Part shown: in pieces, positions 1 through 64,000 of the stretch
How the letters are laid out: every line of letters starts with the position of its first letter
Numbering within the stretch: position 1 is the first letter of the stretch
Source: Flavobacteriales bacterium
Lineage (GTDB): Bacteria; Bacteroidota; Bacteroidia; Flavobacteriales; Flavobacteriaceae
Direction: 5' to 3'
Assembly (NCBI GenBank): GCA_031408335.1
Contig: JANNWH010000014.1
Span: 8,784-72,783, forward strand
DNA: 64,000 nucleotides
Notes under the pieces: generated by a model
Databases searched by the model: none
Seen by the model: the letters and a program-made list of their open reading frames with translations, nothing else
Told to the model about the DNA's origin: nothing
Program-made: the position numbers and the translations under genes

Positions 1-479
1 TAATTAGTAGCATTGGTCTTGGATATGAAACTATTATATCTAATGTATTTAGATCTGCCTCGGCAGATGTATGTTCAAAATATTTCGCAAAAGATATGCA
101 TTCAGGAATGAGGGTAGAAATAGAAAATGCAATTAAAAATAAAATGGAAGAAACACTGTCTGCCCAGGGTATATATGTTCAAGCTGTTCTGATGAAAAGC
201 ATTCAATTACCTGAGGGTCTGGCAAGTTCTATCGAACAGAAACTACAAGCTGAACAAGATGCTATGAGGATGATTTTTATTTTGCAACAAGAAAAATTAA
301 ATGCTGAAAGAAAAACCATTGAAGCAACTGGATCAAGAGATGCTCAAAAAATACTTTCAGAAGGTTTAACTGATCAAATTATTAAGATTAGAAGCATTGA
401 AGCTTTTTTAGAACTATCAAAATCTACAAATAGTAAAATAATAATTACTGACGGAAAAGCACCATTCCTTCTAAATTAA
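1..479 (+). CDS. SPFH/prohibitin (band 7) family protein, 5'-truncated by window edge
   Basis: Frame open from position 3 (ISSIGLG...); C-terminal coiled-coil pattern IEQKLQAEQDAMRM...AERKTIEATG typical of prohibitin-like proteins. Confidence 0.85.
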   Translation, partial: ISSIGLGYETIISNVFRSASADVCSKYFAKDMHSGMRVEIENAIKNKMEETLSAQGIYVQAVLMKSIQLPEGLASSIEQKLQAEQDAMRMIFILQQEKLNAERKTIEATGSRDAQKILSEGLTDQIIKIRSIEAFLELSKSTNSKIIITDGKAPFLLN

Positions 480-654
480 ATTAAAAACAACAAAACAGTA
501 AAAAAATAACCTATTTTACGAATCACAATGCCCTAAAACAAAAGGATGTCTTGTCTGATTAATTGATATCATTAATTCATAAAAATACAATCATTTGAAG
601 GTAAAACAAAATATTTACTAGGACAATTGAAATACTATCCAAAAAATAAAACCA

Positions 655-969
655 ATGGTTAACATCATCATTTATTTAAAAAAACAAGAAAGCGCAAAAG
701 AATTGGTGAAATTTCTTTTAGAAGAAAAATTAATTGCATCAGCAACAATTGATGAAAATAATATTTCTTACAAGCTGGAAAATGGTGCTTTTTCAGAAGA
801 GATATTTAGCGTTATCACTGCTCAGTCAAAATCACTATTGTTTATTGATATTGTAAAGGCTGTGGAAACTAAAACAGGAGAAGATACTCTAATCAATTCA
901 ACACCAATAGTTGGTTCTAATCGTGTTTTTGATAATACCATTACATCCAAAACTATTCCTATAAATTAA
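655..969 (+). CDS. Divergent CutA-like (PII-fold) small protein
   Basis: 104 aa; AKELVKFLLEEKLIASATI resembles CutA N-terminus, but the canonical Cys and YxW motif are absent. Confidence 0.55.
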   Translation: MVNIIIYLKKQESAKELVKFLLEEKLIASATIDENNISYKLENGAFSEEIFSVITAQSKSLLFIDIVKAVETKTGEDTLINSTPIVGSNRVFDNTITSKTIPIN

Positions 970-1149
970 CATAAAAACACGAACATACAATTTATACAAG
1001 AACAGTTTATCCACAACAATACTATAGAACTTATAGACTCTGACTTAAAATAGGTTGAATCAATAATAGCATATAAGAAAATATTTATATACAACGGACA
1101 AGCCGAACACCGTTTCAAGAAGTAGGTAAAAAAAAATAAAAATAAAAAA

Positions 1150-1818
1150 ATGAACAGATTGAAAATGATTTTAGTAGTGCTTTTAACTGCAAGTATTATG
1201 TCATCTTGCAACCAAGCTAAACAGGAAGCAAAAGAACAAACAGACAAAATTGTATCACAAACTAACGAACAAGTACAAAAAGTAATTGACGATTTGGGCT
1301 TAGTGTATGTAGAAGAAGGTGCTCAAACTGTTATTACTTACGACGAGGTAAATGCAGCCCAGCAAGCTTGGTGTGACGCTTTAGTGAAAATCGGAAAATT
1401 GAAAGAAGATGGTGGCGATTACAAAACCTTTGCAAGTGACGTGCTTTCTTCTGCTTACAATTACGACAATGGTAAAGTGTTTTTCAAACCAACATTAGCA
1501 TTTGGCGACAAAACTTTTAGAAACGATAAAAAAGGCGCCTTAGCCTACTTTATAGGTGGCGACACTGATTATCCTACAGATAAAGGTTTTGCATTGACTC
1601 CTTGGGTTAAAGCACGATACGACAATGCAGGAGACAAAAATGAAGGCATTCAAATTTACGGTTCTATTGCCATTACTATGGGTAATGTTTGGGTTACTGG
1701 AAAAGATGGCAAAGAGGTAATGGTTGATAAAACTTGGGTTTTCAAAAAAGGAAAAGACGGGAAACTTAGAATTATTGTGCATAAATCAGCACTGCCATTT
1801 TCACCTCCAACTAAATAA
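1150..1818 (+). CDS. Lipoprotein with COG4337/SnoaL-like domain, putative iota-class carbonic anhydrase
   Basis: Lipobox IMSSC; motifs QQAWCDAL, FKPTL, AYF, DKGFAL, GNVW, VDKTW, LRIIVHKSALPF. Confidence 0.7.
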   Translation: MNRLKMILVVLLTASIMSSCNQAKQEAKEQTDKIVSQTNEQVQKVIDDLGLVYVEEGAQTVITYDEVNAAQQAWCDALVKIGKLKEDGGDYKTFASDVLSSAYNYDNGKVFFKPTLAFGDKTFRNDKKGALAYFIGGDTDYPTDKGFALTPWVKARYDNAGDKNEGIQIYGSIAITMGNVWVTGKDGKEVMVDKTWVFKKGKDGKLRIIVHKSALPFSPPTK

Positions 1819-1825
1819 TTAACTT

Positions 1826-1858
1826 AAAAGGGTTAGGTTTGCAACTTAACCCTTTTTT
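1826..1858 (+). terminator. Intrinsic terminator hairpin
   Basis: AAAAGGGTTAGG-tttgcaa-CTTAACCCTTTT followed by T run. Confidence 0.75.
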
Positions 1859-1869
1859 ATTAAATCGAT

Positions 1870-2649
1870 ATGAATTATAGATTTTTACTTTTCGTTATTT
1901 TGTCTTGTGTCTCTCAGATATCGTTAGCTCAAAACACAAGACTTAACCACAATAATACAATTGGTTGGTATAATTATTTCGGTACATTTAAGTTGTCAGA
2001 TAAGTTTGGCCTGCATACTGAGTACCAATGGCGAAGAGATAATGCAATTACCGATTGGCAACAAGGTCTATTAAGAGTTGGCGTAAATTACAATTTAAAT
2101 CCACGTGTGTTGTTCAGAGTGGGTTATGCTTGGATAGAAACTTTTCCGTATGGTGAATATCCATTAAATAGTTTCGGTAGGGATTTTACAGAGCATAGAA
2201 TTTTTGAAATGGTACAACTTTCGCATAAAGAAGGAATAATAGATTTTTCTCACCGTTTTATGCTAGAACAAAGATTTGTTGGAAGATACAGTTCAGCAAG
2301 TAGGAACACCGAAGATGAATTTCCTTTATTAAATCGAATTAGGTATATGGTTAGACTTCAAGTGCCATTAAAAGGTAAAGAAATTAAAGACAAAACACCC
2401 TATGTTGCTGTTTATGATGAGATATTTATTGGATTTGGAGAAAACGTTAATGCTAATATTTTTGACCAAAATCGAATAGGTTTTTTATTAGGTTATAAAT
2501 TTAATAATATGATAAGAATTGAGGGCGGTTATTTAAATCAAACGCTACAATTTGGAAGACAAATAAATGGACAAAACGTTTTTCAAAACAATTCTGGACT
2601 GATAGTCAATGCCAACTTTGCTATTGACTTAACGAAGAAAAAAAAGTAA
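1870..2649 (+). CDS. DUF2490 outer-membrane beta-barrel protein
   Basis: Signal peptide; EYQWRR, EHRIFE, HRFMLEQRF, YDEIF, FDQNR motifs. Confidence 0.85.
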   Translation: MNYRFLLFVILSCVSQISLAQNTRLNHNNTIGWYNYFGTFKLSDKFGLHTEYQWRRDNAITDWQQGLLRVGVNYNLNPRVLFRVGYAWIETFPYGEYPLNSFGRDFTEHRIFEMVQLSHKEGIIDFSHRFMLEQRFVGRYSSASRNTEDEFPLLNRIRYMVRLQVPLKGKEIKDKTPYVAVYDEIFIGFGENVNANIFDQNRIGFLLGYKFNNMIRIEGGYLNQTLQFGRQINGQNVFQNNSGLIVNANFAIDLTKKKK

Positions 2650-2734
2650 AACTCCTATGATCCCAATGGCTATAGTTCGAAGTAATTTACTAAACTAATA
2701 GATTTTAACTTTTAAGAATTTTAAATTCGAAAAA

Positions 2735-3199
2735 TCAATTTGTTTTCGATTTATATTCATTTAATAAATTCTCAGAAAAAAATAAAGAAGAGTAAGAGTC
2801 ATGTGCCTGAGGATTATTTTTTTCAAAATCGGCTAACTTATCCAAATACAATTTTAATTGCTCTCTGGTCAATAAATTTCTGTAATCTTCTTCTTGACGG
2901 ATTAACGTTTTAACATACAAAGCAGTATCTTTAGTGTCTTCAGAAACATTCATTACTTTATAAATAGCCAATAATTCTTTGTATTGATTGATAAACAACT
3001 CTTTAAAAATCGGGTTTTGTTCTTCTGTATAATTAACAATTGCATAGGTGATTTTACCTTTTGTTTGCCAAAATAATGTTTCACCTAATTCTGCTTTAGC
3101 AACAAAATTTTGCATAACAGCCACTTTTAACTTGATAGTTTTTTCTATCTGAGCAATAGACAACAAAGGAAATAATACCAATAAAATTATTTTTTTCAT
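2735..3199 (-). CDS. Hypothetical exported protein
   Basis: 154 aa ORF with MKKIILLVLFPLLSIAQ signal peptide. Confidence 0.7.
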   Translation of the reverse strand: MKKIILLVLFPLLSIAQIEKTIKLKVAVMQNFVAKAELGETLFWQTKGKITYAIVNYTEEQNPIFKELFINQYKELLAIYKVMNVSEDTKDTALYVKTLIRQEEDYRNLLTREQLKLYLDKLADFEKNNPQAHDSYSSLFFSENLLNEYKSKTN

Positions 3200-3213
3200 T
3201 CAATATAAATTAA

Positions 3214-3242
3214 AAAAGCTTCCAACAAAATTGGAAGCTTTT
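3214..3242. terminator. Terminator hairpin downstream of tRNA-His
   Basis: AAAAGCTTCCAA-caaaa-TTGGAAGCTTTT perfect 12-bp stem. Confidence 0.8.
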
Positions 3243-3252
3243 AAGTTATTTG

Positions 3253-3327
3253 GGTGGATGACCGGGTTCGAACCGGCGACTTCCGGCACCACAAACCAGC
3301 GCTCTAACCAGCTGAGCTACAACCACC
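3253..3327 (-). tRNA. tRNA-His (GUG), G-1 encoded, CCA not fully encoded
   Basis: Reverse complement GGTGGTTGTAGCTCAGCTGGTTAGAGCGCTGGTTTGTGGTGCCGGAAGTCGCCGGTTCGAACCCGGTCATCCACC folds as a cloverleaf with GTG anticodon. Confidence 0.95.
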
Positions 3328-3340
3328 ATTTTAACGATAG

Positions 3341-3348
3341 CAAATGTA
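3341..3348 (-). promoter_or_regulatory. Bacteroidota -7 promoter box for tRNA-His
   Basis: TACATTTG on minus strand matches TAnnTTTG, 13 nt upstream of the tRNA. Confidence 0.65.
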
Positions 3349-3387
3349 TTGCAAAAGTTTTATTTTACAAAGAAAAAAGATTAAAAA

Positions 3388-4107
3388 TTATATCAAATCG
3401 CTTAAGCTATTGACAGCCAAATACCTTTCAACGGTAAATCCTTCGGCATATTCTGTTCCAATAATTCTTCCTAAATCTTGAGATCTGTATTTAACACTGT
3501 CTAAGAAATTTTTTGTTGCAATTGGTGTTTCAGGTTCTTTTGTATTCGGATTATAAAACTGCGAATCGTAAGCCATTATCGAATCCATTTTAATGGAAAT
3601 AAAATCGCTAATATCAACAACAAAATCAGGTGCTACGTTTTTCCATTGGATATAATGATAGACTAACTTTGGTCGCCATGCTTCTTGATTTTTATTATCT
3701 AATTCGGTTTCTATTCGGCGTAAACCAGATAAAAAACAAGCATCCGAAACCAACTGACTTCCTTTTGGATGATCAATATGTCGATCATCAATTGCATTAC
3801 AGAGCACAATTTCTGGACGATATTTCCGTATCATTTTAATAATTTCCAATTGATGTTTTTCATCATTGATAAAAAATCCATCACGCATCCCTAAATTCTC
3901 GCGCACATGAACTCCAAGTATTTTAGCTGCTTTTTCTGCTTCGGCATCTCTAATTTCAGCCGAACCTCGAGTTCCTAATTCGCCACGAGTTAAATCAATA
4001 ATACCCACTTTTTTTCCGAGTGAAATTTCTTTGGCAATAGTTCCGCTACAACCCAATTCAACATCATCTGGATGTGCGCCAAAAGCTAAAATATCTAATT
4101 TCATCAT
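3388..4107 (-). CDS. bshB1: Bacillithiol biosynthesis deacetylase BshB1
   Basis: GAHPDDVELGCSGT, DLTRGELGTRG, DRHIDH motifs; 239 aa. Confidence 0.92.
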   Translation of the reverse strand: MMKLDILAFGAHPDDVELGCSGTIAKEISLGKKVGIIDLTRGELGTRGSAEIRDAEAEKAAKILGVHVRENLGMRDGFFINDEKHQLEIIKMIRKYRPEIVLCNAIDDRHIDHPKGSQLVSDACFLSGLRRIETELDNKNQEAWRPKLVYHYIQWKNVAPDFVVDISDFISIKMDSIMAYDSQFYNPNTKEPETPIATKNFLDSVKYRSQDLGRIIGTEYAEGFTVERYLAVNSLSDLI

Positions 4108-4123
4108 TTTAATTTTTATTAAA

Positions 4124-5185
4124 TTACAAATTTACTATTTTTCTAATTGTCATCGATTTATTAACTGTTTCAATAAATTCATTTTCCGCATTACTATCTT
4201 TTGTAATGCCACAACCAACGTAAATAGTAGCTAAATTATTTTCAAAATCCATACATCGCAAATTAACAAATAAATCAGAATTTTCTTTTTTAAAAGTAAG
4301 ACAATCAATATTCAATTCGCCTAAAAAACCAGTATAAAATTTTCTGTTGTAACCTTCATTTTTGATGATGAATTGCTTAGCAACATCTTTTGGTAAACCG
4401 CAAACAGCAGGAGTTGGATGCAATTTTGAAATCAATTTCCCTAAATCATTTTTCGAAATTAATTTGGTTTTAATATCCGTTTTTATGTGTGCAATAGTTC
4501 CAGCTTTATAGGTATAAGGTTCAGAAACGGAAATTTCATTACAAAATTCTTTCAAACTAGCCACGATAAAATCGGTTACAAATTGTTGCTCTTGTTTTTC
4601 TTTCGATTCCCATACAATTGATTCAGAAAATAATTGTGTTCCAGCTAATGAAACGGTTTTTATTTTCAAATCTTCTTTTTGCAACAATTGCTCTGGAGTT
4701 GCTCCAATCCATAATCCAATTTTAGGATGATAAAAACAATAATTAAATGCATTTGGATAATTAAACTGTAATCCTTTTAGCAACAATTCAATATCTAAAT
4801 TAGGCATTTTATGAACTTCACTTCTTGAAAGAACTACTTTTTTAAAATCACCATTTTTAATTGCTTCTACTCCTTTTTTTACTAGTGTTTTAAATGATTC
4901 TTTTTCTAAGTCTGGAATTATAAAATCAATAGAATTCGATAAATAAAAAGCATCAGTACTTACTTTATCTACATAAATATCCGATGTATCAACAGGAATA
5001 ATATACTTTTCTTCTCCATTAAAAGAAACAAAAGCAAAACCACTTTCAGAAAAATCTTCGATCAAATGCAACGAATCATCTTGTTGAAAAACACCAATAA
5101 ATTTATCAGAATTAGATTTACAATACACTACAAAAGGAAGTTTTTTAGTATATTGATTGGCAACTTTTTGGAATAAAGACATCAT
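4124..5185 (-). CDS. menF: Isochorismate synthase
   Basis: KKVVLSR, GATPEQLL, LHPTPAVCG, R.FYTGFLG, LFVNLRCM, YVGCGIT. Confidence 0.88.
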   Translation of the reverse strand: MMSLFQKVANQYTKKLPFVVYCKSNSDKFIGVFQQDDSLHLIEDFSESGFAFVSFNGEEKYIIPVDTSDIYVDKVSTDAFYLSNSIDFIIPDLEKESFKTLVKKGVEAIKNGDFKKVVLSRSEVHKMPNLDIELLLKGLQFNYPNAFNYCFYHPKIGLWIGATPEQLLQKEDLKIKTVSLAGTQLFSESIVWESKEKQEQQFVTDFIVASLKEFCNEISVSEPYTYKAGTIAHIKTDIKTKLISKNDLGKLISKLHPTPAVCGLPKDVAKQFIIKNEGYNRKFYTGFLGELNIDCLTFKKENSDLFVNLRCMDFENNLATIYVGCGITKDSNAENEFIETVNKSMTIRKIVNL

Positions 5186-5605
5186 TTATCTTCGAGGTAA
5201 AATCATGTTACTTAATTTGCAAATCGACACCAATTTTCCTTCTTCATCTACAATTTTTATTTCCCAAAGATGAATACTTCGTCCTTTGTGAATAATCCGC
5301 GCAGTTCCATAAATAATTCCTTCTCTCTTACTTCGCAAATGATTCGCCGAAATTTCAATTCCGCGAACTTCTTGTTTTTCGGGATTCACAAATAACATTG
5401 ATGCTGCACTTCCAACACTTTCAGCTAAAGCGACACTTGCTCCGCCATGTAATAATCCCATTGGTTGATGCACTCTCGAATTTACTGGCATTTTTGCCGT
5501 TAAAAAATCTTCTCCAGCGTCTATAAACTCCATTTCTAAAGTCGACATTAAGGTGTTTTTTGACATTTCATTACACATTGAAATAATAGCTTCTTTATCG
5601 AACAT
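5186..5605 (-). CDS. PaaI/hotdog thioesterase (likely DHNA-CoA thioesterase, MenI-like)
   Basis: HQPMGLLHGGASVALAESVGS; adjacent to menF. Confidence 0.88.
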   Translation of the reverse strand: MFDKEAIISMCNEMSKNTLMSTLEMEFIDAGEDFLTAKMPVNSRVHQPMGLLHGGASVALAESVGSAASMLFVNPEKQEVRGIEISANHLRSKREGIIYGTARIIHKGRSIHLWEIKIVDEEGKLVSICKLSNMILPRR

Positions 5606-5763
5606 ATTTTTTTTTGTAAAAATACCAATTTTTAGATGACCAATTATAAGAAACTACTGCATTGACAAAATATTTTTGATTTTTTTTCGTTTTTTAAACA
5701 ATTCTAAACCACAAATTTTTAGTTTTAAATTAAATAACTACTTTTACCAAAATTCAACAATTC

Positions 5764-7371
5764 ATGCGCAAACTACTTTTTATACTTTTAACTGGACTAT
5801 TGATAGTAATGTCTTCTTGTCGAAATGATTTTCAATTTGAAACAAGCATAGGCGGTTTAGAGTTTTCAAAAGATACGGTCTATTTAGATACTGTTTTTAC
5901 CAATATTGGTTCAAGTACGTATCGATTAAAAGTATACAACAGAAGTGATAAAGATATTTCTATTCCGCAAGTTAAATTAGCTAGAGGAATTGCTTCTAAA
6001 TACCGAATAATGGTAGATGGAATGACTGGCGATGTTGGAGCACAAGGCAAAATATTTAGTAATGTTGAATTATTGGCTAAAGATAGTTTGTTCATTTTTA
6101 TAGAAGTTACCGCCGATGTTGCAAGTGCCAATCCAACCGATTTTTTATATACTGATAAAATTGAATTCACCAATAGTAGTGGTTCTCCACAAGATGTAGA
6201 TTTGGTGACTTTGATACAAGATGCATATTTTATTTATCCACAAAGAACTGGTACAACAGGAAATTTTCTTTACGAAGCTATCAATTTAGGTGTTGATGTT
6301 GATGATGATAATGAAAATGTAATTGCTGTTGGAAGTAATTTAGATGAATTTGATCCAGTAAACGGAAACGAGTTCACTTGGAATAATTCAAAACCCTATG
6401 TCATTTATGGTTATGCTTTTGTTCCCGATGGAAAAACACTAACTGTAAACGCTGGTGCAAGAGTTCATTTTCATGCGAATTCTGGTTTAATTATCGGTAA
6501 GAATGCAGTTTTAAATATAAATGGAGCTGTTTCTACTACCGAGGCTTTAGAAAATGAAGTCATTTTTGAAGGTGATCGATTGGAACCAATTTATACAGAT
6601 GTTCCAGGGCAATGGGGCGCAATTATTAATTATTCGACTTCCAATTTAAATGTGATAAACCATCTTACGCTAAAAAACGCAACAGTAGGAATTCTTTGTG
6701 GAAATTTAGCAACAACGACCAATACAACTGATTTTCCTAAACTTACGATTAAAAATTCTCAGATTTATAATTGCTCCAATTTAGGAATTTTGGCTCGAAA
6801 ATCAAATGTAATTGGCGAAAATTTAGTTGTCAATTATTGCGGACAAGCTTCATTAGCATGTACTTATGGTGGAACTTATAATTTTACGCATTGTACATTC
6901 AACAATAATTTTAGTAGTTCGAGCCAAGTAGCCGTTTTATTAAATAACTATTTTGAAGATGATGTTGCAATTTATGTCCACGATCTAACGCAAGCCAATT
7001 TTAATAATTGTATTATTTATGGAAGCAATCAAATAGAAATGCTATTGGATAATGAAACCGAAGGTGGTGCTGCATTTAATTATAAATTCAATCATTGTTT
7101 AATTCGATTTAATAATATAAACAATCAGTTTACAAACAATCCGTTATACCAATTTAGTACAGATACAACTCATTATGTAAACTGTTCAATTGCAACAAAT
7201 TCCTCACTATTTAATCCAAGATTTGAAGACATCAACAATAATCAACTTTGGCTTTCTGAAGATTTGAATTTACCATTTGATGCAGCGTCAACCGCTTTAG
7301 TTCCACTTGATATTTTAAATATAAATAGAACTACATCAACCGATTTGGGTGCTTATCAATTTGTTCCTTAA
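5764..7371 (+). CDS. Lipoprotein with Ig-like N-terminus and parallel beta-helix repeats
   Basis: Lipobox VMSSC; FSKDTVYLDTVFTNIGS; Asn-rich NCIIYG/HCTFNN repeats. Confidence 0.75.
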   Translation: MRKLLFILLTGLLIVMSSCRNDFQFETSIGGLEFSKDTVYLDTVFTNIGSSTYRLKVYNRSDKDISIPQVKLARGIASKYRIMVDGMTGDVGAQGKIFSNVELLAKDSLFIFIEVTADVASANPTDFLYTDKIEFTNSSGSPQDVDLVTLIQDAYFIYPQRTGTTGNFLYEAINLGVDVDDDNENVIAVGSNLDEFDPVNGNEFTWNNSKPYVIYGYAFVPDGKTLTVNAGARVHFHANSGLIIGKNAVLNINGAVSTTEALENEVIFEGDRLEPIYTDVPGQWGAIINYSTSNLNVINHLTLKNATVGILCGNLATTTNTTDFPKLTIKNSQIYNCSNLGILARKSNVIGENLVVNYCGQASLACTYGGTYNFTHCTFNNNFSSSSQVAVLLNNYFEDDVAIYVHDLTQANFNNCIIYGSNQIEMLLDNETEGGAAFNYKFNHCLIRFNNINNQFTNNPLYQFSTDTTHYVNCSIATNSSLFNPRFEDINNNQLWLSEDLNLPFDAASTALVPLDILNINRTTSTDLGAYQFVP

Positions 7372-7483
7372 AATACCTTTTAAAATAACTACTTTTATCC
7401 GCCAAAATTAAAAACACTATAAATTTTAATAATTACATCTTTTGACTATTCTTAAAGGTTAAAAGTTTAAAAATAATTTTGGC

Positions 7484-8869
7484 ATGCCTTTACAATTAAG
7501 TTTAAAAAAAATATTTCTTTTAACGGAATATTTGTTATCAATGTTTGCATTTGCGCAAATTCCGCCAAACTATTACATCACAGCAACTGGAACTGGTTAT
7601 CCATTAAAAACCCAATTGCACAATAAAATAAAAGTGCAAACTGTTCTTAGTTATGATGCTTTGTGGGTTACTTATGCAACTTCTGACCGCGACAATCAAT
7701 ATGATTTTGACAATACTGTTATCGATATGTATTCGGAAAATCCAACAGGTTCAGATCCTGTAACTTTTATATACAGTACAAATCAATGTGGAAACTACAC
7801 TATTCAAGGTGATTGTTATAATAGAGAGCATATTATTCCGCAATCGGTATTTAATTCGGCATCACCGATGGTTTCTGATGCACATTTTGTTACTCCAACT
7901 GATGGTTTTGTAAACGGAATGCGTTCTAATAATCCCCACGGAAATGTAGCAACCGCGAGTTGGACATCTTTAAACGGAAGCAAAAGCGGAACCAGCGCTG
8001 TTCCTGATTATACAGGAACTGTTTTTGAACCTTTAAACGAATTCAAAGGCGATATTGCTCGAATGTATTTTTATTTTGCAACTCGATACGAAAATACAGT
8101 AGCAAACTATACCTTTGATATGTTTGATGATTCCAGTGATAAAGTTTTTACAACTTCTTTTTTAAACATGCTTATTAGTTGGCACAATCAAGATCCAGTA
8201 AGCACAAGAGAAATTGTAAGAAATAATGCTATTTATGCTCGACAAAATAATAGAAATCCGTTTATAGATCATCCTGAATATGTAGCTATGATTTGGAATC
8301 CAACTCCAGATATAATTGCGCCAACAAATCCAACAAATTTAGCAGCATCAAATATATCATTTGCAAGCTTAACACTAAACTGGACAGCGTCTACTGATAA
8401 TATTGGTGTAACCGCTTATGATGTGTATATGAATGGATTATTAAGAACCACAGTAACAACAACTACAGCTTTAATAACTGGTTTAAATAGTAATTCCAAC
8501 TATTCATTTTATGTTAAAGCAAAAGATCTTGCTGGAAACGTTTCTTCAAATAGTAATACAATAAGTCCTTTAACTTTACCTTTTATAGATAGTTCTCCGC
8601 CAACAATTCCATCGAGTATTACTAACTCTGCATTAACGTCGACAAGTTTTACAATAAATTGGTCAAATTCTTCCGATAATATTGGGGTTACTGGATATGA
8701 AGTTTATTTAAACGGATTATTAACTACAACTGTCTCAACCACTAGTGCTACAATTACTGGATTAACTCCAATTACAACTTATTCTATAACTTTAAAAGCA
8801 AAAGATGCTGCTGGAAATAGTTCGATTACTAGTCCAATTGTATACCTTACTACTTGCTATTGCCAATAA
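7484..8869 (+). CDS. Secreted endonuclease I-family nuclease with two FN3 domains, no T9SS CTD
   Basis: YNREHIIPQS, KGDIARMYFYFATRY, QNNRNPFIDHPE; two FN3 repeats (W.ASTDNIGVT.Y.VY); ends LTTCYCQ. Confidence 0.85.
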   Translation: MPLQLSLKKIFLLTEYLLSMFAFAQIPPNYYITATGTGYPLKTQLHNKIKVQTVLSYDALWVTYATSDRDNQYDFDNTVIDMYSENPTGSDPVTFIYSTNQCGNYTIQGDCYNREHIIPQSVFNSASPMVSDAHFVTPTDGFVNGMRSNNPHGNVATASWTSLNGSKSGTSAVPDYTGTVFEPLNEFKGDIARMYFYFATRYENTVANYTFDMFDDSSDKVFTTSFLNMLISWHNQDPVSTREIVRNNAIYARQNNRNPFIDHPEYVAMIWNPTPDIIAPTNPTNLAASNISFASLTLNWTASTDNIGVTAYDVYMNGLLRTTVTTTTALITGLNSNSNYSFYVKAKDLAGNVSSNSNTISPLTLPFIDSSPPTIPSSITNSALTSTSFTINWSNSSDNIGVTGYEVYLNGLLTTTVSTTSATITGLTPITTYSITLKAKDAAGNSSITSPIVYLTTCYCQ

Positions 8870-8890
8870 ATAGATTTATAAAAATCACCT

Positions 8891-9571
8891 TTATTTTAAT
8901 GTATTCATAAATTTTACCAATCGTATAAGGTTTTCTTCATTTTTAAAAGAAATCTTATTTTCTTTTATGAATTTTTTCAATTCTTGGGAATAATCTGGTA
9001 GTATAGAAATTATATCTTTTTCCTTTTTGCTTACAGAACTAATTTTTTTAGAAAACCCTATGTAAAATTTTTCTTCCTCTAATTTAAAATGAGCTGGCAC
9101 AGCATCACGATATCCAGAACCTGAATCATACTTAGGAACAAGTGTGATTTTTTCTTTTTTATAAAGAGAAAATTTTCCGTTTATATCATTCAGAAGTACA
9201 ACTAAAAAACCCATCTCAAATCTATTATCAATTTGATATTCAAGATATTTAAAAGATTTATTAGATAATTTTACTTCCAAACTATCTGCTTTAGAGACAT
9301 AATAGGTTTTATCTCCGTCAACAAATTCCAATTCATCTTTGTAAGCATTATATCTAATGGGAGGTGTTGGTCCTGAAATTCCAATAACTTGAGAAGCATA
9401 AAACTTACTGTCAACATAAGGAGAACCTTCAACATTTTCATATTGTTTATCAACATCTTGTGCGAAATATAAAAATCCAGTTGTATTATTATAAATGTCA
9501 AATCTTGCATTTTGTCCAAAGAAGCTGAAAGATGTAAACAGAATTAAAAAACAAACTACTTTATTTATCAT
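8891..9571 (-). CDS. Hypothetical exported protein (Flavobacterium-type EGSPY family)
   Basis: Signal peptide; VEGSPY and IRYNAYKDELEF motifs. Confidence 0.75.
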   Translation of the reverse strand: MINKVVCFLILFTSFSFFGQNARFDIYNNTTGFLYFAQDVDKQYENVEGSPYVDSKFYASQVIGISGPTPPIRYNAYKDELEFVDGDKTYYVSKADSLEVKLSNKSFKYLEYQIDNRFEMGFLVVLLNDINGKFSLYKKEKITLVPKYDSGSGYRDAVPAHFKLEEEKFYIGFSKKISSVSKKEKDIISILPDYSQELKKFIKENKISFKNEENLIRLVKFMNTLK

Positions 9572-9658
9572 ATTTTTATTTTTAGAATAGCTAATGTAGT
9601 CATATAAATTATGCTAAAAACTATTCTTAAGACATTTTTGTATTTGCGCTTTTTATTA

Positions 9659-9666
9659 TAAATTTG
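9659..9666 (+). promoter_or_regulatory. Bacteroidota -7 promoter box for purL
   Basis: TAAATTTG with TTTG at 9637-9640 upstream. Confidence 0.6.
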
Positions 9667-9689
9667 CACAACTACAAAACAACAAAACA

Positions 9690-12600
9690 ATGATTCATTT
9701 TTTCGGCAACGAAACAACTACTATTTTTGCTGTTCAAGCGCAAAGCGAATTCTCAGCAGAAAACATCACAAAACTAAATTGGTTATTTGCAAATAGCTAT
9801 AAAATAGAAAAATCCGTTCTCGCGGATTTTTTTGTTGGTCCTCGTGCTGCTATGATAACTCCTTGGAGTACCAATGCTGTTGAAATTACTCAAAACATGG
9901 GAATTCAAGGTATTATTAGAATTGAAGAATTTCAAAAAGTAGCTACTGATTTTACCGATTTTGATCCAATGCTTTTTCAAAAGTATTCCGAATTGAATCA
10001 AAATATTTTCACCATTAATATCCAACCTGAACCTATTTTAGAAATTGAAAACATTGCTGAATATAACCAACAAGAAGGTTTAGCTTTAAGTCAAGATGAA
10101 GTTAATTATTTAGAAAATCTATCTAAAAAGTTAAATAGAAAACTCACTGATTCTGAGGTTTTTGGTTTTTCTCAAGTAAATTCAGAACATTGTCGTCATA
10201 AAATTTTTAATGGCACTTTTGTTATTGATGGTGAAGAAAAAGAGCTTTCTTTATTCAAAATGATAAAGAGTACATCGGCTGAAAATCACAACGATATTGT
10301 TTCTGCTTATAAAGATAATGTAGCCTTTATTAAAGGTCCAATTGTAGAACAATTTGCTCCAAAAAGCGCGGATAAAGCCGATTTTTATTCAAAAAAACAA
10401 TTCGAATCGGTGATTTCTTTAAAAGCAGAAACCCATAATTTTCCAACAACTGTTGAACCATTTAATGGAGCTGCAACTGGTTCTGGTGGAGAAATTCGTG
10501 ATCGTTTGGCTGGTGGACAAGGTTCGTTACCATTAGCAGGAACAGCTGTTTACATGACATCGTATTCGCGTTTACACGAAAATAAATTGGGTTTTGAAGA
10601 ACGAAAATGGCTTTACCAAACACCAATAGATATTTTAATCAAAGCATCAAATGGTGCTTCTGATTTCGGAAATAAATTCGGACAACCATTAATTACAGGT
10701 TCTGTTTTAACTTTTGAACATCAAGAGCATTTCGACAAGCTCAGTATAACTCCACGAAAGCTAGGTTACGATAAAGTCATTATGCAAGCAGGCGGAATTG
10801 GTTACGGAAAAGCATCACAAGCACTAAAACACGAACCAAAAGTAGGTGATAAAATTGTAATTCTTGGTGGCGAAAATTACAGAATTGGAATGGGCGGAGC
10901 AGCAGTTTCTTCTTCCAATACTGGAGCTTTTGGTTCAGGAATCGAATTAAACGCTATTCAACGTTCCAATCCTGAAATGCAAAAACGAGCAGCCAATGCT
11001 ATTCGTGGTTTGGTTGAAAGTGATGAAAATCCGATTGTATCTATTCACGATCATGGTGCAGGCGGACATTTAAATTGTTTATCCGAATTAGTTGAAGCTA
11101 CTGGTGGATTAATCGATTTGGATGCACTTCCTGTTGGAGATCCAACGCTTTCTGCTAAAGAAATAATCGGTAACGAAAGTCAAGAACGAATGGGATTGGT
11201 GATTGGCGAGGCAGCTATTGATTTTTTGAAGCGAATTGCCCAAAGAGAACGTTCACCAATGTACCAAGTTGGTGATGTAACTGACGATCATCGTTTTACT
11301 TTTCAGAGTAAATCAACTAGTGCTAAGCCAATGGATTTTGCTTTAGAAGATATGTTTGGAAGTTCGCCAAAAGTAATAATGACCGATAACACAATTGCAA
11401 GAAATTATTCTGATTTTGACTACCAAACAGAAAAAATTCCAACTTATATTGAGCTACTATTTCAATTAGAAGCTGTTGCTTGTAAAGATTGGTTGACCAA
11501 TAAAGTGGATCGTTGTGTTGGTGGAAAAGTAGCCAAACAACAATGCGTTGGACCATTACAATTACCATTGAATAATGTTGGTGTGATGGCTCTAGATTAT
11601 AAAGGAAAAGAAGGAATTGCAACATCTATTGGTCACGCTCCAATTTCGGCTTTAATTGATCCAAAAGCTGGAAGCAGAAATGCTATTGGTGAAGCTTTAT
11701 CGAATATAGTTTTTGCTCCATTAAAAGACAATTTAAAAAGCGTTTCTTTATCAGCCAATTGGATGTGGGCGTGTAAAAATGAAGGCGAAGATGCTCGATT
11801 GTATGAAGCCGTAAAAGCATGTTCCGATTTTGCAATCGAACTCGGAATCAATATTCCAACCGGAAAAGATTCACTTTCAATGAAGCAAAAATATCCGAAT
11901 GACGAAGTGATTGCTCCTGGAACTGTAATTATTTCTGCTGCAGGAAATTGCAACGACATAACTAAAGTAATAGAACCTGTATTGCAACGTGATGGCGGTT
12001 CGATTTACTATATTAATTTATCACAAGATGATTTTAAATTAGGAGGAAGTTCCTTTGCCCAAACTCTGAATAAAATTGGTTCTGAAACACCAACGATTAA
12101 AGATGCGGCATTTTTCAAAAAAGCATTTAATGCAATTCAGAATTTAATTAAAGGCAATCAGATTGTTGCAGGACATGATATTGGAAGTGGCGGATTAATT
12201 ACTACTTTATTAGAAATGTGTTTTGCCGATGTCAATTTAGGAGCTAAAATTTCGTTTGATTCTTTTTCAGAAAAAGATTTGGTAAAAATTTTATTCTCCG
12301 AAAATATCGGAATTGTACTTCAAGCAAAAGAGGATAAAATATTTGAAGCTGAATTAAATGAAATTGAGTATTTCAAAATTGGTTCGGTTGAAAATTCCGA
12401 ATACTTGAACATTCAACATTCTAAATTCAACATTCAACATTACAGAGACGTTTGGTTCGAAACCTCTTTCCTACTCGATCAAAAACAAAGCAAGAACAAT
12501 AAAGCTAAAGAACGTTTTGAAAATTATAAAAATCAAGCGTTACAGTATACTTTTCCGACTCATTTTACAGGAAAACTTCCAATTATTGATGAGATTGCTT

Positions 12601-13370
12601 CGGCAAAACCGCCTCGCATTGACCGTCCTAAAGCAGCAATTATTCGTGAAAAAGGAAGTAACTCCGAACGTGAAATGGCAAATGCTATGTATTTAGCGGG
12701 TTTTGATGTAAAAGACGTTCACATGACCGATTTAATTTCAGGAAGAGAAACTTTAGAAGAAATTCAGTTTATTGGCGCCGTTGGTGGATTTTCAAATTCG
12801 GATGTTTTAGGTTCGGCAAAAGGTTGGGCTGGAGCTTTTTTATATAACGAAAAAGCCAAAACCGCTTTGGATAATTTCTTTAAAAGAAAAGATACACTTT
12901 CTGTGGGAATTTGCAATGGTTGTCAGTTGTTTATGGAATTAGAACTGGTCAATCCTGAGCATAAAATTCACGGAAAAATGCTTCATAACGATTCCCATAA
13001 ACACGAAAGTATTTTTACATCGGTTAAAGTACAAGAAAATAAATCGGTGATGTTATCAACATTAGCTGGTAGCACTCTTGGAGTTTGGGTTTCTCATGGA
13101 GAAGGAAAATTCAAATTACCTTATGAAGAAAGTCAATATAATATTGTAGCGAAATATGGTTATGAAGGTTATCCTGCCAATCCAAACGGTTCCGATTACA
13201 ACACAGCAATGATGTGCGACAAAACGGGAAGACATTTAGTAATGATGCCGCATATTGAAAGATCAACATTCCCATGGAATTGGGCACATTATCCAAAAGA
13301 GAGAAATGATGAAGTTTCTCCTTGGATTGAAGCGTTTGTAAATGCACGATTGTGGATGGAGAAGCAGTAA
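9690..13370 (+). CDS. purL: Phosphoribosylformylglycinamidine synthase (single-chain)
   Basis: NSEHCRHKIF, KAETHNFPT, IHDHGAGG, GICNGCQ, MMPHIER motifs; 1226 aa. Confidence 0.98.
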   Translation: MIHFFGNETTTIFAVQAQSEFSAENITKLNWLFANSYKIEKSVLADFFVGPRAAMITPWSTNAVEITQNMGIQGIIRIEEFQKVATDFTDFDPMLFQKYSELNQNIFTINIQPEPILEIENIAEYNQQEGLALSQDEVNYLENLSKKLNRKLTDSEVFGFSQVNSEHCRHKIFNGTFVIDGEEKELSLFKMIKSTSAENHNDIVSAYKDNVAFIKGPIVEQFAPKSADKADFYSKKQFESVISLKAETHNFPTTVEPFNGAATGSGGEIRDRLAGGQGSLPLAGTAVYMTSYSRLHENKLGFEERKWLYQTPIDILIKASNGASDFGNKFGQPLITGSVLTFEHQEHFDKLSITPRKLGYDKVIMQAGGIGYGKASQALKHEPKVGDKIVILGGENYRIGMGGAAVSSSNTGAFGSGIELNAIQRSNPEMQKRAANAIRGLVESDENPIVSIHDHGAGGHLNCLSELVEATGGLIDLDALPVGDPTLSAKEIIGNESQERMGLVIGEAAIDFLKRIAQRERSPMYQVGDVTDDHRFTFQSKSTSAKPMDFALEDMFGSSPKVIMTDNTIARNYSDFDYQTEKIPTYIELLFQLEAVACKDWLTNKVDRCVGGKVAKQQCVGPLQLPLNNVGVMALDYKGKEGIATSIGHAPISALIDPKAGSRNAIGEALSNIVFAPLKDNLKSVSLSANWMWACKNEGEDARLYEAVKACSDFAIELGINIPTGKDSLSMKQKYPNDEVIAPGTVIISAAGNCNDITKVIEPVLQRDGGSIYYINLSQDDFKLGGSSFAQTLNKIGSETPTIKDAAFFKKAFNAIQNLIKGNQIVAGHDIGSGGLITTLLEMCFADVNLGAKISFDSFSEKDLVKILFSENIGIVLQAKEDKIFEAELNEIEYFKIGSVENSEYLNIQHSKFNIQHYRDVWFETSFLLDQKQSKNNKAKERFENYKNQALQYTFPTHFTGKLPIIDEIASAKPPRIDRPKAAIIREKGSNSEREMANAMYLAGFDVKDVHMTDLISGRETLEEIQFIGAVGGFSNSDVLGSAKGWAGAFLYNEKAKTALDNFFKRKDTLSVGICNGCQLFMELELVNPEHKIHGKMLHNDSHKHESIFTSVKVQENKSVMLSTLAGSTLGVWVSHGEGKFKLPYEESQYNIVAKYGYEGYPANPNGSDYNTAMMCDKTGRHLVMMPHIERSTFPWNWAHYPKERNDEVSPWIEAFVNARLWMEKQ
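10731..10750 (+). repeat. REP-like repeat fragment within purL
   Basis: TTCGACAAGCTCAGTATAAC, encoding FDKLSI(T); resembles the recalled CTTCGACAAGCTCAG dispersed repeat family. Confidence 0.6.
12408..12442 (+). repeat. Five degenerate 7-bp tandem units within purL
   Basis: AACATTC AACATTC TAAATTC AACATTC AACATTA. Confidence 0.75.
12591..12623 (+). repeat. REP-like GAGATTGCTTCG...CCTCGCA.TGAC element within purL
   Basis: GAGATTGCTTCGGCAAAACCGCCTCGCATTGAC, encoding EIASAKPPRID. Confidence 0.65.
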
Positions 13371-13439
13371 TCTTAAAATTTTTCAAAAAAATGGTCAATT
13401 GTATAAAGTGGAATTAAATTAATATGAAACTTTACAATA

Positions 13440-13880
13440 ATGAATAAATCGAATCGCTTTCAGGACGAAAATTTAGTGCTTTCCCACTTTTACAATGAAG
13501 TGTTGGTAGCTTGCTCAGCTTGTTCTAAAAAAGCAATTGCAAAAGCTTATTTTGAAACTAAAAAAGCGCGTTTGTTTTGTACAAATTGTGGTTATAACAA
13601 AGAAGTTTCAACATTAGTAAACAAAAATACTTCGATAGAAATTCCTGCAAATCAGTATTTTGAAGCAGAACTTTGGTTACAATCTTCATTCAAAAATGAA
13701 ACTTTTTATGCATTTAATAATCATCATTTAGATTATTTAGAAAGCTATATCTCGGCTACTTTACGCGAACACAAAGACAGAACTCATTTTACACTTTTAG
13801 AAAAACTACCTAAATTTTACCACGAAGCAAAAAACCGAGAAGGATTATTAAAAATTATTGCCAAATTGAAAAGTAAATAA
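13440..13880 (+). CDS. Zinc-ribbon hypothetical protein
   Basis: CSAC...CTNCG; AFN..HL..LE.YI.ATLR motif. Confidence 0.75.
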   Translation: MNKSNRFQDENLVLSHFYNEVLVACSACSKKAIAKAYFETKKARLFCTNCGYNKEVSTLVNKNTSIEIPANQYFEAELWLQSSFKNETFYAFNNHHLDYLESYISATLREHKDRTHFTLLEKLPKFYHEAKNREGLLKIIAKLKSK

Positions 13881-13883
13881 GAA

Positions 13884-14468
13884 TTACTTTTCCTGCTCCA
13901 ACTCTTTTCTACTTTTATACAGATGCAAAAAATCGCCTTTGGGTTTTCCTAAATCAAACGAACTCCATTTGGTTAAAAATCGTGTCGATGTTCTGGCTTC
14001 ATCTCGATTCATATTTTCGTATTCAATTTTGTATATTGCCGAATACATTTCGGCTCTTCCCACACCATGATAGCAATGCAATAAAACTGGATAATTATCA
14101 GGATTATCCATTATCTTAAAAAATATATCTAAATTTTTTTGTGTCGGAACCTGATCGGATCCATTATTGAAATAATTAACCCCTTTAATTTTACTTATTG
14201 CCTCTTTTTCGGCAGTTAATTCGGCGGGAATTTCTGGATTATTAACATCATCACCTGTCCCAGGAAAACGCAAATCGACAATACTTTTTATATTGTATTT
14301 GGCTACGTAATCAGCAATTTCATCAGGAGGAATTACACCACTTTTGTAGACTTTATTTTCAGTTATCGTCTCAAAATTGTGATTGATGTTCATATCATAA
14401 ACATACTTGCCAACGCCAACCAATACAATTAGAAAAATTCCAATAATTATTTTCTTCTTAGTACTCAT
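13884..14468 (-). CDS. Membrane-anchored dual-specificity (Cys-based) phosphatase
   Basis: HCYHGVGR (CX5R) P-loop; SIVDLR; N-terminal hydrophobic anchor. Confidence 0.88.
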   Translation of the reverse strand: MSTKKKIIIGIFLIVLVGVGKYVYDMNINHNFETITENKVYKSGVIPPDEIADYVAKYNIKSIVDLRFPGTGDDVNNPEIPAELTAEKEAISKIKGVNYFNNGSDQVPTQKNLDIFFKIMDNPDNYPVLLHCYHGVGRAEMYSAIYKIEYENMNRDEARTSTRFLTKWSSFDLGKPKGDFLHLYKSRKELEQEK

Positions 14469-14469
14469 T

Positions 14470-16398
14470 TTATTTTGATTCAGAAGTTAGTTTTGTATCT
14501 ATAATACGTTCCATATAATCTTGTAAAAAAGCCTTGCATCGCATTTCTAAAATATTCATTTCTGAATTTCGTTTACTAATTAAATTAATTTTTAAATCTT
14601 TATCTTCCTTATTATAAAAACCAATCGCTTTTTCGCCATCAAAAACACAACAATAATTGCCACTCATCATCTGATAATGATCCGATGAATAACGCATCAC
14701 AAACGGAGGAACTTTAGACTCGCCAATTAAACTTCGTCCCCAACTTCTAAATGGTTTTTCATAACCAATCATGTCTAATAATGTTGGATAAATATCGATT
14801 TGTTGCGCCCAATTATTATCAGAACCTACATATTTATTATTTGGAGAGAAAAATAAAATTGGCACTGTATGAAAATTTTGCTCTCGACCATATTCACTGT
14901 AATAAATTAAATTATCATGATCGGCAACTAAGACAAATATAGTGTTTTTGTACCAAGACTCCTTTTTAGCTACTTTAAAAAATTGTTGTAATGCATAATC
15001 CGAATAACCAATACATTGATGAATTGGATTATCTCCTTTTGGGAATTTACCCTCGTATTTTTCAGGAATTATATAAGGTTCATGAGAAGAAACTGAAAAT
15101 AAAGTTGCCATAAATGGTTGTTTCTTTTTGGAAATAGTGGTGTTGAAATATTGAAAAAAAGGTTCGTCCCAAATTCCCCAAGAGCCATCAAAATCAGCAT
15201 CATTATTGTATTCTGTTTTACCATAATAATGATCATAACCCAATATGTTTCCGAAACCTAAAAATCCCATAGAACCATTTGGTGCTCCATGAAAAAAAGA
15301 AGTATCGTAACCTTCTTCTTTCAAAATAGAAACCAACGATTCAATTTTTTGTTTTGGATAAGGTGATGATGTAAACGCATCTTTAAAAGAGGGAATTCCA
15401 GCAATTACCGACGACATTCCGTGAATCGACTTATAACCATTAGCATAACCATTAGTAAAAATCATACTGTGTTGTGCTAGCGAATCTATAAATGGCGAAT
15501 AGCCATTATAATTTGGAATTTTCATTTCTTTATTAAACGAACTTATGTATTCTTTGGCATAACTTTCTAAAATAAAAATGACAATATTAGGCTTCGTTTT
15601 CGGATTGTTTTTATAGTGTTTAATCGGAACCAAAAGCGAATCAACAACTGCTTTATCAACTAAATTTACCTTTTTAAAAGAATTGGTATTCCAAGTCCGG
15701 ATAATAGCAAAAGGTGTATTTAAAACAAAATCAGCTTGAGATGCATCTGTAACATAGCGACTTGCATCTAACATATTAATTGGACGCGTACTTTTTCTGA
15801 AATCACCACGAATTCCTCCAATACATAGTGCTGCAATTAATAATAAACTGACAATAGAAGCAAAAAAATATTTAAAATTTGGTTTTGGTTTTTCCTGTTT
15901 TACTTTTATCTTTTGGAAGCTGTATATCCATAAAAAAGAAAATAAAAAGAACAAAAAGAAAACATGCCAATATGTTTGCAAAAAGTTGAAAAATAATGCA
16001 GTTTTATTACTTTCATCTTGAAGTGTATCTAATGATGCTCTAGTACTTCTATTAAAAGTGTATTTGTAATATATAAAGTCGATAAAATTTAATGAATATA
16101 CTAATAAGTTTAAAATAAAGTACAGGTAAAACAACACCTTTTGATAGTACTTTTTGGTAGTAATTATAATTGGTAAAATCGATAAAACAATGAATAAAGC
16201 ATTTACATACAATATACTTGTGGTATCAAATGCTAAACCATGAAAAGCAAGTGAAACAAAATCAAAAAGGGAATCAATTTTTATTAGTTTTTCATTATAA
16301 ATGTAGAACAAAATTCGAGCAATCATGTAGAATAGATAAGCCAATCCAATTCTGTAAATCAAGACTTTATATTCGTTAAATCTAGGAAATTTATTCAT
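14470..16398 (-). CDS. LTA synthase family / OpgB-like phosphotransferase (sulfatase fold)
   Basis: Five N-terminal TM segments; NIVIFILESY, SVSSHEPY, VLVADH, QQIDIYPT. Confidence 0.9.
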   Translation of the reverse strand: MNKFPRFNEYKVLIYRIGLAYLFYMIARILFYIYNEKLIKIDSLFDFVSLAFHGLAFDTTSILYVNALFIVLSILPIIITTKKYYQKVLFYLYFILNLLVYSLNFIDFIYYKYTFNRSTRASLDTLQDESNKTALFFNFLQTYWHVFFLFFLFSFLWIYSFQKIKVKQEKPKPNFKYFFASIVSLLLIAALCIGGIRGDFRKSTRPINMLDASRYVTDASQADFVLNTPFAIIRTWNTNSFKKVNLVDKAVVDSLLVPIKHYKNNPKTKPNIVIFILESYAKEYISSFNKEMKIPNYNGYSPFIDSLAQHSMIFTNGYANGYKSIHGMSSVIAGIPSFKDAFTSSPYPKQKIESLVSILKEEGYDTSFFHGAPNGSMGFLGFGNILGYDHYYGKTEYNNDADFDGSWGIWDEPFFQYFNTTISKKKQPFMATLFSVSSHEPYIIPEKYEGKFPKGDNPIHQCIGYSDYALQQFFKVAKKESWYKNTIFVLVADHDNLIYYSEYGREQNFHTVPILFFSPNNKYVGSDNNWAQQIDIYPTLLDMIGYEKPFRSWGRSLIGESKVPPFVMRYSSDHYQMMSGNYCCVFDGEKAIGFYNKEDKDLKINLISKRNSEMNILEMRCKAFLQDYMERIIDTKLTSESK

Positions 16399-16505
16399 TT
16401 AATAGTGTTCCATTTCAGTGCAAAACTACTAAATTGATTAAGTATATTCTAAAATTAATTGTTAATCTGTAAATTATTAATTAATTTGCGATAAAATTAT
16501 ATTAA

Positions 16506-18278
16506 ATGATTGCTATTACTCGTCTTTTCGATTTTCCTTATTATCAATTAGAAAAAAATAACATACCTGATTGTTTAGTAACTAAATACAATGATGTTTG
16601 GGTAAAAACATCTACGCAAGAATATATTGATAAAGCCAATGTAATTTCGAGAGCTTTATTGCGATTGGATATTAAACCAAACGATAAAATTGCAATTATT
16701 TCCTCCAATAACAGAACAGAATGGCATATTATGGATGTTGGAATTTTACAAATTGGAGCCCAAAATGTGCCAATTTACCCAACAATTTCTGAGACTGATT
16801 ACGAATATATTTTAAATCATAGTGGTGCCATTTATTGCTTTGTTTCTGATATTGAAGTATTAGATAAACTAAATGCGATCAAACATAATGTTCCAAATTT
16901 AAAAGATGTTTTTTCATTTAATGAAATTTCAGGATGCAAAAACTGGTCAGAAATTTTAAAATTAGGTGAAGATCGCACCAATCAAAATATAGTTAACGAA
17001 AGAAAAAATAATGTAAAATCATTAGATTTAGCCACTATAATTTATACATCGGGAACAACTGGAAAACCAAAAGGCGTTATGCTTTCCCACAATAATATTG
17101 TTTCTAATGTATTGGACTCAGCCGATAGAATTCCGTTTCAAGAAGCCAATAGTCGTGCTTTAAGCTTTTTACCGATTTGTCATATTTACGAGCGAATGGT
17201 AACTTATATATATCAATACATGAGTTGTTCCATTTATTTTGGAGAATCAATCGAAAAAATTAGTGACAATATTAAAGAAGTGCATCCAACAGTAATGACT
17301 GGTGTTCCACGTTTAATAGAAAAAGTGTACGAAAAAATTATTGCTAAAGGTTCTGAACTTAAAGGTATTAAAAAGAAAATATTCTTTTGGGCAATTGAAT
17401 TGGGTTTAAAATACGAACCTAACAAAGCCAACGGTTTTTGGTATGAATTGCAATTAAAAATAGCTCGCAAACTCATTTTTAGTAAGTGGAAAGCTGGTCT
17501 TGGCGGAAAATTAGATTTAATTGTAAATGGTAGTGCTGCCTTACAACCTCGATTAACTCGAATATTTGCTGCTGCAGAAATTCCGGTTATGGAAGGTTAT
17601 GGTCTATCCGAAACATCACCTGTAATATCTGTAAACGATCAACGTAATTGTGGTTTCAAAATCGGAACAGCTGGAAAAATTATAAATAACGTTGATGTTA
17701 AAATTGCTCCAGATGGCGAAATTCTTTGTAAAGGTCCAAATGTAATGATGGGTTATTTTAAAGATGAAAAACAAACCAATGAAGTAATTGTAAATGGTTA
17801 TTTTCATACTGGCGATATTGGTGAAATTGATAGTGAAGGTTTCCTAAAAATTACAGATAGAAAAAAAGAAATGTTCAAAACTTCTGGCGGAAAATATATT
17901 GCACCACAATTACTGGAAAATGCTATGAAACAATCGCGATTTATTGAGCAAATTATGGTTATTGGTGATGGACAAAAAATGCCTGCCGCATTTATTCAAC
18001 CTGGTTTTGAGTTTTTAAAAGAATGGGCAAAACTTCATAATATTTCAATTGGATCAACCAACGAAGAAATCATAGAAAACCCAAAAGTTATTGAACGTAT
18101 TCAACAAGAAATTGATACAATCAATACAAAGTTTGGCAGCTGGGAAAAAATAAAACGTTTTGAACTTACACCAGATTTATGGACTATTCCTGCTGGACAT
18201 CTTACACCAACTATGAAACTAAAACGAAAAGTAGTACTCGAAAAATATTCTGGGTTGTACGAAAGAATCTATAATTAA
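16506..18278 (+). CDS. fadD: Long-chain fatty acid--CoA ligase
   Basis: IYTSGTTGKPKG, EGYGLSET, TGDIG, DRKKEMFKTSGGKY. Confidence 0.92.
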   Translation: MIAITRLFDFPYYQLEKNNIPDCLVTKYNDVWVKTSTQEYIDKANVISRALLRLDIKPNDKIAIISSNNRTEWHIMDVGILQIGAQNVPIYPTISETDYEYILNHSGAIYCFVSDIEVLDKLNAIKHNVPNLKDVFSFNEISGCKNWSEILKLGEDRTNQNIVNERKNNVKSLDLATIIYTSGTTGKPKGVMLSHNNIVSNVLDSADRIPFQEANSRALSFLPICHIYERMVTYIYQYMSCSIYFGESIEKISDNIKEVHPTVMTGVPRLIEKVYEKIIAKGSELKGIKKKIFFWAIELGLKYEPNKANGFWYELQLKIARKLIFSKWKAGLGGKLDLIVNGSAALQPRLTRIFAAAEIPVMEGYGLSETSPVISVNDQRNCGFKIGTAGKIINNVDVKIAPDGEILCKGPNVMMGYFKDEKQTNEVIVNGYFHTGDIGEIDSEGFLKITDRKKEMFKTSGGKYIAPQLLENAMKQSRFIEQIMVIGDGQKMPAAFIQPGFEFLKEWAKLHNISIGSTNEEIIENPKVIERIQQEIDTINTKFGSWEKIKRFELTPDLWTIPAGHLTPTMKLKRKVVLEKYSGLYERIYN

Positions 18279-18412
18279 AACAATCAGACTTTAGTTTTTT
18301 TTATGTTATAAACATTTTAGAATCTTAAATAGTTGAAAAGTAACTATTTAAAAAGGTTAAACACTTGTTAATTTTTTATAATTTTATCAAATTAACCAAT
18401 AAAACTAAAATT

Positions 18413-18808
18413 ATGAATGTAAAAAACTTTATTGTAGGCGGAATTGTTGGCGGAATTGTTGACTTCCTTATGGGATGGCTAATCTGGGGAATAGCACTAA
18501 AAGACACATTTCCACCACCTGAAGGTTCAGGACCAGAAAACATGTTGTTTATTTTCTTAGGTTGTATGTCTTTTGGATTTTTAATTTCTTATGTTTTTTC
18601 GCAAGGTGAAGGAATTTCCACATACATGGCTGGAATTAAAATGGCAATTGGAATTGCTTTATTTATGAGTTTAAGTATTGGCTTCTTTAAAGATATGTAT
18701 TCCGAAACTATAGATTTTAAATTGTTGGTTATCGACATTGTTGCATCTGTAGTTATTGCCGCGGTTGTCGGAGCTGCTGTAGCGGTTGTAAATGGAAAAA
18801 TGAAGTAA
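18413..18808 (+). CDS. Small four-TM membrane protein
   Basis: ATG at 18413 preferred over TTG extension; hydrophobic helices, GGIVDFLMGWLIWG. Confidence 0.75.
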   Translation: MNVKNFIVGGIVGGIVDFLMGWLIWGIALKDTFPPPEGSGPENMLFIFLGCMSFGFLISYVFSQGEGISTYMAGIKMAIGIALFMSLSIGFFKDMYSETIDFKLLVIDIVASVVIAAVVGAAVAVVNGKMK

Positions 18809-18827
18809 ATAATATTTTTTTTAAATT

Positions 18828-18860
18828 AAAAACTCTCCAAGAAATTGGGGAGTTTTTTTT
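18828..18860 (+). terminator. Intrinsic terminator
   Basis: AAAAACTCTCCAA-gaaa-TTGGGGAGTTTTT plus T run. Confidence 0.75.
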
Positions 18861-18896
18861 GTTATTTGTTAAATTTTGAAAAAACAAATAATTTAT

Positions 18897-18927
18897 TATG
18901 CGCGCATAGTATTTTATGTTATATTTG
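18897..18927 (+). promoter_or_regulatory. marR-fad promoter with palindromic operator candidate
   Basis: Perfect palindrome TATGCGCGCATA (18897-18908) 11 nt upstream of TATATTTG (18920-18927). Confidence 0.6.
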
Positions 18928-18946
18928 TATTTCCATATTAAACTAT

Positions 18947-19378
18947 ATGAAAGATAAAACCATTGATTATATACTTCGTGCTACTTGGCAGGCAGTTGCT
19001 AGAATGTACAACGAAGAAGCTTCAAAGTTTGATGGTTCAATGGCAATCGGTTTTGCTTTGCTTAGTATTGATAAAGAAGATGGAACTCCATCAACATTTA
19101 TAAGTAACCGAATGGGAATGGAAGCAACAAGCTTAACAAGAACATTAAAAACATTAGAAGAAAAAGGATTAATATTTAGAATGAAAAATCCTGAAGATGG
19201 CCGTGGTGTTTTAATTTATCTTACCGATTTGGGTAAAGAAAAAAGAGAATTATCAAAATCAACTGTTCTTAAATTTAATGAAGTAATTAAAAAAAACATA
19301 TCAGAAGAAAAACTGAATCATTTTATGGAAGTATCTGATATTATAAATGATTTGATTGCAGAAAAAAAAATATTTTAA
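18947..19378 (+). CDS. MarR family transcriptional regulator
   Basis: ATG at 18947 (MKDKTID); TSLTRTLKTLEEKGLI...DGRGVLIYLT wHTH. Confidence 0.9.
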   Translation: MKDKTIDYILRATWQAVARMYNEEASKFDGSMAIGFALLSIDKEDGTPSTFISNRMGMEATSLTRTLKTLEEKGLIFRMKNPEDGRGVLIYLTDLGKEKRELSKSTVLKFNEVIKKNISEEKLNHFMEVSDIINDLIAEKKIF

Positions 19379-19394
19379 AAATAGATCAAATAAT

Positions 19395-21785
19395 ATGAAA
19401 CGAATAATTAAAAAAGTGGCAGTAGTAGGATCCGGAATAATGGGATCTGGTATTGCTTGTCATTTTGCTAACATCGGTTTGGAAGTATTACTACTAGACA
19501 TCGTTCCCAATGCATTAACTGAAACTGAAGAAAAGAAAGGATTGAGTCTTGAATGTAAAACAGTTCGCAATCGTATTGTAAACGAACATCTAGCAAATGC
19601 CTTAAAATCAAACCCTTCTCCTATTTACAATCAGAAGTTTGCCAACAGAATTACAACTGGTAATACTACTGATGATATGTCAAAAATAGCCAATTATGAT
19701 TGGATTATAGAAGTAGTTGTAGAAAGATTGGATATCAAAAAATTAGTATTTGAACAAATCGACAAATTCCGTAAACCTGGAACATTAATAACTTCAAACA
19801 CTTCCGGTATTCCAATTCATTTTATGAGTGAAGGACGAAGTGATGATTTTCAAGCACATTTCTGCGGTACGCATTTCTTTAATCCTGCCCGTTATTTAAA
19901 ATTGTTTGAAATTATTCCAGGTCCGAAAACTTCATCAATGGTATTGGATTTTCTATTTGATTATGGATCTAAATATTTAGGAAAAACTTCTGTAATAGCT
20001 AACGACACTCCGGCATTCATCGGAAATCGTATCGGAATTTTCGGAATCCAAAGTTTATTTCACTTGGTAAATGAAATGGGATTAACCATTGAAGAAGTGG
20101 ATAAATTAACCGGACCCGTAATTGGTCGACCTAAATCGGCTACTTTTAGAACTGTTGACGTTGTTGGTTTAGATACGTTAGTGCACGTAGCCAACGGAAT
20201 TTACGAAAACTGTCCCAACGACGAAGCACATGATTTATTCAAACTGCCCGATTTCATTAATAAAATGATGGAAAACAAATGGTTGGGGAGCAAAACCGGT
20301 CAAGGTTTCTACAAAAAAGAAGGAAAGGATATTTTATCATTAGACTTAAATACTTTAGAATATAGAGCTGCTAAAAAAGCTTCCTTCGCTACTTTAGAAT
20401 TAACAAAAACTATCGACAAACCTATTGATCGTTTTAAAGTTTTGGTAAAAGGAAAAGACAAAGCAGGTGATTTTTACAGAAAAAATTTCGCAGCTATGTT
20501 TGCCTATTGTTCTAATCGAGTTCCTGAAATTACCGACGAATTCTACAAAATCGACGATGCTATGAAAGCAGGTTTCGGTTGGGAAAATGGACCATTTGAA
20601 ATTTGGGATGCTATTGGTGTTGAAAAAGGAATCACATTAATGCAAGCCGAAGGTTATGAGCCATCTACATGGGTTACAGATATGTTAGGTTCTGGTAACT
20701 CTAGTTTTTATTCAATTAAAGAAGGTGCTACTTATTTTTATAATATCCCAACAAAATCTCAAAACAAAATTCCAGGACAAGATAGTTTTATCATCTTAAA
20801 CAATATCCGAGAAAGCAAAAAAGTATGGAGCAATAGCGGAGCTGTTATTACTGATATTGGCGATGGTATTTTGAATTTAGAATTCCAAAGTAAAATGAAT
20901 ACCATTGGTGGCGACGTTTTAACTGCTATCAATAAAGGAATTGATTTAGCCGAAACTTCTTATAATGGTTTAGTAATTGCAAATCAAGCAGCCAATTTTA
21001 CTGTTGGCGCCAATATCGGAATGATTTTTATGATGGCTGTCGAACAAGAATACGAAGAGTTAAATATGGCTATTAAGTATTTCCAAGATACTATGATGCG
21101 GGTGCGCTACTCGTCTACTCCTGTTATTGTGGCGCCACACGGAATGACATTAGGTGGCGGTTGCGAAATGACCATGCACGCAGACAGAGTGGTTGCTGCT
21201 GCCGAAAGTTATATTGGTTTGGTTGAATTTGGAGTTGGTGTAATTCCGGGTGGTGGTGGATCTAAAGAAATGGCGTTACGTGCATCTGATTTATTCCATA
21301 AAAATGATGTTGAACTGAATGTCTTGCAAGAATATTTCTTAGCTGTTGCAATGGCAAAAGTGTCTACTTCAGCTTATGAAGCATTTGATTTAGGAATTTT
21401 ACAAAAAGGAAAAGATATTGTCGTTGTAAATAAAGACCGACAAATTGCAGTTGCTAAACAAATAGCATTACAAATGTCTGAACAAGGCTATACACAACCT
21501 ATTCAACGCAAAGATGTAAAAGTATTAGGAAAACAAGCACTCGGAATGTTTTTAGTTGGAACCAATCAAATGGTGGCTGGAAAATACATCTCCGAACACG
21601 ATTTAAAAATTGCCAATAAACTAGCTTATGTTATGGCTGGTGGCGATTTATCAGAACCAACTTTAGTTAGTGAACAATATTTATTGGATATTGAAAGAGA
21701 AGCATTTTTATCCCTTTGTACTGAAAGAAAAACATTGGAAAGAATTCAGTTTATGTTAACTAAAGGAAAACCGTTAAGAAATTAA
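19395..21785 (+). CDS. fadN: 3-hydroxyacyl-CoA dehydrogenase / enoyl-CoA hydratase
   Basis: VVGSGIMGSG, SNTSGIPI, HFFNPARY; C-terminal crotonase domain TLGGGCE; start MKRIIKK. Confidence 0.93.
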   Translation: MKRIIKKVAVVGSGIMGSGIACHFANIGLEVLLLDIVPNALTETEEKKGLSLECKTVRNRIVNEHLANALKSNPSPIYNQKFANRITTGNTTDDMSKIANYDWIIEVVVERLDIKKLVFEQIDKFRKPGTLITSNTSGIPIHFMSEGRSDDFQAHFCGTHFFNPARYLKLFEIIPGPKTSSMVLDFLFDYGSKYLGKTSVIANDTPAFIGNRIGIFGIQSLFHLVNEMGLTIEEVDKLTGPVIGRPKSATFRTVDVVGLDTLVHVANGIYENCPNDEAHDLFKLPDFINKMMENKWLGSKTGQGFYKKEGKDILSLDLNTLEYRAAKKASFATLELTKTIDKPIDRFKVLVKGKDKAGDFYRKNFAAMFAYCSNRVPEITDEFYKIDDAMKAGFGWENGPFEIWDAIGVEKGITLMQAEGYEPSTWVTDMLGSGNSSFYSIKEGATYFYNIPTKSQNKIPGQDSFIILNNIRESKKVWSNSGAVITDIGDGILNLEFQSKMNTIGGDVLTAINKGIDLAETSYNGLVIANQAANFTVGANIGMIFMMAVEQEYEELNMAIKYFQDTMMRVRYSSTPVIVAPHGMTLGGGCEMTMHADRVVAAAESYIGLVEFGVGVIPGGGGSKEMALRASDLFHKNDVELNVLQEYFLAVAMAKVSTSAYEAFDLGILQKGKDIVVVNKDRQIAVAKQIALQMSEQGYTQPIQRKDVKVLGKQALGMFLVGTNQMVAGKYISEHDLKIANKLAYVMAGGDLSEPTLVSEQYLLDIEREAFLSLCTERKTLERIQFMLTKGKPLRN

Positions 21786-22413
21786 ACTTCGTAGAGGTGA
21801 CCTGTTACTAGAAAATGATTTACAATCATTTTTAAAATATGTTAAATTCAAAAAGCTCCGTAGGTGCGACCTGTTTATATGGCAAATACGTATTCACAAA
21901 TTTATATTCAAATTGTTTTTGCAGTTAAAGGAAGACAAAACCTTATTTCTAAAGAAAACCGTGAAGAGTTGCATAAATTTATTACAGGTATCGTTACCAA
22001 TAGAGAACAAAAATTACTAGCTATTTTCGCAATGCCAGATCATATCCATATTTTGGTGGGAATAAAACCAAACATTTTAATTTCAGATTTAGTAAGAGAC
22101 ATAAAAGCAGTTTCGTCAAAATTTATAAACGACAATAAATGGATAAACGGAAAATTCAATTGGCAAGAAGGTTTTGGAGTATTTTCTTATTCTAAAAGCA
22201 ATTTAGATAATGTTGTTAAATACATTCTAAACCAAGAAGAACACCATAAGAAAAAAACATTTAAAGATGAATATTTAGATTTTTTAGAAAAATTTGAAAT
22301 TGAATATAATGAAAAATATGTTTTTGAATGGATTGAATAATTAACAGGTCGCTCCTACGGAGCTTCAAAAAAAGAAATAAAATCACAACAAATAACAGTT
22401 TACCTCTACGAGG
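21786..22413. mobile_element. IS200/RAYT-like element bounded by nested inverted GTAG hairpin repeats
   Basis: AAGCTCCGTAGGTGCGACCTGTT (21853-21875) vs inverted copy 22343-22365 (22/23); outer pair 21787-21807 vs 22393-22413 (18/21). Confidence 0.8.
21879..22340 (+). CDS. tnpA: Y1 HUH transposase (IS200/IS605 TnpA or RAYT-like)
   Basis: MANTYSQ start, MPDHIHIL (HUH), WQEGFGVFS, VVKYILNQEEHH (catalytic Tyr). Confidence 0.92.
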   Translation: MANTYSQIYIQIVFAVKGRQNLISKENREELHKFITGIVTNREQKLLAIFAMPDHIHILVGIKPNILISDLVRDIKAVSSKFINDNKWINGKFNWQEGFGVFSYSKSNLDNVVKYILNQEEHHKKKTFKDEYLDFLEKFEIEYNEKYVFEWIE

Positions 22414-22454
22414 CAATATAAAAAAAATAGATTTTTATTAATACAAAATATAGT

Positions 22455-23642
22455 ATGAAAAACACAACCGCATACATAGTTGCAGGTTTCAGAACTGCCG
22501 TTGGAAAAGCACCAAAAGGAGTTTTCCGTTTCAAACGTCCTGATGAATTAGCTGCAGAAACAATCGAACATTTGATGGCTCAATTTCCAGATTTCGACAA
22601 AAAAAGAATTGATGACGTAATGGTTGGAAATGCCATGCCAGAAGCCGAACAAGGTTTAAATGTAGGTCGGTTGATTTCCCTAATGGGATTAAAAGTAACC
22701 GATGTTCCTGGTGTAACCGTTAACAGATATTGCGCTTCCGGATTAGAAACTATCGGAATGGCAACTGCTAAAATTCAAAGCGGAATGGCCGACTGTATCA
22801 TTGCAGGTGGAGCAGAAAGCATGAGTTTCATTCCAATGGGAGGTTACAAACCAACTCCAGATTACGCAGTGGCGAAAGCAGGAAACGAGGATTATTATTG
22901 GGGAATGGGGCTTACAGCAGAAGCAGTTGCCAAGCAATTCAATATCTCTCGTGAAGATCAAGATGAATTTGCTTTTAACTCTCATCAAAAAGCATTAAAA
23001 GCGCAAGCAGAAGGTAAATTCGATAAACAAATAGTTCCGATTACTGTCGAGCAAACGTTCATCAATGAAAATGGAAAGAAAGAAACCAAATCGTATACGG
23101 TAGCCAAAGATGAAGGTCCTAGAGCCGATACCAATACAATTGCTTTAGCCAAACTAAAACCTGTTTTTGCAGCTGATGGTTCTGTAACTGCAGGAAATTC
23201 TTCTCAAATGAGTGACGGTGCTGCTTTTGTTTTAATTATGGGCGAAGAATTGGTTAAAGAATTAAACATCACTCCTATTGCACGACTAGTAAATTTTGCC
23301 TCTGCTGGTGTTGAACCTAGAATTATGGGAATTGGTCCAGTGAAAGCGATTCCGAAAGCATTAAAACAAGCAGGTTTGAATTTAAATGATATTGGATTAA
23401 TTGAATTAAACGAAGCTTTTGCATCGCAAGCATTAGCAGTTACTCGTGAACTAAACTTAAATCCTGAAATTATAAATGTTAATGGTGGTGCAATTGCTTT
23501 AGGCCATCCTTTAGGTTGTACCGGAGCAAAATTATCGGTGCAATTATTTGATGAAATGAAACGCCGTGGCGATAAATATGGAATTGTTTCTATGTGTGTG
23601 GGAACAGGGCAAGGAAGTGCTGGGATTTATGAATTATTGTAA
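22455..23642 (+). CDS. fadA: Acetyl-CoA C-acyltransferase (thiolase)
   Basis: VNRYCASG, NEAFA, GHPLGCTGA, CVGTGQG. Confidence 0.95.
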   Translation: MKNTTAYIVAGFRTAVGKAPKGVFRFKRPDELAAETIEHLMAQFPDFDKKRIDDVMVGNAMPEAEQGLNVGRLISLMGLKVTDVPGVTVNRYCASGLETIGMATAKIQSGMADCIIAGGAESMSFIPMGGYKPTPDYAVAKAGNEDYYWGMGLTAEAVAKQFNISREDQDEFAFNSHQKALKAQAEGKFDKQIVPITVEQTFINENGKKETKSYTVAKDEGPRADTNTIALAKLKPVFAADGSVTAGNSSQMSDGAAFVLIMGEELVKELNITPIARLVNFASAGVEPRIMGIGPVKAIPKALKQAGLNLNDIGLIELNEAFASQALAVTRELNLNPEIINVNGGAIALGHPLGCTGAKLSVQLFDEMKRRGDKYGIVSMCVGTGQGSAGIYELL

Positions 23643-23663
23643 AAAAGAAGAAAGAAGCGAGAG

Positions 23664-23690
23664 TCAAGAATCAAGAATCAAGATTAAGAT
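23664..23690 (+). repeat. TCAAGAA heptamer array upstream of four-helix gene 1
   Basis: TCAAGAA TCAAGAA TCAAGAT TAAGAT. Confidence 0.75.
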
Positions 23691-23717
23691 GAAAAATATA
23701 AACCAAAAAAATAAAAT

Positions 23718-24082
23718 ATGCGCCACAACTTTAAAAACCTTAAAATTTGGATATTATCGAAGGAAATAGCTTCAGATATTCATCAAATAGGATTAACATT
23801 TCCAAAGAATGAGATTTATGGATTGGTAAATCAAATGAATAGATGTGCTGTTTCAATGCCATCAAATATTGCAGAGGGTTCAAATAGAAATAAAAAACAT
23901 TTTCAATATTATCTGAATGTTAGTTTAGGTTCGTCATTTGAATTACAAACACAATTGTTGATTGCAAATAAAATTCTTATTTACCAATAGAAAAAACTAT
24001 AGAAATAGAAAATAAAATAATTGAATTTCAAAAGATGACATCAGGATTTATTGTCAAGTTAGATTCAGATCTTTCTTCTTGA
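23718..24082 (+). pseudogene. Four-helix-bundle protein (23S rRNA IVP/TIGR02436-like), apparently frameshifted
   Basis: HNFKNLKIW, FPKNEIYGLVNQMNRCAVSMPSNIAEG, GSSFELQTQL; stop at 23990, but adding one A near 23968-23972 gives NKNSYLPIEKTIEIENKIIEFQKM...SS* ending 24082 (121 aa). Confidence 0.8.
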
Positions 24083-24103
24083 TTCTTGCATCTTTTATCT
24101 AAA
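24076..24103 (-). repeat. Inverted heptamer copies downstream of four-helix gene 1
   Basis: TTCTTGA TTCTTGC ATCTTTT ATCTAAA; 24076-24088 is the exact reverse complement of 23665-23677. Confidence 0.7.
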
Positions 24104-24113
24104 ACCAAAAAAA

Positions 24114-25904
24114 ATGAGCGATATTACAAGAGGAGGACAATTCCTAGTTAAAGAAACCAAATGTGAAGACATCTTTACACCAGAAGATTTCTCAGAAGAA
24201 CAATTTATGATGCGTGATTCTGTAAAAGAATTTGCGGATAAAGAATTATGGGCACACAAAGATAAATTCGAGAAAAAGGATTATGCTTACACCGAATCTA
24301 CTATGCGCAAAGCAGGAGAAATGGGGTTTTTAGGCGTAGCTGTTCCAGAAGCTTATGGCGGAATGGGAATGGGATTTGTAGATACTTGTTTAGTATGTGA
24401 TTATATTTCAGGTGCAACAGGTTCGTTTTCAACCGCTTTTGGTGCTCATACCGGAATTGGAACAATGCCAATAACACTATACGGAAACGAAGAACAAAAG
24501 CAAAAATATGTACCAAAATTAGCTTCTGGCGAATGGTTTGGTGCGTATTGCTTAACAGAACCAGGAGCAGGAAGTGATGCTAATTCAGGAAAAACAAAAG
24601 CTGTTTTATCTGAAGATGGAACGCATTATAAAATCACTGGACAAAAAATGTGGATTTCAAACGCTGGATTTTGTTCTGTATTCATCGTTTTTGCTCGTAT
24701 TGGTGATGATAAAAATATTACTGGTTTCATTATTGAAAATGATTCGAATAACGGAATTACGATGAATGAAGAAGAACATAAATTAGGCATTCGTGCTTCT
24801 TCAACGCGTCAAGTTTTCTTTGCGGATACTAAAGTTCCAGTTGAAAATATGTTGTCTGAAAGAGGAAACGGATTTAAAATTGCAATGAATTCTTTAAATG
24901 TAGGACGAATTAAATTGGCTGCTGCTTGTTTGGATGCGCAACGTAGAGTAACTTCAAATGCAGTTAATTATGCTAATGAAAGAATACAATTTGATGTTGC
25001 TATCGCTACTTTTGGTGCTATTCGTTATAAATTAGCCGAAATGGCAACCAGTTGTTATGCTGGAGAAAGTGCTACTTACAGAGCTGCAAAAGATATTGAA
25101 AACAGAATTAAAATGCGTGAAGCAGATGGAAATTCGCACCAAGAAGCAGAATTGAAAGGTGTTGAAGAATTTGCAATCGAATGTTCTATCCTAAAAGTTG
25201 CCGTTTCAGAAGATGTCCAAAATTGTGCCGATGAAGGAATTCAAATTTATGGCGGAATGGGATTTTCTGAAGATACACCAATGGAAAGTGCTTGGCGTGA
25301 TGCTCGTATTGCTAGAATTTACGAAGGTACGAACGAAATAAATCGAATGTTATCGGTTGGAATGCTAATTAAAAAAGCGTTTAAAGGTCATGTTGATTTA
25401 TTAGGACCAGCTTCTAAAGTTCAAGAAGAATTAATGGGAATTCCTTCATTCGATACGCCTGATTACTCTGAATTATTTGCTGAAGAAAAAGAACTTATCG
25501 GAAAATTAAAAAAAGCATTTTTAATGGTTGCTGGTGGTGCAGTACAAAAATACGGTCCCGAATTGGACGGACACCAACAATTACTTATGGCTGCAGCCGA
25601 TATTTTAATTGAAATTTATATGGCCGAAAGCACCTTGTTACGTACAGAAAAAATGGCTAAAAAACAAGGCGAAGATAAAGTGAAAGAACAAATAGCTATG
25701 GCTAAGTTATACTTATACAAAGCAGTAGATGTGGTTACTCAAAAAGGAAAAGAAAGTATCATCTCTTTTGCCGAAGGCGATGAACAACGTATGATGCTTA
25801 TGGGTTTACGCCGTTTTACCAAATACACCAATATGCCAAACATTGTGGCATTAAGAGAAACTATTACCACCAAGTTAGTGGCGGAAAATAGCTATTGTTT
25901 TTAG
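24114..25904 (+). CDS. Acyl-CoA dehydrogenase
   Basis: YCLTEPGAGSDA, GQKMWISN, IQIYGGMGF, RIYEGTNEI. Confidence 0.95.
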   Translation: MSDITRGGQFLVKETKCEDIFTPEDFSEEQFMMRDSVKEFADKELWAHKDKFEKKDYAYTESTMRKAGEMGFLGVAVPEAYGGMGMGFVDTCLVCDYISGATGSFSTAFGAHTGIGTMPITLYGNEEQKQKYVPKLASGEWFGAYCLTEPGAGSDANSGKTKAVLSEDGTHYKITGQKMWISNAGFCSVFIVFARIGDDKNITGFIIENDSNNGITMNEEEHKLGIRASSTRQVFFADTKVPVENMLSERGNGFKIAMNSLNVGRIKLAAACLDAQRRVTSNAVNYANERIQFDVAIATFGAIRYKLAEMATSCYAGESATYRAAKDIENRIKMREADGNSHQEAELKGVEEFAIECSILKVAVSEDVQNCADEGIQIYGGMGFSEDTPMESAWRDARIARIYEGTNEINRMLSVGMLIKKAFKGHVDLLGPASKVQEELMGIPSFDTPDYSELFAEEKELIGKLKKAFLMVAGGAVQKYGPELDGHQQLLMAAADILIEIYMAESTLLRTEKMAKKQGEDKVKEQIAMAKLYLYKAVDVVTQKGKESIISFAEGDEQRMMLMGLRRFTKYTNMPNIVALRETITTKLVAENSYCF

Positions 25905-25925
25905 TTCTAAGTTAAGTTAATAAGG

Positions 25926-25960
25926 AAGAAGCCATTTGAATTTTCAGGTGGCTTTTTTTT
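25926..25960 (+). terminator. Intrinsic terminator of fad operon
   Basis: AAGCCATTTGAA-tt-TTCAGGTGGCTT plus T run. Confidence 0.75.
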
Positions 25961-25988
25961 GTACTTTAGCATAACTAAAAACTATCTT

Positions 25989-27290
25989 ATGAACATTAAA
26001 ATCATCTTACTATTATTAATTTTTACTTCCTCACTTTTGGGACAATCCAAAAATGAAAAAAAAATACTAACTGCTGTTGATGCAAGAACTCCTGCAGCCA
26101 TTGAACTTTTGAAAAAAGTAGTAAACATAAATAGTGGAACTATGAATTTTGAAGGTATTCGCAAAGTGGGTAACGTTTTTATGGAGCAGTTAAAAACCAT
26201 TGGGTTTGAAACTCGTTGGGCTTCGGGTGATTCTTTTAATCGTGCTGGCCATTTGGTGGCAGTTCATAAAGGAACAAAAGGACCCAAATTATTACTCATT
26301 GGTCATCTTGATACTGTATTTGAAAAAGACAGTCCGTTTCAATCCTATACCATGGTAAATGACTCAATTATTCATGGTCCAGGAGTTGCTGATATGAAAG
26401 GTGGCGATGTTATAATGATAGTAGCGCTGCAAGCATTATTCGATGCCGGAGTACTTAAAAACATGAATATCGAAATTGTGATGACAGGCGATGAAGAGTT
26501 GAGTGGCGAACCACTTGCTCTTTCTAAACTCGAAATTGTAGAAGCGGCAAAAAGAGCCGATATTGCCATTTGTTATGAAGATGGTGATGGACTTGCAACA
26601 ACCGCTTTAACATCAAGACGCGGCGCTGCTGATTGGATTCTTACCGTTAAAGGAAATGCCGCACACTCTTCTCAAATTTTTACAGATAATGTTGGTGTTG
26701 GTGCTATTTATAATGCATCACGAATTCTTAATGAATTTTATATTCAGCTGAATAAGGAAGAAAATTTAACCATCAATCCGGGTGTAATTTTAGGTGGAAA
26801 TAAAATAGCGTATGATGCTTCCACTAATACTGGAACTGCTTTTGGTAAAGACAATATTGTTGCACAAGAGGTGTATGTAAAAGGTGATTTAAGAGCCGTA
26901 TCTGCAACACAATTAGAAAAAGCACAAAAAATAATGACGGATATTGCAGCAGCCAATTATCCTGGAACTTCAGCTAGTATCGATTTTGGCGATGGAGGTT
27001 ATCCTCCAATGACCTTAACTGAAGGCAATAAAAAACTATTGGGTTATTTTAATCAAGTAAGTGTTGATCTCGGTTTTGGAACACAAACGGCTACCAATCC
27101 ACGCAAAGCTGGCGCAGCCGACATTTCATTTGCAAGCACTTATGTTGAAATGGCGTTGGATGGAATAGGACTTCCTGGAGCTGATGGTCATACGATTAAA
27201 GAAACCGCCAATATTGATTATTTACCTATTGAAGCTAAACGCTCAGCCGTTCTCATTTACAGATTGCTGAATGGTAATTTAAAGCAATAA
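25989..27290 (+). CDS. Exported M20/M25/M40 metallopeptidase (glutamate carboxypeptidase-like)
   Basis: Signal peptide; GHLDTVF, DMKGG, GDEE, AAHSS, GAADISF. Confidence 0.9.
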   Translation: MNIKIILLLLIFTSSLLGQSKNEKKILTAVDARTPAAIELLKKVVNINSGTMNFEGIRKVGNVFMEQLKTIGFETRWASGDSFNRAGHLVAVHKGTKGPKLLLIGHLDTVFEKDSPFQSYTMVNDSIIHGPGVADMKGGDVIMIVALQALFDAGVLKNMNIEIVMTGDEELSGEPLALSKLEIVEAAKRADIAICYEDGDGLATTALTSRRGAADWILTVKGNAAHSSQIFTDNVGVGAIYNASRILNEFYIQLNKEENLTINPGVILGGNKIAYDASTNTGTAFGKDNIVAQEVYVKGDLRAVSATQLEKAQKIMTDIAAANYPGTSASIDFGDGGYPPMTLTEGNKKLLGYFNQVSVDLGFGTQTATNPRKAGAADISFASTYVEMALDGIGLPGADGHTIKETANIDYLPIEAKRSAVLIYRLLNGNLKQ

Positions 27291-27326
27291 AAAGATTCTT
27301 TACCCGAATAACTTAAATACTTAATT

Positions 27327-28364
27327 TTAAATTAAATCACATTCCCAATCCAATTTTTTTTTATACCACAATTGACCGTTAGAAACTGATAATGGACATT
27401 CAAAATTATTGGTGAATAAACCTCCCGTTCCTAATCCTTGTGGCATAGAATTTTGTTGCAAATACGTCCATTGGGCAATTGCATTCAATCCTATATTACT
27501 TTCTAAAGCAGAGGTAATCCACCAACCAATTTGGTGTTTTTTGGCCAATGTAATCCATTCGTTTGTGCCTCGAAATCCGCCTACCAAACTGGGTTTTAAA
27601 ATAATGTATTGTGGATTAATTTTAATCAATAATTGCTCTTTTTCTTGTAAAGAAAATACACCAATTAACTCTTCGTCTAAAGCAATTGGAATTGGAGTAA
27701 TTTTACACAACTCTGACATACTGTCAGCATGATTTTTTGCTATAGGCTGCTCTATGCTATGTAATTTATAACCAGTTAATTGATTTAATTTATATAAAGC
27801 TTCTGATTGACTAAAAGCACCGTTAGCATCGACTCTGATTTCTATAGTTTTCTCATCAAAATTCTGACGAATAAAGTGTAATAAATCGAGTTCTTTTTGA
27901 AAATCGATGGCGCCAATTTTGAGTTTGATACAACTAAAACCCTGAGCAATTTTTTCTTCAATTTGCTGCTTCATATATCCCTCCTCACCCATCCAAACCA
28001 ATCCGTTTATTAATATTGATTTTTCTCCTTTTGTAAACGAAGATGGAAACAATAAAAAAGGCATTTCGGAAGCTAAAGATTGGAACGCCATTTCGACTCC
28101 GAATTGTATGGAAGGAAATTCGATTAGTGCTTCCCAAAGCGAGTCAATTCCTAAATGAATATTAGCGCATGTCCATTGTAATTTTGCTTCGTAATCGGGA
28201 CGATCGTCACAACTTAGTCCACGTAATAAACCACACTCTCCTATTCCCTTTTTACCGTTTTCTTCGAGAATGATAAACCAGGTTTCTTTTTGCGTTAGAA
28301 TACCTCGGGAAGTTCCTGAAGGCTTTTTAAATTCGAGATTATATTTTTGATAAGTTGCCTTCAA
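27327..28364 (-). CDS. menC: o-succinylbenzoate synthase
   Basis: Likely TTG start (MKATYQKY); KLKIG, RVDANG, SIEQP, ALDEEL, ILKPSLVGG enolase-fold motifs. Confidence 0.9.
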   Translation of the reverse strand: MKATYQKYNLEFKKPSGTSRGILTQKETWFIILEENGKKGIGECGLLRGLSCDDRPDYEAKLQWTCANIHLGIDSLWEALIEFPSIQFGVEMAFQSLASEMPFLLFPSSFTKGEKSILINGLVWMGEEGYMKQQIEEKIAQGFSCIKLKIGAIDFQKELDLLHFIRQNFDEKTIEIRVDANGAFSQSEALYKLNQLTGYKLHSIEQPIAKNHADSMSELCKITPIPIALDEELIGVFSLQEKEQLLIKINPQYIILKPSLVGGFRGTNEWITLAKKHQIGWWITSALESNIGLNAIAQWTYLQQNSMPQGLGTGGLFTNNFECPLSVSNGQLWYKKKLDWECDLI

Positions 28365-28407
28365 ATGAATGGGATTTTTAGGGAAAATTTCATAGTAGCA
28401 GTAAACG

Positions 28408-28480
28408 CTAGCCCAGATCGCAGCGGTATCCTTTTGTGGAGTGCAACGCAACAAAAGATATAGCGCAGAGCTGGATTAGC
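28408..28480. repeat. Imperfect ~73-bp palindromic intergenic element
   Basis: GCTAGCCCAG...TATCCTTTTGT / ACAAAAGATA...CTGGATTAGC arms. Confidence 0.65.
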
Positions 28481-28485
28481 TTCAA

Positions 28486-29163
28486 CTACAACTTAATACT
28501 CTGACCGATATCGAGTAGCATTAAATCTTTACCAGCATCGAAGAATTTCTTTTTGGCTTCGTCGTGGTCTATTTTGATATAACCGAAAGTATCGTAATGA
28601 ATTCCGAGTACTTTGTCACAATCGACAAAATCGGCTGCTATTAGCGCGTCATCTACATCCATTGTAAAATTATTTCCGATACAAAGAATCGCCAAATCGA
28701 GTTTGGTTCTCATTGGAATAAGTTTCATATCCATTGTTAAAGCGGTATCGCCAGAAATATAGATGTTTTTGTGTTCACCTTCGATTACAAACCCAGCTGG
28801 ATTTCCGCCATAACTGCCATCGGTAAAAGAACTAGAATGAATTGCGCTAACCACTTTTACTTTTCCGAAATCGAATTGCCAACTTCCGCCGTGATTCATG
28901 GGATGGTATTGGAATCCTTTTTCTCCGAAATGAGCAGCGACTTCGTAGGTAGAAACAATAATCGCATTGGTTCGTTTTGCAATCGCTTCTACATCAAGCG
29001 TATGATCGTTGTGAGCATGAGTAAGCAGAATATAATCGGCTTTTAATGTATTGATATCGATATGAGAAGCATTAGGATTTCCTGAAATAAAAGGATCGAC
29101 TAAGATATTTTTTCCACTGACTTCTATTCCGATAGCCGAATGTCCGTAAAAGGTTATTTTCAT
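28486..29163 (-). CDS. Metallo-beta-lactamase-fold hydrolase (UPF0173)
   Basis: THAHNDH, HSSS, YISGDT, GIHYDTF. Confidence 0.9.
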   Translation of the reverse strand: MKITFYGHSAIGIEVSGKNILVDPFISGNPNASHIDINTLKADYILLTHAHNDHTLDVEAIAKRTNAIIVSTYEVAAHFGEKGFQYHPMNHGGSWQFDFGKVKVVSAIHSSSFTDGSYGGNPAGFVIEGEHKNIYISGDTALTMDMKLIPMRTKLDLAILCIGNNFTMDVDDALIAADFVDCDKVLGIHYDTFGYIKIDHDEAKKKFFDAGKDLMLLDIGQSIKL

Positions 29164-29181
29164 AGTTATTTACTATTAAAA

Positions 29182-30117
29182 TTAAAAATACTGTTCTAAA
29201 TAATACAAGATTAAATCGGATACTAGAAAAATTAAAGCTAAGGATAACAACAAGGATAAAATGAAAGTACTTATGGCTAATTTCTTTAATTCGGGATCTA
29301 ATAATCTTGGCTTTTTATTTTTATAAACAGTTATTAAGTGACTAGACAAAGGAAAGTACGCCACAACAAACAAGTATTGATCAAAATTAAAATGGTTTAA
29401 AAAAGCAAATACTAAAACTAAAATCATAGCAGAAATAACTAAGAAAAAGTGGTATTTTTTTGCCCAAGCTCCTCCCATTTTTACGACTAAAGTATTTTTA
29501 TTGGATTTGGCATCTGAAGCTTCATCACGCATATTGTTTAAATTTAAAACGCCAACACTTAAAAAACCAATTGCAGTTGCAGGAAGTAACAATAACCAAT
29601 CAAAAGTTTTTGAGAACATAAAATAGATTCCGAAAGTACTTACTAATCCGAAGAAAATAAACACAAATAAATCGCCATAACCTCTATAACCATAAGCTCC
29701 TTTTCCAACTGTGTAGCGAATAGCAGAAGCAATTGCTAAAATTCCTAAAAATAAAAACACTAAAGAGTAGTATAAATAACTGTTTTTAAAAGAAAAATAA
29801 ATAAGGCAAATAGCAAACAAAAGTGTAATTATTGCCATAATTATGATTGCTCTTTTCATGGCTTGTGGCGAAATTAAACCACTTTGAATAGCTCGTTTTG
29901 GACCAACTCGATCATTATTATCAGTTCCTTTAATTCCATCACCATAATCGTTTGCAAAATTGGACAGAATTTGAAGTCCGAGTGTAGTTAACAAAGCAAA
30001 GATTACTATTTTCCAATTAAAAATAGCTTGCGACATTGCGTAGAAACTCCCAACCAAAATTCCGGAAACAGATAATGGTAATGTTCTAAGACGTGCGGCT
30101 TGGATCCAGTGTTTCAT
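29182..30117 (-). CDS. menA: 1,4-dihydroxy-2-naphthoate polyprenyltransferase
   Basis: RLRTLPLS, NFANDYGDG..GTD, NNMRD...D...K.TL. Confidence 0.93.
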   Translation of the reverse strand: MKHWIQAARLRTLPLSVSGILVGSFYAMSQAIFNWKIVIFALLTTLGLQILSNFANDYGDGIKGTDNNDRVGPKRAIQSGLISPQAMKRAIIIMAIITLLFAICLIYFSFKNSYLYYSLVFLFLGILAIASAIRYTVGKGAYGYRGYGDLFVFIFFGLVSTFGIYFMFSKTFDWLLLLPATAIGFLSVGVLNLNNMRDEASDAKSNKNTLVVKMGGAWAKKYHFFLVISAMILVLVFAFLNHFNFDQYLFVVAYFPLSSHLITVYKNKKPRLLDPELKKLAISTFILSLLLSLALIFLVSDLILYYLEQYF

Positions 30118-30165
30118 ATTTCTTTTTTTACCGCGAAGGCACTAAGGCACAAAGCTTTTTATATT

Positions 30166-31665
30166 TTACATCCAATTGCTGTCGGACGTTTCAATTTCGT
30201 ATAACCAAAGGTTGACATAGCCTTTAATTTTGTTGTAATCTCCCAGATGAAAAGCAATATTTCCTCCAGCAGTATGTATGGTTAGCGAACCAACATTGAT
30301 AGGTTTGTGCCAAAACAATTGAGAGGTTGTAATTCCTTGAATTTTATTTATTTCAATTATATTATTTACAATATCCCAAGCGCCATTTTGTTTAATAATA
30401 AAATCATCGTTTACAAAAAGACGGTAATTTCGATATCCAAAAAATAAAATTGATCCAATAAAAATAGTATAAAGAATTGTATAATTTGAAAATTCTAAAA
30501 TTGATTTTTCAACATAATTTCCAAATACAAAAAAAGCAATTACAGGCACTACAATAAATAAAAATATGGAAAAACCAAGTTTTCGCCAATTGGGTAGTAA
30601 CATTATCCCTTTTTGTGGAATTTGACTGAATAACAATTGTAATATTTCATTACTTTCATTGGTATTACAACCTGGAATTTCAATTACTGCTTTTTTACTT
30701 TTTTTATCTTCGCCAGAAGCTTGTTTTATTTTCATTTCTAAAACATCTAATTTCTTTTGGAAATAATTTCTAGAAACAGAAACAATTTGAACTTTTTCGG
30801 GTTTTATTATTGTGCTTTTAGTATCTATTAATCCGAAAGACAATAAAAGAGATCCATTTTGTTTGGTTATTTTATAGCCGAAATAACGAATTATTATTCT
30901 TAAAATATTGAAAACAAAAATGGCAATTAAAACGGTACCAATTAGTAACGAAATGGAGTTAATCACGACATCACTAGTGAAAAAATCGCCTATTTTTTTA
31001 TCGATATTCGAATTATGAGCAACTTCTTTAAGGTTGTGATAAATGGTAAAAAAGAACGTTAAAATTAATCCGAAACTTTTAAGATAATTGGATGTTAGTC
31101 CTACTTTTATCAAGCTTAAAAAACTAATTTTCAAAAATGGATTCGTATTTATTTTTGTTTCTGATACTTTAACTTCTTCAAGAGAATTTACTGTTGACTT
31201 GCTCTCATTATTAATTAATTTTGATTTTAAAGCCAACGCCAATTCGTGAGAAATGGCTTTTATTTTTCCTTCTTTATTAGAGCTCCCAGCAGTATCAACA
31301 TCAAGTGCATACACATTAATTAGTCTTTGAATTAAAGTTTGATTTATATTAACTTGTTGAATTTTATTAAGTTGGATTGTTGTTTTTGTTTTGTTTATAA
31401 TTCCCTCATTAATAATAAACTCATCATTTTCATCATCAATAAAAAAAGTAAAATTGATGTATTTTAGATAAGCTACAATTCCGATAGTAACAGTAATTAG
31501 AACAATTCCTATAACTACATAATTCTTATTTATCTCATCTGATTTGAAAGCCCAAACTAACAAAAGCGGCCAAAAGGCTTTTATATAATGTTGCAATGTA
31601 TTGACAAACATAATAACCACTCCAATTGGAGATTGCTTTTGAGGCGAATTAAAATTGTTTTCCAT
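30166..31665 (-). CDS. YdbT-like bacterial PH-domain membrane protein
   Basis: TM pairs with repeated bPH_2 domains (KIQQVNINQTL, TAGS/TAGG). Confidence 0.85.
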   Translation of the reverse strand: MENNFNSPQKQSPIGVVIMFVNTLQHYIKAFWPLLLVWAFKSDEINKNYVVIGIVLITVTIGIVAYLKYINFTFFIDDENDEFIINEGIINKTKTTIQLNKIQQVNINQTLIQRLINVYALDVDTAGSSNKEGKIKAISHELALALKSKLINNESKSTVNSLEEVKVSETKINTNPFLKISFLSLIKVGLTSNYLKSFGLILTFFFTIYHNLKEVAHNSNIDKKIGDFFTSDVVINSISLLIGTVLIAIFVFNILRIIIRYFGYKITKQNGSLLLSFGLIDTKSTIIKPEKVQIVSVSRNYFQKKLDVLEMKIKQASGEDKKSKKAVIEIPGCNTNESNEILQLLFSQIPQKGIMLLPNWRKLGFSIFLFIVVPVIAFFVFGNYVEKSILEFSNYTILYTIFIGSILFFGYRNYRLFVNDDFIIKQNGAWDIVNNIIEINKIQGITTSQLFWHKPINVGSLTIHTAGGNIAFHLGDYNKIKGYVNLWLYEIETSDSNWM

Positions 31666-32180
31666 TACAATTGTTTTTGAATTTTTCCCATCAACAATTG
31701 CTTAATATTTTCGGCTTCTTCTTTCGGAATTCCTGGAATCTCTAAATCGCTTGAACTTCCACCCGCTGTAAATATTTCAACTGTTGCCAAACCAAAAATG
31801 CGTGAAATAAACCCTTCATGTAAAGCTACATGTTGCACTCTATTATAAGGAATTACCATTGAATTTGTTGCAATAACGCCGCTTTTATATAACACATCAT
31901 GATTTCTAAAAGCATAACCTTTTTTTATAAAACCAAGGCGTAAAAAGAATACAGTTAGAGCTAAAATCACAAAATACAAAATAATAAATAGTGATTGATT
32001 TGGTTTCATTTCTGCTTTAAAGACCAAACCAAAAACAAGTGCAATGCCAACGATAACGAATAAAATCGAGCTATTGAGCAAAGTTACTTTCCAGTAGTTT
32101 TTATGCAAAGTAGTGTATACAACATCTTCAAATTTAGGAAGTTGTTTCGTATTTATTGTTTCGTTTGTAAAGTTTTCCAT
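31665..32180 (-). CDS. YdbS-like bacterial PH-domain membrane protein
   Basis: IPYNRVQHV, FGLATVEIFTAGG; overlaps the YdbT-like start. Confidence 0.88.
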   Translation of the reverse strand: MENFTNETINTKQLPKFEDVVYTTLHKNYWKVTLLNSSILFVIVGIALVFGLVFKAEMKPNQSLFIILYFVILALTVFFLRLGFIKKGYAFRNHDVLYKSGVIATNSMVIPYNRVQHVALHEGFISRIFGLATVEIFTAGGSSSDLEIPGIPKEEAENIKQLLMGKIQKQL

Positions 32181-32194
32181 TTATTTATATTATT

Positions 32195-32211
32195 ACTGAA
32201 CACTGAACACT
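32195..32211. repeat. ACTGAAC heptamer doublet
   Basis: ACTGAAC ACTGAAC ACT, same unit as the 54819 array. Confidence 0.7.
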
Positions 32212-32214
32212 TAT

Positions 32215-33054
32215 TTACGGCAGCCACTTCTTTTCAAAATTAGGTTTTCGTTTTTCCAAAAAAGCATCTCTTCCTTCTTTGGCTTCATCTGTCATATATG
32301 CCAATCGTGTTGCTTCGCCAGCAAAAACTTGTTGACCAACCATTCCGTCATCGGTTAAATTCATAGCGAATTTCAACATCTTTATAGAAGTTGGCGATTT
32401 GGCTAAAATTTCTTGAGCCCAATCGTATGCAGTATCTTCTAATTCATTGTGAGGAATAACAGCATTTACCATTCCCATATCAAAAGCTTCTTGAGCAGAA
32501 TAATTTCTTCCTAAAAAGAAAATTTCTCTTGCTTTTTTTTGACCCACCATTTTTGCTAAATACGCCGATCCATAGCCGCCATCAAAACTAGTAACATCAG
32601 CATCTGTTTGTTTAAAAATCGCATGTTCTTTACTAGCTAAAGTTAAATCGCAAACCACATGCAAACTGTGTCCGCCGCCAACTGCCCATCCTGGAACAAC
32701 AGCAATTACTGCTTTTGGCATAAAACGAATTAATCGTTGTACTTCCAAAATATTCAAACGATGCATTCCGTCGTCGCCAACATATCCTTGGCGACCACGC
32801 GCTTTTTGATCGCCGCCGCTGCAAAAAGAAAACACGCCATCTTTAGAAGATGGACCTTCGGCAGAAAGTAAAACAACACCAATAGAAGTATCTTCTTGAG
32901 CGTCGTAAAAAGCTTGGTATAATTCGGAAGTTGTTTTTGGTCTAAAAGCGTTGCGAACATTAGGCCTGTTGAAAGCAATTCGAGCAACGCCATTGCATTT
33001 TTTATAGGTTATATCTTCAAATTTTTTGGCAGTAATCCAATCAATTGTACTCAT
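32215..33054 (-). CDS. menB: 1,4-dihydroxy-2-naphthoyl-CoA synthase
   Basis: FCSGGDQ, LNILEVQRLIR, VGGGHSLH, SFDGGYGS. Confidence 0.96.
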   Translation of the reverse strand: MSTIDWITAKKFEDITYKKCNGVARIAFNRPNVRNAFRPKTTSELYQAFYDAQEDTSIGVVLLSAEGPSSKDGVFSFCSGGDQKARGRQGYVGDDGMHRLNILEVQRLIRFMPKAVIAVVPGWAVGGGHSLHVVCDLTLASKEHAIFKQTDADVTSFDGGYGSAYLAKMVGQKKAREIFFLGRNYSAQEAFDMGMVNAVIPHNELEDTAYDWAQEILAKSPTSIKMLKFAMNLTDDGMVGQQVFAGEATRLAYMTDEAKEGRDAFLEKRKPNFEKKWLP

Positions 33055-33373
33055 TAAATTTTAATTAGTGTTAAAAAAAAGTAGCTACTAATATTATAGT
33101 GTAAAAATAAACCATTTTTTGAGTAAACGATTATAAAAAATCAAATACAAATGAACAAAATAGCCATAGTATTAACATTTACATTAAAAAGTATTTAAGT
33201 TATTACCTCTTCAGAATTTCAAATTTATTAAAAATTAGTTGTGATTTTTCAATTAGAATGTAAGATGGATAAAGTCTAAAATACAAACTTCAGTAGTAAT
33301 TTAGTGTAGTAGAAACATTTATATTAAATAAAAATGTAAATTTGTGTTGCGTATAGCAAAATAAAATTTGATA

Positions 33374-33799
33374 ATGAAGAATTTCCTTTCGTCTAAAAAT
33401 GCATTTACCATAGTTATATTATGGAGTGTTGTGCTGTTTATGGTTGCAATGTTAGGCTATAATTTCACAAAAGGCGAATTCTCAATTGCACCTTTTATCA
33501 TTCTTGCATTAGCAACTGCTATGATTATTTGGGTATTATTAGATACACGATATGTAATAAAAAACAATTTTTTATTGTATCGATCTGGACCATTTAGAGG
33601 TCGAATTGACATTTCTAAAATTCAAAAAATAAAGCGTCATTCAGGAATGTTTGTTCCAGTTTCAATGAAACCAGCTCTTGACACCAAAGGATTTATCATC
33701 ACAATAAACAATTTTGATGATGTATTTGTATCTCCAAAAAATAGTGATATTTTTCTAAAAGAAATTCAGAAAATTAATCCTAAAGTAGAAATTGTATAA
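33374..33799 (+). CDS. PH-domain membrane protein
   Basis: Two TM helices then LYRSGPFRGRIDISKI...PALD...VSPKN. Confidence 0.8.
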   Translation: MKNFLSSKNAFTIVILWSVVLFMVAMLGYNFTKGEFSIAPFIILALATAMIIWVLLDTRYVIKNNFLLYRSGPFRGRIDISKIQKIKRHSGMFVPVSMKPALDTKGFIITINNFDDVFVSPKNSDIFLKEIQKINPKVEIV

Positions 33800-33808
33800 A
33801 TCAATTTT

Positions 33809-34642
33809 TTATTCTTTTATCAAATAAATTCCGTCATCCTTAATTTCAATTTGCTTCTGACGGTAGAGATTTCCGATAGCTTTTTTGAAATTCTTTTTAC
33901 TCATTTGTAAAACAGTTTTGATATCTTCGGGATGCGAATTATCATTTAATCGTAAAAAACCACGACTTGCTCTTAATTCAGTTATAATTTTCTCTGCATT
34001 AGGTTCAATAGCTTCAAAGCCAAGTTTATTAAACGAAACATCTATTTTCCCGTCGGGACGAATATTTTTAATATACCCTTTTAATCGTTGACCGGGTTTT
34101 ACTTCTTTGTATACTTCATCTTTATAAGCTAATCCTTTGTGCTTTTCATTTATGATTACGTTAATTCCAATTTCGGTAATGTGTGAAACTATTATATCGA
34201 CTTCTTCATTGTTTTCTAAAGATATATTTTCATTATCTAAAAACTGATTGGTTTTACTAGATGCAGTTAAACGATTGGTTTTTTCATCCATATACAAATA
34301 CACCAAATAGCGTTTGCCTTGTTCCATTGGACGTGCTTGTTCTTTAAAAGGAACAAACAAATCTTTCTCTAATCCCCAATCTAAAAAAGCACCAAATTCG
34401 TTTATGTAATTGACCCGCAACCAACCAAATTCGTTTAAAACTATATAAGGTTCTAAAGTGGTTGCAACAGGACGTTCCTCGTGATCTAAATAAACAAAAA
34501 CAGCTATTTCGTCATCCAATTCAAAATGCTCAGGAACATATTTATTAGGTAATAATACATCGTCATCTCCATCCATTAAAAACAAACCAACTTGGGTATC
34601 TCTATCTATTCGTAAGGTATTAAATTGGCCTATCTTTATCAT
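33809..34642 (-). CDS. cvfB: S1-domain RNA-binding protein CvfB family
   Basis: GAFLDWGLEKDLFVP, SKKNFKKAIGNLY. Confidence 0.9.
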   Translation of the reverse strand: MIKIGQFNTLRIDRDTQVGLFLMDGDDDVLLPNKYVPEHFELDDEIAVFVYLDHEERPVATTLEPYIVLNEFGWLRVNYINEFGAFLDWGLEKDLFVPFKEQARPMEQGKRYLVYLYMDEKTNRLTASSKTNQFLDNENISLENNEEVDIIVSHITEIGINVIINEKHKGLAYKDEVYKEVKPGQRLKGYIKNIRPDGKIDVSFNKLGFEAIEPNAEKIITELRASRGFLRLNDNSHPEDIKTVLQMSKKNFKKAIGNLYRQKQIEIKDDGIYLIKE

Positions 34643-34723
34643 TTTATGGTAATTTGTGCAAAGGTACGAAATTGAATTGCGACCCGAAAAAAATAAAATT
34701 TTTATTTTTTGAACTGGCGAAGC

Positions 34724-34751
34724 AATTATGAATTACAAATTATGAATTGTT
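34724..34751. repeat. Degenerate AATTATG heptamer tract
   Basis: AATTATG AATTACA AATTATG AATTGTT. Confidence 0.5.
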
Positions 34752-34793
34752 GTTAATTGATTATATTTGAAAACTACACTAATCAATACACCA

Positions 34794-35222
34794 ATGTCAA
34801 TTCTTGATCAAAATAAAATAGAGGCTGAGGAAATTGATTATTTATATGTAAATGAATCACAACTTGTCAATTCAGGCAATGGCTTATTTACCGCAATTGA
34901 CATTTATAAAGAGGAAATAATTGCAATTTTTAAAGGAGATATTTTATCTAATAATGAATCTGATACAAGAGCAAAACAAGGAAATGACAAGTATTTTATG
35001 AATTTATTAAACGGAAGTATTTTAGATTGTATGCATACGAATTGCTTTGCAAAATACGCTAATGATGCTATTGGTTTTACAAAATCAAATTTTAAAAATA
35101 ATGCTAAAATAACATTAGACGAAAACAAAAATGTTTGTTTAATTGCGATTAAAAAAATTAAATCGGGTGAAGAAATTTTTTGTGATTACGGAAAGAAATA
35201 TTGGAAAAAACATCGATTTTAA
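34794..35222 (+). CDS. SET-domain protein (putative lysine methyltransferase)
   Basis: SGNGLFT, KYAND, IKSGEEIFCDYG..YW; alternative TTG start at 34767. Confidence 0.85.
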   Translation: MSILDQNKIEAEEIDYLYVNESQLVNSGNGLFTAIDIYKEEIIAIFKGDILSNNESDTRAKQGNDKYFMNLLNGSILDCMHTNCFAKYANDAIGFTKSNFKNNAKITLDENKNVCLIAIKKIKSGEEIFCDYGKKYWKKHRF

Positions 35223-35265
35223 ATTTAATTTTATACTTTTAACTTTTTGATTTAAAACTATTTAC

Positions 35266-36807
35266 ATGAAAAAATCAGTATTGCTTTTTGCATTATTAAC
35301 TACATTCATTATTAATTCACAATCATTTGAATGGGTAAAAACGCCTCCTATTGTATTCAATTCGTCGCCATCTTCAATAGGATATACTACAGTTTGTGAC
35401 ACTTTTGGAAACATATATGTAACCGGATTTGTAAATAATTTGTATACCAATAATGGTTCATATGGTGATATATTTTATAACAAATATGATAATTCAGGTC
35501 AATTACTGTTTTCTAAAACCATTACTGGAAAAGCCCAGGTATATGATATTCAGAGTGATTCATCTGGAAATATTTATGTTGCTGCTGCTTATTTTCAATC
35601 TATGACTATTGACAACACTACTATTTCGACAACTTCTCAAACTGTAAAACCTTTGTTACTAAAATTTAATGCTGCAGGAACACTTTTATGGCATATTGAA
35701 ATATCGAGTTTTAATACATCCATAAATTATTTTAATTCCATTGCAATCGATAACACTGATTCGCTTTATATAGGTTATTCCAATTATAATTTTTCATATG
35801 TAAAAAAATTAGACACAAATGGCAATGTGCTTTTAACTATTGAACAACAAAATGTAAGTATAATTTCGTCAGTTAGTGTTGACGATGAAGGATATATTTA
35901 TACAGCTGGTTCTTGTGCCAATTCCAATTCAAAGTTTGCGAATGTAACCGTGCCAGCCACTTTTTCATACAATTCTTATTTAGCAAAATATTCTCCAACT
36001 GGAGTTTATCAATGGGTAAAATTTGTACAAGATTTTTCTTGTTTAGAACCACAAGTAAAAGCTAAAAGTCAAAATGAAGTCTATTTTAGTTCAACTCTAA
36101 ATGGAGCTTATTCATTTGATAATATCACAGCTTCAGGTCCGATTGGTGGTTATGATTTTTTTATTGCCAAACTCAATTCTACAGGAGTTTTCCAATGGGT
36201 TCGTGAAGCTCCTGTAAATGGAAAAGCTTATGTTGGTAAAAGAAATTTTCTTAGTTTAGACAATTTTGGTAATATTTACTTTGCAGGAAGTACATCCGGA
36301 ACTATAAATTGGGGAAACAATATAACTACAGTGTCAACTATTTATCAGGATGGATTGATTCTTAAATATAATCCAAGCGGAACAATATTGATGGCAAAAA
36401 CTGCAGGAGGAGCAGATACTGATCGTTTTGATGGGGTTACGACAAATAATTTAGGTGATATATTTGTTTCTGGAATAGTTCGAGGAACTACAAATTTTGA
36501 TGCCATTCAGCATGTGGAAACGAATCCATTTAAGTTTTATCCAATTCTAGCAAAAATCAATAGCACCAATTTAGATGTTACATCATTTAATGTTGAAACT
36601 GCTAAATTATATCCAAATCCAACTTCTGATTATTTTTATATACACAATGCTAAAATGTATTCTAAAGGTCAAATTTACACAGTTTTAGGTGAAAAAATTA
36701 AAGATTTTGAAATCAACACTACTTCAGTTTCTATTAGTGAGTTATCAACTGGAACTTATTTTATAAAATTAGAAGATAATACAACTTTTAAATTAATAAA
36801 ATCTTAA
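35266..36807 (+). CDS. T9SS type A cargo protein with beta-propeller (SBBP-like) repeats
   Basis: Signal peptide; repeated D..GNIYV.G / LAKY...G..QW; CTD LYPNPTSD...ISELSTGTYFIK...FKLIK. Confidence 0.88.
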   Translation: MKKSVLLFALLTTFIINSQSFEWVKTPPIVFNSSPSSIGYTTVCDTFGNIYVTGFVNNLYTNNGSYGDIFYNKYDNSGQLLFSKTITGKAQVYDIQSDSSGNIYVAAAYFQSMTIDNTTISTTSQTVKPLLLKFNAAGTLLWHIEISSFNTSINYFNSIAIDNTDSLYIGYSNYNFSYVKKLDTNGNVLLTIEQQNVSIISSVSVDDEGYIYTAGSCANSNSKFANVTVPATFSYNSYLAKYSPTGVYQWVKFVQDFSCLEPQVKAKSQNEVYFSSTLNGAYSFDNITASGPIGGYDFFIAKLNSTGVFQWVREAPVNGKAYVGKRNFLSLDNFGNIYFAGSTSGTINWGNNITTVSTIYQDGLILKYNPSGTILMAKTAGGADTDRFDGVTTNNLGDIFVSGIVRGTTNFDAIQHVETNPFKFYPILAKINSTNLDVTSFNVETAKLYPNPTSDYFYIHNAKMYSKGQIYTVLGEKIKDFEINTTSVSISELSTGTYFIKLEDNTTFKLIKS

Positions 36808-38462
36808 ACCAACTCCTTAAAATACTGCAATAGAATTTCATCATTTTCTAGTGTTGGCGTAAAAACTTCCAATAAAAATGGTTTATCATTTTGAAGATAC
36901 ATTTCCTCTAATTTTTTAACTAATGATATTTTATTACTTGCAATATGATAGTCAAAACCATACATTTTAGCCAAATGCTCAGCCGTTAAACAATGAGATG
37001 TTTCAAAAAAGGTATTAAAAACTGGCGTTTCTGCATGTCCAGGTAAAATTCTAAAAATTCCGCCACCACCATTGTTAATTAAAATAATTTTAAAATTTTT
37101 CGGAATATAATTATTCCATAACGCATTGCTATCGTATAAAAATCCGATATCTCCAGTGATTAAAACCGTTGGTTTTTTACTTCCTAATGCTGCTCCAATT
37201 GCAGTTGATGTACTTCCGTCAATTCCGCTTGTGCCTCGATTACAAAACACTTCTACTGAACTTTCAATTAAAAACAATTGCGCATATCGAATAGCCGAAC
37301 TATTACTAACTTGCAAATGAGTGTTTTTTGGCAAAGTTTCCAAAATAATTTCAAAAGCTTTTAAATCGGAGAACGGTATTTTCTCTAAATACTCTTTATG
37401 TTTTTTTAATCTTAAAAGTTGTAATTGATGCGTTGTAGCATTGTAGTCACTTTCGATTCTTTCGGTTAAACTAAAAAATGAGTTAAAAAAAACATTTGGA
37501 GTAACTTTAAAATGTTTTGTCAAACAGCCAAAAGTATTGTACGCACGTAATGCATCAATATGCCAATGTTGTTTTGGTTGGTATTTTCTTAAAAAAGATT
37601 TAATCCTTTTAGAAACAATCATTCCGCCAAATGTTATTAAAATATCGGGTTGGAAATCTAGGAAATCATCGTGAGTAAAAGGTGTAATTATAGTATCGAT
37701 ATTGGTAATCAAATTTTCATGATGTAAATTAGAAGTTGTTTCGGTCATTACTACAACCGAATTATCATTGGCTAATCGGTCAATAATTGCTTTATCAATT
37801 GCATTTGGATAATTAGTTCCGACTAAAATCAGTTTCTTTTTTGCTGAATTCCAATCGTTAGCAAATCCTGAAATTGAATCGTCAATTGTAAACTTTTTAT
37901 TTGTTGCTGAAAGTAGTTTAGGAGCAACTAAAAGTGAATCTGTAGTTTCATACAAAGGTTCTTCAAAAGGTGCGTTAATATGAACTGGTCCACATTTTAA
38001 AATTGCTATATTGATGGCTTCATCGATTAAAAAATCGTTTTCATCTGAAGCATTTTCATCCAAATTAGCATTAAAAAGCGAATGATTTTGAAATACATTT
38101 GTCTGTCGAATGGTTTGTCCGTCACCAATATCAATTTTACTTTTTGGACGATCTGCAGAGACTACAATAAGTGGAACTTGACTATAAAATGCTTCAGCAA
38201 AAGCGGGATAATAGTTTAGTAATGCCGAGCCCGATGTACAAACAACAGCAACTGGTTTTTTTATTTGCTGTGCTATTCCCAAAGCGAAAAAAGCAGCGCA
38301 ACGTTCATCGGCGATACTATAACACGTAAAACTTGGATGAGTTGTAAATCCGATAGTTAATGGAGCATTTCTGGAACCTGGAGAAATTATTATGTGTTGA
38401 ATTCCTTTTGCACGAAAAATTTCGATAATTGTTTGTGCCAAAGGTATTTTTGGGTAAATCAT
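36804..38462 (-). CDS. menD: SEPHCHC synthase
   Basis: SPGSRNAPL, DERCAAFFALG, CTSGSA, NRGTSGIDG, GDIGFLYDSN. Confidence 0.96.
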   Translation of the reverse strand: MIYPKIPLAQTIIEIFRAKGIQHIIISPGSRNAPLTIGFTTHPSFTCYSIADERCAAFFALGIAQQIKKPVAVVCTSGSALLNYYPAFAEAFYSQVPLIVVSADRPKSKIDIGDGQTIRQTNVFQNHSLFNANLDENASDENDFLIDEAINIAILKCGPVHINAPFEEPLYETTDSLLVAPKLLSATNKKFTIDDSISGFANDWNSAKKKLILVGTNYPNAIDKAIIDRLANDNSVVVMTETTSNLHHENLITNIDTIITPFTHDDFLDFQPDILITFGGMIVSKRIKSFLRKYQPKQHWHIDALRAYNTFGCLTKHFKVTPNVFFNSFFSLTERIESDYNATTHQLQLLRLKKHKEYLEKIPFSDLKAFEIILETLPKNTHLQVSNSSAIRYAQLFLIESSVEVFCNRGTSGIDGSTSTAIGAALGSKKPTVLITGDIGFLYDSNALWNNYIPKNFKIILINNGGGGIFRILPGHAETPVFNTFFETSHCLTAEHLAKMYGFDYHIASNKISLVKKLEEMYLQNDKPFLLEVFTPTLENDEILLQYFKELV

Positions 38463-38594
38463 TCTTTAAGTATAGGAGTTTAAAAAGTTTAGAAGTTTAT
38501 TCCTAAAAAAACCAATACAAAGTTACAAAGTTGTAAAGTAATAATTCTTATTTTAAGATTTTTTTAAATGATGTAGAAATGTTATTTTTGAAAG

Positions 38595-39089
38595 ATGGAA
38601 ATTAATATCAGACCTTATAAAATTGAAGATGCTCAAGCCATTTTAGAAATCATTAATTATAATATTCTAACTTCTACGGCATTATATGATTATCAACCGA
38701 GAACATTAACCAATCAAATCGCCATTTTTGAAGATAAATTAAGTAAAGGTTTTCCTATTATTGTTGCTTTAATTGCTGATAAAGTAGTGGGTTTTGGCTA
38801 TTACAGTGAATTTCGCTTTCGCGAAGCTTATAAATTTACAGTAGAACATTCGGTTTATGTAGCTCAAGAGTTCATAGGAAATGGGATTGGAAAACTCTTG
38901 TTGAAGGGATTAATCGATTTGGCTAAAGCTCAAAAACTGCATACTATAATTGGTGTAATCGATTCAGAGAATCAAAGTAGTATAACTTTTCATGAGCAAT
39001 TCGGATTTGAAATTGTTGGAATAATTAAAGAATCTGGATTTAAATTTGACCGATGGTTGCACAGTGTGATAATGCAAAAAATGGTATAA
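38595..39089 (+). CDS. GNAT N-acetyltransferase (phosphinothricin acetyltransferase-like)
   Basis: FRFREAYKFTVEHSVYV, G.GIGKLLL, S..FHE.FGF, GFKFDRW. Confidence 0.9.
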   Translation: MEINIRPYKIEDAQAILEIINYNILTSTALYDYQPRTLTNQIAIFEDKLSKGFPIIVALIADKVVGFGYYSEFRFREAYKFTVEHSVYVAQEFIGNGIGKLLLKGLIDLAKAQKLHTIIGVIDSENQSSITFHEQFGFEIVGIIKESGFKFDRWLHSVIMQKMV

Positions 39090-39090
39090 A

Positions 39091-39122
39091 AAAAAGCGAT
39101 TTTCAAATGAAAATCGCTTTTT
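39091..39122. terminator. Bidirectional terminator
   Basis: AAAAAGCGATTTTCA-aa-TGAAAATCGCTTTTT between convergent genes. Confidence 0.8.
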
Positions 39123-39150
39123 AAATTATGAAATTAAATTTTATTTAGTT

Positions 39151-39774
39151 TTAATTAATCAAGCTAGTAATTTCTTCACTCATCGGAGTAATTTTAGATG
39201 GAAATACAGCTATTAATTCACCATTTTCATTAATTAGGTACTTTTGAAAATTCCATTCTACTGTACTATCTTCTAAACCATTTTTACCTTTTTGAGTTAA
39301 AAACTCATAGATATCACACTTATCTTTTCCGTCTACTGATACTTTTTCCATCATTGGAAAAGTAACTCCGTAATTTTTAGTGCAAAATGCTTTAATTTCC
39401 TTATTTGTACCAGGCTCTTGACCACCAAAATTGTTTGTAGGAAATCCGACAATTACAAAATTTTCTTTTATATATTTTTGATATAACTCTTCTAATTCTT
39501 TATATTGAGGAGTATAGCCACATTCTGATGCAGTATTAACAATTAGTATTTTTTTTCCTTTTAGTTTTAGAAAATCAAATTCTTTTCCGTCAATATCTTT
39601 TACTTTGTATGAATAAATAGTAGGCTTGTTCATTGTTTTTGTACTTTTTGTTTCTACAGATTTAGTATTAGAAATAGGTGAAGTTGTTTGTAATTTATTT
39701 TTATTATCCTGAGCATTGCTTTGATTACAAAATAGAACTACTACACCACAAATTAAAGAAAATAAATTTTTCAT
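39151..39774 (-). CDS. Exported glutathione peroxidase family protein
   Basis: VNTASECGYT, GFPTNNFGGQEPG, WNFQKYLI; signal peptide. Confidence 0.92.
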   Translation of the reverse strand: MKNLFSLICGVVVLFCNQSNAQDNKNKLQTTSPISNTKSVETKSTKTMNKPTIYSYKVKDIDGKEFDFLKLKGKKILIVNTASECGYTPQYKELEELYQKYIKENFVIVGFPTNNFGGQEPGTNKEIKAFCTKNYGVTFPMMEKVSVDGKDKCDIYEFLTQKGKNGLEDSTVEWNFQKYLINENGELIAVFPSKITPMSEEITSLIN

Positions 39775-39940
39775 AAATAAATTTTTAAAAATTAAAAAAC
39801 AAAAATAATTATATCTGATTAGAATCCTAAATTTTTAACAAAATAAATTAAAATAAAAGCCCAATAAAAAAGATTATTGAGCTTTTAAACAACAAACAAA
39901 ACACTCGAGGCTACGCCGAACTGAGCGAAGCTAAACCTAA

Positions 39941-42154
39941 TTAAAATCTGTACGTTACTTTTCCTTTTAAAAAGAAAGGTGTTCCAGGAGTAAAATGAAT
40001 TTCTTCAACACTTTCTGATTCGTTTTGCAATTGCGATTCGGTTGCAAATTGCGTTTCATTCCATTTGGTATTAAAAATGTTTTCTGCAGAAATTCCGAAA
40101 GTGATATTTTTATAATCATAATTTAAATTTAAATCAGAAACCATATAGCCTTTGGCTACAATCGAATTGTCTTCGTTTGCTGGACGCGATTTTAAATAAC
40201 GATAATGAAATCCGCCTGAAAAACCTTTATACTTAGTTAAATTTAATCCAGCTGTAGAAGTAAAATCGGGTGCTAACGGAATAAAATCTTGTCCTTTTGG
40301 TTCGTCTATACTTCTTCCATAAGTATAATTTAAATCGGTATCAAAAAACAAGTAATTGGTGAGTTGGTAACGCAATCCAAAATCGATTCCTAGTCTACGT
40401 GATTTTCCGCTTGGCTCTACTATTCCGGCATCGCCAACATAAACAAATTCTTGTTCTAAATCTAAAAACCACAGCGCAGTATTGACTATGAGTCGTGGAA
40501 AAGGTTTAAAAATAGTTCCCAAGTCAACACCTAATGCAGTAGGCAAAATTGATTTTCCAGATTGCTCTACAACAACACGAGTATCATTAGAATGGAAACC
40601 TAAACCTGATTTTAAAAACAACTGAAAATTAGCATTTTGCGAATAGATAAAATTTAGTTTTGGAGATAATTTTACTTTATCTTCACTTAGCGTTTTATAA
40701 TTAATAGCTAATTTGTCTTGGTAATTAAACTTAAAATAATCAAATCTTATTGCTGGATTTATTTTTAGTTTACCAAAATCAAATTCCGAATTTAAATACG
40801 AGAAAATAGTGGTTTGATCGATATCACCTAATTTCAAACTCACTAATGTTGTACTTCTATTAACTGTGTGTGAAAGTTCGGTATTGGTTGTTTCATCTGC
40901 TCGAAATCCGAATCCAAGTTGAAATAAAGCTTTAGAATTATTAATTGTAACTTTTTTATTGACTTCTGAATTCAAACCATAAATATTTCTACTTTCTTTT
41001 TGTCGGATTTGATCACCGTTAATTGGATCCTCTAAGAAAAAGGTGAAATTTGAATACAATTCGAAATCATAATTAGAATAAAACGCATTCGATTTCACAA
41101 AAGTTGTTTCATTAATTGGCTTAGTGTAGGCAATATTAAAATTAGTTCGTGAGGTTTTTCCGCCTTCAGTATCATCAACAGAGCCAAATCTGGAAATAGA
41201 ACCGTTATCGATTAATCGTTGCGGAATTTGACCAGAAGCATCCCATTTACTGGTAAAACGCGATCCAATAATTGATATCTTACTGTTGTTATTTAAAACA
41301 CTGGTGTATTTTCCGAACAGATTAATTCGTTTAAAGTTTTGAGGCGAATCAAACGGACCATCTGTTAAAACATATTCGGTTGCAAAATAGGCGTTTTGAT
41401 TTTTCTTGTTTTCTAAAAGATTAAAAATTCCAACAGTTCGTATCGTATTAAATTGACCTGCTTCGATACTTATTGCGCTTTTATCAAATTTTTCTTTAGT
41501 TTGAAAAGCCACATAACCAGCCGTCGCAAAATCGCCTTTATCAGCATAATAAGTTCCTTTACCATAGTCGATTTTTTCAATGGTTTCTGGAATCACAAAA
41601 TGCAAATCGGCGTAACCTTGTCCGTGCGCATGTGAAACCATATTTACCGGCATTCCGTCAACAGAAATCGCAATATCAGTTCCGTGATCGATATCAAAAC
41701 CACGCAGGAAAATTTGCTCTGCTTTGCCTCCACCAGCATGCTGACCGATGAATAATCCGGGTACTTTTCGCAAGATTTCTTGAGAAGAATTTACCGGATT
41801 TGTTTGCAAATCAATTTTAGATATTACATTCATTGCGTTCAATTTTGATTGAATAACGACTTCATCTAATTTATAATTATCTAATTCTAAAACTATTCTT
41901 ATTTCGTTTGAATTAACCGTGTAATTTATTTTTTTGTAACCTAAACATGAAATGATAAGGATATCATTTATTGCTGTTTTATCGATAAAAAACTGACCAA
42001 ATTCATCTGTATGAGCGTGCGATTGAGAAGCTGAATTAACAATGTATGCGTTTTCAATTGCAATTGAATTACTATCTAAAACAATACCTTTTTGAATTTG
42101 ACTGTATGAAGAAAACATAATAAACATAAGAGCTAATGATAAAATTGATTTCAT
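39941..42154 (-). CDS. TonB-dependent receptor with HAHGQG plug motif
   Basis: LRKVPG, QHAGGGKAEQIFLRGFDIDHG, VSHAHGQGYADLHF; C-terminal YRF. Confidence 0.92.
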   Translation of the reverse strand: MKSILSLALMFIMFSSYSQIQKGIVLDSNSIAIENAYIVNSASQSHAHTDEFGQFFIDKTAINDILIISCLGYKKINYTVNSNEIRIVLELDNYKLDEVVIQSKLNAMNVISKIDLQTNPVNSSQEILRKVPGLFIGQHAGGGKAEQIFLRGFDIDHGTDIAISVDGMPVNMVSHAHGQGYADLHFVIPETIEKIDYGKGTYYADKGDFATAGYVAFQTKEKFDKSAISIEAGQFNTIRTVGIFNLLENKKNQNAYFATEYVLTDGPFDSPQNFKRINLFGKYTSVLNNNSKISIIGSRFTSKWDASGQIPQRLIDNGSISRFGSVDDTEGGKTSRTNFNIAYTKPINETTFVKSNAFYSNYDFELYSNFTFFLEDPINGDQIRQKESRNIYGLNSEVNKKVTINNSKALFQLGFGFRADETTNTELSHTVNRSTTLVSLKLGDIDQTTIFSYLNSEFDFGKLKINPAIRFDYFKFNYQDKLAINYKTLSEDKVKLSPKLNFIYSQNANFQLFLKSGLGFHSNDTRVVVEQSGKSILPTALGVDLGTIFKPFPRLIVNTALWFLDLEQEFVYVGDAGIVEPSGKSRRLGIDFGLRYQLTNYLFFDTDLNYTYGRSIDEPKGQDFIPLAPDFTSTAGLNLTKYKGFSGGFHYRYLKSRPANEDNSIVAKGYMVSDLNLNYDYKNITFGISAENIFNTKWNETQFATESQLQNESESVEEIHFTPGTPFFLKGKVTYRF

Positions 42155-43449
42155 TATAATTGCACTATTTTGTTAGTGTAAATTGGACCAAGTTCATATT
42201 CACTTCCTTTTAATTCTTCTTTAATTAATGCTACTTCATCACCCTTTTTATTGGCTTTATAAATTACCGCTAGATGATAATTGAGCATTGGTTCGAATGA
42301 TTTTCCATAAACATATTGCTGTGCAATTTCAAATGCTTTTTTGGTATCACCAACATTAAAATATGCCCAAGCCAATAAATCATACGAATCTGGAGTTGGT
42401 CGTTGTGCTACTTCAATTTTAGCAATTTCTAGTGCTTTTGAAGCTGTTATTTTATCATCAGCATAAATTAAAGTATTGTATTTATTATACATCGCACCAT
42501 ATTTAGTATTCTCAAGCATTTTGAAATATTTATCTAAATTTTCTTTTTTATCTGAAGTATTATTTTCAAATTGAGCAATTTTTGATTTTAATAAATAAAA
42601 ATCGGGTGTATCATGTTTTTGAGAAATTTTATCAATAATTCGTTTTGCTTCTGCAGTATTTTTTTCGTGAGAAAATGCAATCCAAGCAATTCCTTTTAAA
42701 GCATAACTATGATTGGGTTCTAATGCTAATGTTTTTAGATAATAATTATAAGAAGCATTTATGTTTCCGTCATGACCATTTAAATCACCTAAATTAGAAT
42801 AAGTCCATTTTATCAGATCTTTATTTTCGTTTACCTCAGCAACGATTTTAGCTTTTTCCATAAAAGAAATAGCTGTTTTTAAATCGCCTTTGTGATCGCT
42901 CCATTTTGAAATTCTAATTAAATAATCAAAATCTTTAAAATCTTTAATTGCATTCAGGTTTTTTTCAGCTTCTGAATAATTCCCTAATTCCATATTGACA
43001 TCAAAAAGCAATTTCTGAGTTTCTTTCATTCCTTCACCAATAGCCAAAGCTTTATTAGCTAAAACTAGTGCTTCTTTAAATCGATGTTGCGAAATGTAAT
43101 TTCTGGCTAAAGAACGAATAGTTCCTACAATTGAATATTTATAGGTTTCATTAGATTTTATTAATAATTCTTCTGTTTTAATTAAATAATCAATGTTTCC
43201 AGTAATTTCAAAAAGCTTAGAATAGTTGGATGCTATTGGACTTAAAAAAGTAATTTGATTTGGAGTAGCATCGAATTTTTTTTGCCAAAAATCGATTTCA
43301 CTTTTAGCAAAGTCGAGTGATTTACTGTCTTTACTATCTAAATATTTATTATAATCGTTTTGATTTGTAATTTGATTTGATTTTGATTCACAACTTATTA
43401 TGCTATAAGAAGCAAAAACAAGGATCAATAGTTTTTGTAGCGTTTTCAT
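42154..43449 (-). CDS. TPR-repeat lipoprotein
   Basis: Lipobox IISC; helical TPR pattern; overlaps the TBDR start. Confidence 0.85.
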   Translation of the reverse strand: MKTLQKLLILVFASYSIISCESKSNQITNQNDYNKYLDSKDSKSLDFAKSEIDFWQKKFDATPNQITFLSPIASNYSKLFEITGNIDYLIKTEELLIKSNETYKYSIVGTIRSLARNYISQHRFKEALVLANKALAIGEGMKETQKLLFDVNMELGNYSEAEKNLNAIKDFKDFDYLIRISKWSDHKGDLKTAISFMEKAKIVAEVNENKDLIKWTYSNLGDLNGHDGNINASYNYYLKTLALEPNHSYALKGIAWIAFSHEKNTAEAKRIIDKISQKHDTPDFYLLKSKIAQFENNTSDKKENLDKYFKMLENTKYGAMYNKYNTLIYADDKITASKALEIAKIEVAQRPTPDSYDLLAWAYFNVGDTKKAFEIAQQYVYGKSFEPMLNYHLAVIYKANKKGDEVALIKEELKGSEYELGPIYTNKIVQL

Positions 43450-43479
43450 TCTGTTTGTTGTTTTGTTGTTTTGTTAAAA

Positions 43480-43509
43480 AACAGAGCGCAATAAGTACTG
43501 CGCTCTGTT
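43480..43509 (-). terminator. Hairpin after DUF4331 lipoprotein copy 2
   Basis: AACAGAGCGCA-ataagtac-TGCGCTCTGTT. Confidence 0.7.
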
Positions 43510-43519
43510 ATTATTTATA

Positions 43520-44065
43520 CTACCAAGAAGCAGCTAAATAAGGAAATGATGGTAAAAATGCTTTATCATTAGCATTTACGTTATCCGAAGTTAATGTTGG
43601 ATTCAAAGCATTCGTTGGTCCACCAAAAATTAAAATCAATTCCACATCAATTACATCATCAGCTAAGCCTCTACCTGTTAAAACTTGTGTTCCGTTATAG
43701 AAAGAAGTAGGTCCGGTTTTTGCAACACCTAGAACATCAGTTGCTAAAACACCTGTAAAAGCAGCAGCATCTAATCCGAGTAAGTTTGTAGTATAACCAG
43801 GATTCAAAGCTAATAATCTTGACTGAAAAATAGGTTGATAAGTAGCACCCTGAGCTGAAGGAATTGCTAAATTAAATGCATCTTTTGGAGCACCAGATGC
43901 AATAAAAACAGTATTAATTGCTGGACGTGCCATTTGATCTTTTAGTAAATAAGTTCCTGAAAAATCGGTTTCTGCTGCTGGAGCATCATCATCATTATCA
44001 CAACTTGTAAATGCAACAGCTGTTAAAACAGATAACACTATTACTTTAAATTTATTTGTCTTCAT
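43520..44065 (-). CDS. DUF4331-like lipoprotein (C-half motifs), copy 2
   Basis: Lipobox FTSC; DQMARPAINT, GRGLADDVID, FPYLAASW. Confidence 0.8.
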   Translation of the reverse strand: MKTNKFKVIVLSVLTAVAFTSCDNDDDAPAAETDFSGTYLLKDQMARPAINTVFIASGAPKDAFNLAIPSAQGATYQPIFQSRLLALNPGYTTNLLGLDAAAFTGVLATDVLGVAKTGPTSFYNGTQVLTGRGLADDVIDVELILIFGGPTNALNPTLTSDNVNANDKAFLPSFPYLAASW

Positions 44066-44091
44066 TTTTTTTACTTTTTAAATTTTAATTA

Positions 44092-44745
44092 TTATTGTTT
44101 TTGTTTTGTTTCTGCCCAAACATTAATGGTTGCAGATGTACCTAACATCGATTTTGGAACTTCAATTATTGTAGCTAAAACATTTGTGCCAGCAAAACTG
44201 TCGGTTCCAGGATTACTAAATCCGCCGGGTGATGTTCCTGCTAAAATTGATCTGAATTTGTTTAAATCAAAAAAGAAAGGATCGTCTCGTGGACCAGCAA
44301 AAAATTTCATTCCGTTTTGTGTTGCAATAATTGGAGCACTTCCGTAAGTAGAAATATCTACATTTCCAGAAGGAGCATTAGTTTTAACAGTACTTGAAAC
44401 GCCTGTTGTTCCTGGAGCAGTTGGTCCGAAGAAATACATTTTGTTTCCTCTTTTAATAGCTTGGATAACTAAATCTTCAACATTGTCGCCATTATTATCA
44501 ATATTAAGTTCAATCATTACATTCTCATTGAATGCAGCAGCAGCAGTAGCTCCTGGAGTTAATAAACCTTGGGTATTTATTGCAAATACCATGTTGTTAG
44601 TGTCTTGCCCTTGAAAAGCGTACACATCGGTAATGTCATTTGCATTACCTGTTACTGCTGGCGCATCTGCGTGATCGGCAGCAATAAAAATTAGACCTGA
44701 AATCGCAACTAACGATAGACCTACGAACATTTTTGTTTTTTTCAT
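44092..44745 (-). CDS. DUF4331 family protein (N-half motifs), copy 2
   Basis: ADHADAP, DITDVYAF, GPRDDPFFFD, DSFAGTNV. Confidence 0.85.
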   Translation of the reverse strand: MKKTKMFVGLSLVAISGLIFIAADHADAPAVTGNANDITDVYAFQGQDTNNMVFAINTQGLLTPGATAAAAFNENVMIELNIDNNGDNVEDLVIQAIKRGNKMYFFGPTAPGTTGVSSTVKTNAPSGNVDISTYGSAPIIATQNGMKFFAGPRDDPFFFDLNKFRSILAGTSPGGFSNPGTDSFAGTNVLATIIEVPKSMLGTSATINVWAETKQKQ

Positions 44746-44774
44746 TGTTATATGTTTTAATGAGTTAAAAAAGG

Positions 44775-44804
44775 ATATACGAGTAAAAATTGTTTTTGGT
44801 TTTA
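44775..44804 (-). promoter_or_regulatory. Candidate ECF promoter
   Basis: TAAAACC-N16-CGTATAT on minus strand. Confidence 0.65.
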
Positions 44805-44835
44805 ATAATTGAAAAAATATTATTTTAATTGAAAA

Positions 44836-44867
44836 AATCAGAGTGCAATACTTATTGCACTCTGATT
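44836..44867 (-). terminator. Hairpin after DUF4331 lipoprotein copy 1
   Basis: AATCAGAGTGCAATA-ct-TATTGCACTCTGATT. Confidence 0.75.
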
Positions 44868-44875
44868 AATTTATT

Positions 44876-45448
44876 TTACCAAGCTGACGCTAAGTAAGGA
44901 AATGAAGGCAAAAAAATTTTGTCATTTGAATTAACATTATCCGATGTTAATCCAGGATTTGAAGCACCAGTTGGTCCGCCAAAAACTAATAATAAATCAA
45001 CATTAATCACATCATCTGCCAAAGCTCTTCCTGTTAAAATATTAGTACCATCAAAGAAAGTAGTTGGAGCAACTTTACTAACATTCAAAACATCTGTTGC
45101 TAACAATCCAGTTAATTGAGAAGCTGTTTGACCCAATGCATTGGTAGTATAACCTGGATTTAAAGCTAATAATCTTGACTGAAAAACACCTTGATAAGCA
45201 GCACCCATTGCAGATGGAATAGCAAAGTTAAATGCATCTTTCGGTGCTCCAGAAGCAATAAATACTGTATTTGTAACTGGTCGTGCCATTTGATCTTGTT
45301 GTACATAGGTACCTGAAAATTTTCTTCCCGGTCTAGCTAATTGATCAGTATTAGTCTCGTCTATACTATCATTATTATCACAACTAACAAAAAGAGCTGA
45401 TAAAGAAATAAATGATAAGGCTATAATTTTAAAATTTAATGTTTTCAT
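44876..45448 (-). CDS. DUF4331-like lipoprotein (C-half motifs), copy 1
   Basis: Lipobox FVSC; DQMARPVTNT, GRALADDVIN, FPYLASAW. Confidence 0.8.
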   Translation of the reverse strand: MKTLNFKIIALSFISLSALFVSCDNNDSIDETNTDQLARPGRKFSGTYVQQDQMARPVTNTVFIASGAPKDAFNFAIPSAMGAAYQGVFQSRLLALNPGYTTNALGQTASQLTGLLATDVLNVSKVAPTTFFDGTNILTGRALADDVINVDLLLVFGGPTGASNPGLTSDNVNSNDKIFLPSFPYLASAW

Positions 45449-45471
45449 TTTATATTTTTTATTTAAATTAA

Positions 45472-46122
45472 TTATTGTTTTCTATTAGTGGTCGCCCAAA
45501 TGCTAATTGTAGAGGAATTACCTAACATTGATTTTGGCAACTCAATTATAGTTGATAACACATTTGTACCCGCAAAACTGTCTGTACCAGGATTACTAAA
45601 CACAGTTGAAGTACCTGCTAAAATTGATCTAAATTTATTCAAATCAAAAAAGAAAGGATCATCTCTTGGACCAGCAAAAAATTTCATCCCATTTTTAGTT
45701 TTGATAATTGGATCACTTCCATAAGGTGTAATTTTTACTTTTCCAGATTCTTCACGATCATCAATTTCGCTGTTTACTCCTGTAGACTCTGGTGCATAAG
45801 GACCAAAGAAATACATGTCTTTTTTGTCTCTAATAGCTTGGATAACTAAATCTTCAACATTATCACCATTCGTGTCAATGTTAATTTCTTGCATAACATT
45901 TTCGTTAAAAGCAGCAGTAGCAGTAGCTCCTGGCGATAACAATCCTTGGGTATTTACTACAAATACCATGTTGTTGGGATCTTGCCCTTGAAAAGCATAC
46001 ACATCGGTAATGTCATTTGCATTACCAGTTACAGCTGGAGCATCTGCGTGATCGGCTGCCATAAAAACCAGACCTGTAATCGCCACCAGCGACAGAACTA
46101 ATACAATCTTTGTTTTTTTCAT
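45472..46122 (-). CDS. DUF4331 family protein (N-half motifs), copy 1
   Basis: Same motifs as 44092-44745. Confidence 0.85.
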   Translation of the reverse strand: MKKTKIVLVLSLVAITGLVFMAADHADAPAVTGNANDITDVYAFQGQDPNNMVFVVNTQGLLSPGATATAAFNENVMQEINIDTNGDNVEDLVIQAIRDKKDMYFFGPYAPESTGVNSEIDDREESGKVKITPYGSDPIIKTKNGMKFFAGPRDDPFFFDLNKFRSILAGTSTVFSNPGTDSFAGTNVLSTIIELPKSMLGNSSTISIWATTNRKQ

Positions 46123-46150
46123 TTTAATTAATTTAAAGGGTTAAAAATAG

Positions 46151-46180
46151 ATTTACGAGAAAGCTTACCATTTGGATTTA
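46151..46180 (-). promoter_or_regulatory. Candidate ECF promoter
   Basis: TAAATCC-N16-CGTAAAT on minus strand. Confidence 0.65.
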
Positions 46181-46274
46181 TAAAACATAAAATAATTCGC
46201 AAACATCTGTTTTACAATATTTTATAAATTATTTTTTATAAATTAATTTTGTTTTGAAAAAAAAATTATATTTA

Positions 46275-46304
46275 TAAAACCAAAACAAAAAAACTCTCGT
46301 ATAT
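46275..46304 (+). promoter_or_regulatory. Candidate autoregulatory ECF promoter
   Basis: TAAAACC-N16-CGTATAT upstream of the sigma gene. Confidence 0.65.
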
Positions 46305-46331
46305 GTTCACAACAACAAAAAAACAAAAACA

Positions 46332-46862
46332 ATGAGTCAAGAAGAATTAATTCCGTTAATCCTTAAGAAGGATGAACGGGCGTTTACTATCCTATATGAT
46401 ATGTATTCGAAGAGTTTATTTTCGGTAATTTCAAATTTTTTAAAAGAGAGCGAAGATGCTGAAGATGTTTTACAAGAAGTATTTGTGAAAATATGGAAAA
46501 GTATTGATAGTTATAATGAAAGTAAAGGAAGGCTATATACTTGGATGCTTAATATTGCAAGGAACACTTCAATTGATAAATTGCGCTCTAAAGGATTCAA
46601 CAACAGTCAAAAAAACCTATCAGCAGATAATTTCGTACATCTATTGGACGACAGTAACAAATTAATCAATAGGATCGATACTATTGGAATTCGAGAATTT
46701 GTTGCTAAATTAAAACCAAAGTGTATTCAATTGATTGAATTATTATTCTTTCAAGGATTTACACAACAAGAAGCTTCCGACGAATTAGAAATTCCGTTGG
46801 GAACTGTAAAAACGCAAAATAGAAATTGCATCAATGATTTAAGAACCTATTTAAAAGTATAA
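46332..46862 (+). CDS. ECF RNA polymerase sigma factor (SigK-like)
   Basis: AEDVLQEVFVKIW, WMLNIARNTSIDKLR, EIPLGTVKT. Confidence 0.93.
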   Translation: MSQEELIPLILKKDERAFTILYDMYSKSLFSVISNFLKESEDAEDVLQEVFVKIWKSIDSYNESKGRLYTWMLNIARNTSIDKLRSKGFNNSQKNLSADNFVHLLDDSNKLINRIDTIGIREFVAKLKPKCIQLIELLFFQGFTQQEASDELEIPLGTVKTQNRNCINDLRTYLKV

Positions 46863-47650
46863 TGAGTACAATAGAAACAATAAATTCAGGCGATTTAGAG
46901 CTTTACGTTTATGGTGTATTAAACGAAAATGAAATGAATCAAATTGCAGAACTATCAAAATCAGATAGTGCAATAAAAAACGAAATTATATCGATTGAGA
47001 ATAGTATTTTACAATTATCCAGTAGCTTTTCTCCTACCATTTCTTCAGAAATTTATGAAAAAATTAAAACTAAATTAGGTTTAAAACCTGTTAGTATTGT
47101 TACGATGAAACCAAAATCAAATCTTTCGCAATATTTAAGTTGGGCAGCATCTTTAGCATTGTTAATTGGAATTGGTTATCAATACAACAAACAAATTACT
47201 ACCGAAAATAAAATAGTAACTATAGAAAAAGAAAAAGTAAAATTGAACGAGGCTGTTGCAACTTCTGAAGGTAAAATAAAAGAAACAAAAGCAGCTTTAG
47301 ATATTATTAGAGATACCAAAAACACCGTTATAACTCTTGGCGGACAAGCAGTTTCTCCAACATCGTATGCAAAAGTATATTGGAATAAAGAAACTCAAGT
47401 AGTTTATGTTGATGCTGCTGGATTACCAGAACCTCCAACCGGAATGGTATATCAAGTTTGGTCACTAAAATTGAGTCCGACTTTAACACCAACAAGTATT
47501 GGATTATTAGAAGATTTCAAATCGGATAACAATAGGATTTTTGCTGTAAGTACTACTGGCGATGCCGAAGCATTCGGAATTACATTAGAACCAGCTGGTG
47601 GAAGTAAAACGCCAACAATGGAACAATTATATGCATTAGGAAAAGTGTAA
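46862..47650 (+). CDS. RskA-type anti-sigma factor
   Basis: LELYVYGVL N-terminus, one TM, LPEPPTGMVYQVW, AFGITLEPAGGSKTPT. Confidence 0.9.
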   Translation: MSTIETINSGDLELYVYGVLNENEMNQIAELSKSDSAIKNEIISIENSILQLSSSFSPTISSEIYEKIKTKLGLKPVSIVTMKPKSNLSQYLSWAASLALLIGIGYQYNKQITTENKIVTIEKEKVKLNEAVATSEGKIKETKAALDIIRDTKNTVITLGGQAVSPTSYAKVYWNKETQVVYVDAAGLPEPPTGMVYQVWSLKLSPTLTPTSIGLLEDFKSDNNRIFAVSTTGDAEAFGITLEPAGGSKTPTMEQLYALGKV

Positions 47651-47707
47651 ATAAATTATATTTATTGTAAGTAAATTTTATACTTCCATTTCATAATATG
47701 CTTTTTA

Positions 47708-47744
47708 AAATCTTTGTCAAAGTAGTAAGCTTTGACAAAGATTT
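47708..47744. repeat. Perfect 15-bp inverted repeat between convergent genes
   Basis: AAATCTTTGTCAAAG-tagtaag-CTTTGACAAAGATTT. Confidence 0.8.
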
Positions 47745-47773
47745 CCTTATAATAAGCTATCCGTTATCTATTA

Positions 47774-48016
47774 TTAAGGATTCTCTTCCCATAATTTTTT
47801 TACAGCTTCCCAAACCTTCATTCGTAATTCATCCCGACGAAAAACACTATTGTTTGTTGTATATTTTTCAAGTGTTTCTTGTAATAGCTGTAGTTCTTTT
47901 GCTACAGCAGGATAATCATGACACATGATTTCTACTTTTTTTTCTTCTTCATTTGTAAGTACTCCAAGGCAATAATCTTGAAGTATCCCACTTGTGATAT
48001 AGTTTCCTATATTCAT
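47774..48016 (-). CDS. Stand-alone anti-sigma-domain-like protein (80 aa)
   Basis: YITSGILQDYCLGVLTNEE resembles the N-terminus of the 46862 anti-sigma; follows a sigma gene. Confidence 0.7.
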   Translation of the reverse strand: MNIGNYITSGILQDYCLGVLTNEEEKKVEIMCHDYPAVAKELQLLQETLEKYTTNNSVFRRDELRMKVWEAVKKLWEENP

Positions 48017-48065
48017 TTGTTTATTTTATTATTTAATAGTATGCGAATTATAAAAAAATAACTTT

Positions 48066-48686
48066 CTATTGTTGATAAAGCATTTTTAACAAACTAAGTC
48101 CTTTTCTTGCTCTAGTTTTTATTGTTCCCAATGGCAACTTTAAAATTTCAGCCGTTTGTTCTTGTGTCCAGCCATAAAAGTAAATTAAATCAATCACTTC
48201 GGAATATATTGAGTCAAGTTGTAATGCTTTGTTTTTAAAGTCAGAAAATTCTATAGAGCAACTGTTTAAAATTGTATTTCCAATAGTATCCTTACAATGA
48301 GAAAAAAAATCAATTTCTACTTGAAGCTTTTGATTCCGATAACTTGATGAACGTAAGTAATCAATGGCATGGTTTCTAGCTATATTTAACATCCAAGTAT
48401 ATATAGAACCTTTAGAATTGTCATAACTACCAATGTATTTCCATATTTTTACAAAAGTATCTTGCAATAAATCATCAGCTACTTCTGTTCGTTTAACAAG
48501 TTTTATAATCACTCCATAAAGTGCTCCACTATACATAGTATATAAAGTGTGAAAGCCTCTTTCGCTTTTAGATTGAACCAGCTTTACTAGTGAATCAAGA
48601 TCATTATTTGAGTTACAAAACTTAGTATCGCTACTTTTAAATACTGTTATAACTTGTCGTTTTGAATAAGTAGTTGTTGCTATCAT
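48066..48686 (-). CDS. Second ECF sigma factor
   Basis: ADDLLQDTFVKIW, WMLNIARNHAIDYLR, LPLGTIKTRAR. Confidence 0.9.
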   Translation of the reverse strand: MIATTTYSKRQVITVFKSSDTKFCNSNNDLDSLVKLVQSKSERGFHTLYTMYSGALYGVIIKLVKRTEVADDLLQDTFVKIWKYIGSYDNSKGSIYTWMLNIARNHAIDYLRSSSYRNQKLQVEIDFFSHCKDTIGNTILNSCSIEFSDFKNKALQLDSIYSEVIDLIYFYGWTQEQTAEILKLPLGTIKTRARKGLSLLKMLYQQ

Positions 48687-48908
48687 AGTGCTACTATTTT
48701 GCTTGTTTTAGTTACTTTGTTTTATAGAGTAAAACTAACTTTAGCTATTAGCATTGGAAATAGTGATAATCATCATTTTTCAAGAGTAATTTTATAGGAG
48801 AAAGATAAAATCCACTACATTAGCATTTTATAAAAGCATTTCCGTTTTCAAATTAAATGTGCCGTTATAAAACATTGGAAAACAAGGAAAAAACCATACT
48901 AAAAAGTT

Positions 48909-49718
48909 ATGCAGGAAAATAGTTTGAGAAAGATGCAGGATGCAGATTTCCTGTATAAAAAGATTGTTGCCATGTCATCTTCGTTTTTTATGAACGATAC
49001 TATTGGAGAGGTAGAACGATTTAGAGAAGAAGCGAATCTGCTACTTAACGGAATAAGAGGTACCGATGCGGTTATTGGGATATTTGATCACCTCAATTAC
49101 ACTCCAGTTTTAGAAGTAGGAGAAAAAGAATTTTGGGGTGAACTTCCCGAAGTACCTCAAGCTGAGAGAATGATTCAGATTATGAGCTTGCTTGAAAAAG
49201 AGTATTTGACTTTTTTTACCGATTCCGTAAAGTGGTTCACTGGAATGCTAGAGGAGATTCCTTTTGCTCAAAGAATGAACATACAAATCTTTCACTGTGG
49301 CATTAGATACACGCTTTTGGATGGCAAACCAATCTGCCTTTTTTCGAAAGGTTCTCCAATTCATTACGATGAAAATAGGAAATTTAATTACACATTTAAT
49401 TATGTTCAAAACATCAATCACCTTCTTAAAAAGAATTTTAGGGAATATTGGATACGGATCTCACATGGAGAAAACAGTGAATATATTCACACATTTCATT
49501 CCCAAGATAAACTGTATTCCAATAAAGATTTATTGTCTGTAAGGGAAAAAGAGATTTTAAGACTAATCGCTGATGATTTGGATACAAAAGAGATAGCTGA
49601 AAAATTATTTATTAGTATAAATACCGTTGGTAATCATCGTGGAAAGATGATTGACAAAATGGGAGTTAGAGATTCAACGGCATTGGTACAAATGGCAAAA
49701 ATGTCTGGAATTATATAA
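48909..49718 (+). CDS. LuxR-family regulator with uncharacterised N-terminal sensor domain
   Basis: C-terminal LSVREKEILRLIA...IAEKLFISINTVGNHR. Confidence 0.88.
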   Translation: MQENSLRKMQDADFLYKKIVAMSSSFFMNDTIGEVERFREEANLLLNGIRGTDAVIGIFDHLNYTPVLEVGEKEFWGELPEVPQAERMIQIMSLLEKEYLTFFTDSVKWFTGMLEEIPFAQRMNIQIFHCGIRYTLLDGKPICLFSKGSPIHYDENRKFNYTFNYVQNINHLLKKNFREYWIRISHGENSEYIHTFHSQDKLYSNKDLLSVREKEILRLIADDLDTKEIAEKLFISINTVGNHRGKMIDKMGVRDSTALVQMAKMSGII

Positions 49719-49809
49719 AAATAGTACTTTGTTTATACTAAAACAATAATTCTTAATAATATATATAAATGATTAAATATGACTTAATCCTTTTATTAAA
49801 TGAATAACA

Positions 49810-52800
49810 TTATTTCTTCAAAACCTTTTTGTATTTTATAAAAGCAAACGTCGCTAAAACAATAACAAATCCAAGCGAATAGAAAACAAAAGATGGAGTT
49901 ACTACTTTATCACCACTGGCATAAGAATGCAATCCTGTGAGGTAAAAATTCACACCAAAATACGTCATCATTATCGAATAAAAAGCCAAAACACTCATCA
50001 AATTAAAAACCCATTTGCCTCGCAAAGCAGGAACAAATCGTGCATGAATAACAAAAGCATAAATCATAATACTAATTAAAGCCCAAGTTTCTTTTGGATC
50101 CCAACCCCAATAACGTCCCCAACTTTCGTTTGCCCATTGTCCGCCTAAAAAGTTACCAATAGTTAACATTACTAGTCCAATGGTTAAAGCCATTTCGTTG
50201 ATATAGGTAATCTCTTGAATATGCAAATCCATTTTCACCTTATTCTTTTCATTAACAAATAGCATAAGTACTAACGAAACCAATCCTAAAATCATTCCTA
50301 ATGTAAACGGACCATAACTTGCTACAATGACAGCAACATGAATCATTAACCAATACGAATTTAAAACAGGTTGCAAATTAGCAATGGCTGGATCCATCCA
50401 ATTCCAATGCGCAATCATTAAAATCATTGAAGTTACAAACGTTCCTGAGGCGATTGTTAATTTTGATTTTCTGTCAAAAGCCAATGTAAAAAACATAGTT
50501 GCCCAAGCTACATAAATCATACTTTCATAAGCATCACTCCATGGTGCGTGACCAGAAATGTACCAACGAACTATTAATCCTAAAGTATGAATTCCGAAAA
50601 GCAAACCAATAATAATATGAAATCCGTTTACTACAAAGCGAAGTATTTTGCTTTCAAAAAAGATATTTACAATAACAATCAAAAGCATAATACAACCAAA
50701 AGTCATGTACAACCAAAATAAGTTTTTGAAAACATCGTATTTATTATACAGTATTTCTGATGAAATTTTGTCTTCACTTGGTCGGATTTTACTACCATAT
50801 CTTATTTGAAATTTCTCCAAACCTAAAACCATGGTATTTGCTAATGTATAATCTTTAGTTTTTGAAGCATTTGCTAATGATTCTAAATACAAAGGAAAAG
50901 CCGATTTAATAGTATCTAAAGCGGTTCCGGTTAGTTCGTTTAATTCTAAGTTAGAAACCCATTTATTATTTTTATCATTCGGAATTGGATAAATTTTTAG
51001 AATACTACCAAATAAAGCTGAATTCAAAAGATTCACTTTTTTATCGGTTTCTATAAAATCTTTTTGAAATTGATTCGGAATTGCCGATTTGTAGGCTTCA
51101 TCTAAATAAGGAGACAATTTATAATTTCCTTTGGCATCAAAAAAACTTTTAAAACTAACATATTTATCTTTTGGCTTTGCTCCTATTATTTTTCGAATAC
51201 TGTCGTTACCATTTTTAATGTAAATCAACGGAACTTCAATCCATGCAAAAGGAAATTGCTTAATAGATAAAAATACCTGATCAGAATTCATTCCGTTATA
51301 ACCGTCTTTTTTACTTACTTTTCGCAATAATTCAGACGAAAAAGTATTGATTGGTTTCATTCTTCCACCATCATCTTGAATTACTAATCGTCCAAATTTT
51401 TCCGCCTGAAGTTCGGGTACTTTGTATTTGGTTATAGAATCTAAATAATTAATATTAGCATTATTTGTTGGATGATTTTGAGAAAATCCATTTAAAGAAA
51501 ATAAAATAAAGAGTACAGAAAGTAGTTTTGATTTCTTAGATTTTACATTTTCTAGTTTTCTTTTCAAATCTGCAAAACGAGAATGTTTGGTAAATAAAAT
51601 TGCCATCATAGCAAAAAACAACATAAAGTAACCAATGTAGGTTATTAAAGTTCCCCAAAAATCGTGGTTGACAGAAAGTATTGTTCCTTTTTCATCTGGA
51701 TCGAATGACGCTTGAAAAAAACGATAACCTTTATGATCTAGAATATTATTCATGTAAATGTGTGAATTGAAGCTTTTAGGCTGATCAAGAACAGTGACTT
51801 TACTCTCGTAAGAAGAATAACTTTTTTCAGTTCCTGGATATTTTTTCCCAATAAAGTCATTCAGTTTAATACTAAATGGCAAATTATACACTTTACTTCC
51901 GTAGAATAGAGTAAAATCGAGTTTGCCAACTTTAACAACTTTGGGTTGACCAATACTTCCTTTAGAACCAACAAGCGTAATTTCTTTAGTTTCACCATCT
52001 GATTCAACGGATAGCGTTAAAGCATCTTCCCCTTTTTTATTTTTATAATCACCACTCGATTTAAAAGATTTCTTTCCTGTTAAAGGAACTTCCGGAAAAA
52101 CAAACTGTGCGCCACCAACACTATACAACGAACGATACATCAATTTTTGCAACGAATCTCGGACTACTTTCCCTTGAAATTTATCAGCCATTCTCATAAA
52201 TTGACCATCAAAAGGAGTGGTTATTGTATTGTTTTTAGAATCGATGTTTATTGCGCCTTTGGTTGGAATATCTAAAGCAAAAAGTAAGTTATGAATATTT
52301 TGAACTTCACCCGCTTTTAAATAATGTTCGTGTCGAGAACCTTCGCTAGATTCTACTAATTTTATATACAAATCTCCTTTATTGGATGCAACTACGGTTT
52401 CTTTTGCATCCATTACAAAATCCTTGTAGCTTATTTCAAAAGGAGTTTTATCGAATTTTTCATTGATAGAAAAGTTATTATTAGTGGCTTGAGATAATAA
52501 CAAAGATTTTTCAATTGTACGTCGTTTAATTTGACCACGGAAATCACCATCAATAAAAACGGTTAAATAATTTTTATCAGAAAAAAACTGATTTGAAGAT
52601 GCTCCTTCTCGAATTGGCATCATTCCTTCATAACTTATGTAACGTGTAATTATAGCACCTAAAATAATAAATACAAAAGAAAAATGCAACAATAAAGTAG
52701 CCCATTTTTCTTTTTTAAATAACTGATAGCGTTTCATATTTCCGAAGAAATTAATAAAGAAAAACAGATGGATCGCTTCAAACCACCATGAATTATAAAT

Positions 52801-52929
52801 AATTATTCTAGCAGTATCGGTATTATAATCGTTTTCAATAAAGGTTCCAATTGCCATTGAAGCGGCATACGTTAAAAATAACATAGCCATTAAACGAGTT
52901 GAGAAAAGAATAGATTTTAATTTTTCCAT
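49810..52929 (-). CDS. ccsA: Cytochrome c biogenesis CcsB-CcsA fusion (System II)
   Basis: SWWFE, GYRFFQAS, WANESWGRYWGWDPKETW, GLHSY; ATG at 52929, -7 box TACTTTTG at 52971-52978. Confidence 0.92.
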   Translation of the reverse strand: MEKLKSILFSTRLMAMLFLTYAASMAIGTFIENDYNTDTARIIIYNSWWFEAIHLFFFINFFGNMKRYQLFKKEKWATLLLHFSFVFIILGAIITRYISYEGMMPIREGASSNQFFSDKNYLTVFIDGDFRGQIKRRTIEKSLLLSQATNNNFSINEKFDKTPFEISYKDFVMDAKETVVASNKGDLYIKLVESSEGSRHEHYLKAGEVQNIHNLLFALDIPTKGAINIDSKNNTITTPFDGQFMRMADKFQGKVVRDSLQKLMYRSLYSVGGAQFVFPEVPLTGKKSFKSSGDYKNKKGEDALTLSVESDGETKEITLVGSKGSIGQPKVVKVGKLDFTLFYGSKVYNLPFSIKLNDFIGKKYPGTEKSYSSYESKVTVLDQPKSFNSHIYMNNILDHKGYRFFQASFDPDEKGTILSVNHDFWGTLITYIGYFMLFFAMMAILFTKHSRFADLKRKLENVKSKKSKLLSVLFILFSLNGFSQNHPTNNANINYLDSITKYKVPELQAEKFGRLVIQDDGGRMKPINTFSSELLRKVSKKDGYNGMNSDQVFLSIKQFPFAWIEVPLIYIKNGNDSIRKIIGAKPKDKYVSFKSFFDAKGNYKLSPYLDEAYKSAIPNQFQKDFIETDKKVNLLNSALFGSILKIYPIPNDKNNKWVSNLELNELTGTALDTIKSAFPLYLESLANASKTKDYTLANTMVLGLEKFQIRYGSKIRPSEDKISSEILYNKYDVFKNLFWLYMTFGCIMLLIVIVNIFFESKILRFVVNGFHIIIGLLFGIHTLGLIVRWYISGHAPWSDAYESMIYVAWATMFFTLAFDRKSKLTIASGTFVTSMILMIAHWNWMDPAIANLQPVLNSYWLMIHVAVIVASYGPFTLGMILGLVSLVLMLFVNEKNKVKMDLHIQEITYINEMALTIGLVMLTIGNFLGGQWANESWGRYWGWDPKETWALISIMIYAFVIHARFVPALRGKWVFNLMSVLAFYSIMMTYFGVNFYLTGLHSYASGDKVVTPSFVFYSLGFVIVLATFAFIKYKKVLKK

Positions 52930-53082
52930 TGAAAAATATAATAGTTTTAATTCCCGTGTCTTCGGGAGCACAAAAGTAAAATAAAATTGTTGATTTTTAG
53001 GTTTAATAGTTGTCGATTTAAGTGTTTTTTAAGAGACGTTGACTAAATATTTTTATTCAAATAAAATTAATAATTTAGCAAA

Positions 53083-53844
53083 ATGTTAGAAGTAGTGATA
53101 ATTGGTTCAGGAAATGTAGCACAACATTTGATAAAAGCTTTCAAAAAAAGTCGGAAAATCAAATTAGTTCAAGTATTTGCTCGAAATAAAGAAGCGATTT
53201 CGCATCTAATGCCAATTAGCAAAATTACTTCTGATTATGCTAATTTAAAAGAAGTTTCTTTGTACATAATAGCTGTTTCTGATAATGCTGTTGTAGAAGT
53301 TTCGTCCAAAATTCCTTATTCGAGTAAAATGGTGTTACATACTTCTGGAAGTATTGCCATTTCTGATTTGGATTCTAAAAACGTTCGAGGTTCCTTTTAT
53401 CCAGTTCAAACTTTTTCAAAAACTAAAAATATAGACTTTAGAAAAATTCCAATTTGCCTCGAAATCGAACAAGAATCACTATATAAAGTTTTGGATAGTA
53501 TTGCGTTTTCTATTTCAGATATCGTATATAAAATAACTTCCGAACAACGAAAAGCATTACACATTGCAGCCGTTTTTGTAAATAATTTTTCGAATCATTT
53601 ATACCAAATTGGAAACGATATTTGTGATGAAAATCAAGTTTCTTTTGCTATTTTAAAACCGTTAATTACTGAAACTGCTAATAAAGTGATGAAGCTTTCT
53701 CCAATTGATGCTCAAACTGGACCCGCAAAACGAAACGATTCACAAACAATCAACTTACATTTGAATTTTCTTACCAATGAAAATCAAAAAGAAATTTACA
53801 AATTACTCACTAAATCCATAATTGACAATGGCAAAAAGTTATAA
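53083..53844 (+). CDS. Rossmann-like and DUF2520 domain protein
   Basis: IIGSGNVA, LHTSGS, YPVQTFSK, LHIAAVF.NNF.NHL, QTGPAKR. Confidence 0.9.
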   Translation: MLEVVIIGSGNVAQHLIKAFKKSRKIKLVQVFARNKEAISHLMPISKITSDYANLKEVSLYIIAVSDNAVVEVSSKIPYSSKMVLHTSGSIAISDLDSKNVRGSFYPVQTFSKTKNIDFRKIPICLEIEQESLYKVLDSIAFSISDIVYKITSEQRKALHIAAVFVNNFSNHLYQIGNDICDENQVSFAILKPLITETANKVMKLSPIDAQTGPAKRNDSQTINLHLNFLTNENQKEIYKLLTKSIIDNGKKL

Positions 53845-54355
53845 AGAACTCATGAATTCCATCACTACTTTTATTTTTGATATTGATGGAGTACTTACCG
53901 ACGGAACCGTTCACGTTTCTCCAATAGGCGAAATGCTTCGTGAAATGAACATTCGCGACGGATTTGCCATGAAAGCAGCATTAGAAAGTGGCTACAAAGT
54001 TTGCATTATTTCGGGTGGAAGTAATGAAGGCGTTCGTATTCGATTAAAAAATCTTGGTATTACCGATATCCATTTAGGAACTCCCGATAAAGTAGCAACC
54101 TTTAAAGAATACATCGAATTGTATACTGTTAAAGCAGAAAATGTGTTGTATATGGGCGATGATATTCCCGATTTTCATGTCATGCAATTAGTCGGTTTAC
54201 CAACTTGTCCACAAGATGCAGTTCCTGAAATAAAAGCGATTTCAACCTATATTTCTCATAGAAATGGTGGAAAAGGTGCTGTTCGTGATGTAATTGAACA
54301 AGTTATGAAAGTACAAGGAAAATGGCATTTGTATTATAATGGAAAGTTTGATTAG
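53828..54355 (+). CDS. kdsC: KdsC-family HAD phosphatase
   Basis: FDIDGVLTDG, DGFAM, YMGDDIPD, GGKGAVRDV. Confidence 0.9.
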   Translation: MAKSYKELMNSITTFIFDIDGVLTDGTVHVSPIGEMLREMNIRDGFAMKAALESGYKVCIISGGSNEGVRIRLKNLGITDIHLGTPDKVATFKEYIELYTVKAENVLYMGDDIPDFHVMQLVGLPTCPQDAVPEIKAISTYISHRNGGKGAVRDVIEQVMKVQGKWHLYYNGKFD

Positions 54356-54359
54356 TAAT

Positions 54360-54389
54360 GTTCAGTGCTCAGTCCCGAAGCTTCGGGAC
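54360..54389. repeat. Inverted heptamer copies plus perfect 18-bp palindrome upstream of four-helix gene 2
   Basis: GTTCAGT GCTCAGT (reverse complement of ACTGAAC) then GTCCCGAAGCTTCGGGAC. Confidence 0.75.
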
Positions 54390-54422
54390 AGTTGACAGTT
54401 ACTTTAGATTTAAATAAATAAA

Positions 54423-54800
54423 ATGACATTTCAAGACTTATTAGCCTATCAAAAATCATTTGCCTTAGCAATGAAAATATATAACATATCAAAATTATTT
54501 CCAAAAGAAGAAACATATTCTTTAACTGATCAAATTAGACGTTCTTCAAGGAGTGTTTCTGCAAATATCGCAGAAGCATACAGAAAAAGAGATTATCCAA
54601 AACATTTTCACAGTAAACTAACAGATGCCGATGCAGAAAATTCAGAAACACAAGTATGGCTTGAATTCTCATACAATTGTGAATATATAACTCAAGTCAT
54701 TTTCTATGAACTAATCCAAGATTCTAATGAAGTCGGAAAACTCATAAATTATATGATACAAAATCCTCAAAAATTTGGAGTAAATTCAAATAATTCGTAA
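54423..54800 (+). CDS. Four-helix-bundle protein (23S rRNA IVP/TIGR02436-like)
   Basis: FQDLLAYQKS, FPKEETYSLTDQIRRSSRSVSANIAEA, ENSETQVWLEF, EVGKLINYMIQNP.KF. Confidence 0.92.
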   Translation: MTFQDLLAYQKSFALAMKIYNISKLFPKEETYSLTDQIRRSSRSVSANIAEAYRKRDYPKHFHSKLTDADAENSETQVWLEFSYNCEYITQVIFYELIQDSNEVGKLINYMIQNPQKFGVNSNNS

Positions 54801-54818
54801 ATTGTTTAACTAAATTAA

Positions 54819-54940
54819 ACTGAACACTGAACACTGAACACTGAACACTGAACACTGAACACTGAACACTGAACACTGAACACTGAACACTGAACACTGA
54901 ACACTGAACACTGAACACTGAACACTGAACACTGAACACT
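54819..54940. repeat. Perfect tandem repeat (ACTGAAC)x17 + ACT
   Basis: Counted directly; ends 4 nt before the ATG at 54945. Confidence 0.97.
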
Positions 54941-54944
54941 CAAT

Positions 54945-55880
54945 ATGAAATACCTAAAACTCATTCGTTACCAAAACTTACTACTACTCGCCTTAATGCA
55001 ACTTGTTTTTCGTTATGGTTTTCTAAAATACCAAGACATTTGGCTTTCACTAAGTGATTGGCAATATGCATTATTAGTTGTATCGACTGTTTTAATTGCA
55101 GCTGGTGGTTATGTAATTAATGATATTTTTGATCAAGAAACAGATATAATTAATAACCCAAAAAACACTATAATTGGAAATTCAATTTCTGAAGGAAACG
55201 CATATTATATTTATGTAGGCTTAACTATAACAGGAGTTGCTATCGGAATGTATTTGTCTAATGTAATTCAGAAACCAGGATTTGTAGTGCTTTTCATTTT
55301 AATTGCAGCATTACTTTATTTTTATGCTTCAACTTTAAAACAAACATTACTTCTTGGTAATATTTTAGTAGCTTCTTTACTTAGTTTTAGTGTTTTACTA
55401 ATTGGATTTTTCGACTTATATCCAGCAACTTATGATGGAAATGTACAAAAAATGTCGCTAGTGTTTTCCATACTAAAAGATTATGCCATTTTTGCTTTTA
55501 TGTTAAATTTTATTCGTGAAATTGTTAAAGATTTAGAAGATGTAAATGGCGATTATAATTTAAAAATGAGCACCTTGCCAATTGTGATTGGCATACATAA
55601 AACTTCAAAAGTAGTATTTGTTTTACTACTTATTTCCATTGTTATTTTAGGTTTTTATTTATATGCTAACGTTATGCAAAACAGTTTGTATTTTGCATCT
55701 GTATTTGCATTAATTTTTATACTAACACCTTTAATTTACTGTTCAATTCAAATGTGGAATGCAAAAATTAAAAAGGATTTTAATCATGTTAGTACCGTTT
55801 TAAAATTCGTAATTTTCTTCGGGATACTATCAATAATTGTAATTAATCAAAATATAATTTACAATGTTACCAAAGTATAA
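54945..55880 (+). CDS. UbiA-family prenyltransferase (DGGGP synthase-like)
   Basis: AAGGYVINDIFDQETD, REIVKDLEDVNGD; multiple TM helices. Confidence 0.9.
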   Translation: MKYLKLIRYQNLLLLALMQLVFRYGFLKYQDIWLSLSDWQYALLVVSTVLIAAGGYVINDIFDQETDIINNPKNTIIGNSISEGNAYYIYVGLTITGVAIGMYLSNVIQKPGFVVLFILIAALLYFYASTLKQTLLLGNILVASLLSFSVLLIGFFDLYPATYDGNVQKMSLVFSILKDYAIFAFMLNFIREIVKDLEDVNGDYNLKMSTLPIVIGIHKTSKVVFVLLLISIVILGFYLYANVMQNSLYFASVFALIFILTPLIYCSIQMWNAKIKKDFNHVSTVLKFVIFFGILSIIVINQNIIYNVTKV

Positions 55881-56460
55881 AATAATACTCGCATCGGGTT
55901 CACCAAGAAGGCAACAGTTTTTTAAAGATTTAGATATTTCTAAAAACTTTATGTTTGAAATTCGACTGAAAGAAATTGAAGAACTATATCCAAAAGAGTT
56001 AAAAGCAGCAGAAATAACCAATTATTTGGCACAATTAAAAGCCAAAGCATTTGATGGTGAAATAAAAGAAAATGAGTTATTAGTAACGAGCGATACTATT
56101 GTTTGGTTAAATAACAAAGCAGTAGGGAAACCCAAAAATTATGACGATGCATTTCAAATTTTAAAAGAGTTATCCAATACAACGCATCAAGTAATTACTT
56201 CGGTTTGTTTTACTACTATTGATTCATCTGAAACTATATATGATGTAACAAAAGTTACTTTTAATGAGTTATCTGAAAAAGCTATACATTACTATATAAC
56301 AAATTACCAACCTTTTGACAAAGCTGGAGCATACGGAATTCAAGATTGGATTGGGTTAGTTGGAATTTCAAAAATTGAAGGATCGTATACAAATGTTGTT
56401 GGTTTGCCTACCGAAAAAGTTTACCATTATTTAACACAACATTTTGCCAATTATAACTAA
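55864..56460 (+). CDS. maf: Maf-like nucleoside triphosphate pyrophosphatase
   Basis: LASGSPRR, TSDTIV, DKAGAYGIQ, NVVGLP. Confidence 0.93.
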   Translation: MLPKYKIILASGSPRRQQFFKDLDISKNFMFEIRLKEIEELYPKELKAAEITNYLAQLKAKAFDGEIKENELLVTSDTIVWLNNKAVGKPKNYDDAFQILKELSNTTHQVITSVCFTTIDSSETIYDVTKVTFNELSEKAIHYYITNYQPFDKAGAYGIQDWIGLVGISKIEGSYTNVVGLPTEKVYHYLTQHFANYN

Positions 56461-56488
56461 TTTTACATTCTAAATTTAAGAAAAATCA

Positions 56489-56734
56489 ATGGAGACGGAA
56501 GCCGAAATTAACGCCAAAATACTGAAATTAACAATGGTTATTCGAGATAATTATCCCGAATTATACGAATACATAAACGAAATGCCTGTTACAATTCCGG
56601 TTGACAATAATCCAGAGATTAATATAAAAAATCTGCTGAAATACTACCATTCACTTTTAACTTGGTTTAGAAATTACGTAGCAGAACATCAATTAAATTA
56701 CATCAACCAACGATCAAAATCGGGACATCTTTAA
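56489..56734 (+). CDS. Small hypothetical protein
   Basis: 81 aa ORF; YPELYEYINEMPVTIP motif. Confidence 0.7.
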   Translation: METEAEINAKILKLTMVIRDNYPELYEYINEMPVTIPVDNNPEINIKNLLKYYHSLLTWFRNYVAEHQLNYINQRSKSGHL

Positions 56735-56826
56735 TTTCAATTTTATTTTTGTTAAAGAAAATCAAAAAGCATTTTTCAACTTACATAAATTCATATATTT
56801 GGTTCCGATGTAAAATCAAATAGCAA

Positions 56827-59316
56827 ATGCAAAAAAAATACATTTCTTTCTTACCACTTTTTATGGTTTTTCAATTGGTTGCTCAACCACCTCAAAAGCC
56901 AAATGCAGTTGAAATATATAGTCAAATACAAAAGCTTAATTTTTTAGGAACTGTTCTTTATATTGCTGCACATCCCGATGATGAAAACACACGATTAATT
57001 TCTTATTTGTCCAATGAAAAGAAAGCTCGAACTGGTTATCTTTCGCTCACACGTGGCGATGGCGGACAAAATTTAGTTGGTCCAGAATTAAGAGAATTAT
57101 TAGGCGTAATAAGAACTCAAGAACTTATTGAAGCACGAAAAATTGATGGTGGCGAACAATTATTCACTCGAGCAAACGACTTTGGATATTCTAAAAATCC
57201 AAATGAAACACTAGAAATTTGGGATAAAGATCAGGTGTTAAACGACGTTATTTGGGCAATTCGAAAATTCCAACCCGATGTAATTATTAATCGATTTGAT
57301 CATCGTTCGCCAGGTACAACTCATGGTCATCACACAGCATCAGCTTTGTTAAGTGTTGATGCGTTTGATAAAGTTAATGATCCATTTTTTTTTCCAAATC
57401 AACTAAAATTGGTTTCAACGTGGCAACCAAAACGTATGTTTTTTAATACTTCGTGGTGGTTTTATGGAAGCAAAGAAAAATTTGAAAAAGCGGATAAATC
57501 CAATTTAGCCGAATTAAAAATTGGAGTTTATTATCAATCTACCGGAAAATCAAATCAAGAAATTGCTGCGTTAAGTCGAAGTAAACACCAATCACAAGGA
57601 TTCGGAAGTACCGGAACTCGCGGTGAAGAAACGGAATATTTAGAATTCTTAAAAGGCGAATCATTACAAGATAAAACCAATATTTTTGAAGGTATTGACA
57701 CCACTTGGAACCGAGTTAAAAATGGTAACCCAATTGGTGTTATTTTAGCTAATGTTCAGAAGAATTTCGATTATAATAATCCTGCTGCAAGTATTACGGA
57801 ATTAGTAAAAGCCTACGATTTAATTCAAAAATTAGATAATGAACACTGGAAAATAATAAAATCAGAAGAAATAAAGAAAGTTATTGCTTCTTGCGCTGGA
57901 CTGTTTTTAGAAGCAGTTGCAAAAACTCAAGAAGTAATAAGTGGTGCTGAACTCGATTTAAAAGTAGAAACAATTAACAGAAGCACTGTTGAAATGGAGT
58001 TAAAATCAATTTCATTACCTAACTCTTTAATTCCGTTTGAATCAAAAAAATTAGAATTTAACAAGTCTACTATTTATGAATTTGAAGTAATCATTCCTGA
58101 AAATCTTAATTACACTGAACCGTATTGGTTAAATGAAAAAGGAACTACAGGAATGTATCGTGTTGACAATCAGGAAAACATAGGAAAACCCGATATAATT
58201 CGAAATTTAACAGTTACTTTTTTAATTGCAATTAATGGTATTCCAATTCCATTTGAACGCAATATCATTTATAAATACAATGACGATGTTATTGGTGAAG
58301 TGTATCAACCACTTGATGTTGTGCCGCTTATAACTTCTAAAATTGATGAAAAAGTAACTATTTTTAATTCTGATAAACCTAAAGTAATAAATGTAAAAAT
58401 AAAAGCTGGAAGAGATTTAATTAATGGAATGATACAATTGGAAGTTCCAAATAATTGGTCCGTTTTTCCAAAAGAAATAGCTTTTTCTTTAGCAATAAAA
58501 GGAGAAGAAAAAGTAGTGAATTTTACGGTTACTCCTTCTAAAGAAGCTTCAGAAGTGACATTAAATAGTATTATTACAGTTGATAACAAATTATTTAATA
58601 AAGAAAAAATTGATATTAATTATACTCATATTTCAAAGCAAATGGTTCTAAAATCGTCTGAAACTAAAGCTATAAGACTAAATATCAAAACCAATAACGA
58701 AAAAATAGCCTACATTATGGGAGCTGGTGATGAAGTTCCAAAAAGTTTAATTCAAATGGGATATGAAGTGACAATTTTAAAACCAGAGGAAATATCAAGT
58801 GAAAAACTATTGAATTTTGATGTAGTAATGACCGGAATTAGAGCCTATAATGTGGTCAACAGTCTTGCTTTTAAACAATCTATTTTGTTAGATTTTGTAA
58901 AGAATGGAAAAACAATGATTGTACAATATAATACTACTGATGATATGGTTGCTAAAGATTTCAGTCCTTTTCCTTTAAAAATTTCACGAGATAGAGTTAC
59001 TGAAGAAAATGCAGAAGTCCGATTTTTAGCACCCGAACATCCTATACTAAACTATCCAAATAAAATTACCATAAACGATTTTAAAGGATGGAAACAAGAA
59101 CAAGGATTGTATTATCCGAATGAATGGGATAAAAATTTTACAGCCATAATTTCATCCAATGATAAAGGCGAATCACCAAAAAACGGAGCTTTACTAGTAG
59201 CAAAATATGGTAAAGGAAATTACATTTACACCGGACTTAGTTTTTTTAGAGAACTACCAGAAGGTGTTGCAGGAGCATATCGATTATTAGCAAACATAAT
59301 AGCAATAGGTAACTAA
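56827..59316 (+). CDS. Exported PIG-L/LmbE-family deacetylase with C-terminal amidotransferase-like domain
   Basis: AAHPDDEN, RGDGGQN, HGHHTAS; C-terminal YTGLSFFRELP; -7 box TATATTTG at 56794-56801. Confidence 0.9.
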   Translation: MQKKYISFLPLFMVFQLVAQPPQKPNAVEIYSQIQKLNFLGTVLYIAAHPDDENTRLISYLSNEKKARTGYLSLTRGDGGQNLVGPELRELLGVIRTQELIEARKIDGGEQLFTRANDFGYSKNPNETLEIWDKDQVLNDVIWAIRKFQPDVIINRFDHRSPGTTHGHHTASALLSVDAFDKVNDPFFFPNQLKLVSTWQPKRMFFNTSWWFYGSKEKFEKADKSNLAELKIGVYYQSTGKSNQEIAALSRSKHQSQGFGSTGTRGEETEYLEFLKGESLQDKTNIFEGIDTTWNRVKNGNPIGVILANVQKNFDYNNPAASITELVKAYDLIQKLDNEHWKIIKSEEIKKVIASCAGLFLEAVAKTQEVISGAELDLKVETINRSTVEMELKSISLPNSLIPFESKKLEFNKSTIYEFEVIIPENLNYTEPYWLNEKGTTGMYRVDNQENIGKPDIIRNLTVTFLIAINGIPIPFERNIIYKYNDDVIGEVYQPLDVVPLITSKIDEKVTIFNSDKPKVINVKIKAGRDLINGMIQLEVPNNWSVFPKEIAFSLAIKGEEKVVNFTVTPSKEASEVTLNSIITVDNKLFNKEKIDINYTHISKQMVLKSSETKAIRLNIKTNNEKIAYIMGAGDEVPKSLIQMGYEVTILKPEEISSEKLLNFDVVMTGIRAYNVVNSLAFKQSILLDFVKNGKTMIVQYNTTDDMVAKDFSPFPLKISRDRVTEENAEVRFLAPEHPILNYPNKITINDFKGWKQEQGLYYPNEWDKNFTAIISSNDKGESPKNGALLVAKYGKGNYIYTGLSFFRELPEGVAGAYRLLANIIAIGN

Positions 59317-59318
59317 TT

Positions 59319-59420
59319 ATGGAAAAAGAAAATCGTTGGAAAACAAGTTATTCATGGCTTTTGATAATTAATGTACTTTACATCATTATTTTTTTTATTC
59401 TAATGCAACTTTTTTATTAA
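59319..59420 (+). CDS. 33-aa single-TM small protein (not in ORF track)
   Basis: MEKENRWKTSYSWLLIINVLYIIIFFILMQLFY*, 2 nt after the PIG-L stop and 3 nt before the SSS start. Confidence 0.7.
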   Translation: MEKENRWKTSYSWLLIINVLYIIIFFILMQLFY

Positions 59421-59423
59421 ACC

Positions 59424-61145
59424 ATGCAACAACTCGACTGGATCATACTTTGCGCTACTCTACTTTCAATAGTAGTTTATGGCGTTTATAAAACAAAAGG
59501 CAGTAAAAATGTTGAAGAATATATTTTAGGCAACAAAGAAACCAATTGGTGGACAGTTGGACTTTCTGTAATGGCAACACAAGCTAGTGCCATTACTTTT
59601 TTATCTACTCCAGGTCAAGCGTATCATGACGGAATGGGATTTGTTCAGTTTTATTTCGGTTTGCCATTGGCTATGGTAGTAATTTGTGTGACTTTTATTC
59701 CTATTTACAACCGATTAAAAGTCTTTACCGCATACGAATATTTAGAAGAACGATTTGATTTAAAAACACGTTCACTGGCTTCCATCCTATTTTTAGTTCA
59801 ACGTGGTTTAGGTACTGGATTAACCATTTATGCTCCGTCAATAATTTTATCAACTTTATTAGGTTGGAATCTAACTTTGTTAAATGTAATTATTGGAATA
59901 TTAGTCATTATTTACACCTTTTCTGGTGGAACAAAAGCGGTAAACGTAACTCAAAAACAACAAATGTTTGTGATAATGAGTGGAATGATTATCACTTTTT
60001 TTCTAATTTTAAACATGTTACCCAACGATATGACATTTAGTAATGCGATGCATATTGCTGGAGCAAATGACAAAATGAATATCTTAGATTTTTCTTTTGA
60101 TCCAGAAAGTCGTTATACATTTTGGTCGGGAATTACTGGTGGATTTTTCTTAATGTTATCTTATTTTGGAACCGATCAATCGCAAGTTGGTCGCTATTTA
60201 TCTGGAAAATCTATTCGAGAAAGTCAAATGGGATTAATAATGAACGGTTTTCTGAAAGTTCCAATGCAATTTTTTATTTTATTAACAGGTGTAATGGTTT
60301 TTGTTTTTTTTCAATTCAATAATGTCCCACTTAATTTTAATCCTTTAAATAAAAAAATTATTGAAAAATCGGAATATGCCAATCAATACCATGTTTTGGA
60401 AAAACAACTTTTAGATCTTACCGAAGAAAAGAAAGAATACAATTTATTGTATATGGATCATTTAAATCAAAATTACGACAATCCAATTTTAAGAAATCGA
60501 TTGGTTGCCATTTCAGGAAAAGAAAAAGATTTACGGGAACAAGCAAAAGATTTAATTAGTAAAGCTGATAGTAAAGCAGAAACAAACGATAAAGATTATG
60601 TGTTTTTGTATTTCATATTGAATTATTTACCAAAAGGATTAATCGGATTGTTGTTAGCTGTAATTCTGTCAGCAGCTATGTCGTCATCAGCATCTGGATT
60701 AACAGCTTTAGCTTCAACAACCGCTATTGATATTTACAAAAGAAATCTAAAAGAAAAAAAATCGGATAAACATTACGTAGATGCAACAAAATATTTTACT
60801 TTACTTTGGGGAATTATTGCTATTGGATTTGCTTGTATTAGTGCTTTATTTGAAAACTTAATTCAACTTGTAAATATTATTGGTTCTATATTTTACGGAA
60901 CTGTTTTAGGTATTTTCCTTGTCGGTTTTTACATCAAATACGTTAAAGCAAATTCGATGTTTTTATCAGCATGTATAAGTCAATCAATCATATTTTTAAT
61001 CTTTTATTTTGCTATTTTTAGTCAACCAGCCGGACAAGAAAAATTAGGTTATTTATGGTTGAACTTTATTGGTGCAATGTTAACCGTTATTTTTTCTATT
61101 ACAATACAATTCTTCAGCAATCAAAAAAATAAAATAATCTCATAA
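59424..61145 (+). CDS. Sodium:solute symporter
   Basis: SVMATQASAITF, YFGTDQSQVGRYL, LSAAMSS; many TM helices. Confidence 0.93.
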   Translation: MQQLDWIILCATLLSIVVYGVYKTKGSKNVEEYILGNKETNWWTVGLSVMATQASAITFLSTPGQAYHDGMGFVQFYFGLPLAMVVICVTFIPIYNRLKVFTAYEYLEERFDLKTRSLASILFLVQRGLGTGLTIYAPSIILSTLLGWNLTLLNVIIGILVIIYTFSGGTKAVNVTQKQQMFVIMSGMIITFFLILNMLPNDMTFSNAMHIAGANDKMNILDFSFDPESRYTFWSGITGGFFLMLSYFGTDQSQVGRYLSGKSIRESQMGLIMNGFLKVPMQFFILLTGVMVFVFFQFNNVPLNFNPLNKKIIEKSEYANQYHVLEKQLLDLTEEKKEYNLLYMDHLNQNYDNPILRNRLVAISGKEKDLREQAKDLISKADSKAETNDKDYVFLYFILNYLPKGLIGLLLAVILSAAMSSSASGLTALASTTAIDIYKRNLKEKKSDKHYVDATKYFTLLWGIIAIGFACISALFENLIQLVNIIGSIFYGTVLGIFLVGFYIKYVKANSMFLSACISQSIIFLIFYFAIFSQPAGQEKLGYLWLNFIGAMLTVIFSITIQFFSNQKNKIIS

Positions 61146-61148
61146 AAA

Positions 61149-61181
61149 AACCACGAATTCAACTAATATGAATTCGTGGTT
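61149..61181. terminator. Bidirectional terminator
   Basis: AACCACGAATTCA-actaata-TGAATTCGTGGTT. Confidence 0.8.
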
Positions 61182-61198
61182 CTTTTAAAAAGGAAAAA

Positions 61199-62053
61199 TT
61201 ATTTTTTACTCCACTCTTTTATACTTTCATTATTCATTTTTACATAATCATCGTTCTTTTCCTTTTCGGCTCCGGCCAATGATAATTTTGCTGTTGCAAT
61301 TGCACCAACTTTATCACCCAGCTTACCTTGAATTAACGATTTTTGTCTTTGGTACCAAAACGGAATATCAGCTCCAGGTTTTACTTTTGAAATAGCTACA
61401 TTAAGATATTCTAACGCTTTATTTAAATCGCCATTAGATTGTAACAAATATTGGCCAGAAGAAAAATAATCTCCCGCAGTTGGTCCAGCTAATACTTTCT
61501 CAATACTAGCAATAGCCGTTTTTTGTGTAGGCACTTCAAATTTTACTGAAACCATCGTTTTCTCCCAAGATATATCCAATGTGGCACTATCATTATTTAA
61601 ATTATTAATTCCAATAGTAAAACTATCAACATTATTTCCCAATTGAATTGGATCGACTAGTACACTAAGAGCCACTTTATTCTCATCCCAATTTTCTGGT
61701 GCTCCCCAATTATCAGTAGTAGTATAAAAATCAACTTCCCAAACGTCGGCTTTTGGTATAGTGAAGATAGCGTATTTTCCTTTCTTCAACGATTTACCAT
61801 TTATTACAATATCATCGCTAAAAGTAATTAATGAATTAGCATTTGCTCCAGTTCTCCAAACTTTACCAAATGGAACTAAATCGCCAAATATAATTCTGCC
61901 TTTTGCACTTGGTCTTGAATAATCAACAGTTACATCTGTTAACCCAACCACTTGGTTTACAACACATTTAGGACTTGGCTGTGGGGTTTTAACTTGTGCT
62001 TCAATAGCATAATTTGCAATTAGCATTGCCAATAGATAGATAATTTTTTTCAT
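61199..62053 (-). CDS. DUF2911 domain protein
   Basis: PQPSP, DYSRPSAKGR, VWRTGAN, ISWEKT. Confidence 0.9.
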   Translation of the reverse strand: MKKIIYLLAMLIANYAIEAQVKTPQPSPKCVVNQVVGLTDVTVDYSRPSAKGRIIFGDLVPFGKVWRTGANANSLITFSDDIVINGKSLKKGKYAIFTIPKADVWEVDFYTTTDNWGAPENWDENKVALSVLVDPIQLGNNVDSFTIGINNLNNDSATLDISWEKTMVSVKFEVPTQKTAIASIEKVLAGPTAGDYFSSGQYLLQSNGDLNKALEYLNVAISKVKPGADIPFWYQRQKSLIQGKLGDKVGAIATAKLSLAGAEKEKNDDYVKMNNESIKEWSKK

Positions 62054-62197
62054 AATTTAGATTTTAATTTTGTCAAAATTACAAATTGTATTTTCTGTAT
62101 ATGTTAATTTAAACTTAAATCATGATGTTTTCTGTTTAACATATTGAATATATCGTTAAACATTTTGTAAATTTGTATCTTTAAAAATAATTATAAA

Positions 62198-62668
62198 ATG
62201 AAAATTTACCGAAAACAGACCAAACAAAATTTACCGATTTCTTTGGATAAAGCATGGGAATTACTATCGGATCCTAAAAACTTACAAAAAATAACACCTG
62301 AATACATGGGTTTTAAGATTCTTTCTGGCGCAGACAGACCAATGTTTCCTGGTCAAATTATACAATATATTGTAACACCAGTTTTCGGAATTCCAGCAAA
62401 ATGGATTACAGAGATTACGCATGTTGTTGACAAAAAATATTTTGTTGATGAACAACGTTTCGGACCCTATGCGTTTTGGCATCACAAACATTTTATTAAA
62501 GAAATTCCGGGTGGAGTTGAAATGGAAGACATTATTGATTATAAAGTGCCAATGGGAATTTTAGGTCAATTAGTTCATCCATTTATAGTAAAACCAAAAT
62601 TGAATGAGATTTTCGAATACAGAAGAAAAAAACTAATTGAAATGTTTGGCGAATTTAAACAATTATAA
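62198..62668 (+). CDS. SRPBCC family protein
   Basis: NLQKITP, FVDEQRFGPYAFWHHKH, IFEYR; -7 box TAAATTTG at 62168-62175. Confidence 0.9.
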   Translation: MKIYRKQTKQNLPISLDKAWELLSDPKNLQKITPEYMGFKILSGADRPMFPGQIIQYIVTPVFGIPAKWITEITHVVDKKYFVDEQRFGPYAFWHHKHFIKEIPGGVEMEDIIDYKVPMGILGQLVHPFIVKPKLNEIFEYRRKKLIEMFGEFKQL

Positions 62669-62670
62669 AA

Positions 62671-63366
62671 ATGAAAAACATATTAATAATAGGAGGTTCC
62701 TATGGAATTGGTTTAGCTATAGCTAAAGAATTACAAAGTGAAAATAAAGTATTTATTGCTTCAAGAACCGATGAAAACCTATCGGAATTAAATGTAACAT
62801 ACATTCCGTTTGATGCAATTACAGATAGTTTAGATCTTTTAAAATTACCAGAAGTTATAGATGGATTAGTATATTGTCCTGGCAGTATTAATTTACGACC
62901 ATTTAGAGGATTAAAAATCGAAACTTTTGAAAGCGATTTACAAATAAATTTTATTAGTTTGGTGAAAGTAATTCAGTCGGTTTTACCAAATTTAACTGCT
63001 TCACCACAATCAAGCATTGTTTTATTTAGTAGCGTTGCTGCAACAATGGGAATGCCTTTTCACACGAGTGTTGCTGCAGCCAAAGGAGCGGTTGAAGGTT
63101 TCGCAAAAGCTTTAGCTGCCGAATACGCACCAAAAATAAGAGTTAATGTAATTGCTCCATCGTTAACTGATACTCCTTTAGCAGATAAATTCTTAAATAA
63201 CGATGTGAAAAGAGAAAAATCGGCCGAAAGACATCCTTTAAAAAGATTTGGAACTTCAGAAGATATGGCTCAAATTGCTGGATTTTTATTAAGCGAGAAG
63301 AGCAGTTGGATTTCGGGACAAATAGTTCATGTTGATGGCGGAATGTCAACTTTATTAGTGACTTAA
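62671..63366 (+). CDS. SDR family oxidoreductase
   Basis: IIGGSYGIG, FSSVA, AAKGAVEG, VDGG; catalytic YxxxK Tyr appears replaced (V/A). Confidence 0.9.
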   Translation: MKNILIIGGSYGIGLAIAKELQSENKVFIASRTDENLSELNVTYIPFDAITDSLDLLKLPEVIDGLVYCPGSINLRPFRGLKIETFESDLQINFISLVKVIQSVLPNLTASPQSSIVLFSSVAATMGMPFHTSVAAAKGAVEGFAKALAAEYAPKIRVNVIAPSLTDTPLADKFLNNDVKREKSAERHPLKRFGTSEDMAQIAGFLLSEKSSWISGQIVHVDGGMSTLLVT

Positions 63367-63399
63367 AAAAATAACAATTTCAGAAGACAAACTTTATTT

Positions 63400-64000
63400 A
63401 TGAATGTATTTTGGTTTCGACGCGATTTACGATTGGATGATAATGTTGGATTATTTCATGCTTTAAATAGTGGAGAGCCTGTTTTACCTATTTTTATATT
63501 TGATGAATCTATTCTTTCTGAATTGCCAAAAGATGATGCACGAGTGACATTTATACATCAGCAATTAGAAAAAATCCAATCTCAATTGCAAAGTGTCGGT
63601 AAATCTGTAGCCATTTTTCATGGCAAACCATTTGAAATTTTTCAGAAAATAATTCTTGAGAATACAATCAATACCGTTTATACCAATCACGATTATGAAC
63701 CCTATGCTCGTAAACGTGATTTAGAATTATTTCAGTTATTGAAAGAGCACAAAATCGAATTCAAAACTAGTAAAGACCAAGTAGTTTTTGAAAAAAGTGA
63801 AGTGGTTAAAGATGACGGAAAACCTTATGTTGTGTATACTCCGTACTCCAATAAATGGAAAGAGAACTTCAAAAAGATTCGGTTAATTCATTATAATTCG
63901 GAGGATTTACTCGATAAAATAACACATCATTCCTATCCGTTTTTGAGTTTAACAGCTATTGGATTTGAAACTTCCTCAATTAAAGTTACACCTTTTGATA
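63400..64000 (+). CDS. phrB: Deoxyribodipyrimidine photolyase/cryptochrome, 3'-truncated by window edge
   Basis: MNVFWFRRDLRLDDN, NHDYEPYARKRD, YVVYTPY. Confidence 0.9.
   Translation, partial: MNVFWFRRDLRLDDNVGLFHALNSGEPVLPIFIFDESILSELPKDDARVTFIHQQLEKIQSQLQSVGKSVAIFHGKPFEIFQKIILENTINTVYTNHDYEPYARKRDLELFQLLKEHKIEFKTSKDQVVFEKSEVVKDDGKPYVVYTPYSNKWKENFKKIRLIHYNSEDLLDKITHHSYPFLSLTAIGFETSSIKVTPFD

What the first reader, a model, noticed from the sequence alone, without database searches (positions are those of the whole stretch)
655..2649. Candidate inorganic-carbon module: CutA/PII-like + iota-CA-like lipoprotein + DUF2490 barrel
Seen: three co-oriented genes, a divergent CutA-like protein, a COG4337-like lipoprotein and an outer-membrane barrel. 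Known: COG4337 proteins have been reported as iota-class carbonic anhydrases, CutA shares the PII fold, and PII-like SbtB regulates bicarbonate uptake. Inference: an envelope CO2/HCO3- capture unit in a heterotroph, with a barrel as conduit and a PII-like sensor.
Basis: partly seen in the sequence, partly recalled or inferred. Interest (0 to 1): 0.65.

Follow-up and report, generated by a model that had tools for sequence, protein, structure and literature searches.

The report
Exported carbonic anhydrase with outer-membrane barrel
A freshwater Flavobacterium carries a lipid-anchored, metal-free-type carbonic anhydrase next to an uncharacterised outer-membrane barrel, a pairing that recurs across Bacteroidota beside bicarbonate-transporter genes and so points to an undescribed outer-membrane step in inorganic-carbon handling.

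Summary
The three co-oriented genes are real. ORF 655-969 is a divergent CutA1-fold protein. ORF 1150-1818 is a lipoprotein iota-class (COG4337/MICAH) carbonic anhydrase with all four catalytic residues. ORF 1870-2649 is a DUF2490 barrel of about 12 strands.

The tight unit is CA plus barrel. DUF2490 is the next or second-next gene in 50 of 75 orthologous loci from several Bacteroidota orders. In other Flavobacterium genomes an exported beta-CA, which is not homologous, sits upstream of the same barrel. Distant DUF2490 paralogues lie next to SulP, SbtA or exported beta-CA in 10 of 20 cases. The cassette is horizontally mobile.

The CutA-like gene is not a fixed partner of the CA. It belongs to a LysR-headed array: IDH, CutA-like, small proteins, DUF6671, Sua5, SbtA. 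That array ends in CA-DUF2490 in about a fifth of loci. In this genome the array is split over two contigs, and both halves carry the same 22-nt operator.

The inorganic-carbon reading is therefore supported by context. The PII-like sensor role remains speculative. No expression or biochemical data were available.

I also found a conserved hairpin/pseudoknot RNA leader before the CA gene. It matches no Rfam family and is not CA-specific.

The parts
3..479 (+). 3' part of an SPFH/Band-7 lipoprotein gene. The full gene is G000:C14:8495-9262 and starts outside the window. It is the first gene after the LysR operator.
   Evidence: PF01145 E 1e-12. The full ORF has the lipobox ...FTSC. An SPFH gene lies just upstream of the CA in 26 of 72 loci.
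655..969 (+). Divergent CutA1-fold protein, 104 aa, cytoplasmic.
   Evidence: AF2 pLDDT 93 and Foldseek TM 0.73-0.86 to CutA1 only. A family of about 138 proteins of 103 aa. Contexts.
1094..1127 (+). Conserved 5' leader hairpin with a possible pseudoknot, about 22 nt before the CA start codon. P1 pairs 1094-1097 with 1110-1113. P2 pairs 1102-1104 with 1125-1127.
   Evidence: Covariation. No Rfam match. Model R1 searches.
1150..1818 (+). Lipoprotein iota-class (COG4337/MICAH) carbonic anhydrase homologue.
   Evidence: Catalytic T115, Y133, H211 and S213 are invariant, mapped onto mutational data in PMC8132391. It is the only exported CA in the genome.
1826..1856 (+). Terminator-like hairpin plus U-run between the CA stop and the DUF2490 start.
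   Evidence: -16.3 kcal/mol, z -4.2. By my reading of the 45 folds printed, a comparable hairpin follows the CA stop codon in most CA-DUF2490 spacers, with differing stem sequences.
1870..2649 (+). DUF2490 outer-membrane beta-barrel with a Sec signal, about 12 strands.
   Evidence: PF10677 E 4e-47. AF2 pLDDT 91. Best fold match NanC, E 2e-4, TM 0.45-0.57. Invariant Glu/Arg set. Adjacency data.

Best explanation
Genes 1150-1818 and 1870-2649 form an envelope inorganic-carbon module.

The proposed mechanism:
- The CA is a lipid-anchored, periplasm-facing iota-class enzyme that interconverts CO2 and HCO3- in the cell envelope.
- The DUF2490 barrel in the outer membrane serves that reaction. Most likely it is a small anion (HCO3-) passage. 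Less likely it is the docking site for the enzyme.
- The bicarbonate formed or admitted is taken across the inner membrane by the SbtA-family and SulP-family transporters encoded on contig C9. It supplies carboxylation reactions when CO2 is scarce.

The module is the distal, horizontally mobile add-on of a LysR(CbbR-like)-controlled gene island. The usual order is LysR< (SPFH) IDH, CutA-like, small proteins, DUF6671, Sua5, SbtA, exported CA, (LRR protein), DUF2490. Here the island is split:
- LysR, SPFH, CutA-like, CA and DUF2490 lie on contig C14.
- IDH through Sua5 and SbtA lie on C9.
- Both halves keep the same operator, so they are probably one regulon.

The CutA-like protein is a core member of that island, not of the CA pair, and its role is unknown. 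A trimeric small-molecule-binding regulator is possible.

Shown: gene identities, conserved catalytic residues, adjacency statistics, CA-class displacement, the shared operator, and horizontal spread.

Inferred: enzyme activity, topology, direction of flux, the barrel's role, and regulation by LysR.
For: 1. CA identity. 7c5v E 4e-40 and NF047901 E 2e-50. The four residues whose Ala substitution inactivates all2909 (T106, Y124, H197, S199; PMC8132391) are invariant here as T115, Y133, H211 and S213. The lipobox is conserved in all five Flavobacterium orthologues aligned.

2. CA-barrel link.
- A DUF2490 orthologue is the next gene in 40, and the second-next in 10, of 75 loci. These come from Saprospiraceae, Chitinophagaceae, Sphingobacteriales, Cytophagales and Flavobacterium.
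- Within the genus the pair sits in different genomic contexts.
- In 5 other Flavobacterium genomes the same barrel orthologue is preceded instead by an exported beta-CA with a lipoprotein or Sec signal. NF011765 scores 294 bits for one of them.
- Relics of the iota-CA remain beside the barrel in L022 and L123.
- DUF2490 paralogues at 28-41% identity lie beside SulP, exported beta-CA or SbtA in 10 of 20 loci. Four of these have SulP but no CA.

3. Ci context.
- In L021 the pair is inserted between Sua5 and SbtA/SulP.
- L138/L140 carry one 9-kb co-directional array from IDH to DUF2490.
- The own genome has SulP-betaCA and IDH...Sua5-SbtA on C9.

4. One regulon. The 22-nt core ATAAATAAAAATTTATGAATTA occurs exactly once (C14:8437, between LysR and SPFH). 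It occurs once more with 1 mismatch (C9:281993, upstream of IDH). Every other site in 2.88 Mb has at least 3 mismatches. The region is conserved next to LysR whatever the first gene is. The best NCBIfam hit of the LysR is CbbR.

5. Mobility. The CA is 75-93% identical across orders. Order labels change 37 times on the CA tree against a minimum of 6. The window's CA falls in a 97%-supported clade with Saprospiraceae. DNA identity of 83-86% is confined to the island.
Against: - No enzymatic, localisation or expression data exist.
- The CA scores below NCBIfam's equivalog cut-off (171 against 350 bits). It has HKSA where cyanobacterial and algal enzymes have HHSS.
- One third of CA loci lack an adjacent DUF2490. 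About 6 of 16 barrel orthologues in the genus have no CA upstream.
- A terminator-like hairpin separates the CA and barrel genes, so they may not be one transcript.
- The barrel's invariant Glu/Arg network, and a preprint describing such networks as buried in DUF2490 models, may mean the lumen is closed.
- The fold match to the NanC channel is weak (TM 0.45-0.57).
- Heterotrophs make their own CO2, so the physiological need is assumed.
- Taxon labels of metagenome bins can be wrong.
Confidence: 0.6

Rival explanations
1. Envelope pH buffering rather than carbon acquisition. The exported CA speeds CO2/HCO3- equilibration in the periplasm to stabilise periplasmic pH, for example during alkaline bloom conditions. 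The barrel lets HCO3-/CO3 2- equilibrate with the outside. The transporters nearby serve pH or ion balance.
For: The hosts are freshwater and activated-sludge Bacteroidota (record titles). TerC, mechanosensitive-channel and Fic genes often follow the pair. From my own knowledge, periplasmic CAs serve acid acclimation in Helicobacter.
Against: The strongest recurrent neighbours are SbtA-family and SulP transporters, a cytoplasmic beta-CA, the bicarbonate-using Sua5, and a CbbR-like LysR. That set is what an uptake and assimilation system would contain.
Confidence: 0.15
2. The barrel is functionally unrelated to the CA. DUF2490 is a general small porin or structural outer-membrane protein that merely hitch-hikes on a mobile cassette, or shares a chromosomal hot spot, with carbonic anhydrase genes.
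For: One third of CA loci lack it. About 6 of 16 barrel orthologues in the genus have no CA upstream. A terminator-like hairpin lies between the genes. In Flavobacterium the barrel often sits at a fixed TetR-ABC locus while the upstream CA varies.
Against: The same barrel subfamily is paired with two non-homologous exported CA classes. Paralogues at 28-41% identity again sit beside SulP, SbtA or CA in half of cases. The pairing survives transfer between orders and different flanks.
Confidence: 0.1
3. The CutA-like protein is the SbtB-like (PII-type) regulator of the module. It would be a trimeric ligand-binding protein that gates SbtA or controls the CA/barrel unit according to adenyl nucleotide, 2-oxoglutarate or bicarbonate status.
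For: - The fold is confidently CutA1. From my own knowledge CutA1 belongs to the same structural superfamily as PII.
- An SbtA-family gene lies nearby in 14 of 24 CutA-like loci with enough downstream sequence. It is directly adjacent in L139, L162/163 and L171.
- IDH, whose product from my own knowledge is 2-oxoglutarate, lies immediately upstream in 22 of 32 loci.
- No other PII-like gene was seen among the ORFs of the own SbtA operon.
Against: - All 50 Foldseek matches listed are CutA1 or designed cages built on the CutA fold. None is PII or SbtB.
- No T-loop or nucleotide-binding motif was identified.
- The gene is missing from 100 of 100 other sampled genomes of the genus, many of which have SbtA and the CA, and from this genome's own SbtA operon.
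- No CutA protein is known to regulate a transporter. The searchable literature gave none.
Confidence: 0.2
4. The COG4337 protein is not a carbonic anhydrase in this lineage. It would be an NTF2/SnoaL-like lipoprotein with another substrate or a binding role.
For: The score is below the NCBIfam equivalog cut-off. The motif is HKSA instead of HHSS. There is an extra conserved N-terminal segment (VQKVIDDLGLVYVEEGAQ).
Against: All four catalytically essential residues are kept. Identity to the crystallised enzyme extends over the whole domain. In relatives it is replaced at the same position by a bona fide beta-CA, which argues for equivalent function.
Confidence: 0.05

Closest known systems
Metal-independent iota-carbonic anhydrase all2909 of Anabaena sp. 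PCC 7120 (PDB 7c5v/7c5w; COG4337; Hirakawa et al. 2021, PMC8132391)
   Same: The homologous domain aligns end to end (E 4e-40). Thr, Tyr, His and Ser of the active-site cavity are conserved.
   Different: - The protein here is exported and lipid-anchored with a linker of about 40 residues.
- It has HKSA instead of HHSS.
- It is encoded in a heterotroph and paired with an outer-membrane barrel.
- Activity and metal independence are untested.
Cyanobacterial SbtA-SbtB bicarbonate uptake system under LysR-type CmpR/CcmR control
   Same: A Sbt_1-family permease, a small trimeric-fold protein of the same structural superfamily in the same gene array, and a divergent LysR regulator nearest to CbbR.
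   Different: - The small protein has the CutA1 fold, not PII/SbtB, and is often several genes away from SbtA.
- The array also holds IDH, Sua5 and DUF6671.
- The host is not autotrophic.
- No interaction has been shown.
KdgM/NanC family of 12-stranded monomeric acidic-solute channels (PDB 2wjr, 4fqe)
   Same: The best structural match of the DUF2490 model. It is of similar size and strand number and lines its lumen with charged residues.
   Different: Only weak similarity (TM 0.45-0.57, E 2e-4). There is no sequence relationship. DUF2490 has an invariant Glu/Arg network that may close the lumen.
Periplasmic alpha/beta carbonic anhydrases of Gram-negative heterotrophs (e.g. PRK15219-type exported beta-CA; Neisseria and Helicobacter periplasmic alpha-CA, from my own knowledge)
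   Same: Exported CA acting in the envelope. PRK15219-type enzymes occupy the same position upstream of DUF2490 in sister genomes.
   Different: A different, non-homologous enzyme class. I found no described outer-membrane partner for those enzymes.

Membership tests
Iota-class / metal-independent carbonic anhydrase (COG4337, NF047901, Pfam MICAH) | Homology of the whole NTF2-like COG4337 domain | tested here: met
   7c5v E 4e-40 over residues 61-218. NF047901 E 2e-50, but 171 bits is below the 350-bit equivalog cut-off. The F. lacus orthologue carries a precomputed PF27546 MICAH hit.
Iota-class / metal-independent carbonic anhydrase (COG4337, NF047901, Pfam MICAH) | Catalytic Thr106, Tyr124, His197 and Ser199 (all2909 numbering) | tested here: met
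   T115, Y133, H211 and S213 are invariant in 10 aligned homologues. Their roles come from PMC8132391.
Iota-class / metal-independent carbonic anhydrase (COG4337, NF047901, Pfam MICAH) | C-terminal HHSS/HHHSS signature | tested here: not met
   VHKSA here and in all lipoprotein orthologues. The cytoplasmic 153-aa Flavobacteriaceae homologues keep HHSS. The two residues shown to matter (H and S at i, i+2) are kept.
Iota-class / metal-independent carbonic anhydrase (COG4337, NF047901, Pfam MICAH) | CO2 hydration activity without a metal | not testable with these tools
   Needs an enzyme assay.
CutA1 (PF03091) | Sequence membership above the family threshold | tested here: not met
   Pfam 16.8 bits against gathering score 22.4. 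NCBIfam 17.7 against 120. The family profile against PDB CutA gives E 1e-3. Some family members have precomputed PF03091 hits.
CutA1 (PF03091) | CutA1 fold (beta-alpha-beta-beta-alpha-beta with C-terminal helix) | tested here: met
   AF2 pLDDT 93. All 50 Foldseek matches listed are CutA1 or designed cages on the CutA fold, TM 0.73-0.86.
PII / SbtB signal proteins | PII sequence family, T-loop and adenyl-nucleotide site | tested here: not met
   No P-II family hit. No PII or SbtB structure among the 50 Foldseek matches listed. Ligand binding is not testable here.
DUF2490 (PF10677) | Pfam model above the gathering score, with a signal peptide and beta-barrel | tested here: met
   160.9 bits against 29.8. 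N-terminal helix, then 11-12 strands, pLDDT 91.
KdgM/NanC channels | Sequence or close structural membership | tested here: not met
   No sequence hit. Foldseek TM 0.45-0.57 only.
LysR-controlled Ci island (operational definition from this work) | Divergent LysR with the conserved operator and a downstream array containing Ci genes | tested here: met
   Operator at C14:8437, with a 1-mismatch copy at C9:281993 before IDH...SbtA. Arrays.

The most novel reading that the evidence does not exclude
Bacteroidota may possess a previously undescribed, LysR-controlled, envelope-spanning inorganic-carbon system. In this reading DUF2490 is the outer-membrane bicarbonate gate working with an interchangeable exported CA (iota or beta). 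A CutA-fold trimer, rather than a PII/SbtB protein, would be the cytoplasmic regulator of the SbtA-family permease. The exported CA and SPFH genes would additionally be controlled through a new small pseudoknot leader RNA shared with a wider regulon of secreted proteins.
Probability: 0.2. Interest if true: 0.8.

Novelty: new variant of a known kind. Interest (0 to 1): 0.62.

Why it matters
- DUF2490 has more than 4,000 members and no assigned function. A reproducible link to exported carbonic anhydrases and bicarbonate transporters gives it a testable role, and suggests that inorganic-carbon uptake in diderm bacteria has a dedicated outer-membrane step.
- Abundant freshwater heterotrophs exchange a ready-made CA-barrel cassette. 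This bears on dark and anaplerotic carbon fixation in lakes and wastewater.
- CutA proteins are widespread and still lack an agreed function. Fixed residence in a LysR-IDH-SbtA array is a concrete lead.
- The shared operator and the leader RNA offer direct handles for experiments.

Tried and rejected
1. I looked for the trio in other Flavobacteriaceae genera. Their COG4337 genes are cytoplasmic 153-aa forms without DUF2490 or CutA neighbours, so they are not informative for the module.
2. I considered the CutA-like gene as an obligate partner of the CA. I rejected this because it is absent from 100 other sampled genomes of the genus and from nearly all CA loci.
3. I considered the leader motif upstream of the CA as a bicarbonate-specific riboswitch. 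This is unlikely, because the same motif precedes many unrelated small secreted proteins, DUF3892 and bacteriocin-like peptides.
4. I considered the leader motif as a DNA operator or ECF-type promoter. This is disfavoured because different copies within one genome differ in stem sequence but stay complementary, and the two inverted repeats interleave.
5. A Rfam search of 400-3400 at E up to 10 found only the tRNA plus chance hits.
6. A search for a Bacteroidetes -7 box (TAnnTTTG) upstream of the leader was inconclusive. My instance list was contaminated by loose matches, and the window-wide count equals chance.
7. A literature search by motif sequence returned only unrelated primer matches.
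9. The sigma-70-type promoter and terminator scan was at or below chance and did not report the CA-DUF2490 hairpin.
Full report
**The observation.** Window 655-2649 holds three co-oriented ORFs exactly as described.
- ORF 655-969 (104 aa) has only a sub-threshold CutA1 hit by sequence (Pfam E 0.006; PDB CutA E 0.05).
- It belongs to a family of about 138 proteins of 103 aa from freshwater Bacteroidota. The family profile reaches CutA structures (E 1e-3).
- An AlphaFold model built on that family (pLDDT 93) matches CutA1 structures, or designed cages built on that fold, in all 50 Foldseek matches listed (TM 0.73-0.86). It is a divergent CutA1-fold protein, not a PII protein.
- ORF 1150-1818 (222 aa) has a lipoprotein signal (IMSSC), a linker of about 40 residues and a COG4337 domain. 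It matches Anabaena all2909 (7c5v) at E 4e-40 and NCBIfam 'metal-independent carbonic anhydrase' at E 2e-50, below that model's strict cut-off.
- The four residues whose alanine substitution abolishes activity of all2909 (Thr106, Tyr124, His197, Ser199; PMC8132391) are invariant here as T115, Y133, H211 and S213.
- ORF 1870-2649 (259 aa) is a clear DUF2490 member (E 4e-47). It has a Sec signal and a confident barrel model of about 12 strands.
- The genome is 2.88 Mb with GC 31%. By the names of related records it is a Flavobacterium. It has no alpha-CA and one cytoplasmic beta-CA, so the iota enzyme is its only exported CA.

**What travels together.** Other genera of the family have only cytoplasmic 153-aa COG4337 proteins (HHSS motif) with neither neighbour.
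- Within the genus the lipoprotein form is rare (4 of 100 sampled genomes plus one remnant). It is followed by the DUF2490 orthologue in 3 of those 4, each time in a different genomic context.
- A scan of 185,579 species genomes returned 80 loci whose CA is 75-93% identical to the window's. They come from Saprospiraceae, Chitinophagaceae, Sphingobacteriales, Cytophagales and Flavobacterium.
- In 75 loci with enough downstream sequence, DUF2490 is the next gene in 40 and the second-next in 10. A secreted LRR protein usually lies in between.
- On a CA tree the orders are thoroughly mixed (37 label changes against a minimum of 6). The window's CA sits in a 97%-supported clade with Saprospiraceae rather than with other Flavobacterium copies.
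- DNA identity of 83-86% to those genomes is confined to the island. The cassette is therefore horizontally mobile, with the caveat that taxon labels of metagenome bins can be wrong.

**The decisive comparison.** The DUF2490 orthologue (at least 57% identity) occurs in 17 further places, in 16 other genomes, among the 100 sampled from the genus. That is far more than the iota-CA.
- In five of them the gene directly upstream is an exported beta-class CA of 247-266 aa. These carry a lipoprotein (LLVSCN) or Sec signal and the CxDxR...HxxC motifs. One was checked against NF011765 and scored 294 bits, above the cut-off.
- Degraded pieces of the iota-CA still lie next to the barrel in L022 and L123.
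- Two non-homologous exported CAs occupying the same slot before one barrel subfamily is hard to explain without a functional link.
- Barrel paralogues at only 28-41% identity lie directly beside SulP transporters, exported beta-CAs or SbtA in 10 of 20 loci. In four of these there is SulP but no CA.
- That last pattern favours a role in passage of the transported anion over a role as a mere anchor for the enzyme.
- Earlier notes of this scan reached the same pairing in other genomes. I treat them as leads, and I re-derived the pairing independently here.

**The CutA-like gene.** It is absent from 100 other sampled genomes of the genus. Among the 85 CA-centred loci it lies beside the CA only in L062 and in this genome. 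Its own neighbourhood is nevertheless highly conserved.
- A divergent LysR gene lies within 3.5 kb upstream in 23 of 32 loci.
- An NADP-isocitrate dehydrogenase lies immediately upstream in 22 of 32.
- Downstream come one or two 80-100-aa proteins, DUF6671, Sua5/TsaC, sometimes an amidohydrolase, and an Sbt_1-family permease.
- SbtA is nearby in 14 of 24 loci with enough sequence, and directly adjacent in L139, L162/163 and L171.
- In 5 of 24 loci the same co-directional array continues into exported CA plus DUF2490. L138/L140 show the full 9-kb array. L118 (F. lacus) has IDH, CutA-like, SPFH, MICAH, DUF2490. L123 has IDH, CutA-like, 83-aa protein, beta-CA, DUF2490.
The CutA-like gene is core to the LysR-IDH-SbtA part, and the CA-barrel pair is an add-on.

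**One regulon in this genome.** Here the island is split.
- Contig C14 carries LysR (7484-8407, minus strand), an SPFH lipoprotein (8495-9262), then the CutA-like gene, the CA and DUF2490.
- Contig C9 carries IDH, 79-aa and 98-aa proteins, DUF6671, Sua5 and SbtA. This array is convergent with SulP and beta-CA.
- The LysR-proximal intergenic region is conserved whatever the first gene is (SPFH, IDH or CutA-like).
- Its 22-nt core ATAAATAAAAATTTATGAATTA occurs exactly once in the genome (C14:8437). It occurs once more with a single mismatch, directly upstream of IDH on C9 (281993). All other sites have three or more mismatches.
- This is direct sequence evidence that both halves answer to the same regulator. 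The regulator's best curated relative is CbbR (below the cut-off).

**Fine structure around the CA gene.**
- A strong hairpin followed by U residues lies between the CA stop and the barrel start (-16.3 kcal/mol, z -4.2).
- By my reading of the 45 folds printed, a comparable hairpin follows the CA stop codon in most CA-DUF2490 spacers, with different stem sequences. I did not tally this. The two genes may be differentially expressed or separately transcribed.
- Upstream of the CA, window 1094-1127 holds an element conserved in about 27 of 33 aligned loci irrespective of the upstream gene.
- In 73 distinct copies a 4-bp helix (ACGG/CCGU) and a crossing 3-bp helix (GCC/GGC) are 96.5% paired. Six of seven pairs show double changes, in 19 cells against 3.0 in shuffles. 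Slid controls collapse.
- No Rfam family matches it.
- The element also precedes the exported lipoprotein beta-CAs (L105, L106, L113, L123, L229, L230) and SPFH genes (L062, L118).
- A covariance model finds it in 51 of 101 genomes of the genus (E up to 0.01) and in 11 of 143 genera across the phylum (E up to 1e-4). There it precedes many unrelated small secreted or unknown proteins.
- In that diverse set one stem pair reads CG 18, UA 11, AU 7, GC 5.
- It is therefore a general Bacteroidota leader RNA that includes the exported CA genes in its regulon. It is not a CA-specific switch, and its mode of action is unknown.

**Mechanism proposed.**
- Shown: gene identities, residues, adjacency, class displacement, the operator and mobility.
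- Inferred, step 1: the lipoprotein CA faces the periplasm and equilibrates CO2 and HCO3-.
- Inferred, step 2: DUF2490 provides the outer-membrane passage for bicarbonate, or less likely docks the CA.
- Inferred, step 3: SbtA and SulP import bicarbonate for carboxylations and for Sua5.
- Inferred, step 4: LysR switches the set on when inorganic carbon is short.
- Against the channel idea: the barrel has invariant Glu/Arg residues spaced as if lining the lumen (E51, R55, E108, R110, R129, E133, R135, R156, R158, E184, R202). A preprint reports buried charge networks in DUF2490 models. The nearest solved fold, NanC, is only a weak match (TM 0.45-0.57).
- The role of the CutA-like protein as a PII-like sensor is possible by association with SbtA and IDH. 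It has no direct support. I found no literature linking CutA to bicarbonate transport, or DUF2490 to carbonic anhydrase.

**Verdict.**
- The inorganic-carbon interpretation is supported for the CA-barrel pair and for the island as a whole.
- The specific claim of a three-gene unit with a PII-like sensor is only partly supported.
- The enzyme family is known. The outer-membrane partner, the island architecture with a CutA-fold protein, the shared operator and the leader RNA are not described in the literature I could search.

Noticed in passing
window 1094-1127 (+), and L199-L248: A small conserved hairpin with a possible pseudoknot lies 16-32 nt before start codons. The loop carries GCCGAA(A/C)A and is followed by AGUAGGC. 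It matches no Rfam family. It is found in about half of the sampled Flavobacterium genomes and in other classes of the phylum, before exported CAs, SPFH, DUF3892, bacteriocin-like peptides and many unknown small secreted proteins.
   Followed up: partly
window 1826-1856 (+): A terminator-like hairpin plus U-run lies between the CA stop and the DUF2490 start. By my reading of the 45 folds printed, a hairpin is present after the CA stop in most CA-DUF2490 spacers while its stem sequence varies. This suggests an intra-unit attenuator or an mRNA-stabilising end.
   Followed up: partly
outside the window: G000:C14:8437-8458 and G000:C9:281993 (-): The same 22-nt operator-like core (ATAAATAAAAATTTATGAATTA) occurs next to LysR/SPFH and, with one mismatch, upstream of the IDH...Sua5-SbtA operon on another contig. 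All other genomic sites have at least 3 mismatches.
   Followed up: yes
outside the window: G000:C14:5267-7189 (+): A 640-aa protein with an N-terminal region resembling a class III adenylate/guanylate cyclase, followed by TPR repeats, lies directly upstream of the LysR gene. I assigned the domains by eye. From my own knowledge some cyclases of this class respond to bicarbonate. It was seen only in this genome's version of the island.
   Followed up: no
L022:5780-5848; L123:8477-8656: Short relics of the iota-CA gene remain beside intact DUF2490 genes. In L123 the active upstream gene is now an exported beta-CA. This looks like a record of CA-class replacement at one site.
   Followed up: partly
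outside the window: G000:C16:45738-47811: A second set in the same genome comprises a secreted LRR protein (58% identical to the LRR often found between the CA and DUF2490), TerC and a DUF2490 paralogue (27% identity), followed by TetR and an ABC transporter. No CA is present.
   Followed up: no
window 3-479 and G000:C14:8495-9262: The SPFH/Band-7 protein has a lipoprotein signal (FTSC). An SPFH gene precedes the CA in 26 of 72 loci, in two identity classes. In L062 and L118 it carries the same leader RNA as the CA.
   Followed up: partly
window 3214-3326: tRNA-His (3252-3326, minus strand) with a 12-13-bp bidirectional terminator-like palindrome (3214-3242) between it and the 154-aa secreted-protein gene (2735-3199, minus strand).
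   Followed up: no

Follow-up and report, generated by a model that had tools for sequence, protein, structure and literature searches.

A four-helix-bundle gene framed by complementary repeat arms in the fadA-acd spacer of Flavobacterium

What is a small gene doing within an operon for beta-oxidation, when it is enclosed by short tandem repeats on one side and by their reverse complement on the other? The question is raised by a stretch of 64,000 nucleotides (positions 8,784 to 72,783 of contig JANNWH010000014.1 of a Flavobacteriales bacterium, assembly GCA_031408335.1), termed here the window, to which all coordinates given without a contig prefix refer. In this window a cassette of about 460 nt, consisting of a gene of the PF05635 family placed between two complementary short-tandem-repeat arms, fills the spacer between fadA and acd, in the sense of the operon. 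The first-pass annotation had seen there an interruption of the fadA-acd pair in the sense orientation, and this is what is found, with genes for a thiolase and an acyl-CoA dehydrogenase flanking the inserted gene on the same strand.

The cassette and its arms

The features of the locus are the following:

19356-21785: fadB, further upstream of fadA
22455-23642, + strand: fadA, acetyl-CoA acyltransferase (thiolase), the upstream host gene (Thiolase_N 215.5 bits, Thiolase_C 162.6 bits)
23645-23686, + strand: 5' arm, purine-rich AAGAAGAAAGAAGCGAGAG followed by the heptamers TCAAGAA/TCAAGAA/TCAAGAT (23664-23684)
23718-24081, + strand: four-helix-bundle gene (PF05635/TIGR02436), disrupted
24061-24101, + strand: 3' arm, the pyrimidine-rich complement, which includes TTCTTGATTCTTG (24076-24088)
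24102-24113, + strand: A-rich leader AAACCAAAAAAA, from the 3' arm to the acd start codon
24114-25904, + strand: acd, acyl-CoA dehydrogenase, the downstream host gene (Acyl-CoA_dh_N/M/1/C domains)

The 5' arm begins 3 nt past the fadA stop codon and the gene 75 nt past it; the 3' arm overlaps the last codons of the gene together with the restored stop codon, and 32 nt separate the gene end from acd, everything lying on the + strand. Within 23400-24400 no terminator was predicted, no U-run follows the stem at the 3' arm, and sigma-70-like promoters do not exceed the chance level, with a consensus that does not fit Bacteroidota. Searching 21700-24300 with Rfam returned only two chance matches below threshold and no match to rRNA. 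The neighbouring fadB-fadA spacer (21786-22415) holds an IS200-like Y1 transposase gene (21864-22340, sense; Y1_Tnp 91.2 bits, and 35.5 bits with REP_Tyr_transpos, below its cut-off), framed by two nested inverted REP-like pairs, CTTCGTAGAGGTGACCTGTTA and GCTCCGTAGGTGCGACCTGTT on the left and their complements on the right, so that both internal spacers of the operon contain small genes framed by hairpins.

On the left, positions 23664-23684 read TCAAGAA TCAAGAA TCAAGAT (period 7 scored at 18 of 21 positions); on the right, positions 24076-24088 read TTCTTGATTCTTG, preceded by TCTTTCTTC. The claim of a perfect 13-bp inverted match between the two sides was borne out, with CAAGAATCAAGAA at 23665-23677 against 24076-24088, a length of match (13 nt or more) reached in 0.07% of 3000 random intervals of the same geometry drawn from this genome. 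It is also correct that the restored stop codon, TGA at 24079-24081, falls inside the right repeat. The idea of heptamer arrays on both sides needs trimming, for the left side has its three units while the right one has about 1.9; with fewer than two units there, the word 'array' overstates the case. The match in fact extends into the purine-rich stretch upstream, joining 23645-23686 to 24061-24101 in 33 pairs (28 Watson-Crick and 5 G-U), with a duplex energy of -33.5 kcal/mol, where shuffled arms give -10.9 +/- 2.9 (z = -7.9). Folding of the transcript had been suggested as a check, and the predicted minimum-free-energy fold of 23630-24125 is closed by this long-range arm stem. The arm score of the cassette is 33, a value attained by 0.3% of random intervals. 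A control with the 3' arm reversed still gave -20.5 kcal/mol, and the pairing of arms of this kind, called type A below, is in large part that of a purine tract with a pyrimidine tract. For this cassette the duplex is stronger in the sense (-41.7 kcal/mol) than in the antisense transcript (-31.8 kcal/mol), a trend that does not extend across the family.

What of the gene itself? Its frame-joined translation, on which profile matches were scored, reaches 100.6 bits with PF05635 (cut-off 33.8), covering profile positions 1-105 of 106, and 91.1 bits with TIGR02436 (cut-off 24); by these matches it belongs to the '23S rRNA intervening sequence protein' or S23p family. The closest solved structure by sequence similarity is that of XCC0516 (2GSC; E = 1.6e-13), a homopentameric toroid (PMC4990558). 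The family expectation of an intact ORF of about 115-125 aa fails for this copy: the frame opened by ATG 23718 ends at a premature TAG (23988-23990), and one base on, the other frame codes for the conserved C-terminal helix before ending at TGA 24079-24081. Comparison with orthologues, which read ...ANQN-YL... across the break, places the loss of one base (-1 frameshift) in an A4 run at 23970-23973. The gene is then a pseudogene, unless the frameshift is a sequencing error, which it could be because it sits in a homopolymer.

Cassettes elsewhere in the genome and in the genus

Nine copies of PF05635 were found in the whole genome (27 contigs, 2.88 Mb), and all nine have short tandem repeats upstream with their reverse complement downstream. 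The repeat unit differs from one cassette to the next, with GTGTTCA, GAATATA or GTTGTAA as examples of period 7, and GTTGCTGA and TTAGCGAA of period 8, but the two arms of any one cassette agree in their period, which is 7 for five copies and 8 for the other four. Inverted 7-mer flanks had been expected around the other four-helix genes. All eight others do carry inverted flanks, four of period 7 and four of period 8, and what has to be given up is the constancy of the period, not the presence of the arms. The arm scores of the nine range from 28 to 59, seven of them reaching 33, and four of the nine genes are disrupted: the fadA-acd copy by its frameshift, two by an in-frame TAA, and one by a stop and a frameshift together.

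A second cassette lies in the window. Its PF05635 gene (54423-54800) is intact, a GC palindrome (cccgaagcttcggg) breaks up the GTTCAGT units of its left arm, and its right array runs through 17 perfect ACTGAAC units (54819-54940) to end 4 nt before the next start codon. A weak tblastn match to a type-A protein at C12:124177-124437 (E = 0.003, 32% identity over 88 aa), around which no repeat arrays lie, may correspond to a divergent family member missed by the Pfam search.

The pattern extends to the genus of this organism, Flavobacterium. All of the 41 Flavobacterium genomes sampled carry PF05635, in 1-12 copies each and roughly 240 altogether. In a survey of 29 loci, one per genome, inverted arms score at least 26 in 28 and at least 33 in 21; among controls, a score of 33 is attained by 0.3% of random intervals and by 3.7% of small ORFs. 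Periods in this sample are mostly 7, often 8 and now and then 9-10. When the nine copies of this genome are pooled with these 29, every one of the 38 cassettes lies in sense between co-directional genes, at 21 distinct junctions. An arm-gene-arm package is the rule for this gene family in the genus.

How long has it been at fadA-acd? A back-translated pattern built from an alignment of five sequences of the subfamily returned 80 close relatives, and in 72 of them, in records named Flavobacterium, the gene is flanked by both fadA and acd. The type-A cassette also occurs just upstream of fadB (L064, L072, L091) and, judging the flanking translations by eye, between the genes of the biotin carboxyl carrier (accB) and biotin carboxylase (accC) in L117. 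Distances between cassette proteins track those between flanks (r = 0.55, Mantel p = 0.001), and over the first 112 codons 1330 pairs have a median dN/dS of 0.10 and a mean dS of 0.95. Because cassette and flank distances go together and dN/dS is low, the type-A cassette at fadA-acd is an old resident, inherited mostly vertically, with its protein under purifying selection, and selection of that strength says that the protein has a function. Two records fall outside the expected taxonomy: fadA-cassette-acd is present at 68% protein identity in one titled Sphingobacterium wenxiniae (L115), and again in a contig binned as Bifidobacterium breve (L098), almost certainly a mis-binned Flavobacterium contig.

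Seen across 29 congeners, the junction is far from uniform. Thirteen, this genome included, have type A at fadA-acd, one of these copies being truncated at its 5' end and at least two disrupted besides the present one; two have a type B cassette (AGAATAT-type arms), two a type C (AATTTTA-type arms), seven have unrelated palindromic elements, and one (G017) shows a hairpin of 114 nt, left by deletion of the ORF, the arms of which can be aligned with those of type B. In the remaining four the spacer measures 27-83 nt and contains no cassette; this is the empty site in relatives that the first-pass annotation had predicted. On a tree of FadA and Acd for these 29 species at least 14 changes of state are required, and strongly supported sister pairs oppose a cassette to an empty site; the site turns over, cassettes being gained, lost and swapped between species. 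Mobility is visible on the evolutionary scale only. As for the spacers of L027, L029, L028, L030, L031, L035 and L036, they hold palindromic elements of two unrelated kinds, one with GGGGG...CCCCC arms and the other with the 24-nt inverted repeat TGTCATTTCGACGAAGGAGAAATC, and the fadA-acd junction acts quite generally as a sink for elements that form hairpins. Between fadB and fadA, in the spacer taken up by the Y1 transposase gene in the window, L131 (G064) and L137 (G010) have four-helix-bundle cassettes of other subfamilies. Counting those upstream of fadB and at fadA-acd, cassettes have settled, across the genus, in each of the three junctions of the beta-oxidation operon.

Repeats of this kind are also abundant away from any intact cassette. 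Tandem arrays of period 7 number 91 in this genome, those of period 8 only 20 and those of period 9 only 7 (C5:182311-182372, C21:23529-23588 and C27:16625-16668 are examples); the period-7 arrays lie mostly between genes, and many of them directly follow a stop codon or stop a few bases short of a start codon. Among them, 22 share GTGTTCA/TGAACAC, by far the commonest unit, which is that of the intact cassettes C14:63206 and C20:1326. Inverted heptamer pairs enclosing no gene number about 20. One array pair proves to be a truncated tenth cassette (C5:182191-182372): next to a degenerate left arm it retains the last 33 codons of a four-helix-bundle gene of the C20 type (C5:182191-182289; 45% identity, E = 0.003), with a 9-unit CTGAACA array on the other side. 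Because this pair still encloses the remnant of a gene, at least part of the excess of heptamers can be put down to decayed cassettes. Candidates for other cargo between inverted arrays, at C15:66273, C15:108327 and C4:1687, were rejected, since they consist of ordinary genes or of a second RAYT-like gene.

What the arms and the protein may do

Do arms belong to the site or to the gene? Paralogues at least 72% identical in protein have common arm sequences even at different junctions (C14:63206 and C20:1326 in this genome; L143/L144, L146 and L147 elsewhere), and because they do, arm-gene-arm is to be taken as the unit that duplicates or moves. Type A, likewise, has purine-rich AAGARNC arms at each of the three junctions where it occurs. 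Below about 60% protein identity the arms are unrelated, and under about 70% the similarity of proteins does not predict that of arms (Spearman 0.03). After a duplication or a move, arms diverge much faster than the protein, and a 'code' relating protein to arm was discarded, the two being uncorrelated save in recent duplicates. As a case in point, four type-A loci (L055, L056, L058 and L059) code for identical proteins from ORFs that differ at 0.3-4% of nucleotides. Between L055 and L056 the difference is 2.7% in the ORF and 13% in a 5' array of equal length; in L059 this array has grown to 118 nt as double units of 14-15 nt, and the 3' arm is unchanged. The 5' array of these loci is locally a hot spot for the conversion and expansion of repeat units.

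Selection acting on the sense transcript should leave, among transition mismatches in the arms, more G·U than A·C oppositions. No such excess was found in any of three data sets, where G·U:A·C stands at 14:8 in this genome, 83:92 in the type-A orthologues and 33:65 in the survey of the genus. This leaves selection for RNA pairing undemonstrated, and compensatory RNA evolution of the arms was dropped as an explanation. Nor did the 72 type-A orthologues yield covariation evidence for a selected RNA helix, a type-A 5' arm pairing only slightly better with its own 3' arm than with foreign ones (-26.9 versus -23.9 kcal/mol; median rank 32.5 of 72). The arms look like inverted copies made at the level of DNA, in the course of being homogenised or of decaying, with which a role in RNA is still compatible.

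The reading that we favour, lending it somewhat more belief than doubt, is that of a resident, now decaying cassette of the intervening-sequence type, co-transcribed with its hosts, whose arm stem is cut by RNase III. By analogy with known elements, the cassette would be transcribed within the fadB-fadA-acd message and its arms would fold around the ORF into a stem of about 33 pairs; RNase III, the gene of which is present in this genome (C17:70735-71100), would cut this stem, as it does in the homologous 23S rRNA elements that carry a gene in a stem, so that the cassette RNA is set free and the upstream and downstream cistrons come apart. Complementarity of the arms would be kept, or would have been born, at the DNA level and not through compensatory selection on RNA. 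Decay would proceed from an intact gene to a pseudogene and then to a gene-less hairpin, the present genome being one step along this route, with the frame lost and the arms persisting. We infer that co-transcription followed by processing of the arm stem by RNase III is the best candidate for the mechanism.

More tentatively, and with distinctly less conviction, a new reading may be proposed for the family as a whole. PF05635 cassettes might form a minimal class of elements, as yet undescribed, that colonises the junctions of co-transcribed genes, with the helices of rRNA as one such place. Movement of arm-gene-arm would be rare and would use neither transposase nor reverse transcriptase nor target duplication; the protein would be the element's own factor, recognising the arms with one subunit per unit of 7 or 8 nt and promoting insertion, retention or RNA processing. 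If true, this would explain how a protein without a host function keeps a dN/dS of about 0.1 over the age of the genus.

An explanation that we consider unlikely makes of the cassette a self- or trans-mobilised DNA element, the arms being DNA hairpins or terminal inverted repeats on which the four-helix-bundle protein or a host enzyme acts, and the RNA stem being incidental. It would account for the entry of three cassette types at one junction and of type A at three or more, for arms that travel with their gene, for empty sites in sister species and for gene-less derivatives that resemble MITE-like remnants, and the lack of a wobble excess suits complementarity at the DNA level. Ralph and McClelland, as cited in PMC4990558, proposed that the ORF of intervening sequences encodes a component of mobility. 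Yet the cassette has no transposase, integrase or reverse transcriptase, and its protein family has no known catalytic activity; comparing filled with empty sites, and paralogous cassettes with one another, reveals no target-site duplication; arm sequences differ between cassettes, unlike ends that a transposase recognises; and inheritance that is mostly vertical, with dS near 1, implies that movement is rare. A uniform sense orientation (38 of 38) would demand an additional assumption. No insertion polymorphism between near-identical strains and no mobility enzyme were found, and retro-mobility through a resident reverse transcriptase was set aside, the whole genome having no RVT_1 match.

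Doubtful to a greater degree is the proposal that the arms are what matters, as a REP-type module of RNA stability or decoupling internal to the operon, setting the stability or translation of fadBA relative to acd with the gene as a passenger. Arms do outlast the decay of genes, as the disrupted copies of this genome and the gene-less hairpins illustrate; the genome holds about 20 such hairpins besides its 91 period-7 arrays, most of them between genes and many next to a start or stop codon, and the unrelated palindromes at the same junction in other species look as if any hairpin would serve. But purifying selection of the strength seen here is ill-suited to a mere passenger, four species cope with an empty spacer of 27-83 nt, and the helix finds no support in covariation.

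We give little credence to an autoregulatory operator, in which an oligomer of the four-helix-bundle protein would bind its own arms, as RNA or as DNA, with one subunit per repeat, and so control its own expression or that of its neighbours. In its favour, the related protein Avd is a binder of nucleic acid as well as of a reverse transcriptase. A unit proper to each cassette, a period of 7 or 8 common to both arms, the pentameric ring of the nearest solved relative (PMC4990558) and the prevalence of GTGTTCA, the unit of two intact cassettes, in 22 of the 91 arrays would fit as well. It is difficult to reconcile such an operator with proteins that do not predict their arms below about 70% identity, with orthologues that have identical proteins and very different 5' arrays (L055, L056 and L059), or with a repeat number that ranges from 2 to about 17. 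Finally, an artefact of chance, in which slippage-prone purine and pyrimidine tracts happen to lie beside an ordinary small gene, could invoke the low complexity of type-A arms, any 5' one of which pairs with any 3' one, and the stability left in the reversed-arm control, but it is effectively refuted by the genus-wide pattern, where 37 of the 38 cassettes are inverted alike, against 0.3-4% of controls, with varied and often non-purine units (GTGTTCA, GTTGTAA, TTAGTGA, GTTGTCG and others), and we hold it to be hardly credible.

Relation to known elements

A full-text search on the family names returned no paper describing this class of cassettes, and several known systems come near to it in one respect or another. 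The accessory protein Avd of diversity-generating retroelements (DGR) shares the four-helix-bundle fold and is distantly related, the bAvd and NF033474 profiles scoring 21.8 and 22.5 bits on the gene, both below cut-off (80 for NF033474); unlike a DGR, the cassette lies in a genome without reverse transcriptase and has no pair of template and variable repeats. Insertion sequences and MITEs differ from it in that the arm units vary among the nine copies and no duplication is seen at the borders. The REP/RAYT systems, or REPINs, are reminiscent of it, with a small intergenic gene framed by inverted palindromic repeats and gene-less hairpins dispersed in the genome, but the framed gene here is of the PF05635 family and not a Y1 (HUH) transposase, and its arms are tandem repeats that vary per cassette instead of one conserved REP. 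The RAYT-like Y1 gene of the same operon (21864-22340) has REP-like flanks of its own, unrelated to the arms of the cassette.

Intergenic heptamer repeats have a literature of their own, with TAACTGA arrays (PMC4679880), GGGAATC pairs in Xanthomonas (PMC4692102) and heptanucleotide elements in Geobacter (PMC2700814). As in those cases, the period-7 arrays are over-represented between co-directional genes, vary in copy number, often abut start codons and frequently form convergent inverted pairs. The three papers make no mention of 'intervening sequence', 'S23' or 'four helix' and link their arrays to no gene, whereas the arrays of Flavobacterium frame a specific protein family, and some of the gene-less pairs are deletion derivatives. 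Inasmuch as some arrays are decayed cassettes, this gives a concrete origin to part of the unexplained excess of heptamers in bacterial intergenic regions.

Closest of all in design are the ORF-bearing intervening sequences (IVS) of 23S rRNA, known from Coxiella and Leptospira and also from Xanthomonas and Brucella. In both, a protein of the PF05635/S23p family is encoded in the loop between long complementary termini, which here are predicted to form the stem around the ORF (33 pairs, z = -7.9); in both, the ORF tends to decay and is outlived by the RNA element, and insertion is in the sense of a highly transcribed unit. The IVS of Coxiella burnetii has AGAAGA and three tandem heptamers (3 x GACAGAT, in variable number) upstream of its S23p ORF, and a 28-bp stem, cut by RNase III, encloses this decaying ORF (PMC4990558); the counterpart at fadA-acd is AAGAAGAAAGAAG and 3 x TCAAGAA. 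There are differences too. The host here is the mRNA spacer between a thiolase and an acyl-CoA dehydrogenase gene, not helix 25 or 45 of 23S rRNA; excision by RNase III is established there and would operate here by analogy; repeat units in Flavobacterium change from cassette to cassette; and, while the ORF of Coxiella is believed to remain silent, the fadA-acd protein is under strong purifying selection across the genus. The locus thereby bears on the function of the S23p family and on the origin of rRNA intervening sequences, two questions that date from the early 1990s. They can be approached in a genus that has genetic tools, the same fadA-acd cassette being present in F. johnsoniae and its relatives, and that offers natural controls: sites left empty, cassettes exchanged for another type, copies with a frameshift and hairpins without a gene. 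The gene-in-a-stem design of these rRNA insertions is now seen in an ordinary metabolic operon.

Follow-up and report, generated by a model that had tools for sequence, protein, structure and literature searches.

PF05635 four-helix-bundle genes enclosed by inverted heptamer arrays at operon junctions of a flavobacterial genome

Two cassettes in the window

The window, which is the whole 64,000-nucleotide stretch of DNA analysed here, contains two genes of the PF05635 four-helix-bundle family, each of which lies in the sense orientation at an operon junction between inverted arrays of a short unit. Gene 1 is located between a thiolase gene upstream and an acyl-CoA dehydrogenase gene downstream, and gene 2 is located between a HAD-hydrolase gene and a gene of the UbiA family. 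No rRNA was found in the window using Rfam; both cassettes lie between protein-coding genes and not in a 23S rRNA helix. The parts of the two cassettes are as follows.

23645-23690, plus strand: 5' arm of the gene-1 cassette, a degenerate AAGAAxC heptamer array (from the sequence)
23718-24082, plus strand: gene 1, a frameshifted PF05635 four-helix-bundle ORF (Pfam and translation)
24060-24100, plus strand: 3' arm of the gene-1 cassette, the reverse complement of the AAGAAxC array, with the core TTCTTGATTCTTG (sequence, inverted-repeat score and fold)
54358-54373, plus strand: 5' arm of the gene-2 cassette, GTTCAGT GCTCAGT, with the units at 54360-54373 (sequence; genome array scan, C14:63142-63156)
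54374-54387, plus strand: G+C-rich palindrome CCCGAAGCTTCGGG in the gene-2 leader (sequence; hairpin in the MFE and centroid folds)
54423-54800, plus strand: gene 2, an intact 125-aa PF05635/TIGR02436 four-helix-bundle protein (Pfam, TIGR02436)
54819-54940, plus strand: 3' arm of the gene-2 cassette, (ACTGAAC)x17.4 (TRF score 244, 100% matches)

The ORF of gene 1 (23718-23990, plus strand) matched PF05635 with an E-value of 1.2e-23 and 83.8 bits over profile positions 1-82 of 106, and the match contains "2 TAG". With a frameshift near 23975-23985, frame 1 ends at a stop codon at 23988-23990, and a different frame carries the C-terminal helix on to a TGA at 24080-24082. Gene 1 is probably a pseudogene. 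Its orthologues, which are 75-85% identical, occupy the same junction in eight congeners. The 5' arm begins 3 nt past the thiolase stop codon (23640-23642) and includes 4.6 copies of AAGAATC at 23652-23683 (TRF), and the 3' arm, which overlaps the last part of the ORF, stops 13 nt short of the acyl-CoA dehydrogenase start at 24114. The two arms share a perfect 13-nt match, CAAGAATCAAGAA, and the MFE and centroid folds agree in pairing the 5' arm with 24069-24100. The inverted-repeat (IR) score of gene 1 was 17 over 25 nt under +1/-1 scoring, for which the 95th percentile of the control genes was 16. The score was only 8 under +1/-2 scoring because the 3' arm overlaps the ORF end and lies outside the scored flank.

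In regards to gene 2, the matches to PF05635 (3.7e-32, 111.2 bits) and TIGR02436 (106.7 bits) were above the respective curated cut-offs of 33.8 and 24. The RxxxSxxxNxxE motif conserved in 23S rRNA intervening-sequence proteins (Zhang & Ye 2013, PMC3936711) is present in both gene 2 (...QIRRSSRSVSANIAEA...) and gene 1 (...QMNRCAVSMPSNIAEG...). The 5' arm of gene 2 follows directly on the HAD-hydrolase stop codon (54353-54355), its GTTCAGT GCTCAGT units starting 4 nt downstream of it, and the 3' arm stops 4 nt ahead of the UbiA-family start codon at 54945. This 3' arm is expanded in comparison with the 2-4 units in the orthologous cassettes of two congeners (L020 and L039). The gene-2 stem is weak (approximately 15 nt, fold z = -1.1), and the palindrome of the gene-2 leader was found in none of the other cassettes.

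Architecture and descent of the cassettes in the genus

An earlier note on this DNA had described one architecture for the two genes, in which each has a unit of its own and is inserted in sense at an operon junction. We found this design at all nine PF05635 copies of the genome and in the majority of the 110 cassettes drawn from 60 congeners. A cassette measures approximately 0.45-0.6 kb. Its first array has approximately 4-5 units that are 7 nt, or sometimes 8-10 nt, in length; a short leader rich in A separates this array from the PF05635 ORF, and the mirror-image array follows the ORF. Among 95 cassettes, the arm period was 7 in 65, 8 in 23, 9 in 4 and 10 in 2, and was equal in both arms. 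The median arm is 33 nt long with 4.6 units and 83% complementarity; a 4-5-nt core of the unit is conserved and the remaining positions are variable. Each genome holds 1 to 12 cassettes. ORFs of at least approximately 50 codons flank both sides of all the genus cassettes that were scored for flanks, and the orientation was sense between co-directional genes in 90, mixed in 8 and antisense in 0. The median distance was 0 nt between the upstream stop and the 5' arm and 9 nt between the 3' arm and the ATG that follows; this abutment may simply result from the cassettes having entered spacers that measured 9-40 nt.

The flanks of the 110 cassettes gave a median IR score of 20, with 79% scoring at least 16, whereas the 677 control genes gave a median of 11 and a 95th percentile of 16. 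Under +1/-2 scoring, 8 of the 9 genome copies scored at least 12 (control genes: median 8, 99th percentile 13). The mirror order of the units beat unit-shuffled arms (P = 3e-16). Within each cassette, the arms are kept mutually complementary: the fit to the cassette's own arm was 20.0 compared with 15.2 for orthologous arms, and was higher in 90% of 79 cassettes (P = 9e-12).

Arrays with a period of 7 or 8 occur in 9.5% of the co-directional spacers of this genome, a frequency that lends something to the view that slippage makes heptamer arrays by coincidence in A+T-rich spacers beside small genes. This view is almost certainly wrong. Arms are present at all nine genome copies, and coincidence was rejected by the controls for IR score (a sharp gap between cassettes and control genes), period (equal in both arms), mirror order and own-arm specificity (both highly significant) and orientation (90 sense, 0 antisense).

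Orthologous cassettes hold the same junction across the genus. The dN/dS values at nine junctions were 0.10-0.29 at dS values of 1.2-1.5, and the four-helix-bundle protein is under purifying selection. Four of the nine copies in this genome are broken, and the protein is therefore dispensable in this genome. Protein clade, junction and repeat unit correspond nearly one to one on the four-helix-bundle tree, with 33 changes of junction label compared with 83 for shuffled labels. The copies nested inside the clade of another junction (L005, L142, L139, L117 and L154) carry the arm unit of the nesting clade. The clade-unit link is confounded by co-inheritance. The near one-to-one match of clade and junction across the genus is consistent with mainly vertical inheritance. 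Among the genus cassettes, no near-identical relocated copies were seen. The cassettes are old residents; the two GTTCAGT-type genes of this genome are only 70% identical, so that the gene-bearing copies are old. Inverted ends are present at the cassettes, and the best relative at the DNA level, with approximately 83% identity, is too distant for filled and empty sites to be aligned. Cassettes at the thiolase/acyl-CoA dehydrogenase junction belong to three distinct clades, depending on the species. The clade/junction match and the lack of near-identical relocated copies in the genus sample speak against an active form of the transposase-less mobile unit that the earlier note suggested.

Gene-less arrays in the genome and its relatives

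Three heptamer tracts of the window had been taken as gene-less in the earlier note.

32195-32211, minus strand: gene-less array of the gene-2 unit (tandem-repeat and genome array scans, C14:40977-40996)
12408-12441, plus strand: AACATTC heptamer tract inside a 1226-aa ORF (9690-13370)
34724-34748, no strand assigned: AATTATG-type heptamer tract in a divergent spacer

The first of these stands as a gene-less array of the gene-2 unit; it reads GTGTTCAGTGTTCAGT on the minus strand directly past a stop codon, between the stop of the gene at 32215-33054 and the start of the gene at 31665-32180. The tract at 12408-12441 translates as ...NIQHSKFNIQH... within the 1226-aa ORF and is ruled out as an intergenic orphan. 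The third lies between divergent genes, and its unit forms six exact arrays elsewhere in this genome.

Exact arrays in this genome number 130 for period 7, 19 for period 8 and 8 for period 9. The GTTCAGT family has 74 arrays (68 of 74 intergenic) and only two cognate genes. GTTCAGT stands behind stop codons and ACTGAAC ahead of start codons, all 14 array pairs have the polarity GTTCAGT...ACTGAAC, and 3 of the 67 intergenic arrays between two called genes lie in divergent spacers. Seven of the nine cassette units of this genome occur rarely or never as arrays except beside the gene to which they belong, and array length varies greatly among genomes. The idea that orphan tracts are scars holds for some of them: at C5:182212-182375, the last approximately 25 codons of a gene-2-like ORF are kept between the arms of a gutted cassette, and relatives have 167-nt and approximately 100-nt gene-less derivatives at both window junctions. 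Loss of the ORF leaves gene-less hairpins or arrays behind. Arrays of GTTCAGT were more abundant where the gene-2 clade was present (Mann-Whitney P = 0.0008, uncorrected for phylogeny), as were arrays of GGTTGTC with their cognate clade (P = 0.002, uncorrected for phylogeny). Clear exceptions lack the cognate gene: G042 has 74 GTTCAGT hits, and in five genomes the GGTTGTC-like hits number at least 37.

Intergenic heptamers have been reported as GGGAATC in Xanthomonas and GGGGAYT in Nostoc (Rehm et al. 2015, PMC4692102) and as TAACTGA in Beggiatoaceae, Cyanobacteria and some Bacteroidetes (MacGregor 2015, PMC4679880); G-quadruplex and translational roles were proposed for them, and it was stated that "no mechanism is evident" (PMC4692102, PMC4679880). 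The present arrays show the same period-7 excess, intergenic location and fixed polarity at stops and starts. The likeness extends to units of 7 nt in 2-26 copies with approximately 4 preferred, enrichment between co-directional genes and rarity between divergent ones, one strand polarity past stops and the other ahead of starts, and convergent pairs able to form hairpins. The ACTGA core of TAACTGA also resembles the ACTGAAC of this genome. However, the two papers name no gene family, whereas the arrays here are the arms of PF05635 genes, some gene-less copies are gutted cassettes and array abundance follows the cognate gene.

The published placement of gene-less heptamers (PMC4692102, PMC4679880) matches that of the present arrays, directly past stops or ahead of starts and in divergent promoter spacers in 3 of 67 cases. 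Together with the long retention at fixed junctions, the low dN/dS values and the co-occurrence of array and gene, this placement would suit a domesticated host regulator, in which trans-acting proteins bind arrays at many operon junctions and steer mRNA stability, termination or translation, with their own arms being autoregulatory. We consider this quite improbable, given that most units (7/9) have few or no arrays beyond their own gene, that 4/9 genes are broken here, that some genomes hold arrays without the gene and that 1-12 copies per genome are unlike a core regulator.

In REP/REPIN systems, the RAYT protein is an IS200-like HUH tyrosine transposase and the repeats are single palindromes of 20-40 nt. 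The cassettes are similar in that a small gene is flanked by inverted, hairpin-forming repeats that are also scattered without the gene, mostly just past genes, in that there is one gene type per repeat type and in that the association is long-lived and mostly vertical. They differ in a four-helix-bundle protein without HUH/tyrosine catalytic motifs and in tandem arrays of 7-8-nt units instead of single palindromes. Membership in REP/RAYT is ruled out, the cargo being a four-helix bundle without a transposase match. A selfish element of this type at the DNA level would use the inverted arrays as ends or as a single-stranded DNA hairpin for host replication or repair, with the protein as the specificity factor and the gene-less arrays as non-autonomous copies mobilised in trans. 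The nested copies that keep their clade's unit at other junctions, the three clades at the thiolase junction, the 74 arrays compared with two cognate genes, their abundance with the cognate gene, the single polarity of 14/14 pairs and the concerted evolution of the arms inside each cassette all agree with such an element, and a missing wobble signature (see below) fits a constraint on DNA. Nevertheless, we regard it as unlikely: no nuclease, recombinase or HUH motifs were found in the four-helix-bundle protein, the genome has no reverse transcriptase, relocations look rare, copies within a genome are old, arrays occur in genomes without the gene, and hairpins are not enriched in this genome's spacers at junctions that are filled in relatives (8/15 compared with a background of 48%). 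The IS200-like gene of the window (21879-22340) has its own, separate arms.

Relation to 23S rRNA intervening sequences and proposed reading

ORF-bearing 23S rRNA intervening sequences (IVSs) were reportedly described in Leptospira by Ralph and McClelland in 1993. The 23S IVS of Coxiella burnetii has an S23p/PF05635 gene, a 28-bp stem and GACAGAT heptamers and is excised by RNase III (Warrier et al. 2016, PMC4990558); its protein was reported as not made (PMC4990558). The cassettes are similar to IVSs in the protein family (S23p/PF05635), the terminal inverted repeats that enclose the ORF (an IVS stem is approximately 28 bp), the tandem heptamers in the arm (the copy number of GACAGAT varies between strains), the sense location within the host transcript and the decay of the ORF in some lineages. 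They differ in that the host is an mRNA operon junction and not a 23S rRNA helix, that there are 1-12 cassettes per genome, each with its own unit, that the arms lack RNA-type (G·U) tolerance and that the proteins are under purifying selection, whereas that of Coxiella is reportedly not made. The element is the operon-junction counterpart of ORF-bearing 23S rRNA IVSs. We did not find a published description of such operon-junction cassettes in the literature.

The earlier note had the arms loop out the ORF in the mRNA. The predicted RNA fold of the gene-1 cassette, in which the arms close the ORF (z = -3.46), agrees with this; the arm mismatches do not. They comprised 86 G·U, 134 A·C and 435 transversions, in agreement with the background base composition. 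Among the genus cassettes there was no G·U excess, and selection on an RNA stem is therefore not visible. The same data bear on a pure RNA element, in which the sole task of the arms would be to pair as a double-stranded stem within the polycistronic mRNA. RNase III would cut this stem and excise the ORF as in the 23S IVS, or the stem would relay translational coupling of the flanking genes, and the protein would have no role in arm recognition. The Coxiella IVS of the same design that is cut by RNase III (PMC4990558), the gene-1 fold, a stem base that would join the nucleotides just past the upstream stop to those approximately 9 nt before the downstream start, the strict sense orientation and the complementarity kept within each cassette are in its favour. 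It is nonetheless improbable, since it leaves the strong purifying selection on the protein, the conserved 4-5-nt core amid varying positions and the 7-8-nt periodicity unaccounted for, in addition to the mismatch pattern, in which transversions dominate as the background predicts.

The best explanation as a whole, to which we assign a probability of approximately 0.5, is a long-resident junction cassette that is expressed by read-through and whose protein reads its own units. The four-helix-bundle gene would be expressed via read-through transcription of the host operon, which would account for the absolute sense bias. By pairing, the arms could shut the ORF into a stem-loop like that of an rRNA IVS, and the encoded relative of pentameric Avd may read its own repeat units with approximately one unit per protomer. 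Such recognition would bind each protein clade to its unit and would account for gene-less arrays being commoner in genomes with the cognate gene. Against cognate recognition, a single-strand reader could not bind both an arm and its complement. Ring proteins of the TRAP type read evenly spaced short RNA motifs. As an analogy only, the units here have a 4-5-nt core with 2-4 variable nt, and the number of repeats (median 4.6) is close to the protomer number of the pentameric homologue; unlike in TRAP, the complementary arm would be unreadable by the same single-strand site.

The excess of 7-base repeats seen in bacterial genomes has long lacked an explanation, and the cassettes tie a PF05635 protein to it. 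We tentatively suggest a wider proposal that is possible, if doubtful: PF05635 pentamers may be sequence-specific readers of tandem 7-8-nt units (one unit per protomer), and the gene with its inverted arrays may form a self-perpetuating system that has neither nuclease nor transposase of its own. Both the ORF-bearing rRNA IVSs and the unexplained intergenic heptamer excess in Bacteroidota, Cyanobacteria, Xanthomonas and others could stem from such a system, with gene-less arrays as non-autonomous offspring that persist or multiply in the presence of the cognate protein.

The DGR accessory protein Avd is said to be pentameric, basic and nucleic-acid-binding, in work of 2013 attributed to Alayyoubi et al. 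Gene 2 scored 31.9 bits against the Avd equivalog NF033474, compared with a cut-off of 80, and the whole genome contained no RVT_1 match and no template or variable repeats; identity with Avd is ruled out by the score and the lack of RVT_1. The four-helix-bundle fold is homologous, as indicated by a match to PF22296 (9.8e-11). A four-helix-bundle pentamer was described by Lin 2006, as far as the citation in PMC3936711 goes, and the PDB relatives 2rld and 2gsc contain five chains each.

Cassettes with inverted array arms in operon junctions

The two PF05635/TIGR02436 four-helix-bundle genes of the window (gene 1 and gene 2) lie in the sense orientation between operon genes and are bracketed by inverted heptamer arms, which bears out the architecture claimed for them in the earlier note. 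Such an ORF with its arms of ~7-nt units is referred to as a cassette.

Features of the two window cassettes
23645–23690, 5′ arm of gene 1, AAGAAxC array
23718–23990, + strand, gene 1 (profile search, profile positions 1–82 of 106 matched)
24060–24100, 3′ arm of gene 1, reverse complement of the AAGAAxC array
54353–54355, stop codon of the HAD-family hydrolase gene, 5′ neighbour of gene 2
54360–54373, 5′ arm of gene 2, GTTCAGT GCTCAGT, after the HAD-hydrolase stop
54423–54800, + strand, gene 2, PF05635/TIGR02436 by profile matches, 125 aa, intact
54819–54940, 3′ arm of gene 2, (ACTGAAC)x17.4, perfect, 3′ of the gene-2 stop codon

The 3′ arm of gene 2 ends 4 nt before the start codon of a UbiA-family gene. 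Gene 1, flanked by a thiolase gene on one side and an acyl-CoA dehydrogenase (ACAD) gene on the other, contains a one-base frameshift near 23975–23985, its final helix continuing in another frame to 24080–24082, and is probably a pseudogene. No Rfam family covered the arms; the only matches in the whole window were one tRNA and a Flavo-1 RNA (28406–28481, + strand, 63.2 bits vs a gathering score of 42), the latter assigning the organism to the Flavobacteriia.

A profile search of the whole genome (2.88 Mb) gave nine PF05635 matches, all nine with a 5′ array of 7–8-nt units and its reverse complement on the 3′ side. The unit was distinct for each copy except that on contig C20, the closest paralogue of gene 2 (70% identity), which has the GTTCAGT unit in common with it. 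Four of the nine genes (C25:16960, C5:302406, C17:58627, and gene 1 at C14:32516) are broken by three in-frame TAA codons and one frameshift, with the arms still present, unlike the listed congener copies, which are mostly intact.

All 60 sampled congeneric genomes carried PF05635 genes (1–12 copies each), from which a genus set of 110 non-redundant cassettes was assembled. The flanking inverted-repeat score (+1/−2) was at least 12 for 8 of the 9 genes in this genome, vs a control median of 8 and 99th percentile of 13. With +1/−1 scoring, the genus cassettes had a median of 20 (79% at least 16) vs 11 for 677 small control genes (95th percentile 16). The enrichment over control genes that the earlier note proposed examining is present in this genus for the inverted-repeat score. 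The period common to both arms was 7 in 65 of 95 cassettes, 8 in 23, 9 in 4, and 10 in 2, and the median arm had 33 nt, 4.6 units, and 83% complementarity. Flanking ORFs were clear for 98 cassettes, of which 90 were in sense between co-directional genes, 8 were at convergent or divergent boundaries, and none was antisense.

Median spacing in the cassettes
Upstream stop codon to 5′ arm, 0 nt
5′ arm to cassette ATG, 25 nt
Cassette stop codon to 3′ arm, 6 nt
3′ arm to next ATG, 9 nt

The abutment of the arms on stop and start codons was dropped as an informative feature, since insertion into 9–40-nt spacers may trivially produce it. The element is a cassette resident at operon junctions, made up of a gene and its inverted repeat-array arms, and on a modest reading annotation should count the four-helix-bundle gene and its arms as one inserted operon unit.

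Junction states and descent

Every state (filled, gene-less, and empty) was found in relatives at the two junctions.

States of the HAD/UbiA junction (gene-2 site) and the thiolase/ACAD junction (gene-1 site)
HAD/UbiA, filled: gene-2 orthologue (~80% identical) in two congeners
HAD/UbiA, gene-less: 167-nt element with arms and leader kept, in three congeners
HAD/UbiA, other: different heptamer arrays in several; spacer short and empty in about twelve
Thiolase/ACAD, filled: gene-1 clade in nine (this genome included), ATAGAAx clade in three, distant clade in two
Thiolase/ACAD, gene-less: two hairpin-only; one chimeric remnant
Thiolase/ACAD, other: different palindromic element in seven; about six empty

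In a tree of 105 proteins, the clade, the junction, and the arm unit matched almost one to one (the covariation of protein clade and repeat unit had been proposed for examination, and here it is confounded by co-inheritance); junction labels changed 33 times vs 83 for shuffled labels. These results indicate that the cassettes are long-standing residents inherited with their operons, and their inheritance is mostly vertical. The four-helix-bundle proteins, judging from their sequences, are functional; the dN/dS values of orthologues were 0.10–0.29, with dS saturated at 1.2–1.5. A few copies at another junction nest in a resident clade and retain the unit of that clade, namely the C4 copy of this genome, which nests within the ATAGAAx clade of the thiolase junction, and the loci L142, L139, L117, and L154. 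The arms are, on this evidence, part of the relocating unit. The best DNA identity of any relative was ~83% when exact filled/empty boundaries and array-length polymorphism were looked for. At 15 junctions that are cassette-filled in relatives, the spacers of this genome were not enriched in hairpins or arrays (8/15 vs 48% background, P = 0.8).

The chimeric remnant (L043, genome G020) has an eight-unit GTGAAGA array right after the thiolase stop codon, in place of the 5′ arm and first ~40 codons of a gene-1-type cassette whose 3′ arm is kept; new-unit arrays can therefore arise at an occupied junction. Several congeners have four-helix-bundle cassettes in both junctions around thiolase (L127/L044, G060:C57; L140, G019:C14; L136, G049:C12), and since the two differ in clade and unit, one beta-oxidation operon can hold two.

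Gene-less arrays and arm complementarity

Period 7 is clearly over-represented among the arrays of this genome, with 130 exact arrays as against 19 for period 8 and 8 for period 9. The GTTCAGT/ACTGAAC unit accounts for 74 arrays, 68 of them intergenic and only 3 in divergent spacers; the GTTCAGT form lies against stop codons, the ACTGAAC form against start codons. The 14 array pairs are all of GTTCAGT...ACTGAAC polarity and form hairpins whose loops measure 10–150 nt. One gene-less pair (C5:182212–182375) retains the final ~25 codons and trailer of a gene-2-like ORF (81% identity), which indicates that at least some gene-less arrays are gutted cassettes. The earlier note's reading of orphan tracts as scars holds for some arrays. 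The tract at 12408 is no intergenic orphan, as it sits within a 1226-aa ORF. The tract at 32195 has gene 2's own unit and lies directly 3′ of a stop codon on the minus strand. In-frame heptamer arrays inside coding sequence also exist: AACATTC x4.9 at 12408–12441 is translated as ...NIQHSKFNIQH.... A role of the arrays as three-frame stop signals was dropped, because (GTTCAGT)n is open in all frames.

Among 61 genomes, arrays of a unit were commoner where the cognate protein clade was present, in statistics that are not phylogeny-corrected and to which the cassette's own arms contribute a few hits.

Array abundance and cognate clade (not phylogeny-corrected)
GTTCAGT: Mann-Whitney P 0.0008; Fisher odds ratio 4.6, P 0.008
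GGTTGTC: Mann-Whitney P 0.002; Fisher odds ratio 9, P 0.016

The exceptions were G042, with 74 GTTCAGT hits, and five genomes with many GGTTGTC-like arrays, all without the cognate gene. One GTTCAGT array (C27:16624–16669) extends to the end of its contig, and C9 and C19 have the identical GTTGAAG tract at positions 81–97. Heptamer repeats may break or confuse assembly, and array counts and lengths are therefore lower bounds.

Even though neutral sites are saturated, the 3′ arm matches the 5′ arm of its own cassette more closely than that of an orthologue (20.0 vs 15.2, 90% of 79 cassettes, P = 9e-12), and the mirror order of units gives a better fit than unit-shuffled arms (P = 3e-16). These results indicate that arm complementarity is actively maintained; cassettes keep their arms complementary and decay into gene-less arrays.

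Under selection for an RNA stem, arm mismatches should be mostly G·U. In the arms we counted 86 G·U and 134 A·C mismatches as well as 435 transversions, so G·U was not predominant, and isolated mismatches alone (19 G·U, 30 A·C, 98 transversions) and stricter thresholds likewise gave no G·U excess. The observed ratio of G·U to A·C was 0.64, against 0.69–0.81 predicted from sense-strand composition alone, and this composition also accounts for an apparent antisense bias. The pattern indicates that RNA-type tolerance is not visible in the arms. Their maintenance looks DNA-like, through inter-arm conversion or selection on a site or structure in the DNA; the alternative is that G·U pairs are not tolerated. 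Pairing of the arms in the mRNA, as the earlier note proposed, is favoured by the predicted RNA of the gene-1 cassette, in which the ORF is closed in both MFE and centroid structures (z = −3.46), but not by the G·U test or by the predicted 15-nt stem of gene 2 (z = −1.1, not significant). Cassette RNA could still fold, as modelled for gene 1.

Likeness to known elements and proposed working

The PF05635/TIGR02436 family is very large, and pentameric structures have been solved for it; to our knowledge, it has no known function outside diversity-generating retroelements (DGRs). We likewise know of no settled account of the origin and meaning of ORF-bearing 23S rRNA intervening sequences (IVSs). 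Tandem heptamers occur in excess between bacterial genes, with no mechanism evident in the published view. The cassettes would join these three puzzles and make them testable.

The closest described object is the ORF-bearing IVS. That of Coxiella carries a gene of the same family, has a 28-bp stem and GACAGAT heptamers whose number differs among strains, and is excised by RNase III (PMC4990558). Two studies, one on Xanthomonas and Nostoc (PMC4692102) and one on Beggiatoaceae, Cyanobacteria, and some Bacteroidetes (PMC4679880), describe gene-less heptamer arrays of like placement and polarity, but neither assigned a gene family to them. The PF05635 family has been recorded within cas operons (PMC3936711). 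A full-text literature search found no paper on PF05635 genes with inverted heptamer arrays at operon junctions outside rRNA. We class the element as an IVS-like cassette outside rRNA; the observation is confirmed, its interpretation is partly supported, and the descriptive picture is solid. A DGR component was rejected, because the four-helix-bundle protein scores under the cut-off of the equivalog for the DGR accessory protein Avd and a search for a reverse transcriptase, as would serve a telomerase-like or DGR-like array origin, found none in the genome.

We propose that the cassette gene is expressed by read-through, an arrangement that would account for the sense bias, that the arms may pair by analogy with an rRNA IVS, and that the protein may recognise the repeat units. 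Two PDB homologues have five chains per entry each, and a pentameric four-helix-bundle assembly is described by Lin 2006, as cited through PMC3936711. The unit consists of a conserved 4–5-nt core and variable positions; this core, the ~4.6 units per arm, and the link between arrays and cognate genes fit the recognition idea without proving it. Should the protein recognise its own repeat, the two would make up a new kind of protein-repeat partnership, and such pairs would be modular, sequence-specific nucleic-acid binders usable as tools.

Small genes with hairpin arms may form a broader class of cassettes, to which those of the four-helix-bundle genes would belong.

Other small genes bracketed by inverted repeats
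21879–22340 (flanks 21790–22430), + strand, IS200/IS605-family (RAYT-like) transposase gene
C19:35081–35371, C2:123444–123755, C2:142680–143057
C8:82282–82707, C12:141396–141851, C14:73525–73938 (64742–65155, outside the window)

The transposase gene, bracketed by its own ~20-nt inverted repeat (CTCCGTAGGTGCGACCTGTT / AACAGGTCGCTCCTACGGAG), occupies the junction immediately upstream of the thiolase gene, which in 10 congeners is instead filled by a four-helix-bundle cassette whose arms are of the AGTATTAAGAC type. The six further genes of this genome, with inverted repeats of 16–36 nt, are two GIY-YIG-like (assigned from sequence motifs only, one without an NCBIfam match), three GxxExxY (TIGR04256), and one DUF559. 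At the thiolase/ACAD junction of congeners, six loci (L054, L055, L062, L065, L067, and L069) carry a ~100-nt palindromic element, TTGTCATTTCGACGAAGGAGAAATC ... reverse complement, which matches the arms of the GIY-YIG cassette at C2:123444 in this genome.
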